DNA of 46,291 nt. It comes from Paraglomus brasilianum. Lineage: Eukaryota. The position numbers were made by a program, and so were the translations under genes. This document shows positions 1 to 46,291 of this stretch, one piece after another (the stretch's first letter is position 1; every line of letters begins with the position of its first letter). The DNA lies in contig CAJVPI010000173.1 of NCBI GenBank assembly GCA_910592345.1, forward strand, positions 1 through 46,291. The letters are read 5' to 3'. The notes under the pieces were generated by a model. The model searched no databases and was not told where the DNA came from. It saw nothing but the letters and a program-made list of their open reading frames with translations.

Positions 1-107
1 ATGTGACAAGGGTTGGACATGTCGCAATAGTATTTGAAGTTTTCGCCGTTGTTAATGATATGATTTCCACACTCTAAACAAGAGCAGGGATTAAATTGGA
101 TTGACAT
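1..107 (-). CDS. 5' end of a gene running off the window edge; paralog of the HMG-box gene at 26492-27427
   Basis: ATG at 107 reads MSIQFNPCSCLECGNHIINNGENFKYYCDMSNPCH. The paralog reads NHIINNGEDFKYYCDVSNPCH. Nucleotides 1-66 match 27312-27377 with 2 mismatches. The HMG box itself would lie outside the window. Confidence 0.75.
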   Translation of the reverse strand, partial: MSIQFNPCSCLECGNHIINNGENFKYYCDMSNPCH

Positions 108-886
108 TTTGTATATAGGCCGTTGTTGTTGATGGGGGGGAGGTTTGGCTTTCTACTTTGCACGTTTGTTCACTTTATATCTTTATAAGCATAACCTATT
201 CGGTTATTTGAATATGTGCGACAGTATTGGACATTACTCTTGTTAACACTAATTAGATTATGCTATGGATTGTCTATGCATTAATGAATAGGTCGTGTGC
301 GTGTTTTTGGAAAGAAAAAACGATCCAATTTGATTGATACAGTAAATGCAGTAGTATTGGGGGTATTGACTAGTCAACGATAAATGGGAATACATACAAG
401 ATCAAGATATTTTTAAATCTTAATTAGTCGAATGCATTTAAAAGTGTCTCTACCGAAGTAGGATCGAATGCATTTAAGGTTCGGTGGGCATTAATATATT
501 CGTATGTTGACAATCCCATTATGGATATCACTCATCACATTGTAATGCATAACAGCCGTATTGGATTTTTTCATAATGCATTAAGTTGTGCGTTCCACTT
601 AGGGCAATGCATTAGTTGTACATCCAGATATGTTGCAATGCATATGGAATGTATTACCCATAGTTGCATTGTACATATCCACATTAAGAGAAATAAATTG
701 CCAGTTATATCGAAAACGATTTTAAGTACGACGGCAAAAACAACAGATTAGGATCATCATTATGTAAGCGATAAGACTAATATTTTCGTTTTCTGTACTA
801 TGAGATTTCCAATTTCATGCAAGCATTAAAGGTATTTAAAGTACGAATTCGTTCAAGAAGTAGCCTTTCTCACAGGGTAAAAAAAG

Positions 887-1318
887 ATGAGGCCAAATAA
901 CCTTGTTTTTGAAAGCAAGTACCTCCTTCCCGAAAGCAAGTACCTCCTTCCCGAATACAAGTACCTTCTTCCCGGATACAAGTACCTTCTTAATGAAATG
1001 GACGTAACGTACTTGCACGACTCTATGTTAGACGTTACGGAGCACATAGTTGAATTAAGAGAAACGACCGTAAAAATGGCCTGGATCTACTATTGTGGGA
1101 AACTGTTGACTTGCTTCCCAATACCCAGTTTGTCCGAAGCCCGCGAAATGGCTAAACAACACGGATGGACGAAAATTGTCGATGACTTTACCTTTTTTAG
1201 ATGCATCCTAGATCTATATCTAGCTGGTGTGCAACGCAAGCACGTTGCAAAAATAGCGTTGAACGTTTGGATAAGAGCTTGTGACTCGGCTCGAGAAAGT
1301 TTCAATATTTCATCATAG
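887..1318 (+). CDS. Divergent HMG-box-like protein, possibly truncated in helix 3 (possible pseudogene)
   Basis: KIVDDFTFFRCIL...QRKHVAKIALNVW...SARESF fits the HMG helix1/helix2/helix3 pattern (NxFxxFR...W...F). It is preceded by the same beta-strand plus FPIPS segment seen in neighbouring genes. The stop falls early in helix 3. Confidence 0.55.
   Translation: MRPNNLVFESKYLLPESKYLLPEYKYLLPGYKYLLNEMDVTYLHDSMLDVTEHIVELRETTVKMAWIYYCGKLLTCFPIPSLSEAREMAKQHGWTKIVDDFTFFRCILDLYLAGVQRKHVAKIALNVWIRACDSARESFNISS
911..991 (+). repeat. 21-bp coding minisatellite, ~4 copies (ESKYLLP)
   Basis: GAAAGCAAGTACCTCCTTCCC x2 followed by two variant copies. Confidence 0.95.
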
Positions 1319-2372
1319 AAAGCTTTACTAAGTCCGACTATTATACGACTTCGACAACTCAGACTTTTGAGAATCCAACATCCTTGACATTGGCTACAGT
1401 ATACAAGGGATTTCAGTCGTGAAGTTTGTAATATGCATAGGTTACCGCATATACCATAACTGGAATTTGCCCTATCGGTAGTTGGGAAGGGTGGTATTTA
1501 CTGAGGAGCGGAAGCTCGAGATAAATCTGGGTCGTGGTTTAAATTTTTACTCTCTTCAAGCGGATCGGTCGGTTATCAAATAATCTCAGTGATACATCCG
1601 AGTTATAATAGGTGCCATCTTACATGTTAACCAGATACCTTGAGCTATGGGTATTTATGGGATTATTTTATGTACATATAAAAAAAAAAGAAAAGTATTA
1701 CTCATTTTAATAAAGCAGTGTAGAAATATTAATTATCTCGCCCAGTTGACGTTTTTGCGTAAAACTGTTTGACCACACACAATGGCAATCATGCTCATTG
1801 GAATTAGCCCACTTTACTATTCCTACATACATGATTTTACTTTAAAGTCGTCAGTCTAATCGTAATGTCTTCCACATTCCTTTTCGGGTAAGAGTATAGC
1901 TGGATTCATACTTGCATCACAAAGTTGGTTAGTCATTCGTTTCAATGAAAAAATTGCTTCTCCTTTACCATATTCGCACAAACACGTGTCTATTACAGTT
2001 GCCTTAATATTAAGTACTATAAAATTTCACGTATATATCACATGATACAAATGGGTAAAGGTGGTATACTTTATCTACACGCTAACTCGTCGCGCCATTG
2101 GTGAAACGATTGATAAGAGAAAGGTAGACAATAAATATTCTATATATGTATTCCGGTTACTATTTATACAAATGCGGCTGACACCAAAAAACAAAGACAC
2201 CATTAAATGTCGCGTATTGTAAGGAGAAAGGGGTTAAGGCTGGGCGACTATAATACGTAACTGAATACAAAAGCCATATAGTTTAGGGCGTATATATAGA
2301 ATTCCATAGAACGTACCAAAGCACACTTATAAATAAATTTAACATCAATACGAATCTATTAACAAATTAATA

Positions 2373-3836
2373 ATGTCCAGACAACGTTCACACAAACGCA
2401 GCCTTTCCACCTCTCCCTTCCGTGACTCTTCAACCTTACCACTTACCGAACCTTCGTCACACTCCATTGCCTCTCCTTTATCGATCCTATCAACCCTCAA
2501 AGCAACAGACATTCCCATTCCCGACGTTACTTTTATCCGCCGTCTGCTCCACTCGTCCAGCCGAGCAAAATCAAAACGCATCGATCCACCGCGTCCGCCA
2601 AATGCTTTTTTTTTGTTCCGCAATGCTTTGCATTTCCACGTATCTAACCACAATCTCAGAGTACCTCAAGTGTCAGTCGCTGCGGGGAGGTTGTGGGAAG
2701 AGGCAGGAATAGAGCTAAGGGATGAGTACACCAAACTGCAAGAGATAGCAAAGCAGATCCATTTGGAGATGTATCCAGGATATGTATATCGCCCAAGGAA
2801 GAATGGCACAAGTGGATGTGCTACTGACAAAACCGGTTGCAATGAGCATGCTATTCGTAAAGACGATAACAGTAATAATACAAGTTTGAGCGATGACGGC
2901 CGTGTCAATGTCACCAATAATAATCTTGCTGAACGTGGGGAATCTGCAAAGAGTTCAGAAATAAAATACAGTCCTATCACGCTCAACAATAACATGGCTT
3001 TCCCTCCCCTTACAAACTTTGCTTACGAGAACTACAGGCCAACAACGACCGGCGAGTCTTGCATGCTGCAACCCTCGGTTCCTTCTTCTTCTTCTTCTTG
3101 TGCCCAGTGGTGCAATATTGCTGACCATCATGATGCGTACAGCGACTATAACGATTCCAATGCTTATTGTGCTAAGATTGCGTGCAATAAAACATACGAT
3201 GGACATAACACCTATAGTAACACCTATAGTAACACCTATAGTAACACCTATAGTAACACCTATAGTAACACCTATAGTAACATTTATAGTAACACATATA
3301 ATAGCACGTATAATGACGTATACAGGGTTCCAGTTCTAATTCAAACTCAAGCTTACGTTCCTCCTTATTCGGGCTCCATCCATGGAATGGTTTCATATCA
3401 CACACATTCGGGAGAAGTTCTATCATCATCAATTTATAGCGGTATTAACCGAATGAATGTCACTGCACATGTGAAGACGCTGCGGAAAGATATTGTGATG
3501 AGAGAAGAAGATATTAGCATGAGCAAGGCATTGTATCAAAGAAAAGAGGCAAATCAAGGCCAAAGTGGAGAAGAGTATTGTTTGATTAATCAAGTAGATC
3601 AAATCGATCAGAAGTATATATACTATGAAGTAGACCAATGTAATAATAACAAGTTGTCACCCAGTCTATCTCTTTCTTCCTTTGATAACGTTCATCCTTT
3701 GTGTTTTAGTAACAACAAGCCTAAACTACTCATTCAATCTAATGGCATCGAACATAGCAACTCGATATGCTTGGATGATTATGATTTCAATGATGGTGAT
3801 GGGGCAAGTGATATGGCAATAGTGAAGAGTGAATAG
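2373..3836 (+). CDS. Canonical MATA_HMG/SOX-type HMG-box transcription factor, 487 aa
   Basis: PPRPPNAFFLFRNAL...QVSVAAGRLWEEAGIELRDEYTKLQEIAKQIHLEMYPGYVYRPRK is a complete sequence-specific HMG box with the YPxYxYxPRK tail, followed by a long low-complexity C-terminus. Confidence 0.93.
   Translation: MSRQRSHKRSLSTSPFRDSSTLPLTEPSSHSIASPLSILSTLKATDIPIPDVTFIRRLLHSSSRAKSKRIDPPRPPNAFFLFRNALHFHVSNHNLRVPQVSVAAGRLWEEAGIELRDEYTKLQEIAKQIHLEMYPGYVYRPRKNGTSGCATDKTGCNEHAIRKDDNSNNTSLSDDGRVNVTNNNLAERGESAKSSEIKYSPITLNNNMAFPPLTNFAYENYRPTTTGESCMLQPSVPSSSSSCAQWCNIADHHDAYSDYNDSNAYCAKIACNKTYDGHNTYSNTYSNTYSNTYSNTYSNTYSNIYSNTYNSTYNDVYRVPVLIQTQAYVPPYSGSIHGMVSYHTHSGEVLSSSIYSGINRMNVTAHVKTLRKDIVMREEDISMSKALYQRKEANQGQSGEEYCLINQVDQIDQKYIYYEVDQCNNNKLSPSLSLSSFDNVHPLCFSNNKPKLLIQSNGIEHSNSICLDDYDFNDGDGASDMAIVKSE
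3207..3314 (+). repeat. 12-bp coding tandem repeat (NTYS)
   Basis: AACACCTATAGT x6 perfect plus 3 degenerate copies. Confidence 0.95.
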
Positions 3837-4293
3837 GAGGGGTAGTGTAGAAGAGAAAATCGTCAATTTGGCTAGTGCGTGAGTAGATTGGGATTACTGT
3901 ATTGGACAGGAGATCATTTGTTATTTTCGGCTTGGTTGTGATTAACTACCTATTGAGGTAGCAATAATGCAATACACGAACAATGTCTCCATTATGTTCT
4001 CTGTTTAAGAACAGTTTACTACAGTGTAAATAACACAGATATCAATATTGTCAACTAGAGAATTTAAAAACATGCTTTTGTATCGATTTTCCCAATTGAG
4101 CTAACACTGATACAATTGAATACTTAACAATGGCTAAGCCATTCCAGTCAATGTCAGACGGGGCCAAATTGGAAAAATCACAGCCAACAAAAAAACAACA
4201 ATAATAACAATAACAATAACAAACAATAAACCAGTACGTAATACCTGTTACTGTAATAATAATGTAGTAATTAACTGTTACACGATGGATCTC

Positions 4294-5493
4294 TTAAAAA
4301 CCGAGAATCAACCCCTGCAAGGCCTCGGTGCCTCTTTCACCCAGCAACCAGCTAATCATAGCCAGTGCCTTCGCATCCAATCCAACGTAATATGTCGTTT
4401 TAGGATATTTGGCAGTCAATGCATTGACAATAGCGTCAGTGACCAATGCAGGCGGAGGTATTGTGTCAATGAATTCGTTGCTGTATTTCCCAGCTGTACG
4501 ATATTGCTCCTTGTAGTGCACGATAACGGCAGGGTTGATGTGACGTGGAGTCTCTCGGAATAAATTGAGATCGAGGAAATTCTGGTTAGTCTCGTGAGTG
4601 AGACGCGTGTCTATCATACCTATATGTCATGGGATGTAAAGAATGCGGGGCATCAAAGAACATTAGCACGCAATATACAAAGAGTAACAATCAAATATCA
4701 AATAAAAATAACATTTTCTCGCTTGGTCTATCGCTTTTATAACACTACCATCTCAATTTCCTAATCATCGTTTCTTACCGGGCTCAATCAACGACACAAA
4801 CACGCCTAATCTTCTCAACTCCATTCTCCAAACCTTGGTCAACGCTCTCAACGCAGCCTTGGAACTAGAGTATGCGCCCATGGATATAGTCGCTTCCCAC
4901 GAAGCAATGCTGCCAATATTAATAACTCTTCCTCTGCCCTCTCTCAACATGGGCAAGAAAGCCTTGGTCAAATTAGCAACCGCAAAGAAATTAGTCTCGA
5001 AAATCTCCCTGAAAGTTGCATCAGACGTTAATTCAGCTTGCAAGTGTTTCGCTTGAGCTGCATTGTTGATCAAACCGACCAGCGGTTTATCACGACCAAG
5101 TACATTGCGGACAATGTTTTGTGCTTTTTGGATATCGCCCTTGTCGGTTACATCCATTATGATGGGTATTAGGTTTCCTTGATTTGTATTCACGTATTGT
5201 TGGAAAAGATGAGTCAGGTCGTCAGCATCAACTTGTTTGCGTACGGTCGCAAATACAGTGTAGCCCATTCGTGCGAGAGTAATGGCAGCATTTTGACCAA
5301 TGCCTGTTGATGTGCCAGTTACCAGGACAGCCGGGTGGTATGTGGGAGTTGGTTTTTCGATTGGGAAAGGAGGGGGCTCATTGAAAATGTAATGGAAAAC
5401 GAGACAGAGGATGTAATTAATGTAGTAGCTAATGTAGTCAATGACGAGGGTTGCGTGAAAGAGGACCTCTTTTAGAAGAGTTAGCGTAGACAT
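4294..5493 (-). CDS. Classical short-chain dehydrogenase/reductase (retinol/17-beta-HSD-like), 2 exons: 5493-4779, 4619-4294; ~346 aa
   Basis: TGTSTGIG nucleotide-binding motif, NNAA, catalytic YSSSK and a hydrophobic N-terminus. The GTAAG..TAG intron at 4778-4620 joins IEPG to MIDT in frame. Confidence 0.92.
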
Positions 5494-6224
5494 TGTTAGA
5501 GCAAGAATGCTTCAATGGACAACCAATTAATTAAATAAATAATTCGAGGTGTCAGAATAACGGGCCGAGCAAGTAGGAAAAGAAGCCAAAATCTACCAGT
5601 TGATCAATTGCCCTCCGCTCCGTATATCCCCCACCTTCAGTACATGTGAAAGTATGTTTAAAAGTGTTACAGGTGTACAATCACGAGATTAATTACGAAT
5701 TTAGTATCCCAACAATAGAATGCATATGCATATCTGCAAATAGGATACAGGTCTTATGATTGATTGCGTTCCTTTTAGTTGCACCTGTGGGGGAAGGGCA
5801 CTTAAACTAACATGCAAGATCTTGGCTAAAAATAAGCTTTGATATCAAAAGGCATGAAAATCTCTTTAATTTTAAACGAATAATATTTAATTTGGTCCGT
5901 TTTTGGTGATACAAAAGCCATTCAAATGTAATCACATAAGAATGGTATGTTTTTGGCGCGCTTTCAAAAAATTTACTAATTAGATCCTAATTAGATAAAA
6001 CAAGCATTTAGTCACTGTTTGACATGTTGCGTTTGTAATAAGGGACTTTATAAATAACCTAATATAGTTAGAACATTAGTTTATCATTTGTAGCGCCCTT
6101 TTTTACGCGTCAGCCCCCCAAAGATATATATTCATTGCAATGTGACTGTGACACATTAGAAATTTTAGAATATAATATATTAATATGTCTTGAGCGTTCC
6201 TTTTTTTGCCTTCGCAGGTTAAAC

Positions 6225-6945
6225 ATGTCCGCATCAACTCTGCGTCGCAGAAGAACAAAATGCCCAGACCCTCGAATTTTGCTGATGCTGGCAAAACAGT
6301 ATCCCAACCCTACGCTTACTGCCAGCAATAATGGATTTTCAATTTCTTGTAATAACGGGACTACGTTCAAAATCCCTTTTCTGTTACCAGCGCAATTTTT
6401 TGCAACTTCGGATAGAAACAAAAATCCAAACATCTTTATGGTGTTTCGGAAACTCTTTCTACTAAGTCTTCAGAAAAACCGTAATGCTTTATCTTCAGAA
6501 CAAAAGTACGTTTCGATACTTGCGGGACAGGCGTGGGATAACCGAGACCAGTCTGCCCGAGATACGATTCGATGGTACGCAGACCAGTTGAAGCAATATA
6601 AGAAGAGAAATGCTACCCCTTCTGTGACAAGCTTTCCTTATGTTGTTCCATGCATAGGTTGCGGTATTTTCAATTTGTTAAACCCACTAGGTATGCGCAC
6701 TTGTAGAGATTATATCAATTAACGCAAAGCATTATTTTAGTGTCTCGTATATCTTTATGAAAACTAACAAGTTTCTTGTCTTATATAAAGCATCTGCAAC
6801 CTTTGCTCCGTGCTTGAACGCAATGGTTGTTTCTGCAGAACCGTTATTACAAGCACAAGGTGGTCTTAATGTGGCCGAAGATTTATCCAACGTCGACCAA
6901 ACCGAAAGTTCGATTGATCAGACTTTTTATAACGAACCAAAATAA
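6225..6945 (+). CDS. Divergent HMG-box protein type A1 with C-terminal CxxC; exons 6225-6690, 6791-6945; ~206 aa
   Basis: KNPNIFMVFRKLF...QKYVSILAGQAW...ARDTIRWYA, then PCIGCG. Intron GTATGC..CTAAC..AAG (6691-6790) joins in frame to the 6757-6945 ORF. Start codon uncertain. Confidence 0.8.
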
Positions 6946-8711
6946 AGAAAAGCAGTCGTGCTTTCTATACTGCAAAAAGTAATAATTGTTTCTCGCACTT
7001 GGTTAAAATGGTATGCATGCACATAATAATAAGCGTTTAGTCTCAATTATATTAAACTTTTCCCAACTAATTTAGCTCTGTTTATGTAGGGCTTGAAACT
7101 TTATTTAAACCAAAAATTCATATCACAGATGTATTAATACTGTATATTAATGACTGACTCGTCCTAGCATTTACTTGACATAATTAACGCAGAAACAAAT
7201 TGTTCAAAACCTTGTCTTATCATCGATTTTCGTATTGTATACAATAATTCGAAAGAAATAAAATTGTTCAAAGCTTGTCTTATCTTATATATCAAATCGA
7301 ACTATTGTTCCATTACCTATCTAGTTTGGATGCAACCTATAAATCGAAGACATACGCATATATGAGGTATTTGTTTACTATAGAAGCCCCGATATTGATG
7401 TCAAATAAAGAAATAATAATGCAACACTGCGTGGAAGTGGAGATGTCTCCATAGTCTTTGTTTTGGAGTGTTACCTCGGAGTATCGGACAAGCTATCCAG
7501 ATGAGTGACAGGGGTATGCATTCAAACAAACGGATGTTTGTTTCACGATGAATCTCATCTATCTTATTCTGGTAAAAAGTAAATGTCAAAGTACACATTG
7601 GTCGTTATACGAGGACAAAATATGCACTTGTTTTTTACTTGGGAAAAAATTCAAAGAAGCCAATGTATTAAATTAATTATACCACAATAAAAAAAAGCGA
7701 AACAATTGTCCAGGAACAGGCAAGCATTTTCTTTAAATGAGCAATACCATCCATATTTGTTCCAATGGGTTAATATCATTTGTACCTGTGTAATGTTTTG
7801 ATAACACTGAAGGAAGGGGTAACTCGAATTCATTGGACACTTGTCAATGGCAATGGGTATTGCAATGGACTTTGGCAATTAACACTTCTTTTACGTATAG
7901 AATAATTTATTGGGAAATTTCAATAACAATTTCACCTACTTTTACTATAAGGTAGAGAAAACTACTGTACGATCACACGCAACTTTAATTTGTCTTTACT
8001 ATCGAGACATCGAATATCTGATGCACCCGGTGGATCGTTTTATCTATGCGTGAGGACCATGTATGTTCACGCAGCATATTTCTGGTTCCCAAATCAAGCA
8101 ACAGTTTAAACTTTAAAAAAAGCTCAAGCAGTTACGAGTGTCTGGATAAGGCTTGATGGTAATACGTACCTGCGCGCTTGCTGATATTAATGTCTTAATT
8201 GATGGATGTTTTTGTATGGGTAAAGGCTATTTTACATGTTGCAGCACGTATGTCAGCATGGGGTAATATTGTTACCCCAAAGTCCCTCGCGATAGTAATA
8301 TTGTTACCCCGCGCAAATCAATAAAGGTTGGGCGTTTGTCCGACTGTTTCAAACTAATAATTGGAATAATGACAATCAGTTAACTGCAAAAGAAATTCAT
8401 TGCAATGCATTGGCATATAATCTAATAGTCAGGTCGATTGTCATACAAGACGCTGAAGCGCGAATTATTACTTATTTAAGTATTAAATCCAATTCTTTTA
8501 CTCCGGAGATTCTTTAAAATAAAACAAGAAAAAACAACTTAACCTTGTGCAAATTTTGATGCCAAACTCCGATAGAAATCTAGGCTCACAAATAAATCTC
8601 TGATTTGGACTAGTGGCTTATATTATCGAATCATAAACATATCATAAGATGGATTAATTTTTGCGTTATAAATCCGTAGCGACGTGCACCGGAAAATATA
8701 CTTTTGGAAGA

Positions 8712-9327
8712 ATGGACGACGGCAATTCATTAATGCCTAACGATGTTACTGTGGATGCTCTTCAAAATAACATCCGTATAAGATGCGCTGAAGAAACTCT
8801 CGCTACGATCGAGATTCCTTCGGCTCCGCTTGAACTCCGCAGAAAACCCATCAATGGATTTATTCTATTCAGAAACTTGTTGTTTGCCGCTCTGGCGAAA
8901 ACCGACCAATTTCTCAATTATCGTTGCTCTTCGGTAGCAGGTACAGCATGGAAAAAGATGCCAAGCGAGGTAAAAGATAAATTTAGTAAAACTGTAATGG
9001 AAAGCAAACATTCGAGACAAAGTGAGAGAGGCAGAAAAGACAAGAGACAGCATTCCGACGAGAATCACAAGAATATTAAAAAACGACGACAATATAAGGA
9101 CCGTAAAACTGTGTCTACAAACCCTACGATAACCACGTCGCGCTCTTACGAGCAATGTACGGTTACTGACACAGTTTTTACGTATACATGTAACTCATGT
9201 GGACTCATTAATGATGTGAGCATTCAAGGTAAATACTGTATAAAATTTAACTGTTATGTTTTGTCTAGTTTTTAAGTTTACTAACCTTCTTTCCATTTTC
9301 TCTTATGTAGACATACCCCATTTCTAA
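8712..9327 (+). CDS. Divergent HMG-box protein type B1 with C-terminal CxxC; exons 8712-9228, 9311-9327; ~177 aa
   Basis: RRKPINGFILFRNLL...CSSVAGTAWKKMPSEVKDKF, a basic linker, then YTCNSCG. Intron GTAAAT..CTAAC..TAG (9229-9310). Confidence 0.82.
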
Positions 9328-9925
9328 AATCATTACTGGATTTTTGCTACAAATTATTGCTCAATAACTTATTCTGATAAAGCGGCGGTTAGAATTTAAG
9401 TAATGTTTTATGTTAATGCGTATTTTGCGACATATTGACAATGTACGTAATAACAGACTACACGAACATATTTATTAACGAAATAGGGTCTCTTACACTG
9501 TACAATTTTTTATATTATAAACTATATATATACGCGGTAAAGTCACTTGTGATTAAGTAACTAGCATATATCATATAAACGTTTTATCCTTTAGATACAT
9601 TATTTAATTTATTGGCTAGTGATTCAATAAAAAGCATTACTAAATGTTCAACGCTAATACGTTCTTGGAAATATTTATATGCGCGACTTTTGTATCTTGC
9701 TGTAGAATGATAACTTTTATAGTAAGATACAGCTGATTAACTAATGTATCCGAAATTATTATGATTATTGAACAGACGGCAAAGAAAGTCTGCCGTTATT
9801 ATTGTTGTTGAAATTTTGTTTGGTAAATTAAAACATGTAAGCTAATATTACTAGTTATAGTTATACTCAGGTCAAGTCTAGATAATAGAAAGACATGATC
9901 TTGAATTATCGTGCGCTTATACTTT

Positions 9926-10013
9926 AGTTGGGGACCTGTCTCAGTTCTGGACCGAGACAACTGAGTTCTGGGCTGATCTGAACCAAGACAGATCCCGAAC
10001 TCAGACACAACAT
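9926..10013. mobile_element. Truncated copy of the Ginger-like MITE family
   Basis: Shares GTTGGGACCTGTCTCAGTTC-like sequence, GAGACAACTGAGTTCTGG repeats and the ..CAACA end with 42866-42980 and 29652-29777. Confidence 0.7.
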
Positions 10014-11123
10014 ATGTATGGCAAACACTGCCATTTTCGTGACATCGTTTGTTAACAAATCACGTGTATTGATAGCTAGTATTATTTTCAAGAAAAAAAA
10101 AAAAGCCAACTGGCATTCTGTAAAAAAAGTTAGTGTAATTTCACAATATTAATATTATCTATTGTCTGGTCTTACGGCTATAAATAATCTGACATGTTAC
10201 ACGGCAAGTTTTAAAAAGCATTACAAAGAAAACAATAAGAGATAAAGCAAAGATATCGAGTATAACGCACCCGATCATATGCATCATTCGGCTTTTCTAA
10301 CAACCCTTGTTTCGCCACTGGGCGAGCCCCTTAATGAAATAGTGTACTATGATTTTCAGTGTCAAATAAAATGGTGCGTATATTTTTCCAGTCTTATATG
10401 ATTTAGGAAATATGAGTATTACAATATCATTATAAGCATGAGCCAAGTTCTAATAATACTGTAATATCAAATATAACGTGCATACTTTTATTTTTAGATA
10501 TTGAAATGTTTATTTAAACCTAAAAATTATTTATTCAAGTCATGTGGCACTTCAGCAAAAGCAGTACATTCTCAACTATGGTTGGTGGCATTATACTGTA
10601 ATTCGTAGAGAAGCAGCTCTTGGGCAAGGCCCATTTTATGCGCAAAACGGAAGGTTGAAGTTTTTCACAACTTAACGTTGTAACAGCTACACTAACATAC
10701 AATTCAGACAACTGATAAAGTAATTGGTGCAAAACTTGGTTATTTATCGCATATAAAAAATTATAAATCGCGACCGCGCAGTATTTTGTTTCCCCTGTAT
10801 ATCATTGCATAAATGAGTATAACAACCACGCGATTATAAAAAAAGTTAAAAGTAATTTGCTCTTTGTTATTCCTATTTAATTCATTGAAGTATTTAAGCA
10901 ACTAGTCAAGCGCCTGTTTTGCCTCCTGGATCAATACTTAATACCTTCATTGGGGTTGAGTTGCTCTCAGCACAATTAAACTGTGCAACCTCTTACTTCC
11001 TAATAATTAGAATACGTCCTTTAACCTATTTTAACCTATCACAATAAGCGACGCCTACGCTTCTTTTTTCTGTCTGCACTTACAGGTATACTGTACCTGG
11101 GATTGTCAAAGGAAAGAAAGAAG

Positions 11124-11781
11124 ATGGCGACAGAAGATGTAAGCCAAGAATATCCTAACCCGGTACTGGGTATAATTACCACAAGAGGGCACGAATCAGC
11201 TTTAATAAGCTGTGCAAACGGACGAACGTTTGAATTTTCTCTTCCCTCCCCGGCACAGCTTGCTTTGATTTTTGGTGATAAAAAAATACCAAATAATTTC
11301 ATGGTATTCCGCAAACTTTTTCAACAAAGTTTGAGAAAAGATGAAGATCCGTTATGCTTTAAACAGAGGCGGGTTTCAATAATTTCAGGTTGGGCATGGA
11401 GAGCAGGAGATAATTTTGCTCGAAATAAATTCAAGAGGCTTGCCACAGAAGCGAGGCAATATCAAAATCAGGTCGCACCGTCAATGTCAAACCTTCCTTT
11501 GGTTTACAAGTGTGGCGGCTGTGGACTCTATAATAGATTGAGTTCAGATGCTTCAGGTATATTTTTTTATTTGTGATAATATAATACGCAAATATCAATT
11601 AACGCAAGTTTTATGGAGGCTAAAAACTTTCTCTTGCTTTATCTATCATCTAGGAGTATGTATGGGCGTTTCTGAGTTGTTGGTGCCAATACCAGGTATT
11701 CCCGAAGAGTCTTATCAAACGGAGAGTCTCTATCAAAGTGAAGATTTATATCATCAGGTTGTTTACAGACAATCATTATAG
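11124..11781 (+). CDS. Divergent HMG-box protein type A2 with C-terminal CxxC; exons 11124-11556, 11654-11781; ~186 aa
   Basis: KIPNNFMVFRKLF...QRRVSIISGWAW...ARNKFKRLA, then YKCGGCG. Colinear with A1 (YPNP, ISCxNGxTF, PAQ). The GT..AG intron at 11557-11653 joins in frame to the 11548-11781 ORF. Confidence 0.82.
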
Positions 11782-13856
11782 GGAGAAGAGACAATCGGCC
11801 AGTATTCATACTATATAAAGGTTTTTGCAGGAAAAGACTATTTCTTAAATGTGTCCGAACTATGTAAACTCAACTATTACGTTTCAAAACCTTTAATATA
11901 TCATACACTGGCATATTGTAATACCAAGTCAATACACGTGAATGTAAAGTCTAATCGGCAAGCGCTTTATCCGAAAGTTAACATTAAAAGACTATCATAT
12001 CTAGTTTGGGGTTATTGAACCCGAGAGGGTCGTTAAGGGGCGACTACAAGAAATTGATAACCTTCGCCAAAAAAGATCCGAACACACCATACTTACCTCG
12101 AGATCTAGATAACTACCAAATTGTGCTACCATATGCAGTGACAGGCTACTCGATATTTATTAGCTCGATTAAAGATCAAACTGTAATTAGTAGTGGCACG
12201 AGAACCTTTTCTCCTCCTCGCTAGAATATTTCCCATTAGTAACACATGATTCAGATTATCGTTGACGTACCCGATATTATGAATGAAAGGATGTAATTCT
12301 CCGCATAGTATGGGTATTAAAGAAGAGCATTAAACTGACAGAATGTGATTAAGGTTAATGTGACTGAGGTAGGAACAACGAAACTTATCGAATAATATTT
12401 TATATAAGCGGAAGTTTGACAACGGGTGTTCGTAGTGCCGATCATTGGTATTAACTTACTTTTTATAAAAACTTAATTGGCTAGAATAAGCGGGCGACAC
12501 AAACGAACGAAGATTGTAGTTCGCCATTCGATCACACATTCTAAATTCACCAGACCTTAATAGACAACCCTTTTAACGCATTGCGCACTCGGAATTTCAA
12601 ATGGAAATTAATAGAGTAGACTAAAGATGGATTGTCGGAGATACAGGTGTGTTTTACAAAGGTGAGATTAGATATTTGAATGATAAATTGACATTTTTGT
12701 GCTATTTTGTATGCGTAATGATAATCGTTAATTCGAAGTATCCAATATTGGTTGTTGCCATTCAGCTGCGTTTGTCCTTTTTATCCTGTGTTCGGTAAAT
12801 ATTATTACTGTTTCGTTGTCTCCGGAGAACGTTTGTCTCTTATGATTGTCCATTGAAATATTTGAATAAATTCTCAATTAACGAAATAAACTACACAAGA
12901 ACGTTTGATTGATACACTTGACGAAAATTAAGTCACATTCCTCTTTACTTCAACGGTTTGGTAAGTGTTCAATTAAAATGCAAATCTTCCCTACTACATG
13001 ATGAGGTTTTCTCTTCCATCTACAATAGCTCAATTTCCCACTTGACGACCAGCTTAATGAATGTTAACAAACGTTCACGAATGCATTTCCTCCGAGTTAT
13101 CAAAACTCCGTGGCTTACTCCGATAGAATACAAAATAAAAATGAACTGTAAACAATCGATGTCGTTTATGAAAACTCCGGGAGATTGTGTCACACATTCT
13201 ACAACAGAAAATCCTCAAATAAACAATGAGATTGTCTTACATTTTGCTCATTATTATTGGCCCGCACAATTTCAATGGAAACTTGTCCAAACTATAAAAA
13301 CGAGCGTTAACCAGCCAAACATCCCTAGCCGCTAATAAAGATTGACAGACCACACCTTTCCTTACGAATAAAGATTGCCTACATATTTTTCGTTCATTAA
13401 CCAGCTAGATTATATATAAACAGGCGCAAAATACAGAGGACAGAGAGTGCGAAATAGGGACTTGTTTCTTAGGCAAAATTATTCATGAGGCTAGTCGCTA
13501 CGAGCGATTGGCTATTGCAATCCGTCGTATGCAATTGGAGGAGGAAAAAGTATGCGACTTTCGGGATATGATTCGTAATAGCAATTGTCAAAAGGTAGGA
13601 TTAGGCAATGCATTGTAAAGAGATTCACTGCACTGTTAGAAGCAATACATTGTAATTATTAAACCCGAAGTTAAAATTAATCGTGTAACACAAACAAATT
13701 TCGAATCAATACATTATACTTCTCGCTCCATATTATTCAAAAATGATACTAATACATTATCATTCGCAATGTATTATCGTGTATATTGGCTGGAATGTAT
13801 TAAGCTATATACATAAAAGGTCACAGCAGGCTTTTTTCAAAAGATGGATTTCGACA

Positions 13857-14655
13857 ATGGCTAATAATCCGTTCCCCAATGGACCCTTGCCTGTTGGCAA
13901 TTCGACCACCGATTTACGCGACTTTTTGGAAAATATGATAGTCAAACTTAATGAAAATGAACGCACATACAGCATAGAATTTAGTCAGAACGTCATCCAA
14001 GTTGCCATTCCTCAGAATTCTTCCAACTTTTCCGATGCCTTGAAGAATTCCAATAGTTTCATACTGTTCAGGACTCTTCTCATGAAGACTCTAAACGGAG
14101 CCAGTTTCGATCGCTGTTTCAACAAGCTGACATATTGTTCCGACATCGCGGGTAAAGCTTGGGGTAAAGCGCCTCCAAAGCTAAAGAAAATCTTTAAAGA
14201 TCTTTCGGACGAAAGTAAACCTTTTAGACAAAGCCAAGCGAGCAGAAAAACAAAAACCCCGGCAAACTCAATTCCCACAAATCGCACTCGCAAGACGACT
14301 ACTCCAGTCGGGGTTGGAGAAGGCCTCGAGTATTCCCATCAACGGAACGAAAATAAGGCCGCAAACTGGATTTCCATAAAATGCACTTGCAAGATGATTA
14401 CCCAACTCGGGTTTGGAGAAGGCTTCGAAGTTGGTAATGGGTTTTTATATTCATGTGGAAAATGTAATCAACCTATTCAGCTGCAAGGTAAAATATGGTT
14501 TGTTATTTGGAATTGTCATTAATGCCTTAGAACTAAAAATTATCTCTTTAGCGGTCATTGCCCCGTTCTCTCACGAAGCTGCACCCGGCCAGTTCGACGA
14601 CGTCATCCACTACGAAGATCAGGTGGAGGAATCGAGTTGGAGCTCTTCAGTATAA
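13857..14655 (+). CDS. Divergent HMG-box protein type B2 with CxC...CxxC; exons 13857-14487, 14552-14655; ~244 aa
   Basis: KNSNSFILFRTLL...CSDIAGKAWGKAPPKLKKIFKDLSDESK, then KCTCK and YSCGKCN. The GTAAAA..TAG intron at 14488-14551 joins in frame to the 14413-14655 ORF. Confidence 0.82.
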
Positions 14656-15531
14656 AACTGGCATCGCGTCGAGAGTTGCTTTTGACGGTTTCGTGTTCTG
14701 TCTATTATAGAACATTGGTACGTTAACGTCACTTTCAGTGTCGTACGGCCCCGCCCGTACATGTGAGTCGTTCGTTTGCGTGTTTTATATATGAGGTTAT
14801 GCTTATATAGTTTATATAAAAGTAAGTAATATGGATCTAATTTATAAGTGAGCATTCATTAAAAAAATTTTAATAGAATTCACGACTATTTGTACGGTTA
14901 GGGATCGTAACCAATTCACCAGTTGGTTATTGCTCCTGGCACTTCTGACCAAATAGGAGCGCTGTAACCTTGCTAATTTTGTTTCATTCGCTAATTTCTT
15001 TCGGGCTTCGTCTTTATCAGCCAGCAAAATGTCCCTTTTTCATGTTTCCTCGCGCTTTCTTTCGCTCTGCCCAAAATCGAGCCTTTTATTGGTTTAGCTG
15101 GACCTGAATCACGTTACCAATTTTTCGTTTTTATTATTATTATTATTATAGGATTTTTATTGGCTGCTTTTACATATACATGACTAAATTAAATCAATAA
15201 AGAAAACTTGGCTTAATGCCTGGTATTCATATAGACGTTACCAATTTTTCGACAGTAAAGTACAAACCTCCCAAATATGGAATATCCAGCACAACGTTTT
15301 AGTCGTTTACATTAACATATTAATATGTGTACAGATCTACGACAATATACTAATAATTATCCTTTATATCGCCATGTTTGTTTGCGTGTTGATAGTGATG
15401 AATAGTTCAATCATTGGCTTCTATATTTGGGTCAAACGTTAAACTTCCTACTAATTACTCTTTCCCGCCGTCCCCAAGGTTCCTTAATAGCAAGTCAAAA
15501 CCCGCTTTTATAAAATGTCAGTTGCAATAAA

Positions 15532-17555
15532 TCAATTTGCCTCAATATGACCTGAGACGAGATTATTAGCAATAGAGGTACCGTCAACGCTAATATCTCT
15601 ATCCCCCACAAAATCCGTTTTGGCCCATTCGGGCAATTCAGTCTCATACTTCCAACCGTCACCTTCATATTTCAAAGCATGTAGCCAAATACAGAGCTGA
15701 TGTGGCAATGGATCATTAAACTTTTGGTTCGCACATTCTTCACAGTAATCTTCGTCCAAACAGGGTGTTTCTTCATCGGCTATTGGAGTACCGCTCGCCT
15801 CATCTTCATCCTGTTCGTCAGCATTGTCGTTCTCGCTTATAATGAGCTTTTTGCCGTTTGCTAAATTCGCCTCCTCGCCGGTTTCCGGTTTTATTACGAC
15901 GGCCTTTTCTTCGTCGCCCAACCCTTCTTGCATAAAATACTCGATTACTTTCGCGGTGGTTTCCTGATCAAACCCTCCCTTGCCTTTAGATGGACCCCAT
16001 GCACTTGGGTGATTATATAATGGATCATTAGCAATAGGATATCCAAGGTACTGGAGATGTACACGTATTTGATGAGTACGGCCTGTTATCGGTTTACCTG
16101 AAAAAAAGAGTCAACGAATTAAGGCAAGTAGTATAGGAAAAGTTGGACGAGCGGTTATCAGACGCTTTACGCTTTAAACTGAATACGCCACATTTACGTA
16201 ACATCCATCATAAAGGATACATCTGACAACGGAAGTGTGTCCATTGTAATGCATTCTGTTGAAAACAGTCGTGCTAGGCTTTCCATCTGAACTGACCGAA
16301 TTTAATCCTAGTTTATGAGAAACGCATTTGATTGGTTGGTCGCATATAATCTCTTCGCTGATTGAGGGACAAGGCTGGAGAAATTGATATCATTTACGAT
16401 TGTCGAAGCAACGGATTATGCAAGGCAATGGGTAATACATCTGATATTCTTACATCGGGAATTCGCCCAATACTCGGCACACGTACTCTTTCTGGACGTT
16501 TCGGGAGCGTATCTGTTCTTCCAATTCTCGAGCTTTCTGCTTGCTCATTGCGATTAGCGTTATTCCCGAGGTTAGTCTATCTAGTCTATTAATTGCTGAT
16601 AAAGAGAGTGTGTGAGTTACAAGTCGCGTGTTGAATTATACTCAAACATGACTCACTATGAAAAGCATCTAACTGATGTTCCTTGCGTAAGATGTGCAGG
16701 ACGGTATTGTAGAGATATCTCCCACTGGGATGAACCTAAACGCAAGTCGATTGGCCGTCAGCAGTTGAAAAACAAAATATTATCATCGACAGCCGGCATT
16801 AACATGAACCACAATATCCGTTGACTGTAAATTTCAGCGACTTACCGGAATGCTTCCTGGTTTGTTGATGACAATAAGATCATCTTTCCTGCAAATAATC
16901 TTGATCTCCTCTGCAGTGACGGGTGGCTCATGTCTATGGATCTTATGAGTGATAAGGTCTTGATTCCTTAAAATCGTGTCTGTTGAGACTGTCTGCTTGT
17001 TGACAGTTATCGAGCCTCTTTTTATTGCTCGTGCCTTCAATAGGTGAACGACATATTATTTATTAAGACGTTACGTACGAAAGCAACGTAAGAATTACCA
17101 CCATATCGTCATCATTCTTATGTACATAATATTGCGGCGAGCGATCTCTGAACTCAGTAGTGAATACATCTAATATGGTCCTCCCGATCCACCGTTTTTT
17201 TGTAAAAGTTCGATATTCGTAATAATACGGCTTCACTTTACGAAGATCTATAAATAAAAAATATTACAAATATTAATAATAACAACAAAGATATTCGTGT
17301 ATAACCCATTAGAAAATGCTTGATAACATTTGACTGAGTATAAACCAAGCTACCGTTTTCAAAGTGATATTCGACTTCATCTATGCTACAGATATCCGAA
17401 ATGTCTTTACGATTAAGTTGTTTATTGGAAGAAATTCTTAACTTCTTTCTAACTTCATGTTCAGAGGCATGATATCTGTGCTTCGACGGAACAGTAATAG
17501 TGTCTTTGACAAGGACGATAGCATTGTTGTCTATTGCGGAGGTATTAGAACTCAT
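15532..17555 (-). CDS. RluA-family pseudouridine synthase (Pus9/Rib2/RPUSD2-like), 7 exons: 17555-17354, 17247-17126, 17034-16846, 16735-16657, 16595-16454, 16357-16221, 16097-15532; ~478 aa
   Basis: The spliced product contains [29 protein letters not shown], catalytic [33 protein letters not shown] and IWLHALKY. All six introns are GT-AG and preserve frame. Confidence 0.95.
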
Positions 17556-17561
17556 TTAAGG

Positions 17562-17617
17562 TGAAAATTTAAGGAAAAAGTGAAATTTTTTCATTTCGTC
17601 GTCGTTCACGTGATGAG
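17562..17617. promoter_or_regulatory. Candidate RRPE-like and PAC-like motifs plus an E-box upstream of the pseudouridine synthase
   Basis: TGAAAATTT at 17562, TGAAATTTTTTCA at 17581, CACGTG at 17607 overlapping GATGAG at 17612. Confidence 0.35.
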
Positions 17618-18501
17618 GTATGCTAAATCATTGGCCAGTTGCTGTTGCTTCCATGGATGTCATTGCAAACGGAAAACGTAACAGTTACTACTAATGCATG
17701 CGGCTTGAATATGTCAAAGTCTGCGAAAATTCTGCTGTAATATTCTAACTATGGTTACGATATCAGTATTGCATCAACCTTGTCCCAGTCCAATAAAGTT
17801 CTCGTTATCCAATGCGTGAAGTTCATATGACCTAGCTATACGATTGGCTGATATTTATGGAATGTAATTAGTAAAGAACAATGGTCGAGTGTAAATATAA
17901 GCTTAGAGATTAGTAAAAAGTTTTCAGTTTAATGACGCTCAAACAAAAATAATAAAATAATAAAACAATCAGCAGAGTTGTCATATACGCGAAAAGAAAC
18001 CTGAAATGCAATAATTAAGTAAATCATAAACATCAATGTTAGCTCACGACATTGGTATGCCTAATGAGAATGTAAAATATAAAACATTGGTGTTAGTTTC
18101 TGTGACTTGTTCTCAAGAGAATGTTTCATCATACTAGATAATATAATTATATTTGGATATGTGTTCAAAGTTTTTATAACAACAGATTAAACCAAAAGTA
18201 AATGTTAATAATGCATGCATGCATACATGCCTTTGAAAATGTGTTATAATTATATATTTTTGATAGGCTATTGAAACAAATTCAGTTACAGGTTTAGTTA
18301 ATTGTCATAAAAGCTATCAAGTAAAAAAGATATGAAAACAGTTCAAAGAAATAAATCATGTGCATGTTAATTATAAGCTATATATTTTTCCTTATTGTTA
18401 ATATAACGTATCTTATTCTAAAATGTTATAAAATAACGCTCTCCCTACAAGCATATAATCAATTTAATCATAGACCATAATTTCCTCTTTCCATTCCCTT
18501 C

Positions 18502-18972
18502 TCACCCTCTTCTTCTCCCCCTTCTACCAATATTATTTCTCCTCCTCCTCTCACTTCTCCTTTCCTCCTGAACAACCGGATCTTCATATACCCAGTCACT
18601 CTCTCTCACCATCCTGTTCCTTGTCACAAGTTCTCTCAATTGTTCCAATGCACGCCGTTCAGTCTCTGGTACTTGGTTCCACATCTTTGATGCTAACCTG
18701 GACAGTCTACTCATGTCTAACTGGTAGAGATCGCAATCGGAATGTTCACAAGAAGGCAACAAATCGCGATATTTCTCGGCCCACCGTCGTATGATAACAA
18801 ACCTATTGGGACAAATGTTGCCTCGACAAGAAGATAGAACGTCTTGGATTGTCCAGTTGGAGGTGGAGTAGCCCCAATGGGGCCAAATAACTGAATGAGA
18901 ACATCTAGCCGTTGTAATAACAATTTCTACCAGAGGGTGGTCTATCCTGAGAGATACTCGAGCCTGGGCCAT
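18502..18972 (-). CDS. Divergent HMG-box protein type Z1 with Cys-rich loop insertion and Arg-rich tail, 156 aa
   Basis: CPNRFVIIRR...LPSCEHSDCDLY..DMSRLSRLASKMWNQVPETERRALEQLRE; upstream RCSH; C-terminal RRRRNNIGRRGRRRG. Confidence 0.82.
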   Translation of the reverse strand: MAQARVSLRIDHPLVEIVITTARCSHSVIWPHWGYSTSNWTIQDVLSSCRGNICPNRFVIIRRWAEKYRDLLPSCEHSDCDLYQLDMSRLSRLASKMWNQVPETERRALEQLRELVTRNRMVRESDWVYEDPVVQEERRSERRRRNNIGRRGRRRG

Positions 18973-21090
18973 GCTTTTTGTCGATAATAAATGATTGGGA
19001 GTGTATAGCGTATGGATTGGTAGTGTGTTGTTTTTACCGTTCCTTGTTTTTTGTCTTATTTAATTTTATATACCGTAGAAAACCTTTCAGCGGTTTCCGC
19101 GGTGCGAAAATAATAAACCGCGACTCTTGTTTTCCTTTGGCTTGCTAAAATTGTAGGCAAAATATAAATCAGAGAAAAGGGCGAGCTCTTCTATTTATCT
19201 AAAACATGAAAATGAGAGGGTAATAACGATATCTTTCTTTAAAAAGAGACAAGCACATACCTTCAATTCTATTTCCGTCGAAGTCCGTCATCCGCACACC
19301 AATCAGAAACTTTTTTTGAGATTACGTATTATTGGATGCTAATCAAAACTCGGTTGCGGGCGAATCGTATAATGGGTGGCGTTTTAAGTAGAAATTTAGA
19401 GTTTCGCCGAAGTATAAATATAGTTATTAGTTTAGATTTACCAATATTGTTGTTAGCCTGTTCTCTCGTTATTAATTAAATTATCTCACTCACGCAGTTT
19501 ATTTGCGATGCTATTCATGTCCATATTTGACGCTTTGTTACAATTGCAAACAAAAGAAAGCAATATTATTAATCGTTTGCATGGCAAATGTTGTTGCGGA
19601 AAAATGCAAGGAGTTGCATTCCGGCTTATATTTAACAATTGCGGGGCGTTGTGACGTAAAGCCTTGGATGCTGAGCCCCATCTTAATAAGTAACACGTCG
19701 AAATAACATTCGCCAATCGGAGAGATTTGTTAGAAATGCGATGTGACATAATACCTGATAGCCCAGCGGTTGTCTTATATCACAAAGCGTCGAATGCGCC
19801 GAACATCATTGTTTGTAAAGTTTGTATTCTTATGTAATAAAAATCGGCTGTAAGTCATCGACAGTGGTCATCGACAGTGCGCCCATGCGTAATTACGTCT
19901 CTTTACGCAATATTAAAGAAAAAGAAGCAATTGAAAAGCACGTTTGTAATTGTAGATTATCATTTAATAATGTGACATAATCGGCAAAGTAAGGGGCTTA
20001 CACAACGCACAATTGACTTTTAACTTGTGTAGCGAAAAATTAGGAAAATAAAGAGAAACTATTTATATGTATTGTGATCGAGCCAAATGCGAAAAAAAAG
20101 GAAGATCAAGTTGTTTACAAGATTAAAGGTGCTTTGACCAATAGTACGAAAACTTAACCCATGTTTATATTATGCCGAGCAATTGCAAATATTGTTTCGT
20201 TTTTATATGCAATGCCTATATTTAATAGAGTAATGCACGATAACCTAAATTTATTTATCAGCACCCTTTGATTATTAATTTACTCTTTGTAATTTTTTCT
20301 TAAATAGCAACTTAATATTGTTCATCAATGTCGAGCATTATAAAATAGAGTCAGTATTGCTTATCTCGCCATTTACAGTAACACTATATAAATTATTTCT
20401 TCTCAACGATAGGTCCGAATGTGCGATAACTTTATTTTTCTGCTATTTGAGAAATAATTTACAATGTTTCCTTACCGGGTTAGCGAATTAGCATCACTTC
20501 GCATCTATGTTTATGTTTATCTGTGTTACATCTATATGCAATTTTCATTATCATTGTTTCTCATTCAAATTACCCCTGATTGAAGGAGAGAGAGCGATCA
20601 GATGTCTTTTTTGTACAGACACACGATATTAATAAGTAATTATTAAATAAGCCATGGGGTCTGACAAATAATATGTAAGTCATGACGGATTTTTGTCATT
20701 TGATGTAATGCAGGTGCATCGGGGTTACCGAATGTATCTCTCAAACAATAATATAGTATTGTTTGATGCATCAATCGTACTACATATACCAAAATAGTTT
20801 TTCTTCTTTCAATACCTTGCAATTGTTTGGCCTTTCGCGATGCATCTCTCCGCTTGTTTAGGAACGCGAAACCAATTTTGGAAAAAGTAACGTGTGTAAC
20901 GTAATCACATGATACAGTCGTAGCACTGACGTTGCTTGTATAACTTGACAAACGTAATACTGTAATATATCAACTATTACTACTATTCACTTAGCACCCA
21001 TCACTAGTGACACACACTCTTTTAATATAGACATAACAATCTCATTTCTCCTTTCTCCTTTCTCCTTTCTCCCACATTTCTTTATCAGAG

Positions 21091-21503
21091 ATGGTTGAAC
21101 ATGTAGACTTTATTCCAATTATTGCCTCATACATCAACAACACAATACCACCCTTGCTTTCGCCCAGAGAGTACGCTTATACCATGTTTCACATATTTTG
21201 TCCACCATTTACTGTAATCTACACAGCTTACCTAATCTTTGTAATCTGTCACTGAACTCGGCGATTGATCTTAACGACAATCAGAGTAAATCTAAACCTT
21301 ATGGAATTACAATGAGACAGTGGAAAGACGAAAATGGAAATTACGAACAAAAGCTGAGTTCTGAATGGAACAGCCTATGTAACGAAATCGAATGTGCTCA
21401 CAAGGTGAAGGGTTTTTCCATTGATACACATGACACATATGTATATCAATTTTGTCTTACAGTATTACGCTATCAATATTTCCGGTGCAATTTGATTCGC
21501 TGA
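21091..21503 (+). pseudogene. Possible decayed HMG-like gene
   Basis: ATG at 21091 gives MVEHVDFIPIIASYINNTIPPLLSPREYAY... which stops early. An overlapping frame gives ITMRQWKDENGNYEQKLSSEWNSLCNEIECAHK, weakly like HMG helices 2-3. Confidence 0.25.
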
Positions 21504-21969
21504 TTGCATTTCAATACAACATATAATTATTTCAAAGGATGTGTAGTTATTCCGAGAGGATACGGTTTTCGGAGATACTGGAGAATAAGCGCTTATACCT
21601 TCGATATGCCTATTTTGGCCGATAATAAACTCATTCATGGTATAATCACGGGCATCGACGTGCATCTGTAGTCAAATGCAACAGTAATGACGAGATCGAA
21701 ATACTCAAAGATTAACACATAAATATTCCCGACCTACATTTATTATGATAACCTTATCAATTATACTTATCTTATCGGTTTACAGCTTGTCAGTTACATA
21801 ATTTACCAAAAAAAGAATTATATATTTTTAGTATTCTATGTTCACTATCTTAATTTGTGACATAATCCATAAAAGTTGAAAACTCGTCCCAACAAAAGAA
21901 ATCTTTGGCGAAGTAATCGGCGAACTAAACGGCGTACCAATCGGCGTACTAACAGCCGAGCACAATATG

Positions 21970-23034
21970 TTATAAATATTGACCTTTAGTCGAGTCGTTA
22001 ATACAAAAGTACTCTCTCTCCATACCGCCTTCAACATTGCCCATTATGATGTTGTTTATCGTGTTGTTATATCCAATATTATGCCTAATCTCTTCCGTTC
22101 CTCGTCTTTCTGCAAGAAAATTTCCATTGGTAGAATGAAAAAAACCACCGCTCTCTATTTGCATTTCGTTATAATCCTGAACAGAAGGCAAGCCCATACT
22201 TTCTCTTGTTTCCTCGTTTACGTTCCATTGTATTGGCTGGTGAGTCAGCGCGCTAAAACCAGACAAACACGTAAATGGTTCTTGATAAATTATCGGTGAG
22301 GTTGATGGAAGAGAAGTATGAACAAATGGATTAGACATGTCGTGATGATGCATTTGCGTTGTACGAACATATGCGGCGTGTTGGACATATGGAGGAGGCG
22401 AGTTTACTGACTGATATACAATTGGTGTGCTTGGCGGTAGATGCGATGGCACGGCATGCATTGCCGTAGACAGTTCGTCGTTGCACGTAGTGTTAATAAA
22501 AACATTATTTTTGTCGCTTGTAATTTCCGTTGTGCTCTCTTTATTTCCAATATTGCTCACTTCACTTGCCTCTAGTTTCTCTTCATTTCCGCTAGTCTTG
22601 TCCGTTGTTGCTGCTTCACCCTTTTTGACTTTTCGTACTCTCCCATTACCACCATCTTCTCTGATAAATGAATTAATATTAACAGGTATCTGTTTTTGTA
22701 CTTCTTCCCTCCATTTATCCAAGTGTTTTTTAACACGCTTATTAGCATAATACCAGATTTTTGCTGCAAGCTTTGAAATGTTTCCTCGGTCGGGATTATA
22801 CAAGGTACAAGCCTTGTGCACACAACGAGGCAAGTGCTCTTTGAAAGCTTGAAGAGAAACACGAATAACCAGAAATCTGTTTAAAGCGACTTGCTTATGG
22901 CAGCGTGAAGCCAGTTCCGAAACAGAGAGTATCGGAAAAGCGAAAGTGTGTACTGTAGACTCACACGGTACGGTTATTTGAAGGTTGGCGTTAGGAAGTA
23001 GGGAACAGCAATATCGATTGTCGTGTGAACACAT
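21970..23034 (-). CDS. Divergent HMG-box protein type Z2 with Cys-rich loop insertion, ~354 aa
   Basis: ALNRFLVIRVSL...LPRCVHKACTLYNPDRGNISKLAAKIWYYANKRVKKHLDKWRE, followed by a Pro/Ser/His-rich tail. First ATG is at 23034 (MCSHDNRYCC). Confidence 0.82.
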   Translation of the reverse strand: MCSHDNRYCCSLLPNANLQITVPCESTVHTFAFPILSVSELASRCHKQVALNRFLVIRVSLQAFKEHLPRCVHKACTLYNPDRGNISKLAAKIWYYANKRVKKHLDKWREEVQKQIPVNINSFIREDGGNGRVRKVKKGEAATTDKTSGNEEKLEASEVSNIGNKESTTEITSDKNNVFINTTCNDELSTAMHAVPSHLPPSTPIVYQSVNSPPPYVQHAAYVRTTQMHHHDMSNPFVHTSLPSTSPIIYQEPFTCLSGFSALTHQPIQWNVNEETRESMGLPSVQDYNEMQIESGGFFHSTNGNFLAERRGTEEIRHNIGYNNTINNIIMGNVEGGMEREYFCINDSTKGQYL

Positions 23035-23794
23035 ATTAACGGAGAAGTAATAAAGAGAGGTATTTGCCACTAAAAATATACAAGAGTTCAATAGTCCTAG
23101 AGACGGATGTAAAGGAGGTAGGAAGGAAAATGGTATATTGGAATTTATAGTCCGTAGTTTATATTTAAAGAAAGGATAACGTTTTAATAGTAAACCTTAA
23201 ATGAAAATAAGACGTTTTTATTTTGAACAAGTCAAAAGTGTTAATAAATCATATCAGCTCATAAACCCAAGAATTAACTCTTAGTCGTAAGGTTTTTTTC
23301 CCGCTTCTGTATTATCCACGGAATAGTTTTGCGTAGAGCAAAAGTAAGCTCTCAGGAATCCGGACTTCTAATATGACTATACGCGAAATATGTTGTCCAA
23401 CCGCACTGGGTATCAGATGAGTGTACCAAAAATCAGGATTTGAATCGGGTGCTAAAGTTAACGCTTGATCCGCAGATAAGGGGGAGGGGGGAAGGTAGAA
23501 TGCTGCGCGTAGAGTAAGTAGTATCGTATGTTGGAAGCATCACGTGGAAACTAGTGATATAACGATAAGTACTATGTTTTGAGAGATTCCAAAGCAAATG
23601 AAATATATTAACCTTCTATAGAAATATTCTGTCATTGACCCATTTGATGATTCTATGTTCTTGTTTTGTTGCTATCACCGCGTGTTACCCGCGTGGCTGC
23701 GCTTTCGGGATCATTAAGGATCGAGCTATTTGTGCATATATTTACCTATTGCATGCTTTCAGTTCTGTAATTCGTGAACGATTACTCGGTAAAC

Positions 23795-24645
23795 ATGGCC
23801 AAGACGGAATTTGAGAAGTTATAGAAGGAAGATGTTCTCGTACGAGCAAAAGTTGATTCCATTCCCACATGGAAGGTAAATAACGGCCCAAAAATCAGTG
23901 ATAAGATTGTTAACATCGTTAGAGAAGATTTTCATTTGTTCATTAGTGGTCATTGTTTTGTCAACAATTACTATTGTCAGTTTGTGGTGCTATCGGATTG
24001 TCCAGAAAAAACTGGTATGATTTGCTATCGCAGTTCGTTGACTGCGCCGGCAACGAAGACAAGCAGTTCGGCGTTCTTATGTTTGTTTTGTACTAAGCAT
24101 TTGGGCTAGACCCAATTTGTCAGCCAAAGTCTCATGATCATTTCAGGGTTCCTGTATTAATCAATAGCGATGAATACAATTGATAATATAAAAAAGACCA
24201 GCCCTGATGCATGCCATATAAGGACTAATTGCTTTGCAAAAAATTTTTTTACACCTTCTATTACATAAAAAGTGCTGACATCATGTAATACATTTTATTT
24301 GGTTCTTTATCATTCCCGTTTGATCCATATTAGTCTTCGTGCATAGTAAATGCCCAATTCTACAAATAATGTTCTACCACTCGTCATATTTTCAAAAATC
24401 AAATGACGTACGATGATTATTTTTAGAACTGTTGCACAATAAAATATGTGACAGTCGCAGTACGCACAATAAAAGTGAACCAAAGTGGGAAAGATATCCC
24501 ATTTCACATCGACTTGTGGAAATATGGCGAAAGTGAACACGGTTTTGGTAAGAGCGAAAACGCAGTGGAACAGGCGCTGCAAATGCTAAATGATTTATGC
24601 GGTCTTACATTAACCTGGCTACAAAATTATCTGAACAACAATTAA
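23795..24645 (+). pseudogene. Possible decayed coding sequence of unknown family
   Basis: Protein-like frames broken by stops (MAKTEFEKL*KEDVLVRAKVDSIPTWKVNNG...; TVAVRTIKVNQSGKDIPFHIDLWKYGE...). No family recognised. Confidence 0.25.
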
Positions 24646-26491
24646 AGCCTCATTGTTGTAATATTCCTAATATTTCACGTCCATTAAGGTTGTTTAATTA
24701 AATATTATTCATAACCGATCGACTCTTGATGAAGTAATCGTTATACAGACTATGTTTGATCTTACCCATTTATGTTACCGTTCTCGGGACATAGGGAGAG
24801 TACAATATATCGAGTGCATAAATGTTATGTCCAATCGCGCACAATGGAACCGCCACTATATCATTGAGTGGCTTGTGTGACCCGTTTTTTAATTTGTACA
24901 GTGGCTAATTGCAAAGTGGTACTACTATTTAATGTGTTACTTAGAAAACTTAAAAAATTTAATGACTGGAGACGTTTGAATCAGACCACCAACATTCCTG
25001 GCAGCGGTCGGGTATGCATGAATTGCGGCTCTGGTGGGGTACTTAACTGTCTTACTGACTGGTATATTATTCTTTTAGAAATCAGCATCTCTTACAGCCA
25101 GCGAATTAAATTTAGAAAAAGCACTCTACAATTTGACAGCACCAATTATGTACCAATTAACGCTCATAATAATAACGCTAAAAAGTCGCTGTGTAAATTC
25201 ACGTACATATTCTACATGCATACGTCTTTGTCTGCATTGGTTACATACACTATGAAGTCTACGGAAAGAGGAAAATCGGCTGTCTTGTCTATATTTTGCG
25301 TTTCACGGTAGGCAGGGCGTCGAATGTCAAATGCGTAAGCGGCAATAGTTTGGCCACTATAGTAACAAGAATTAATAATAATAATAATAATGATAATGAT
25401 GATAATAAAGTCAACATGACACGATAATATAAACGAGTAAAGAGCACTAGTATATTGTCATTTATCTATTTGTAAACTTTGTAACAAAAAATTTGTTAAA
25501 CTAATAAATATATTTGAGTATATAGTAGCATATTTGTGTCAAGTCTAGAATCGTTTGATGAAAATATATCCTGGTCAGTAAGCTTTTTTTTTTTTCTGAA
25601 AAATACATTGTGTATTTATTGTCAACCATCAAAGTAAAAAAAAAATGGTTTCCTTACTAATAATGTAGTTATGTTCAAAGCCGTTTTCCTTAATAATTAT
25701 GTTTAAAATAGATTCTTTTGTTTGGAGCGGTTTAAAATAATGAGATTAGTCTGTTCAATATCTACATCTATTTTTTGAGCATTGTACACATTTTGGTTCT
25801 TAAATTATTAATTAAACGTACAAATACGTAAAGCAATGCTTGAAGCATTGTCCAGCCATAGTTACAGATAACTGTAACAAAACACACTACGCAGTACTGA
25901 GTAACAAAATTTCCAATTGGTTAAAATAATAATCTATCATATTTCTTTGTGATTTTATTATCCTGTCATTCTGCTGTATTCGTAAACAGTGCAACGCATA
26001 TTATTATGCTCTACATAATGAAAAACGGCCGTAAATTGTAAAATTTAAAAATTATTTTGTTATATGGTACGTATCTAGTATACAGAGATTTAATATTACA
26101 CCGCATAGATTCGGTTCAATATCCAACAATATTTATCCCAACTCATGCAGCTCAAAATGTTCAATGCTTTTTCCTGGTAGCTATTCATTTAACAATTATT
26201 AAGCAGGGCTGAATTGGCTTCGTACTACATTTTAATGAGATCGATATTTTAACAAAGTTGTGCGCAACTTTAATTAAGATGCAAGACACTTACGTTTTCT
26301 GCTTTTAATTAGACACAAGCTTCCTTTGGTCGATAATATTATCTAATGAATATAACACTATGTCGTGTCTCTAATAATACCGAAAGATTAATTTATACGT
26401 AAATTTAAATGTAAACATGGGGAAATTTTTTTCTTACATTTAAAGTCTTCTTATTATATATACAAACGCCCAATATTCACAATTTTACGAC

Positions 26492-27427
26492 TCAAAGTGT
26501 GCTCCGAATATTTGCTGCCTCTATATATTTGTTTATTTCTGCCGCAAGATTTTCTATAGCCTTTTTAGCAGAGTCGGTTTTTCCCTTCCAAGTCTTGCTT
26601 GCGAATTCGCTAATATAACATTGAAAGCCACCATTCCGGAATTCCCTTTTCTTATAATCTAGGTTTTTGGATAAGAGTGCACGGTATACCATAAATGGAT
26701 TAACATGCTTCTTACCCTTTCCCCGCCTTCGCCACACCCTAATTATGTTGCGGATCTCGTTTTCCGACGATGGCAATTCAAAACGAACAGTACAGTCTCC
26801 CCGGACTGCCCAAATTTCGCCACCGATAATATCGAGTTCGGCCTTGTCACTTTCGCTTGAGTGGTGTGTGCGAATGGTGGCATTGTTGGTTGAAACGGTT
26901 GTATTCGTTTCACTATTTTCTACTGGTTCGTTGTTTAAACCAATGTCGTAGATAGTGTGGCTAGGATAATTGTTGATATAGACGTTGTAGCTGTAGCAGT
27001 TGCAGTTGTAATTGTAATTGTTGTGGTTGTAACTGTTGCCATCATAGTCGCTGTTGTCGTTGTAATAAATTGGATACTTTGAAAAGTGGCGAACAAAGTA
27101 GTAAATGTGATTGGGAGTGCAACTGAAAGAGCCATTGTTATCACTGTAGATATAGAAATCTTCGTGGTTGGGATACATGTTGCACCTAGTTATGGACTTC
27201 AATTCCTCCTCGTTCTTCACGTACTGTACAGTATGACTACCATTGTTGCACTCGGAGATGTAATGTAGGCTTTGGCTAAAGGGGTGAGCAATAAAGTAAA
27301 GAGCATTCCCAATGTGACAAGGGTTGGACACGTCGCAATAGTATTTGAAGTCTTCGCCGTTGTTAATGATATGATTTTCATTGTCCAAGTAAGAGCGGAG
27401 ATTGGGATCAGAAATGTGAAATGACAT
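26492..27427 (-). CDS. HMG-box protein with C-terminal HMG box and an internally repeated Tyr/Asn/Cys/His-rich N-terminal region, ~311 aa
   Basis: KKHVNPFMVYRALL...FQCYISEFASKTWKGKTDSAKKAIENLAAEINK, preceded by IWAVRGDCTVRFELPS. Confidence 0.85.
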   Translation of the reverse strand: MSFHISDPNLRSYLDNENHIINNGEDFKYYCDVSNPCHIGNALYFIAHPFSQSLHYISECNNGSHTVQYVKNEEELKSITRCNMYPNHEDFYIYSDNNGSFSCTPNHIYYFVRHFSKYPIYYNDNSDYDGNSYNHNNYNYNCNCYSYNVYINNYPSHTIYDIGLNNEPVENSETNTTVSTNNATIRTHHSSESDKAELDIIGGEIWAVRGDCTVRFELPSSENEIRNIIRVWRRRGKGKKHVNPFMVYRALLSKNLDYKKREFRNGGFQCYISEFASKTWKGKTDSAKKAIENLAAEINKYIEAANIRSTL

Positions 27428-28359
27428 ATTCAATGTGATCAATTTAAATTGTCCTTTTGTAAGCTGTGGACAACAAGTTTAAACAGTGCAATTCAGTACG
27501 AAAGCTTAAATATCCATATGCTATACTTATCGGTATAACTGGGGAGTAAAGTAATGAAAAAAAAACTACTCACCAAATGGTGCGCTCAAAATTAGTTTTG
27601 ATCCATTTGCTTATTATTTAAGTTCGATGTTTGTCTTTATTTAATATTAATATCTTATTTTACTTACTTTTTTGGATGTGTTCGGAAACTCGTATCCGAT
27701 CTCATGACATAAAAACGATACTGCGTGAAGTTGTGCTACTAACTATTTAAATCTTGACAAAAAAATACAATCAACCATAACAAGGTTTAAAAGCGTTATT
27801 CCTAACACTTACAACGGAAACATTCGGGTCTTTCCGGAAAGTCAACCGACGCTGCGGTGGGAAAACCCGATCAGTATTCACCTCTATTCACTAGTTGATT
27901 TGTGTATGTCAACTGGAACAAAGAAGTTGTGTCTAATAGAAGTTAGCGAACTGACTTTTCGACCATTTTAATAAGCAGGATATTTGCAAGAAGAATCAGG
28001 CTAGTCCTAATTTATATCGGAGGCAAAAAATGCTCTGAATTCCAAGATTATCTCAATAAAGATAAGATTCTCATTTGTTTCAGACAGTACGACGACTTGG
28101 CACATTACTGGAACAACAAAGTCCATTGTTGACATTCCTTGAGATTATTTACATATCAGTACATTTGAAGTAAACCCTTTTTTATATTTATTTTACATAA
28201 AAATATACACGCAAGTACTACTACATGGGGTAAGGCGTTCGCACATCAATCAGATACTTCAGTCCAAGCTAATCAAAGATTTATGCTATCAATCAATTAC
28301 TGATGACTTATTAGTATTAGTTATGCAAGCTGACAAATCAAGCAAGGAATGTCGAATTA

Positions 28360-29099
28360 CAGTTCTACCTCAGTTATATCCCCCACGCTTGTATCCCAAC
28401 CTCAGTTATATCCCAGATATATCCCTATCCGTAATCCATTCCTCGTTTATACCCCCCCCTTAATATTAATTATATTAAGCAAATGTATTAACCATATATG
28501 TGTCATTGTATTACACAATAAATCATGTCATCTCTATATGTTAGAACATGTCGATTATTTGCTTCATTTGGTTAGTCACAATTCTCGATACAGGTAAAAA
28601 ATCAAGTCACTAATTCAACGTCGAGACATAAATCAGGCCACATAATAAAATCAGGCCGTAAATCAGGCCGTACATTAAGTCAGGAAATAAATAAAAGACA
28701 GCAATTTCCAAGTTCAAAAATCAAATTACCAATTGTCAGTCTTATTAGTGTTAAACCATTGCTCATCGAAGAAATTCTTCTGACTGAAGATGTCTTACAG
28801 CAGACACAAGCAGATATGGAAGAAAATGTAAGTGAAGGGGATATCCATAAAGGTATGAAGAGAAGCGACGGTCAAGAATTTTTTAGAACAAAGAGAATTT
28901 GCAACAGAAAATGATATTAGATACATGCGCAATATAATTCGTGAATGGTCGAAACATCAAACGTCACTGATAGAATTTATTAACCAATAAAATTGCATTA
29001 TATTATCTATTGAAACGCCATACCTTAGTTATATCCCACCTCAGATATATTCCCAAAAAGCTTGGGTCCCAACATGGGAATATAACTGAGGTAGAACTG
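28360..29099. mobile_element. Non-autonomous Tc1/mariner-pogo-type TIR element, 740 bp
   Basis: TIR CAGTTCTACCTCAGTTATAT at both ends with TA on each side; internal AATCAGGCC repeats. Confidence 0.88.
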
Positions 29100-29651
29100 T
29101 ACATAGAAAGCTGTAACTTTCATAAAGATAAATAACAACTTGAGCAAAATATGCTTAGAAATTTGGCTCCTGCCATGCACCAACTTCATGTTTTACGAAA
29201 CAATGTTAACTGTTGATGCTTGTATGGTGGGGGACACAAGTACGCATCAACCACTTTCAATGCCCACGCATCATTTGGTTTAATCTCTATCGATTTGTTG
29301 AGATCAATTAGTGTCAAGGGGGATCGTTACTAAACATGTCAATGGTAATAAATTTTAAATTTTCTAAAATTGGATCAGGAAGTCTTATGACTTATTTTTT
29401 TGACAGCAAATTCTGGTCTTTTCAATCCCTTCCGATAGCAATCCATAAATCGTTTGCTCTCTCAACAGCGTTAACACTGATGTAGTTGAAAAAATCAAGC
29501 AGCGTCTGTCCATTTTCCTGCGCCGCATTAATGTGGTGTTGTTCTTGACCTTTTTGTATATGTTAATGGACAATTTGATCGGGGGAAATTGCCATGTTTT
29601 GAACCAATATTTTAAACAAGTCTTCAGCCTCATCATTCAATCTATCACCAT

Positions 29652-29777
29652 TGGACTGAGATGGCTGAGTTCTGGGCCGAGACAACTAAAATGTCTGAGT
29701 TCTGGACCGAAACAACTGAGTTCTGGACTGAGATGACCGAGTTCTAGACTAAGATGGTCTCGAACTGAGGTACAACA
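29652..29777. mobile_element. One end of a Ginger-like MITE family member, with ~20-bp subterminal repeats
   Basis: Tandem GAGACAACTGAGTTCTGG(A/G)C-like units ending in GAACTGAGGTACAACA. Confidence 0.7.
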
Positions 29778-30224
29778 TTTTCACTATTCCTGTGTTGTCT
29801 TCTCCAATTTGCATCTTCAATAAAATAATCATCATTAATAACAAAATCAATGGGTACTGTGCTATAAAGAGAAATTTGGCTTTCTCTTTTTCCTAGCAAG
29901 CTCGCGACAGAATTATGTGTGTTTCGTGGTCTACCTATTGTCAAAAAACGAGAAAATTTTGTCTTTTATTCAACAAATGATTTCCTTTTTTGTTAAGGAT
30001 TTAAGAAATCGGCTTGCATTAAGATTAGATTTGCCCAAATAACCGAACTTTGAAAAGTTATATCTCAAGCCACAGGTAATATTTGTCAAATTTCTAAACG
30101 TCAAGTGTTAATGTTTATCAAGAGGAACAAATTGACGGTTTTAAATTTTGAATTATTAATGCAGAAATTCTTGTATTTTCTTTGAAAAGTCTCAATTTTT
30201 GTTTGATGCGTACTTGTGTACATG

Positions 30225-30385
30225 GGCAAACTCGAGAAGTCGGACCTGGCTGGCTGCCCGACTTATCAAGGAAAATCTGACTTACCTAGAGAGAAAAGGG
30301 CGACTTATCGAGTGTCCGACTTAGCAAGCTTACGAATTAGCGTCATCCGATTACACAGTCAACCTCGTTAATCCGAATCCCATAT
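30225..30385. mobile_element. Remnants of pogo-type TIR elements
   Basis: GGCAAACTCGAGAAGTCGG and repeated CGACTTATC motifs related to the 32166 element; TIR-like CAGTCAACCTCGTTAATCCGAA at 30356. Confidence 0.5.
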
Positions 30386-30924
30386 TTCTGGTTCTAATTT
30401 CATTTGTCAATAATAAAATTACCTCGATTATTCGAAATTTTATAATAAATCACTGTAATCCGTAATCCAAATCTAGTTGCGAGAAATGGCATATTAAATA
30501 TTACCCTTTAATCCGAAGATTAAAAATCTCATCAGTTAATAAGCACATATCCGTTATATGGTGTATATGTTTACACATATATCCTACCGCTTATAAATAA
30601 TAAACTACTGGTTTATAATAATAACAATAAAAATCTTTATTTTAATTACTATTTTATTCACAAAAAAAAAAGAAGCCTCATTTGATAAATATCCTTTACA
30701 AAGTGCTTGTTACTTACATATTATATACTAATAATATAGACTTTGCATAAAACTTGTATGTTTTACTAACAAATTGGTAGAAGTTGCCAAACACTTCTGT
30801 CAAAAAGATGTATTTATCACAGACATAAAATAAATGTTATTTTCAAAATAGTGACAGACTCTTGTAGGACATTGCTTCATTTGCCAATGCTCAGTCGTCT
30901 GTGGTAATTTTTTTTTTCGATATA

Positions 30925-31113
30925 CGGTCAACTCTGTTTACACCGAACGGGTTGGCATAGCTCTCTATGTCCTTCCGAAACCGGTATATGGAAAGTTTAT
31001 AAGAGACTCTGGTATAAATAAAGAATTTTCATATGAAACGAACGGTGCGCAAGAATCGGTCCGTCCGGTATAGAGAGATTCCGATACACTTCCTGTATAA
31101 ACAGAGTTGACTG
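30925..31113. mobile_element. pogo-type MITE, 189 bp
   Basis: TA|CGGTCAACTCTGTTTACAC ... GTATAAACAGAGTTGACTG|TA. Confidence 0.85.
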
Positions 31114-32165
31114 TATATAATTGATTACCTGAACAATTTCCACGCAGAATTTTTATCATTAATGTACTTCTCATTTTAGGAGTTGTTTTTTTAATAGTTA
31201 ATCAACCCAGCCATTATCTCCAGTATTCAGCAACAACTGATGCGCGTACAGTAATTAAAACGGACGATAAAAGTGCATGCACTGTTTTGGCCCAGAGCCA
31301 TCGGTAAATATTAAACAGTAATTTAGTAATACTTATGCTTGTTGTGTTTAGTTACCATATTTGTGATAACTACCATGATAATATATAATAAAGTGAGAAA
31401 CTCCACTCGTGTTATTCGATTTAATATATTGATAATATTATAATTGTATGTTAACAGATTGTGTGTAGGCAAAATTTTGGGCGCTTTCCCCGGGAGTTTT
31501 TGTAGTCAACTTTAAGGTCTAATATCAGACACCATATGGATTCAAACAGAAATTGTTTAATAGATACTCTTTTTTTTTTTTTGCGTATATACATATAATT
31601 TATAGAAAATTAAGGCTCGTGAATTTACTAGATACTATTAGTAAATATATCATCTATTATTAACTTCGTTACTCATTGTATCAAGCATGAAACAATCTAG
31701 ATTTTTTATTTAGAATTTCCTTGTCTCCATCAAGGGGTTTGATAATACTGTTACGAGGAACTTTTATCCATAACAAAGTGCTCGCTAAAGTCCAGTTTAA
31801 GGTTGATGTGAAGTCGTCGGGCCGACCAAAACAGTCATGTTATCGAGAGCTCATTATAACGAAAATCGTTTTATAACAAAGTTTATATTTGAGTAACATT
31901 ACTGTATATCAAGAAATAATTTCTTTATTAACAAATTATTTAAATTACACTATTTTGACTTAGTAAGAGTAACCCACTTATTACTAATCGCACTTCTTCT
32001 ATCATTCATCTTTTTCTTAATTGTCGTGTCGCAAACGAGTCAAAAAAAAATTGTTAATTGGTTTAATTTAATATTAATATGACTATGACGATAAATTGAT
32101 TACCAATTATAGTGATTACACACTTCGTTAAATCGAGATCGTTTTCCTAATCTTGGTTCTACATA

Positions 32166-32991
32166 GGCAGACTCGATAAGTCGGTCGACATATGTAAAGT
32201 CGCGATATGCTGTAAGTCGGCCAACATTCTTTAATGCTATATATGTAAATTACCCTCGATAAGTCGGTCTCACATGATATTCGGAGAATATCATTACTAT
32301 TTCAGTACAGTTGATCATATAAATTTTTACATCTTATTAATTATTATTATACTGTAACGCTAATATAAAATACTTGTGTAAAGATAGGATAGATGCATTT
32401 GTCGATTTCAGGAATATGGAACTGAGATTCCTACTTTAAATATTATCGACTGGGTTGCAATCGCTTATTGATCAAATGGTCGTTGATTATTCCGTCATGA
32501 GAGGAGAAGACCATATTGAAATTGACAGTACTTTAGAAACAAACGATATTCCTAATAATAATGAAATTATTGCAGCCGTCCAAGAAGCTCCTGAACACCT
32601 TTAGCGTTCAATCGTAGGTGTAAAACAAATAAAGAACGCAAAATTCCAAGAAGCTCCTGAGGATAAAGGAGAAGATGACGACAAAAATGAGGTTTTTATG
32701 GTATCTAACAAAGTTGGCTTTAGAAAGTATTCAAAATTTATATGACTATTTGCAGCAGAATAACAAACAGTTTATTATTTCAGGGTTAAGAGACTTAAAA
32801 TGGGAAATTGTAATTGTGAAGAAGCGAACGGATTCTTTGATACAAACGAGCATGGATATTTATTCAGAATAATGGTTTTTCATCTAACGATTCGCTTTCT
32901 ATAAAAATAAATTTTTACTAAATTAGTCACGTGGATTCGATAAGTGGTCTACCAAGCCACAGCCATCCGTGGCCGACTTATCGAGTCTGCC
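32166..32991 (+). mobile_element. Internally deleted pogo/Tigger-type element retaining a decayed transposase C-terminus
   Basis: TIR GGCAGACTCGATAAGTCGG at both ends flanked by TA. The internal frame ALESIQNLYDYLQQ...LRDLKWEI...IQTSMDIY resembles the Tigger/CENP-B-type transposase tail. Confidence 0.82.
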
Positions 32992-33029
32992 TATTGCTAT
33001 GTATATAACTCACACAAAAACATTATTAT

Positions 33030-33151
33030 AGTGTTATATCGCGAGTTGTAATTATCCTCACTATATCGAGCCTAATTTTTATTATAACTGACTTGGTTCC
33101 AGAAAAAACCTCAACATATCAGGGGATCTGTTTATATATCGAGAGTGACTG
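33030..33151. mobile_element. Solo end of a pogo-type TIR element
   Basis: Repeated TATATCG motifs ending in TATATCGAGAGTGACTG|TA. Confidence 0.45.
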
Positions 33152-34014
33152 TAACAAATAATTCACGTGACAAGTTGTCAATTAGGTAATTGTAAGCCGA
33201 TTGGGAGTAAATTAGTTTATCCGGTCACTTTATGACACGATCATAATAAATTTTCTTGTACATAATAATTTATTTATTACACACCACAGCATCGGATCTA
33301 CAGGCTACAGCAAATGTTCAGTCGCTTATTTTATAAGTCACACTATTGTAAGATGGCCATTATCGGAGATTGCCTAATGATTTCTTGGGCAAAAGCCCGA
33401 TCCGTGTGAATTCTTAATCACCATAAGATGTCTACCCACCAATAATAGTATACACAATATTAATATATAAAAGATATTAATACAGAACCGATTGGTTTAA
33501 TATTGAAGGTCTTATTCTACGATTATGTATTGCTTCCAATAATTCACACTAGCGCTTAATGGTTCTACGCTTTTAAAATGTGCAAATAATGGAAATAATA
33601 ATTGGCCGAATTGAAGGGACGATCCCGGGTCCAAGAAAATTCCGACAATTGGCGAGTAACCAAAAATAGTCGTGATATAATAGATTTTGGTCATCCATGG
33701 CCATTTTTAGATATCCATTTATGAGCTTTCATTGAACAGATGCAATAGCTTCGTTGAGAAGTCTTTGACACAACTTGCACCTCGATCAGCATTTATCAGT
33801 ATACTCCTGCATGAACCTTTGTATCATTGAAATTGAGAACAGTTAAGGTATTTGGTTAATTTTACTTTGACCTTTTTTTAATTGAATCATAGCGTCGTCG
33901 TCGAGAAAAAAAGCAAAATAATAAATTAATTAACCAACTAGACATTAATATTAAACCAACAAATGGTTGGCAAGGTCTCACTAACAAAATATGTGAGTTT
34001 TGTTATTAAGTGTT

Positions 34015-35173
34015 TTAAATAGTATGCCGTAAATCTGTCACGAGATCGATTGGCTGATAAAAAGAAGGAACGTTCATAACTGTTGATGGTAGTAATATTT
34101 GTCCATAAGTTGCTGTACGATTGCCCAAAACTTGTGCAGGTGGTCTTATTGGTGAAGTAACATATCCATATTGTGAGTGTGAGGCTTGATAAAGTGGTGG
34201 TCTATGAACAAGGTAGGATAAGTCTTGCTAAAAAGAGAATATAGATATTTCGTATTAATATGAATGAACGTCAATTAAATTATAATTTGGATATTAATTA
34301 ACGCGATGCTTTTATGGATGAACATACAAAAGGTCCAGGTGTAAATTGTGACCAAATACCCGATACATTGCCACCAGACAACACCCTAGTCCGAGTATTG
34401 TCTTGAGACGCATTATTATTAGAAGTATTATTTCCATTTATACCATGCAATTGAAGATTAGGCTGGTGTTGACTTGGTTGATATTGTTGGTAACGTTGTT
34501 GAAACTGCTGAAGCTGCTGATCCTGCTGGTCTTGTTTTTTACTATATTTTGCAGCCGCAACTCTTTCATCAACTTTGTTAGTTTTACTTTCTTCGTTAAT
34601 GCTTCTCATAAGTTCATCGCCTCTTTTTATATAATCTTCACAATTTCCATTAATTTCACCAACCACCTTCACTTTACTCGATCTCTGCTTTCTAACCTTC
34701 TGGATTTGTGATTGATTCTGCTGTCGTCGTCGCTGTATACCGGGATTAACATGTACAAATTTCTCAGCATATTTCGACCACTTGGCCTCAACGGTACTTC
34801 TTAACTTGGCAAAGAAAGTTTTTATTTTGGTATTCTCGAATACTTGACTAGAAAGTTTGGATATTTTTGTCCAGTCAGGCTTGTGTAGCAAGCATTGAGC
34901 AATATGGCATTCTGGCCAGTCTGTTTTGGAATCATTGAGCGACATGCGAAGAAGGAGAAAGCTGTTCGTACAATTATTACCAGAACAACGGCGTATAATG
35001 CTTTCTGAAGAGAGAGGGCGGAGTAATATATCATGCGAGCAAATATTACTCCGGACGTTAATACATATAGAGTCTATCCATATATATGATACTACAGTCT
35101 GTGGGAAATGCGGAGATGGAGGAGATGGAGGAGGAGTAGAGAGTGGTGGAGAGGAAATATTTTCCGTTGTCAT
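34015..35173 (-). CDS. Divergent HMG-box protein type Z3 with Cys-rich loop insertion; exons 35173-34328, 34227-34015; ~352 aa
   Basis: CTNSFLLLRMSL...WPECHIAQCLLHKPDWTKISKLSSQVFENTKIKTFFAKLR, upstream ICSH and a Gln-rich tract. The GTATGT..TTTTTAG intron (34327-34228) joins to an open Pro-rich exon. The helix-2 Trp is replaced by Phe. Confidence 0.78.
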
Positions 35174-37959
35174 TGGTTGCTTTGCTGGCAAGTCTATTTA
35201 CGACGTGTTGACGCTATGTTGTTTCTATTGTCATAAATTAGGTAGTATATGGATAGACTTTGAAATAAATGAGGTTTGTCCTCAATGCTCTGCTTGATAA
35301 CTAAACCTCGACGAATTTTTGCATAATAGTCGGAACGTGCACACCCGTAACGAGTCTTATATAGATATATATATATAAATGTACTTTAATTTATACGCAT
35401 TGTATATCAATACGAGATCCATGGGCCTAGACCTTCCGAAATTCCTAGATGCACAATCGGTCAATCTAATAACAAGTTTGTTTGGTCAACGAGCATCTTG
35501 TTAAATACAACTGTACCGCGTTGGTTTGAAGCATATTATTGAGGGGTGTCATATCCATTATAAAATCAGGAATATCAGTTTTGATCGTATTCAATGGCAG
35601 GTTGTGGTATGTATTCATTAAATGAAATATAGATAATGTTCATAAACTTTGCCCCAGTGATTTACCTTCCAAATATTCTATCGTACAATCTCAATGTTCC
35701 CTGACACCGGATTAGTGTTCACTATTAATCTATATATTTTCTCACTAACTCGTTTAAGCAAATATCGGAAATTTTATGTGCTAGCTATTAATTTGATTAT
35801 CAAGGCAAACTGCATAGTTACATAATGAAGGAAGACGAGTTTCAAACAGATTAAATTCATGGCCTTGGTGTTAAGGGTTGACTGTATAAAAAAACATAAT
35901 ATAAAACAAGCTAACACATTAACAATCTGTAATAATATGTGAATAATATTAGAAAGCAACTTTAGGAACCCACTTTTTTGTTCATTCATACACATTTCTC
36001 CAATAAATGCTTGTACACCGATGTCTGAGTTTTTTGTTAGCACCCCCTATAATTAGTGAATTAGAGTAAGTTATTGGTTCTACTTTCACAATAATAAGCT
36101 TTTTTTTTTTATCTTTCGTATATTTTCAATTTTGTCTTACGATCCGCCGTCTGAGGGATTATTACGAGATCTGCGACAACTCTGCTGGTTGTATATACTA
36201 TTAATGATTAGAACTCAACCGGTAAGGCGTAGAGTATAGACATATTTGGGGGGAAAAGGAGTTGATAGATATCATATGGTAACGAAAAGCTTCTTGTTAT
36301 TTTCGAACATGGAAGAACGGATATATTAATAATGGAAATAGAAATGTAAAAGTCATGAATATCACTTTCTGTTGATTATTAGCAAAACATATGAAAGCCT
36401 TTCTGCTAGCCTTTCTTACGTAAGCAGCCGTGATTGATAGGTTATACTAGTAATAATCTCGAAAAGCTATAACCAATGCTTTTGTCAGCCTAATATTCCT
36501 GATGGATAATCTACACAATGAACTGACGCAATGATATGAGTCACTCCATATAAAAGCCAACACACGTATTCTCTATAAATGGTTTTGAATCGTTTCCTCT
36601 TCTTGCTTGCACATTAAAATGGAAATCCGAAAACTCGATGTCATATTACATTATAAAACTTTGACAGTAACAATATGTTTATTAGAATAAATTGCCGGCG
36701 TCTTCTACCTGATTTGTGCGTGATGAAAATCGATCGTACAATTACGGCTACCAAACGTGTGGTTAATAATCTGCTTCGCATTTATATAGACAAATCTAAG
36801 CAGGATTACAATTAGTTGTTTGACTTATGAAGGGAAGGCGTAATGATAATGATTAAGAGGGGGGGGGGGAATCTAATCGATGATGAATCTTGACAAAATT
36901 GTAATTTAAGTCTCAGGTGTTAATATGATCACATCTTCGGAAAAGATTTAATATAATAACTATAACAATTATTAATGTATATGAGATTAAATGGATAAAC
37001 AATCGGCCCAATAGCTTTAATTTTTTAGGTGCTACAGGTTCTCAACTGACGCTTATTCTAATCAAACTTGTGTTGCTGCGTCTAATAATAGCTTCTCACG
37101 CGCTCAATGCACTGAAAGTCTTGTTAGCAATATAGACCAGTAATGCACTTTATTTATGGCTTCAAACAACAAGGTCAACACTTTCCACAATTAAAGAACA
37201 CACCGTTGTACGAGTACATATAACTTTCTGCATCACTTCATATGGGACTTTTATTTCTATACCAACGTTTGGCTTGTGTTTCCGCTTATACGTGTTTGTT
37301 GTAGTTTACACATTCTGTAGCATTAAAGAAACTGATATACGCGATTATAACTATAATGACAAAAAAGTTGATTCTGTGAGACAAAAGTTGACAACTACAT
37401 GGATCCGGACTTCCAGATCTAAACTTTTATTTAGACATGCAAGTTATCTTTTGTATTAAGTTCGATTGATAGAACTAATGATTATTATGAAAGATGCTAG
37501 ACTGTGCAGAATACCGAACATTCCCATTCGATCGTATTTATTATCCGAACAATCGAGTCTTTACAAAATCAGGTCCCAAATTGCTAAGGATTGTTCAGAT
37601 GCATTCCACGTGTGCTATTGGTCAAAGTATGAAACTATTGTGGTTACCATTGCCATTGCCAATAATGGATCTGGTAGGTACAGCAATTAAATTATGCAAG
37701 CGTTAAGAAACGATCGGCTCATGTGAGAACCCAATGCATTGACTAATTTTGGTTAGGTTTACATTTGTGAACATTAATTTCAACAGGCCAATCAAAATGG
37801 GCGTGTTACTTTGTAACAAGTGACAATGTGCTCGGTCAAACGGCTTATATTAGCTAATCTACAATGCATTAAGAGCTTATTATGTGAGTATATAGAGATA
37901 TGGACAAATTATGAATACTGGACTATACTGGTTTTGACGTTCAAGATACCTAAAAAAGA

Positions 37960-38290
37960 TCACTGGCCTCTTCACATTAATTCAGGGATTCATATTCGAA
38001 TGCCCATTCAAGTAATGCTTCCATTATCTACATACCTTCCTACACCTTCTAGACACATCCATTCCTTCACCGTTGTTGAGAACCATGACTGATTCAAGCC
38101 ACTTACTCCGTTTAATGATTTCAAAAAACGCTTACATGTGGAATCAAAGATCACGAGCGCTTAACTGCCAAAAATGTTAATGAATGAAAACATAAGCGAA
38201 AGGGTTCTGAAGGAACTGTCAAAAAGATATCGTTATTTACATCAGTACGTTTGCCGAAACTATTTTATTTACTGTGTTCGGAGTTGATGC
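37960..38290 (+). pseudogene. Possible decayed HMG-box gene
   Basis: One frame reads IHIRMPIQVMLPLS...HD*FKPLTPFNDFKKRLH...SA*LPKMLMNENISERVLKELSKRYRYLHQYVCRNY, with two in-frame stops and loose HMG helix1/helix3 patterns. Confidence 0.3.
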
Positions 38291-39639
38291 TCCTGGTCGA
38301 AAAATTCCGAGGCAAACCCTGTCTAGATCAAGATAAGAAACAATGACAATGTTGGATAGGGAGAACGAAAATAAAGAAAGGTAAATTAGTAACACGTGGT
38401 AGATTCGTAAGTGTTATTTATTTATGACTTTGTGAGCAAAGACTTTTCTAATTGGCTAACGCTAACATATTCAGGCAGATTTGTATACCGTTGCTGTGGC
38501 TGAGCATAAACGGCTGATTCGGTTCAAATTAAGAAATAAATTATGAATTGCACACGCAGGGACTTTAAAGTATGTAACTCTTTTTGCAAATTTTCGGCAC
38601 ATGTTTATACACAATAAATGTGTGTACAGATTTTATTCTTTGGACATAAAATCAGGAATTTTTCATAGTCGATTACCTTTTGGAAATGTCGTAGAAAGGG
38701 TACTCTAATCTTTTCGTGACTTGTCTGATCGTGACTTACTACGGCAAGGCAAACAATAGGAGATCTCTTGATTATGATTACATTGATCCGCAAATAAAGT
38801 CTGGCTATGCACATCTGCCTATAATATTGTCTATTCTGAACTGACATATGTTAATCTAAGTTCAATATAGATTACATACTTTATCCTTCTAGCATAGTAC
38901 GGTGAATAAAAAAAAAAGAGAAAGAAAAGAAAAGAAAAGAAAAGAAGATTCGACCCCTCTACGGTCACATGCGTGTAACCCTAATGATTAATAATTAGGC
39001 GTTACTATTATGTTTAAACGGTCAGGTAGTTGTAAACATTAGTTTCACAACATTAAAAAAAAAAAAAAAGAAGATTCCTGATAAGTATGACGCGGATAAT
39101 ATTTCACTGATAAGTTTAATTTCAATTGGATCGCTCAAACTTAAACAAGATTTAGCCAAAAAGGAAAAAAGAAAAAGAAAAGCTGATATACTTTTAAAGA
39201 AACATAACTCTAGCACATCTTGTCAGCTTTCCATCGTTGTATGTAGGCCAACCATTCATTAGAGTAGCACGATGCAGACATTGCCTTTAATAATTTGCGT
39301 AAATATTTGAATTCGACAACTCTGAAAAAATTCTTAACTTTATCTTCGCAAAGTAATCTATTATCATCATTATTTTTGACATCATTACTTAAAACTTGCA
39401 ATTCGGTGATACATCACATGACTTTTCTCTAGGCAGCCACCCCGTTTTAGAATACCGGCCACTATCCAAACTTCCAGGCTACTAAAAACGCAAGTCAGTT
39501 CGCGTTCAAATTGTTGAGGAAGGAGATTATATTAGTTCGGACGTCCGGTAATTATTTCAATCGACCCGTCGGTAAATATATTGGCTTATTCATAATTATA
39601 TATGCCAAGTTACGGTTAGCTTACATGCGTTTTAATCCG

Positions 39640-39759
39640 TAATATCGACTTGTGAGTTTTATATCAGATATTATTTAGTAAACAAATTCTGTTCCAGAGA
39701 AAAGGTCCGTTTTATTGACGGTCCGTTATAACGATGGTCCGTTATATCGACTTTCACTG
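39640..39759. mobile_element. Solo end of a pogo-type TIR element
   Basis: Repeated GGTCCGTTATA motifs ending in TATATCGACTTTCACTG. Confidence 0.45.
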
Positions 39760-40283
39760 TGTATTCTGTAGTCTAAATCTCGGGACTTAATATTAATACT
39801 AAGATGCACACGCCCTATACAGTTAAAAGCTCGATATGGTAAAGTCAGTTGGACAGTGTCTTTGTTCATCATATCGGGAAAAGTTGTTTTTACGCCGGAG
39901 AATTCTTCCGATCTTCACTGTGTCACTACATCGAGCTTTGACTGCATTCTGTATGTGTAGTGGATTTTGACTGTATAAGTAATTTCGCTGCTGAGGTTTA
40001 GTCATAATCGATGAGAGCAAATTTTATCAAAAATTAATATAATACATGCCTAACGTTCAAAGAAAACATTCTGATAATTACTACATGCCTATACGATTAG
40101 TTATTAACTCTTTAAGATATATGTAAAATAGTCCACTATTTTTTGAGTTGTATACTGAAACTCAAAACAGCATCGCTGGTACTGTCTGTATTAAACAATT
40201 AAGAGTTACGCAACACATCTCATAAAAATGTGTGACAGATTTTTTACGAAGTTGGGCGAGCGAGCGAAAGGATGTCAATAGTA

Positions 40284-40590
40284 TTAATGCAGTTTATGAA
40301 AGATAAAGAAATGGTTGTTCTGGAAAATTATACACAGTTTGGTTGAGTGCTTCCCGAACATTCTCTTCGTTGCATATTCCTGGGTTATTGTTGAAATGCC
40401 GGATGGGAGTACCATCGGGGTGTCATCCCAGATGGTGTTATTTACATCGTCCTCGAAGTCATCCCATGTAACAACAGACTCTGGCATGCAGGCATATGTA
40501 GAGTTCGTGGTTCCAGTACTTTTGGCTCTGTTAATGTAGCCAAGAGAAGGTGGGCAGAGCTTGAGAAAGTCAGATTCGCTGAGAAGAGCT
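40284..40590 (-). pseudogene. Exon-like gene fragment of unknown family
   Basis: A polypyrimidine-CAG acceptor near 40590 precedes LLSESDFLKLCPPSL...MPESVVTWDDFEDDVN. Flanking frames contain stops. Confidence 0.25.
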
Positions 40591-41529
40591 GCAAAAAAAA
40601 ACAAAAAAAACAACCCCCCCAGCATTATTTCGTGTACAAGAACTCCATAGGAAGCGTTGGAGATGAAAATTGCAATGAACATCACTCTATCTACGTTCTC
40701 TATACACAACTTAGATGATTCTGCAAACGGTGAAGAGATGAATGAAATGTGCTATGTGTCCTATGCTTGTGGCGCATATAATGGCATTCGAACTACCCAC
40801 ACCAAACTAAACAACGCATCATATTTCTCAGCGCGTGTTATAACAGCAGCTGAGCTATCTCCCCCTCGAACTATTCTCTCTTTGCTGCCCCTCTACAACT
40901 ATAATGTTTCTTGTCTCCTCCAGTCCAACTTTGAAACGAATGTTCAAACACATTGAATGCCATTAGTGGCATGAATAAAGGATGTGGATATGGTCTGGTA
41001 GATAAAAAAATATCACTCACCAGTAGTGGCAGCTGGACGGATGAAGGCGAATGAGCCCATAGACACAACGAAAAGAGAATGTCAGTGAGCAGTCATAGCA
41101 GAGACAAGAGACATGTTTGGTATAGTGTTGAGTAGCGGGGAAAGCAAATCGGATGTGAAGTAATGTGAACAAGCATTAGTTAACTTCGCAATAAGCATTT
41201 CGTATTATAAACCTAACCATTGCTACGACTCTGCAACCCCAACGCATGTCGTAATGCATTTCAACTATCCTCCCAATAAACGCGTATTCATTGCTTGCTT
41301 ACCTGGTTGCTTCAAGTATGCCTTAATGATGTCATTATCCGTGGCATTTCTGTTCTTCCTTACATATGAACCGATAAACGAATCAGGAATATCGTCAAGA
41401 ACGTGTGCGCGTTTATATCTTGCTGCGCTCCATGAGCACATCGCGTTATGGAACAATTGCAAGCATCAAATCAGATTGTCCGATTGTTGCCCCTGTGATT
41501 GATGTTTGAAACGGTTTGGCGGTTTTTGG

Positions 41530-41662
41530 CCGTTATAACGAGAGACCGGTATATAATTCAGCCGTTATAAGGGGTGAGATTAATATATAATCTTTCGGTG
41601 CAGCGAAAAATTGGACCGGTATAAGGCGAAACTGGTATAAAAAAGGCCGGACAGAGTTACTG
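41530..41662. mobile_element. Degenerate MITE remnant
   Basis: Clustered CCGTTATAA / CCGGTATAA motifs like the subterminal repeats of the other TA-type elements here. Confidence 0.4.
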
Positions 41663-42530
41663 AACCTCTCGACGTATTTACTGCATTTGATCATTCCTCC
41701 TGATCAGATCACGGGAAATTTTGATGCAACACACACATACTAAAGCCTGTACACTTATCAATCACATGACATTTACCCAATAAAATTCTGACATCATAAT
41801 GCTTTATTTTGAAAATTATCGACACTTCAAATTCTGGGTCAAAATCGTCCCTGTGTAAGAGCAAAAACTTTAATGTTGGACTCGGAAATTAATTGAACAT
41901 CACATACTTACCTATATAATGGATCGAACTAACTTCCTCCCATGCATTTTCGGGGATTCTTCTGTGTGATTTATGTTTTCTAGCAACATATTCCACTAAC
42001 TTACTTGTAACTCCGTGTCTATACAAATCCATATATCGCCACGTTTTTTTTTGTGTGCGGCTTTTCTTTTAGTAGGTCGAGGCATAGTAGAATGTTACAG
42101 AAATAAATGGCAAACTTATATTATCGCTTTATTGGATAATGTAATGTTGTACAAACTGGACGCGAAATTTTCATTTTTCCTTAAGAAAACTGTTGCTTTT
42201 CAAATGCCTAAAACTCGAAACTTTTTTAGTTGATTAAAAATTTTAAACCGTAACTTTTATCTGCTTCGTCTGCTCTATCATCTTACGGATTAGTCTTTCT
42301 CTAAACCCTCTAATATAACTGGGGCAATACACGAACCAAAACGGGGTTAATGATGTAAAATACTTATTATTATATAATACCTTATTAAGGGATATTTAAA
42401 ATAGATTAGTCCGAAAAAAGGGTATTATATGCGGGGTTTGAAAATTGGGTATTTTATTTCGGGTCCTGCACCATATATTCTGTCTCAATTGTCACACAAT
42501 ATAATAAGTTCTAACCATACTCTAATTTAA

Positions 42531-42854
42531 GACGAAAATCGATTTTGCGTTTTCGAATAATTATCGAAATTTAAATCATACTTAATATTCTGTGTCAATT
42601 TTTGGTATACACCTCGACAGTAGTTATGGTCAACAAACATGTAAGTTATATGAGCATTGGATGCTTGGTTGTTGCGCTATTCCGGATTATGACAAAAATC
42701 AATTTTGCGTCTTTGGAAGAATCAAGCGAATCGGAATATCGAAATTTAAATCGTACTTAATATTCTGTGTCAATTTTTAGTACACACCTCGACAACGGTT
42801 ATATGTAAATTTCATGAACATATGATTCTTGGTTGTTGAGAAGATCGATTTTGC
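42531..42854 (+). repeat. Imperfect tandem duplication, ~160-bp unit
   Basis: GAC(G/A)AAAATC(G/A)ATTTTGCGT...TATCGAAATTTAAATC(A/G)TACTTAATATTCTGTGTCAATTTTT...CACCTCGACA...CTTGGTTGTTG starts at both 42531 and 42691. Confidence 0.9.
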
Positions 42855-42865
42855 CAATCTGTAGA

Positions 42866-42980
42866 TGTTGTGCCTCAGTTGGGACCTGTCTCAGTTCGGA
42901 ACCCAGTCACTCAGTCCAGAATTCAGTTATCTCAGTCCAGAACCCAGTTGTCTCAGTTCAGAACTGAGACAGGTACAACA
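42866..42980. mobile_element. Ginger-like MITE, 115 bp, with 4-bp target-site duplication
   Basis: TAGA|TGTTGTGCCT ... AGGTACAACA|TAGA, with internal CTCAGT(T/C)C repeats. Confidence 0.75.
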
Positions 42981-43808
42981 TAGATATGGCTTTTGCAATC
43001 ATTTATTTTCTAGATATATTGTTTTGATTTGGAGTTTTGTGATCGTTTACTTTAAGAATAAGACGATACAATTCTTATATAATACATACTGTATACAAGT
43101 GAAACTCGATAAGACGAAGGTCGGGGGCAGAGCCAATTTATTTGGCTTATCCAGATTTTCGCTTTATCAAATTTCGCACTAAATCGAATATATATATATG
43201 TACATATGTATATATATTTGCACAAATTTTCGACTTACAATTCAACAGCATAAACTTTGTTAATTAATGGTAAAACGAAAGAATACTTGTTTGCTGTAAC
43301 GTATTCTGATGTTTAGTCTCAATTATTCTCTTTAATTTTCTTAAGTTAGATAAGAAAGTAATATCAACGTCGAGTTTGTCACAATATTGACTAACATATA
43401 AAGCAAAGAATTGACGTGCTCGAGAGCTGATTTATGAGAAATGGATTCGGCTATTGGAAAGTCCTCCGACTCCGATAATTCTCTTTCTATTGTTGCAATA
43501 ATCGACTCAGTTGTCGGCATAGTACAGAGACGGAATCTTCCAAATTAACAAATTCTGCCACTTCTATTCTAGCGTCTTGAGTATCGATAGGAAATTGATT
43601 AATTAGGTAGGATACCCGTTTTTTGCCAAGCGTGTGTTATTGTCTCGGTGGTTACTTGGTCCCATGCGATTCCAATAAATTCGATAGCTTCACGAATATT
43701 GGTTTGAGGAATGGCCGAAAGAGACCGGTTTGAGCAATAGCATTATCATACTTTTGAATTCGATCAATACAATAAAGTTTTTGATATTGGCTTTTGAAAC
43801 TATAAATA

Positions 43809-45327
43809 CCGTATCCTTCCGAATTTAAGCACCACCCGAATTTAAGCACCACCTGGACTTTAGGCGGAAAAACTTGAAAACCAAAAATAAGCACCACCCA
43901 AAATTTATGCAAAAAAATGGTTTATTATATTTTTTATTCTAATTCTTCCTCTTCTAATTTATCAGCTGAATCACTATCTATATCTACAATTTCCCTTTCA
44001 TTTTCATCAATTTCCTCCTCCATTTGTCCAAATAAATCGTCTTCTGATCCATCCATTGCATTACTAATACCACACTTTTTAAATGACTTTATAATCATCT
44101 CTTTCGGAATTTCCGCCCAAGCCTCAAGAATCCATTTACAAATAACATTATATTCTGGCTTTCTTAAATTTCCACCTTTGGTATAAGTAAACTGACCTGA
44201 ACTCATCCAAATATTCCATTTTTCTCGAAGTCTATCTTTAAATGACTTATTTATACAAACATCAAGTGGTTGGACAATAGAAGTAAGACCGCCGGGAATA
44301 ATTGCCAAATCAGTTTTATCACTTAGTGCAATATTTTTAATAGAATCTGTTTATGGCCTTCAAAACTATCCATAACAAGAATTCTTTTTTTTTTTTTTTG
44401 ATTTCCTCCGGGTCTATTTTTCCATACCTTATTAAACCAGACTTTCATTCTGGATTCATCCATCCATCCTTTTGGATGCATTAATACAATAATTTTAGGA
44501 GGTAAATTCTTTGGAATTTTCTTACCTTTAAAAATAACAATTGGCAATAACTTTGTACCATCTGCAAGAACTGTAAGAACACATGTAAAGCGATTTTTTT
44601 TTCATTTCCAGTTGTTCAGACTTGCACAGTCTTCGCACCACGTTTCTCAATAGTTAAACTTCCAACCATATAAAAAAAAATAGGGGTTTCATCCATGTTT
44701 CCTATTTCAGAAAGTTCATATTCAAATTGTTTTCGCTTTTTAATAATAAACCGCTGAAATTCTAAAAGTTTGTCAGTAATATGAGCAGGAAGCTTTTGAC
44801 TGATCTTTGTTTTACGTCGTAAAGAAAACCCATGTCTTTTGAGAAAACTATAAAACCAACACTCTGAAGCAAGAAAATTTTTACTATCCAGATAAATGTG
44901 AGCAAACTGCTTTGTCAAACCATTTTAGAGGTTACAGCAATACCATCTTTTCGAAATTCTATAAGCCACGTTTTTAAACTAGCTTCAGCTTCGGGATATT
45001 TTTCCTTTCTTCCTGAACCAATACGCCGATTTTTCCCTTTAGCTAACTTGAGTTTTTCTTCTATTTTTCCCCAACGAGAAATCATTGAATGATCAATATT
45101 AAAATGACGAGCAGCTACTCTTATACCATAAAGTTCTGCATATTGCAAAACTTTAAGCTTTTCAGCAGCAGAATATGATGAGCGTTGAATTTTTGGCATT
45201 GCGTAAAGAAAAGATGCGGAGTAAGGGGTATGGCGTACAAAAAAAATCTTCCGAATTTAAGCACCACTAGGAATTTTGTCCCGATTTTCCCCTAAAAAAA
45301 GTGGTGCTTAAATTCGGAAGGATACGG
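43809..45327 (-). mobile_element. pogo-family (POGK-like) DNA transposon, 1519 bp
   Basis: Perfect 27-bp TIRs CCGTATCCTTCCGAATTTAAGCACCAC, TA on the left and TG on the right, with extra internal copies of GAATTTAAGCACCAC near both ends. Confidence 0.95.
43934..45199 (-). pseudogene. Frameshifted pogo transposase (Brinker-type DBD, CENP-B HTH, DDE_1)
   Basis: Four consecutive ORF pieces: RSSYSAAEKLKVLQYAE..VAARHFNIDHSMISRW; FLASECWFYSFLKRHGFSLRRKT..NMDETP; GWMDE..LVMDSFEGH; IPGGLTSIVQPLDVCINKSFKD..SFKKCGISNAMDGSEDD. Confidence 0.93.
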
Positions 45328-46291
45328 TGTTACACGGCTGAAAATGTGCCGTACAATTAGGAGGTAAAAAATGTAATGTTCGACAACGTGGTATCATCAT
45401 TAATTTTGTGCGAGGAGGCGTTGTCTAATGTTTCGACGTGATTTGCGCATAATTTCATTAAGTTTACAAAGCCAGTGATTGAAAATTGAAGTCTGCATCC
45501 ATGTTGTCGAATTCCAATAATAATGAACTGCCAGAGTGTCTTTGTCAATTCCATAGAGTGGTCATGGATGTTGATATCAACAGAGGTTTCAATTTCTCTC
45601 CTGTAGCACTTACGGTAAACATTAGCGTACGCGATCTTTTGCCTTCTTTCGTCCTATTACAGGGCCGTGCGCTAGCGTTTTAACAGAATCCAGACGATAA
45701 AAAAGTGCAGTTTCATCACAATTGAAAATGTTTTCAACTGGATATGATTGAATAAGTTGTTGCAGTCGTAAGTTTATTAGTTGTTTTCCATAGTATTTAT
45801 TCGATCCTATAAGTATTATTCCACTGTAAGAGTTATTCCATTATTCCGTTGGAGCCTTTGACCAAATCCTATAGTGGAAAAGGTGCAGAAACTATTTGAA
45901 CTTTGGTTGTTTATATATCTAAATTGCTACTGCGGTATATAGCTATTCTAAAGTCTAAATGGTCCATAATTATTGCTAAAATTATCAGCAGACCTGTGAC
46001 TGTAAGCCACACAAGCCACATGTAAGAAAAAATTTTTTTTTATTTTTGTTATTTGTTGTTGATTATGGACTTGCTCCTTGACTCATTTATAAAGTTAGTC
46101 AGTCCATCTTTTATCTTCATATTCACCAGTGATTTCCATCTTAACTTTTCTCTGATTAATTTATTGTCCGAGTTTGTTTCCTCATGAACCCTGTGGATTA
46201 GATATGGTGCATGATGTCGTGCCGACTACTGCGGGAGAGCAGAAAGTAATCGACACTTGGGATTTAACTAGTCTCGACGGAGCGTGGCTGC

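Follow-up and report, generated by a model that had tools for sequence, protein, structure and literature searches.

Genes of the array

The window (the whole stretch analyzed, 46,291 nucleotides of contig CAJVPI010000173.1 from the arbuscular mycorrhizal fungus Paraglomus brasilianum) carries between positions 887 and 35173 ten open reading frames (ORFs; g1 to g10) that, on sequence comparison, form one HMG-box-like family. A hidden Markov model of the other nine recognizes each of the ten (13.3–56.4 bits in leave-one-out scoring, with training segments centered on a motif chosen by eye) and none of 2000 shuffles of each ORF reaches the real score, which bears out the ten HMG-like ORFs of the initial annotation. 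No further family member appears among the rest of the 860 six-frame ORFs of at least 30 aa, which score at most 8.9 bits. The family motif matches nine ORFs of the window against a mean of 0.34 and a maximum of 3 in 200 shuffled windows, a comparison that is partly circular since the motif was derived from these same ORFs.

The genes g1 to g6 lie on the plus strand and g7 to g10 on the minus strand, flanking an RluA-type pseudouridine synthase gene (PUS; 15532–17555, minus strand; P0013, PF00849) that serves as a synteny anchor. The convergence on PUS described initially holds for these six and four genes but is broken at the left edge by g0 (1–107, minus strand), the 5′ end of a g9-like paralog, comprising its N-terminal accessory part, that runs off the contig; positions 1–92 are 88% identical to 27312–27403 over 92 nt (blastn). 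An eleventh HMG gene had been counted here: the paralog fragment is present, but its HMG part is absent within the window. The claim that only two housekeeping genes interrupt the array holds at Pfam sensitivity, the second being a short-chain dehydrogenase/reductase gene (SDR; 4294–5493, minus strand; PF00106, E 2e-38), and 86 of the 87 other ORFs of at least 62 aa have no Pfam match. The remaining one encodes a DDE transposase and is no part of the array finding.

The most degenerate member is g1 (887–1318, plus strand, 143 aa), which scores 13.3 bits in leave-one-out and 19.7 in hhalign probability (E 0.0012). It has Asp at the conserved Asn position, Thr at the intercalating position and a stop within helix 3; it exists as an annotated protein and is possibly decaying or damaged. 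By comparison with known families, g2 (2373–3836, plus strand, 487 aa; PF00505, E 1.9e-8) is a canonical MATA/SOX-type HMG-box protein, with a YPxYxY tail followed by a long low-complexity C-terminus and PDB matches to SRY/HMGB1, LEF1 and SOX.

The next four genes, all on the plus strand, encode cryptic HMG domains followed by cysteine motifs: g3 (6225–6945; predicted intron 6691–6790) with a C-terminal CxxC, g4 (8712–9327; intron 9229–9310; annotated model P0020) with a CxxC, g5 (11124–11781; intron 11557–11653; annotated as P0001) with a C-terminal CxxC hairpin and g6 (13857–14655; intron 14488–14551; annotated as P0003) with CxC...CxxC. g3 is 40% identical to g5 (E 1e-27) and forms one tree group with the metagenome protein P0007 (support 99/99), and g6 is 46% identical to g4 over 68 aa. 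The C-terminal CxxC and the phase-1 intron that follows it are common to g3–g6, which shows that these four arose by local duplication.

On the minus strand, g7 (18502–18972) encodes a cryptic HMG domain with a His26/Cys49/Cys75/Cys80 set, a putative zinc site. The deposited g7 model P0006 removes helix 1 as an intron and looks wrong, given the intact frame in P0004, P0011 and P0012. The same His/Cys group includes g8 (21970–23034; P0002, P0005), which has a long tail and an ortholog in P. occultum, and g10 (34015–35173; intron 34228–34327), which has a Gln-rich tail and is 31% identical to g8 (E 4e-8). These three genes lie on one side of a tree branch with support 92/98 and have in common the His/Cys/Cys/Cys set, invariant though the paralogs are only 22–25% identical; branch and residues together show a second local duplication. 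In g9 (26492–27427) the cryptic HMG domain is C-terminal, with an hhalign probability of 93.6 (E 2e-7) to the g3–g6 profile, and is preceded by a Tyr/Asn/His/Cys-rich region of ~200 aa that belongs to no known family and has no Pfam match. For unspliced g2, g3, g7, g9 and g10 there is no exact deposited protein, the deposited models being different. Judged by these shared features, the array members descend from local duplications (g3–g6, g7/g8/g10 and, at 88%, g0/g9). Zinc binding by the CxxC and His/Cys/Cys/Cys add-ons is likely at these putative sites, and the different accessory modules that had been proposed are indeed found: a CxxC group, a His/Cys group and other parts.

HMG kinship, predicted folds and DNA-binding residues

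A HMMER check had been suggested for these genes, and it recovers g2 while leaving the other nine below the Pfam HMG_box cut-off or with no match. Only g2 clears that cut-off (35.1 versus 25.4 bits; 1/10), g4 (E 0.003) and g5 (E 0.11) match below it and seven of the ten ORFs have no Pfam HMG match. g4 also has a faint match to PF04769 (MATalpha_HMGbox; E 0.016, below cut-off). Weak Pfam rows for Ets, Cas12f1 TNB, HET, Lipase_chap and RasGEF, likewise below cut-off, were set aside.

Profile comparisons reach further. With a profile of the nine cryptic domains, the eight highest of 17 PDB rows are HMG boxes (E 0.014–0.58), those of capicua, HBP1 and SOX being the best matches. The profile built from the other nine scores g2 at 17.2 bits, and g2 and g9 each match the g3–g6 profile with an hhalign probability above 91. 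A transitive link runs from g5 to the metagenome protein P0009 (E 6.6e-9), which is itself above the Pfam HMG_box cut-off (39.3 bits). In the Atlas feature comparison g5 (0.93) and g8 (0.88) have Mucoromycota HMG/MATA-HMG proteins as their nearest clusters. Profile homology to HMG boxes thus extends across the array, with the weakest profile support in g1, weakest of all, and g10 (19.5 bits in leave-one-out). The relatives found come from Paraglomus and metagenome records only; P0008 (1106 aa, nine matching stretches) was rejected as a false match, its stretches being, by eye, Trp-rich repeats behind a helicase-like N-terminus. Taken as sequences, the ten HMG-like domains share a common ancestry, and profile, language-model and fold evidence together support the initial view of these genes as HMG-box-like.

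Structure models were built for g5 and g7, and both are predicted to fold as a three-helix HMG box preceded by a three-strand sheet, with a full-length helix 3 of 18 residues. The AlphaFold2 core of g5 has a pLDDT of 88–96 per block, with helices at 58–72, 81–94 and 97–114. Of 50 fold rows for g7, 29 are HMG boxes aligned to its residues 51–123 (rmsd 2.1–4.4); these HMG rows start at residue 42–55 and leave the N-terminal sheet uncovered, and none of the solved boxes among the rows has a Cys-containing loop insertion. A Foldseek search of the two models against the PDB returned nothing at E ≤0.001 and no HMG box among the matches listed, its RNase H-like and L18-like rows (TM about 0.2) being weak and set aside as noise, and the Atlas structure search gave no listed row above TM 0.39. 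A prediction of a g5 homodimer with zinc in a shared CxxC site scored 0.00, which we read neither for nor against such a site.

[quoted passage not shown] The full signature is present in half of the array genes (g3, g4, g5, g6 and g9). In g2 the intercalating residue is Phe and in g1 it is Thr, while g7, g8 and g10 are without the +2 aromatic. The Asn before helix 1 is kept in 9/10, g1 being the exception with Asp, and K+R exceeds D+E in all HMG cores of the array. In these residues (the Asn, the aromatic-intercalator-aromatic pattern and the helix-2 Ser/Trp pattern), as in their best PDB profile and fold matches, the array domains resemble SOX/TCF/capicua/HBP1 boxes. The array products are likely to be minor-groove binders that bend DNA.

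A YPxYxY-type C-terminal tail after helix 3 marks sequence-specific (MATA/SOX/TCF) HMG proteins, and SSRP1 and Abf2 bind without sequence preference. The tail is found in g2 only (1/10). The tail region in the PDB alignments reads HPDW. It is conceivable, though we hold it unlikely, that the cryptic members retain an HMG fold without being sequence-specific transcription factors, and instead act as architectural or RNA-binding proteins, or as decoys titrating partners of canonical MATA-HMG factors such as g2: the tail is missing in nine of the ten, g1, g7, g8 and g10 are without parts of the sequence-specific signature, and SSRP1 and Abf2 are among the profile and fold matches. Against this stand the full signature in five genes, the Asn in nine and the rank of capicua, HBP1 and SOX boxes as best PDB profile matches.

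Conservation, allelic variation and the compatibility question

Between g7 and its counterpart L001, dN is 0.030, dS 0.356 and omega 0.086 (Fisher p 2e-11), by which measure g7 is under purifying selection; a g10-like piece gives an omega of 0.056. The g8 box is 91% identical to its P. occultum ortholog, and PUS is 88% identical. PUS had been proposed at the outset as a synteny anchor: in P. occultum, too, PUS (3705_t) and the g8 ortholog (3706_t) are neighbors, as read from locus tags and from the length of the contig that carries them (22,316 bases for each). In that species the g8 model is 5′-short. Paralogs within the array are 8–42% identical, whereas copies compared between species match the housekeeping neighbor in conservation, which indicates slow turnover; of the birth-and-death array first suggested, local duplication in two sub-groups is upheld but rapid turnover is not.

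Further copies come from X1, the only sequencing run listed, with a small share, by a search for RNA; no run on record as RNA was listed. Its contigs include GT-AG joints in spliced g5 and g10, which speak for expression of these two genes, a spliced PUS and coverage of SDR, as well as contigs on g8 (22112–22459, 1 difference) and g9 (27086–27355, 0 differences). No X1 depth falls on g1, g2 and g7, and for g3, g4 and g6 the matches listed include no near-identical contig; we read neither as silence.

The initial annotation had suggested a compatibility or self-recognition supergene; the rival considered here is a mating-type, compatibility or self-recognition block with different haplotypes in different nuclei or isolates. 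HMG genes do set sex in Mucorales, and a tandem-array HMG member of R. irregularis is induced on isolate coexistence (PMC7490403). Diverged second versions of g4, g9, g10 and SDR in X1 (for SDR, 56 differences in 449), together with P0004, P0012 and L001 as 91% versions of g7, could represent a second haplotype, and the faint MATalpha_HMGbox match of g4 (E 0.016) points the same way. Same-type copies are, however, nearly invariant: 0–1 of 172 residues of g4 differ in 3/3 metagenome proteins, 1 of 156 residues differs between g7 and P0011, the g10 region matches L004 at 99.85% over 1335 nt and X1 contigs on g5, g8, g9 and g10 show 0–3 differences. Deep alleles were thus not seen among same-species copies from other samples, few copies having been compared. 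A reading of the diverged g4, g9 and g10 contigs of X1 as extra paralogs was dropped because SDR is diverged too; it is simpler to suppose that the run contains a second Paraglomus, and a sister species under purifying selection fits since the divergence is at the P. occultum level (PUS 88%, g8 box 91%) and omega is 0.09.

The neighborhood also differs from known loci. The Mucorales sex locus places SexM/SexP between a triose-phosphate transporter (TPT) and an RNA helicase (PMC3834313, PMC7490403). Like the array it encodes HMG-box regulators, and it belongs to a related lineage of fungi, but it has one HMG gene in two idiomorphic forms with fixed flanks, whereas the array has ten paralogs, SDR/PUS neighbors and, among the copies compared, no deep alleles. 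TPT and RNA helicase are absent from the 106 ORFs scanned, the left flank being off the contig. The putative mating-type locus of arbuscular mycorrhizal fungi (AMF) has HD1/HD2 homeodomain genes, a choline transporter and phosphoglycerate mutase (PMC13443276), none of which occurs in the window. Alpha1 (MATalpha_HMG, PF04769), a divergent HMG class that sequence searches overlooked for a long time, combines a short helix 3 with a fourth helix and, in Pezizomycotina, a downstream Y-[LMIF]-x3-G-[WL] motif (PMC2999568). The array resembles it in the faint g4 match and in Atlas rows at 0.87 and 0.83, but the motif is missing from all ten first exons and helix 3 has 18 residues in both models. With near-identical g4, g7 and g10 copies, no sex- or mating-locus neighbors and a layout broken by g0, the supergene reading is weakened and not supported, on a small allele sample, and we give it a low probability.

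Neutral duplication debris, with g2 working and the other copies mostly decaying, would account for the stop in helix 3 of g1, for L002/L003, which hold just a 169-nt g10-like piece in a different context, and for the 5′-short P. occultum model. It is very improbable nonetheless, and for g7 and g10 already largely refuted, given frames open through helix 3 in nine of ten genes, the omega values of 0.086 (g7) and 0.056 (g10 piece), the spliced g5 and g10 contigs and His/Cys positions invariant across such diverged paralogs. That the nine cryptic ORFs have a different fold mimicking the HMG helix pattern is just as hard to credit in the face of the P0009 link, the recognition of g2 by the other nine and the HMG boxes over the same residues in the g7 fold rows.

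Proposed history and significance

We favor, as probable, the reading that the block is an old, retained Paraglomus tandem array of ten HMG-box-family genes that are separately specialized, likely transcription regulators. Unequal crossing-over may have multiplied an ancestral MATA-type HMG gene, and the canonical YPxYxY tail would then have been lost from the copies and kept only in g2. The sheet may have replaced the tail against helix 3 or become a partner surface. Two different zinc-binding add-ons would have arisen, the first a putative C-terminal CxxC knuckle in g3–g6 and the second a putative His/Cys/Cys/Cys staple joining the sheet to the helix 1–2 loop in g7, g8 and g10. Selection would then have held each copy, with occasional births (g0/g9) and decay (g1).

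The nearest known system is the AMF MATA-HMG family, which is of the same fungal group and superfamily and, in R. irregularis, includes an HMG tandem of five repeats, one of which is induced upon coexistence of two isolates (PMC7490403, section 15); for Gigaspora rosea, over 100 HMG-box factors have been reported (PMC4771724). The Paraglomus array differs in having ten genes, not five, nine of them under the Pfam cut-off, paralogs only 8–42% identical, and a predicted N-terminal sheet with two putative zinc add-ons that are not described in the parts of that literature covered here. If other AMF HMG genes are taken as a guide, its field of action is likely to be nuclear, developmental or parasexual programs, and a role as developmental regulators is a plausible candidate function. 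A bolder proposal, which we advance only tentatively and regard as rather doubtful, is that the nine cryptic genes form two unrecognized HMG subclasses that bind zinc, one combining sheet, HMG domain and CxxC knuckle and the other sheet and HMG domain with a His/Cys/Cys/Cys staple. In the mycorrhizal lineage that branched earliest, they would long have been kept as one ordered regulatory cluster, co-regulated to control nuclear identity or parasexual development. If so, these domains escape Pfam and the HMG repertoire of these fungi would be undercounted.

To our knowledge, a sexual stage has never been observed in AMF, even though their HMG-box families are large. In Paraglomus, Pfam overlooks nine of the ten clustered HMG-like genes, which are old and under purifying selection where testable, and whose likely zinc-binding additions have no counterpart in the solved HMG boxes among the matches. 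For testing, the array offers a compact set in which ten genes come with a pair of synteny anchors and with specified residues for zinc and DNA binding, and it lowers the odds that AMF HMG clusters are mating-type loci by default.

The array and its members

The window belongs to an early-branching arbuscular mycorrhizal fungus, Paraglomus brasilianum, with a G+C content of 31-42% per kilobase and spliceosomal introns in its genes. Six-frame translation yields ten ORFs with the helix pattern N-x-F-x-x-x-R ... [AS]-x-x-x-W, the first six on the plus strand (g1, 887-1318; g2, 2373-3836; g3, 6225-6945; g4, 8712-9327; g5, 11124-11781; g6, 13857-14655) and the last four on the minus strand (g7, 18502-18972; g8, 21970-23034; g9, 26492-27427; g10, 34015-35173). 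Between them, Pfam identifies a short-chain dehydrogenase/reductase (SDR, PF00106, 4294-5493, minus) and an RluA-type pseudouridine synthase (PUS, PF00849, 15532-17555, minus); the ten HMG-like genes with only two housekeeping genes between them, and their strand layout, are thus as the initial annotation described. A profile of the other nine recognizes each of the ten in turn (13.3-56.4 bits, with 0 of 2000 shuffles scoring as high in each case), and among 860 ORFs scored in this way none besides the ten passes 8.9 bits. The sole Pfam match among 87 further ORFs of at least 62 residues is a DDE transposase fragment outside the array. The array is real and dense, and it is mostly hidden from Pfam: all members except g2 lie below the HMG_box cut-off. 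By hand arithmetic, the odds of ten of twelve neighbors being HMG genes by chance are about 1e-17, under an assumed HMG share of 1.5% of ~10,000 genes that may not fit the nine cryptic members, whose true background may differ. The gene count follows P. occultum (PMC9453076, text available in part); for Gigaspora, the accessible text of PMC4771724 gives more than 100 HMG factors.

The eleventh paralog proposed earlier is present as a fragment (g0, 1-107, minus), of which 92 nt match the N-terminal region of g9 at 88% identity; any HMG box it may have would fall off the contig, and none lies within the window.

Accessory modules and predicted folds

Domain identity between paralogs is 8-42%, and the sequence-specific HMG signature, as described in the portion of PMC2999568 available, is complete in five of ten. 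The members do carry different accessory modules, as had been suggested. In all four of g3-g6 a CxxC follows the box, and within 10-15 residues comes a phase-1 intron (plus-strand donors at 6691, 9229, 11557 and 14488); the CxxC is kept in metagenome relatives. The tree does not recover g3-g6 as one clade, so the argument for this group is carried by the intron and the motif. A metagenome protein matched by g5 (P0009), which passes the Pfam HMG cut-off, contains two complete sheet-HMG-CxxC units in one 300-residue chain, as if a gene of the g3-g6 type had been duplicated in tandem and fused. The g9 protein aligns to this group (probability 93.6) without a CxxC, and its 200-residue N-terminal region matches no known family. 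A YPxYxY tail is confined to g2. Internal repeats occur in g6 (a 68-bp duplication, 79% alike, at 14262-14329 and 14361-14428, in the linker between box and CxxC), in the g1 N-terminus (four 21-bp in-frame tandem units, 908-990) and in the g2 tail (about seven 12-bp in-frame units, 3205-3320).

The second group, g7, g8 and g10, falls on one side of a branch with support 92/98 and shares four invariant residues, which in g7 are His26, Cys49, Cys75 and Cys80. Cys75 and Cys80 sit in an insertion that separates helix 1 from helix 2; from sequence, we infer a putative His/Cys/Cys/Cys zinc site. In both predicted folds, one per group (g5 and g7), the box would be preceded by a sheet of three strands along with a short helix, and the alignment between the groups starts at the last strand (probability 65.8, E 6e-5). 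The deposited g7 model at 18502-18972 (P0006, 98 residues) loses helix 1 to an intron at odds with the intact frame, which is conserved, and the public annotation therefore hides the g7 HMG box. Two loci (L002, 1181-1349; L003, 856-1024) contain, amid unrelated DNA, 169 nt with 91% identity to the g10 box and a frame ending shortly past the start of helix 2; this piece may have been captured or rearranged, or it may belong to a relative that is spliced differently.

Transcription, conservation and age

Sequencing run X1, whose kind was guessed as RNA, has contigs in which GT-AG introns have been removed from g5 (1 difference in 438) and g10 (3 in 805), and this splicing shows that both are transcribed; its near-identical contigs for g8 and g9 are unspliced. 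Over the PUS 3' end (15331-15938) an X1 contig shows 22 letter differences and 27 gaps, the adjoining 5' contig showing 0-1 differences; either the 3' end varies or another organism may be the source of this contig.

Against locus L001, a relative that is 87% identical in downstream non-coding DNA, 131 codons of g7 give dN 0.030, dS 0.356 and omega 0.086 (p 2e-11), and a 56-codon g10-like piece, sitting in a different context from g10, gives omega 0.056. Against P. occultum, identity is 91% over 54 residues of the g8 box, 78% in the g8 tail and 88% in PUS. Consecutive locus tags (PUS, 3705_t; g8 ortholog, 3706_t) and a common contig figure of 22,316 bases suggest that PUS and g8 are linked there. 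Among the deposited models there, in which that of g8 begins inside the box, none for g7 lies between the two. By these omega values, the g8 and PUS conservation and this linkage, the array is old; selection maintains those members that could be tested, and turnover is occasional (g0/g9, g1).

Elsewhere, a Pogo/Tc5-type DNA transposon (43805-45331, minus) has 31-bp terminal inverted repeats (43805-43835 and 45301-45331) and a broken transposase frame, with BrkDBD, HTH_Tnp_Tc5 and DDE_1 in separate frames. A short dispersed repeat, partly palindromic and made of ~11-12-bp units, occurs in three copies in both orientations (9934-10013, 29692-29753 and 42865-42974); it is probably a satellite or a miniature mobile element. 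Inside the first copy, at 9937-9971, X1 contigs "go back". A 155-codon ORF (40284-41112, minus) with hydrophobic N-terminal stretches, no Pfam match and a possible upstream exon may encode an unannotated membrane or secreted protein.

Function and relation to known HMG clusters

We consider it fairly probable that the genes of the array work as transcription regulators that bend DNA, and that they form a set which has been retained. A diverged class of copies (83-92%) exists for g4, g7, g9, g10 and the SDR, possibly a second deep haplotype of the array; its divergence is about that seen against P. occultum, and it thus fits a sister species. No deep alleles of g4, g7 or g10 were seen in the samples at hand: 0-1 of 172 residues differ in three of three metagenome proteins for g4, and copies from another sample differ at 1 of 156 residues for g7 and 2 of 1335 nt for the g10 region. 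This near-invariance, seen among few copies, weakens the compatibility or self-recognition supergene of the initial annotation. The Mucorales sex locus has defined flanking genes and the putative AMF mating-type locus a defined gene set (available portions of PMC3834313 and PMC13443276, respectively); the Pfam scan finds neither in the window, the array's left flank lying beyond the contig, and a mating or compatibility supergene is very improbable.

HMG expansion in AMF is already published (PMC4771724), and Riley et al. (2014) reportedly covers it. In R. irregularis an HMG tandem of five repeats is known, one member of which is induced upon coexistence of two isolates (PMC7490403). The Paraglomus array is larger and more diverged than this tandem; the R. 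irregularis genes may or may not share its sheet or Cys motifs. A literature search with poor coverage of subscription journals found no publication that deals with an HMG cluster in Paraglomus and nothing on zinc-binding AMF HMG boxes, and "HMG" is absent from the main text of the P. occultum genome paper. The predicted structural additions of the Paraglomus array are worth testing.

Follow-up and report, generated by a model that had tools for sequence, protein, structure and literature searches.

To our knowledge, HMG boxes are regarded as metal-free folds, and every zinc module that we know of in an HMG protein, whether C-clamp, YABBY finger or PHD, forms a domain of its own. The YABBY C2C2 finger and the CxC domains of KDZ transposons, for example, each form a separate zinc domain beside an HMG-like box. 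Cys23 and Cys45 of HMGB1 are located in helices. In box A they make up a redox pair inside the HMG box, which can change its state, according to the available part of PMC7297982. The C-clamp of TCF/LEF is the zinc-binding module of an HMG-box protein and aids DNA recognition; the available text of PMC4999783 places it on the C-terminal side of the box, as an independent domain whose spacing is Cys-x12-Cys-x2-Cys-x5-Cys. The HMG-like ECOD group is described without a link to zinc in the accessible part of PMC12353581.

Arbuscular mycorrhizal fungi have an expanded MATA-type HMG family. The paper of Riley et al. 2014 (New Phytol 201:254) is reportedly the main one on this family. Gigaspora rosea has more than 100 HMG-box factors (PMC4771724) and Rhizophagus a five-gene HMG tandem (PMC7490403); the accessible portions of these two papers mention no metal site.

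The window analysed here is positions 1-46,291 of contig CAJVPI010000173.1 from the root-symbiotic fungus Paraglomus brasilianum. It carries ten HMG-like ORFs, of which three, called Z1, Z2 and Z3, are divergent HMG-box paralogs with a C-x4-C motif in the loop between helices 1 and 2. The seven others, which lack the motif, lie within 887..27427 (887, 2373, 6225, 8712, 11124 and 13743 on the plus strand, 26492 on the minus strand), and only 2373 passes Pfam HMG_box (E 1.8e-8). Z1-Z3 fail both the spacing and the position of the C-clamp: two of their putative ligands precede the box and two lie within it, one of the four being a histidine. The HMGB1 pair is a two-cysteine disulfide with no histidine and no insertion, whereas the cysteines of Z1-Z3 lie in a loop insertion and in a β-meander, within a four-residue Cys3His set. 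Pfam searches with 14 rows of the family alignment at E 0.5 gave no match to YABBY or CxC-like families. Full-text literature searches, some of them aimed at zinc in HMG boxes, turned up no paper on such a subfamily; subscription papers and supplements fall mostly outside this scope, and the supplements of Riley et al. 2014 could show the motif. Metal ligands within the helix 1-2 loop, if real, would give this well-studied DNA-bending fold an architecture that is new. They would also offer a first structural way into the HMG expansion of mycorrhizal fungi, part of which the subfamily represents and which is so far unexplained.

The three genes and their fold

Z1 (18502..18972, minus strand, as for all features of Z1-Z3) is a single-exon ORF of 156 aa. 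In its AlphaFold2 model, a β-meander (residues 5-31) and a helix (42-48) precede the HMG box (about 50-129, with helices at 57-67, 87-100 and 103-119), which is followed by an Arg-rich tail. The upstream half-site, Cys24-x-His26 (18895..18903), is at the start of strand 3, and the loop half-site, Cys75-x4-Cys80 (18733..18750), is in the helix 1-2 insertion, within the motif peptide LPSCEHSDCDLY (18759-18724).

Z2 (21970..23034) is a single-exon ORF of 354 aa, in which the domain is N-terminal and followed by a long low-complexity tail. The public protein P0006 has exactly this sequence, and an orthologue, P0013, exists in Paraglomus occultum. The motif peptide LPRCVHKACTLY (22833-22798) contains the loop half-site Cys71-x4-Cys76 (22807..22824). 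The upstream half-site is Cys24-x4-His29 (22948..22965), the cysteine being displaced by three residues across a predicted hairpin turn, a shift which is typical of metal ligands.

Exon 1 of Z3 (34328..35173, 282 codons) contains the whole domain (about residues 26-141), with the upstream half-site Cys45-x-His47 (35033..35041) and the loop half-site Cys89-x4-Cys94 (34892..34909) in the motif peptide WPECHIAQCLLH (34918-34883). Since its orthologues P0014 and P0024 run on into a downstream exon, Z3 probably has a phase 0 intron of 100 bases (34228..34327, GT-AG, GTATGT...TTTTAG) and a second exon (34015..34227, 70 codons plus the stop) with 80% identity to residues 263-332 of P0014.

The peptides quoted for Z1-Z3 in the initial annotation are thus all present on the minus strand of the span that it gave, together with the upstream Cys/His, the pre-helix cysteine and the motif after helix 3. 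It had not mentioned that the upstream half-site sits in a predicted three-stranded β-meander before the HMG box.

Its assignment of the domain to the HMG boxes is supported by models and profiles. The AlphaFold2 models show a three-stranded β-meander, a short helix and an HMG box, and HMG boxes make up 12/12 of the top rows of the structure search for Z3 and 15/16 for Z1, although these matches between predicted models and known structures are middling (Z 4.4-5.6, rmsd 2.4-4.8). With hhalign, the Z family aligns to the Pfam-positive paralog 2373 at E 1.8e-5, and a gap of 11 residues opens at the loop. The best sequence matches in the PDB are HMG boxes as well, at E about 0.1. The HMG core and DNA-face residues, N-x-F-x3-R in helix 1 and S-K and W in helix 2, are largely retained in the 12 motif domains (N 12/12, F 8/12, R 9/12, S 12/12, W 10/12), with a hydrophobic first wedge residue (V/L/I/F) in 12/12 and Arg, Ser-Lys and Trp kept. 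The second wedge position, directly after the loop, is variable (M, R, W, P, T or F). Sequence-specific HMG boxes have a basic N-terminal strand, K-R-P, of which Z1-Z3 carry eroded versions (RGNICPN, HKQVALN and SGNNCTN, respectively).

The box of the Z1 model superposes on those of LEF1 (2lef), SOX2/9/11 and Capicua (6jrp/7m5w) over 66-73 residues with rmsd 2.5-3.1. These boxes share N-x-F..R, S-K, W and the C-terminal strand after helix 3, but they have a short loop and no β-meander in the matched chains (the matches begin at about model residue 50), and the identity is 8-21%. The post-helix-3 segment, presented at first as a special motif, turns out to be this ordinary C-terminal strand, which pairs with the N-terminal strand (bridge 53-54 to 128-129, deduced from DSSP).

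No HMG match is obtained with Pfam for Z1-Z3 at E 1, probably because of the insertion and of sequence divergence; PF00505 is matched by 3/14 rows of the family alignment (P0017, P0018 and P0021, best E 2.2e-5). Foldseek returned no match at E 0.001 for the Z1 model against the PDB and none for the Z3 model against viral structures, blanks which are no evidence for a new fold. In the Atlas, the Ambispora protein P0019 is nearest to Mucoromycota MATA-HMG/HMG clusters, with a feature score of 0.93 (194/256 features) and a TM of 0.56 over residues 3-134 against the MATA-HMG clusters, and Z1 scores 0.87-0.88 to its nearest Mucoromycota MATA-HMG/HMG clusters. The match of P0019 suggests that the N-terminal extension is probably common to other fungal members.

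Conservation of the half-sites

The helix 1-2 loop with C-x4-C is a real insertion of 10-12 residues. The spacing from Asn56 to Ser91 is 34-36 in 12/12 motif bearers versus 22-30 in 8/8 non-bearers (24 in paralog 2373). When Z1 and its orthologue P0004 are aligned with Z2 and Z3, the paralogs being 22-26% identical, H26, C49, P73, C75, C80, L82 and D86 (Z1 numbering) are invariant; the upstream cysteine does not occupy a single column, as it is part of C-x-H in Z1 and Z3 and of C-x4-H in Z2. Of the window's 648 stop-free frames, three match a pattern combining upstream C-x-H or C-x4-H, 38-50 residues and C-x4-C-x-[LIF]; they are Z1, Z2 and Z3. When the 175 frames of at least 60 aa were shuffled 300 times, the pattern matched 0.037 times on average and never three times; the pattern was written from Z1-Z3 themselves, so this result speaks to non-randomness only.

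The profile search found 13 proteins, among them seven distant relatives, five from Ambispora. The homolog set is small, with seven distant proteins from about four lineages, retrieved with a profile that included the Cys/His columns. The six named distant matches include no protein from Rhizophagus, Gigaspora or Diversispora, in a shallow search over poor gene models. Word-indexed protein searches, also shallow, gave two matches for Z1, two for Z2 and five for the family alignment, none of the last being new, and metagenome contigs gave four loci out of 65 pattern matches. The known range of the subfamily is narrow, two orders. Weak profile matches at 38474-38632 and 13409-13615 were rejected as further paralogs, having no supporting frames.

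In the 12 motif domains aligned over their full length, which are not independent because of shared ancestry, every member has the upstream His and the loop C-x4-C (12/12). The fourth residue, a cysteine, lies two positions before the His in 10/12 and five before it in 2/12 (Z2 and P0018), which gives C-x1(or 4)-H-x39..48-C-x4-C, with the first two residues in front of the box and the last two within it. Across ten domains of 25% mean identity (16-53%), the only invariant columns are His26, Cys75 and Cys80 with two canonical HMG residues, Asn56 and Ser91. Comparison of the sequences thus shows that the four putative ligand residues are kept across Paraglomus and Ambispora, i.e., two fungal orders. 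These are the residues that the initial annotation had chosen, and it had set their conservation in wider homologs beforehand as a test of its proposal; as they are kept, the objection that they are not conserved does not apply. The P-x-C-x4-C-x-L signature stands for its C-x4-C (12/12), whereas its proline is found in that column in 0/7 distant relatives, which have W or K instead.

The insertion with C-x4-C and the upstream His distinguish the Z-type domains from the MATA-type family: the His is missing in 7/7 non-motif paralogs of the window and in 8/8 rows without the insertion. P0021 from Geosiphon, the nearest relative without the insertion, also lacks both the upstream Cys and the His. 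Cys49, the pre-helix cysteine, is invariant in the seed profile, missing in 7/7 distant matches and present in the motif-less P0021. It is thus neither the conserved feature that had been proposed nor a plausible ligand, and we rejected it in that role. Its absence from the distant matches also means that the profile search did more than retrieve the cysteines of its seed. Once the C and H columns are masked, 6/7 distant matches still score 29.7-43.4 bits, versus 0.7-11.7 for the seven window paralogs; only 3/7 reach about 35 bits without these columns, so relatives that have lost the motif may be missed. A single origin of the motif is not established by a tree built without reference MAT proteins, in which that grouping has support 61/84 and occurs in 52% of bootstrap trees.

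A candidate Cys3His site and its alternatives

The reading that we favor, with a probability of about two in three, is that the four residues form a structural Cys3His site, a candidate for one zinc ion, which ties the β-meander to the helix 1-2 loop. The upstream Cys/His and the loop C-x4-C would meet as one site, and the bound metal would be Zn2+. The site would pin the meander onto the short arm of the HMG box, at its tip, and hold the beginning of helix 2 in place; the second DNA-wedge residue is presumably seven residues past the last cysteine, judging from SOX/HMGB alignments. The proteins would belong to the expanded MATA-type HMG family of mycorrhizal fungi and bind the minor groove of DNA in the nucleus, and the metal site would stabilize a fast-diverging domain rather than sense a signal. 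Canonical HMG boxes have the helix 1-2 loop at one end and the beginning of the N-terminal strand at the far one, so the convergence of the half-sites depends on how the meander packs. In two models, the segments that hold the half-sites have a pLDDT of 90-94. Over residues 1-93, the Z3 model can be superposed on a single compact α/β chain, that of 6anw (69 residues aligned with rmsd 3.0 and Z 4.6), which would fit, indirectly, a meander packed on helices 1-2.

The same conservation pattern would be expected if the Cys3His site were a regulatory sensor that switches DNA binding or bending. It could act through the occupancy by zinc, through the loss of zinc on oxidation or through a [2Fe-2S] cluster, each of which would shift the loop together with the beginning of helix 2. 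Cys3His ligation of [2Fe-2S] occurs in mitoNEET and IscR, and the loop directly precedes the variable second wedge position. Such ligand sets are more commonly structural zinc, the C-x-H...C-x4-C spacing is unlike the Fe-S motifs that we know of, and none of the present results indicates iron or lability. The redox-sensitive cysteine pair of HMGB1 box A offers a precedent (available part of PMC7297982), but the invariance of the His argues against a pure disulfide switch. That an ancient subfamily of mycorrhizal HMG transcription factors senses metal or redox state through a Cys3His site in the DNA-bending wedge, with labile zinc or [2Fe-2S] bound there, and that metal status directly switches DNA binding, is thus an unlikely reading. 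If true, it would be a new mode of regulating an HMG box and provide a candidate zinc- or iron-responsive regulator in fungi which trade these metals to plants.

That there is no shared metal site is likewise unlikely. In this reading, the loop C-x4-C would make a disulfide or else a small hydrophobic knuckle, and the Cys/His pair upstream would be kept separately, to pack or cap the meander. The cysteine content is generally high (2.8-6.4% in the seven distant domains), and lone cysteines do occur where the set is incomplete: three non-motif paralogs (6225, 8712 and 11124) have one at the end of strand 2, and three non-motif rows have one in the Cys75 column. Against this, the His and both loop cysteines stay invariant while neighboring hydrophobic core columns vary, the His is missing from 8/8 rows that lack the insertion, and structural disulfides are rare in nuclear proteins.

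That the domain has lost DNA binding and uses its metal-stapled meander and loop as a protein-interaction surface (e.g., of a dominant-negative partner of HMG paralogs), would agree with the eroded K-R-P strand and the failure of Pfam to recognize Z1-Z3, but it is very improbable given that Asn, Phe, the first wedge residue, Arg, Ser-Lys and Trp are retained and that basic tails follow the box (the Z1 and Z3 ORFs have a pI near 10).

Gene models and selection

Annotation hides the subfamily: it escapes Pfam, P0005 (the public model of Z1) removes the motif as an intron, and the Paraglomus occultum model of Z2 (P0013) begins inside it. The sole run recorded as RNA has no contig matching the Z1 region (17700-20900). 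Two runs guessed to be RNA each have one gapless contig in the Z1 ORF which spans the second intron of P0005; they lend an unspliced Z1 weak support at best.

The dN/dS of Z1 is 0.069 versus L001 over 130 codons, and only 0.018 over codons 57-85, which correspond to the second intron of P0005; the spliced model was rejected on this ground. Codon comparison thus shows that Z1, including the stretch that holds the motif, is under strong purifying selection.

Z1, Z2 and Z3 and their gene models

Z1 (18502-18972, 156 aa), Z2 (21970-23034, 354 aa) and Z3 (34298-35173, 291 aa when read as an unspliced frame) are open reading frames of the minus strand, and they contain all the peptides quoted in the initial annotation. 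The window holds ten HMG-like ORFs, of which only one, at 2373, passes Pfam HMG_box; Z1, Z2 and Z3 have no HMG match in Pfam. The full motif consists of a Cys/His pair in an upstream β-meander (Cys24 and His26 in Z1) and a C-x4-C in a loop inserted between HMG helices 1 and 2 (Cys75 and Cys80). Its pattern, which was written from these sequences, matches 3 of the 648 stop-free frames of the window, exactly Z1-Z3, and shuffles average 0.037 matches each.

Z1, Z2 and Z3 are real genes. Over 130 codons, Z1 and its metagenome orthologue L001 differ by 26 synonymous and 8 non-synonymous changes (dN/dS 0.069). The public model of Z1, P0005, has two to three introns and an alternative frame, and lacks helix 1 and the motif. 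Codons 57-85, which lie inside its second intron, have a dN/dS of 0.018 (9 synonymous, 1 non-synonymous), and three independent metagenome proteins (P0004, P0007 and P0008) read uninterrupted through the stretch spliced out in P0005. This splicing is probably a mis-annotation. Two contigs from runs guessed to be RNA span the stretch of the second intron without a gap; the sole run recorded as RNA gave no contig matching 17700-20900. Z2 is an existing public protein, unchanged, and the gene model of its P. occultum orthologue, P0013, begins inside the loop. Based on the orthologues P0014 and P0024, Z3 is predicted to have a second exon beyond a 100-base GT-AG intron.

HMG fold and conservation of the motif

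A profile of ten motif-bearing domains matches the Pfam-positive paralog with E 1.8e-5 and an 11-residue gap at the helix 1-2 loop. The AlphaFold2 models of Z1 and Z3 (14-row alignments; mean pLDDT 80 and 83, pTM 0.71 and 0.74) show three β-strands, a short helix and three HMG helices, in this order. In a wide structure search, HMG boxes make up 15 of the 16 top rows for Z1 (LEF1: Z 5.3, rmsd 3.1, 73 aligned) and all 12 for Z3 (Z 4.7-5.4). By modelled fold and core residues, the Z1-Z3 domain is an HMG box; since the Z-scores are middling and Foldseek with the Z1 model against the PDB returned nothing at E 0.001, it is the accord between sequence and fold that carries this assignment. In the Atlas, P0019, an Ambispora member, adjoins Mucoromycota MATA-HMG clusters (score 0.93; TM 0.56 over residues 3-134).

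A search of 1.84 billion representatives with a profile built from Z1, its orthologue P0004, Z2 and Z3 yielded 13 proteins at a cut-off of E 0.001. P0004 and P0014 are full orthologues; P0005 (mis-spliced), P0013 (starting in the loop) and P0015 (a fragment in a foreign context) represent relatives of Z1-Z3 by incomplete models and do not enter the counts. Seven distant relatives carry the complete motif: P0017 and P0020 from Ambispora gerdemannii; P0019, P0022 and P0023 from A. leptoticha; and two further proteins, P0016 and P0018. Paraglomus and Ambispora belong to separate orders, Paraglomerales and Archaeosporales. The remaining match, P0021 from Geosiphon pyriformis (KAG9288143.1), has no insertion. 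This closest insertion-less relative keeps one cysteine in the Cys75 column, and its helices 2-3 are duplicated internally together with the region after them.

Z1-Z3 and the seven distant domains share 25% identity on average, and just five of their columns never vary: Asn56 and Ser91, which are canonical HMG positions, and the proposed ligands His26, Cys75 and Cys80. The fourth ligand, a cysteine, precedes the histidine by two residues in 10 of 12 rows and by five in Z2 and P0018. All 12 bearers of the motif have an Asn-to-Ser spacing of 34-36; in the eight non-bearers, none of which has the histidine, it is 22-30. These conserved columns, the cysteine shift and the spacing lead to the signature C-x(1 or 4)-H-x(39-48)-C-x4-C-x-[LIF]. 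The pre-helix cysteine and the proline, which the initial annotation had counted in, occur in none of the seven distant rows and are Paraglomus features.

A predicted Cys3His zinc site

In a nuclear protein, three cysteines and a histidine that are co-conserved at 25% identity, with one of the four free to move across a hairpin turn, usually form a structural zinc site. The Z1-Z3 proteins are probably nuclear, and we estimate at about two in three the probability that the four residues form such a site. Both half-sites are modelled at pLDDT 90-94 in Z1 and Z3, and in the DSSP line of Z1 residues 75 and 83 form isolated, knuckle-like bridges. A single compact α/β chain (6anw, 69 aligned, rmsd 3.0) matches residues 1-93 of Z3, which would fit a meander packed on helices 1 and 2; among the solved chains matched in the structure searches of Z1 and Z3, none spans meander and box at a convincing score. 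The initial interpretation is partly supported: its central claim, a C3H zinc site, is strengthened by the conservation of the ligand set in a second order (Ambispora), the site itself being a prediction from sequence.

The same residues could instead act as a sensor, through labile zinc, redox chemistry or an iron-sulfur cluster, which seems unlikely; that there is no shared metal site at all is slightly less probable still. HMGB1 has a redox cysteine pair (PMC7297982), but neither the histidine nor the insertion. The TCF C-clamp also belongs to an HMG protein and binds zinc, yet it forms a separate C-terminal domain with another cysteine spacing (PMC4999783). Judging from its sequence, the Z1-Z3 domain is neither a C-clamp nor an HMGB1-type switch. 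No paper describing an HMG subfamily with the Z1-Z3 motif was found in the mostly open-access literature on zinc in HMG boxes.

The seed profile included the Cys/His columns, which biases matches towards these residues. However, Cys49, invariant in the seed, is absent from all seven distant matches. Once Cys and His are masked, six of the seven still score 29.7-43.4 bits and the seventh, P0022, 18.6; the insertion-less P0021 reaches 24.3, and the seven window paralogs that lack the motif 0.7-11.7. Both results count against ascertainment bias. Without these columns only three of the seven would clear a cut of about 35 bits, so motif-losing relatives may be absent from the set. The seven rows represent about four lineages; on the tree a single change suffices for the motif, but the support is weak (61/84; seen in 52% of bootstrap trees).

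The predicted zinc site would occupy the tip of the short arm. It would precede by seven residues the second wedge position, which SOX/HMGB alignments would place where helix 2 begins. The proposed location beside the DNA-bending wedge would thus hold for the second wedge residue only. The second position varies (M, R, W, P, T, F); the first, in helix 1, is hydrophobic throughout. Loss of DNA binding is very improbable.

Other paralogs and neighbours

Large HMG families (PMC4771724) and tandem HMG clusters (PMC7490403) are already known in these fungi, so the array as such is ordinary. Four plus-strand HMG-like paralogs (6225-6722, 8712-9275, 11124-11576 and 13743-14522) have a C-terminal C-x2-C-G motif (CIGCG, CNSCG, CGGCG, CGKCN). 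Three of them have a cysteine at the end of strand 2, the site of the upstream ligand of Z2. The paralog at 11124 has exactly four cysteines, 30 (end of strand 2), 78 (helix 1-2 loop), 130 and 133 (C-terminal pair). Judging from sequence, this arrangement could amount to a second metal site in the same corner, with swapped ligands.

A minus-strand paralog (26492-27427) has a C-terminal box after a long Tyr/Asn/His/Cys-rich region that matches no Pfam family. A truncated plus-strand HMG-like ORF (887-1318) has a short helix 3, an Asn to Asp change and four short N-terminal ESKYLLP-like repeats. In two other metagenome loci, L002 (1181-1349) and L003 (856-1024), unrelated DNA with broken Sel1 repeats nearby contains a 169-base piece that is 91% identical to Z3. 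This piece runs from helix 0 to helix 2, includes the loop cysteines but not the upstream half-site, and looks like a captured gene fragment.

The other neighbours are all on the minus strand. A short-chain dehydrogenase gene (4294-5493; adh_short, E 1.9e-38), apparently of more than one exon, lies inside the HMG array. Between the plus- and minus-strand HMG groups stands a C-terminal exon (15532-16110) whose gene probably encodes an RNA pseudouridylate synthase (weak Pfam match, E 0.0065). A broken pogo/Tc5-type DNA transposase lies in several frames at 43937-45256, with HTH (Brinker/HTH_28), HTH_Tnp_Tc5 and DDE_1 (E 9.4e-11) matches.
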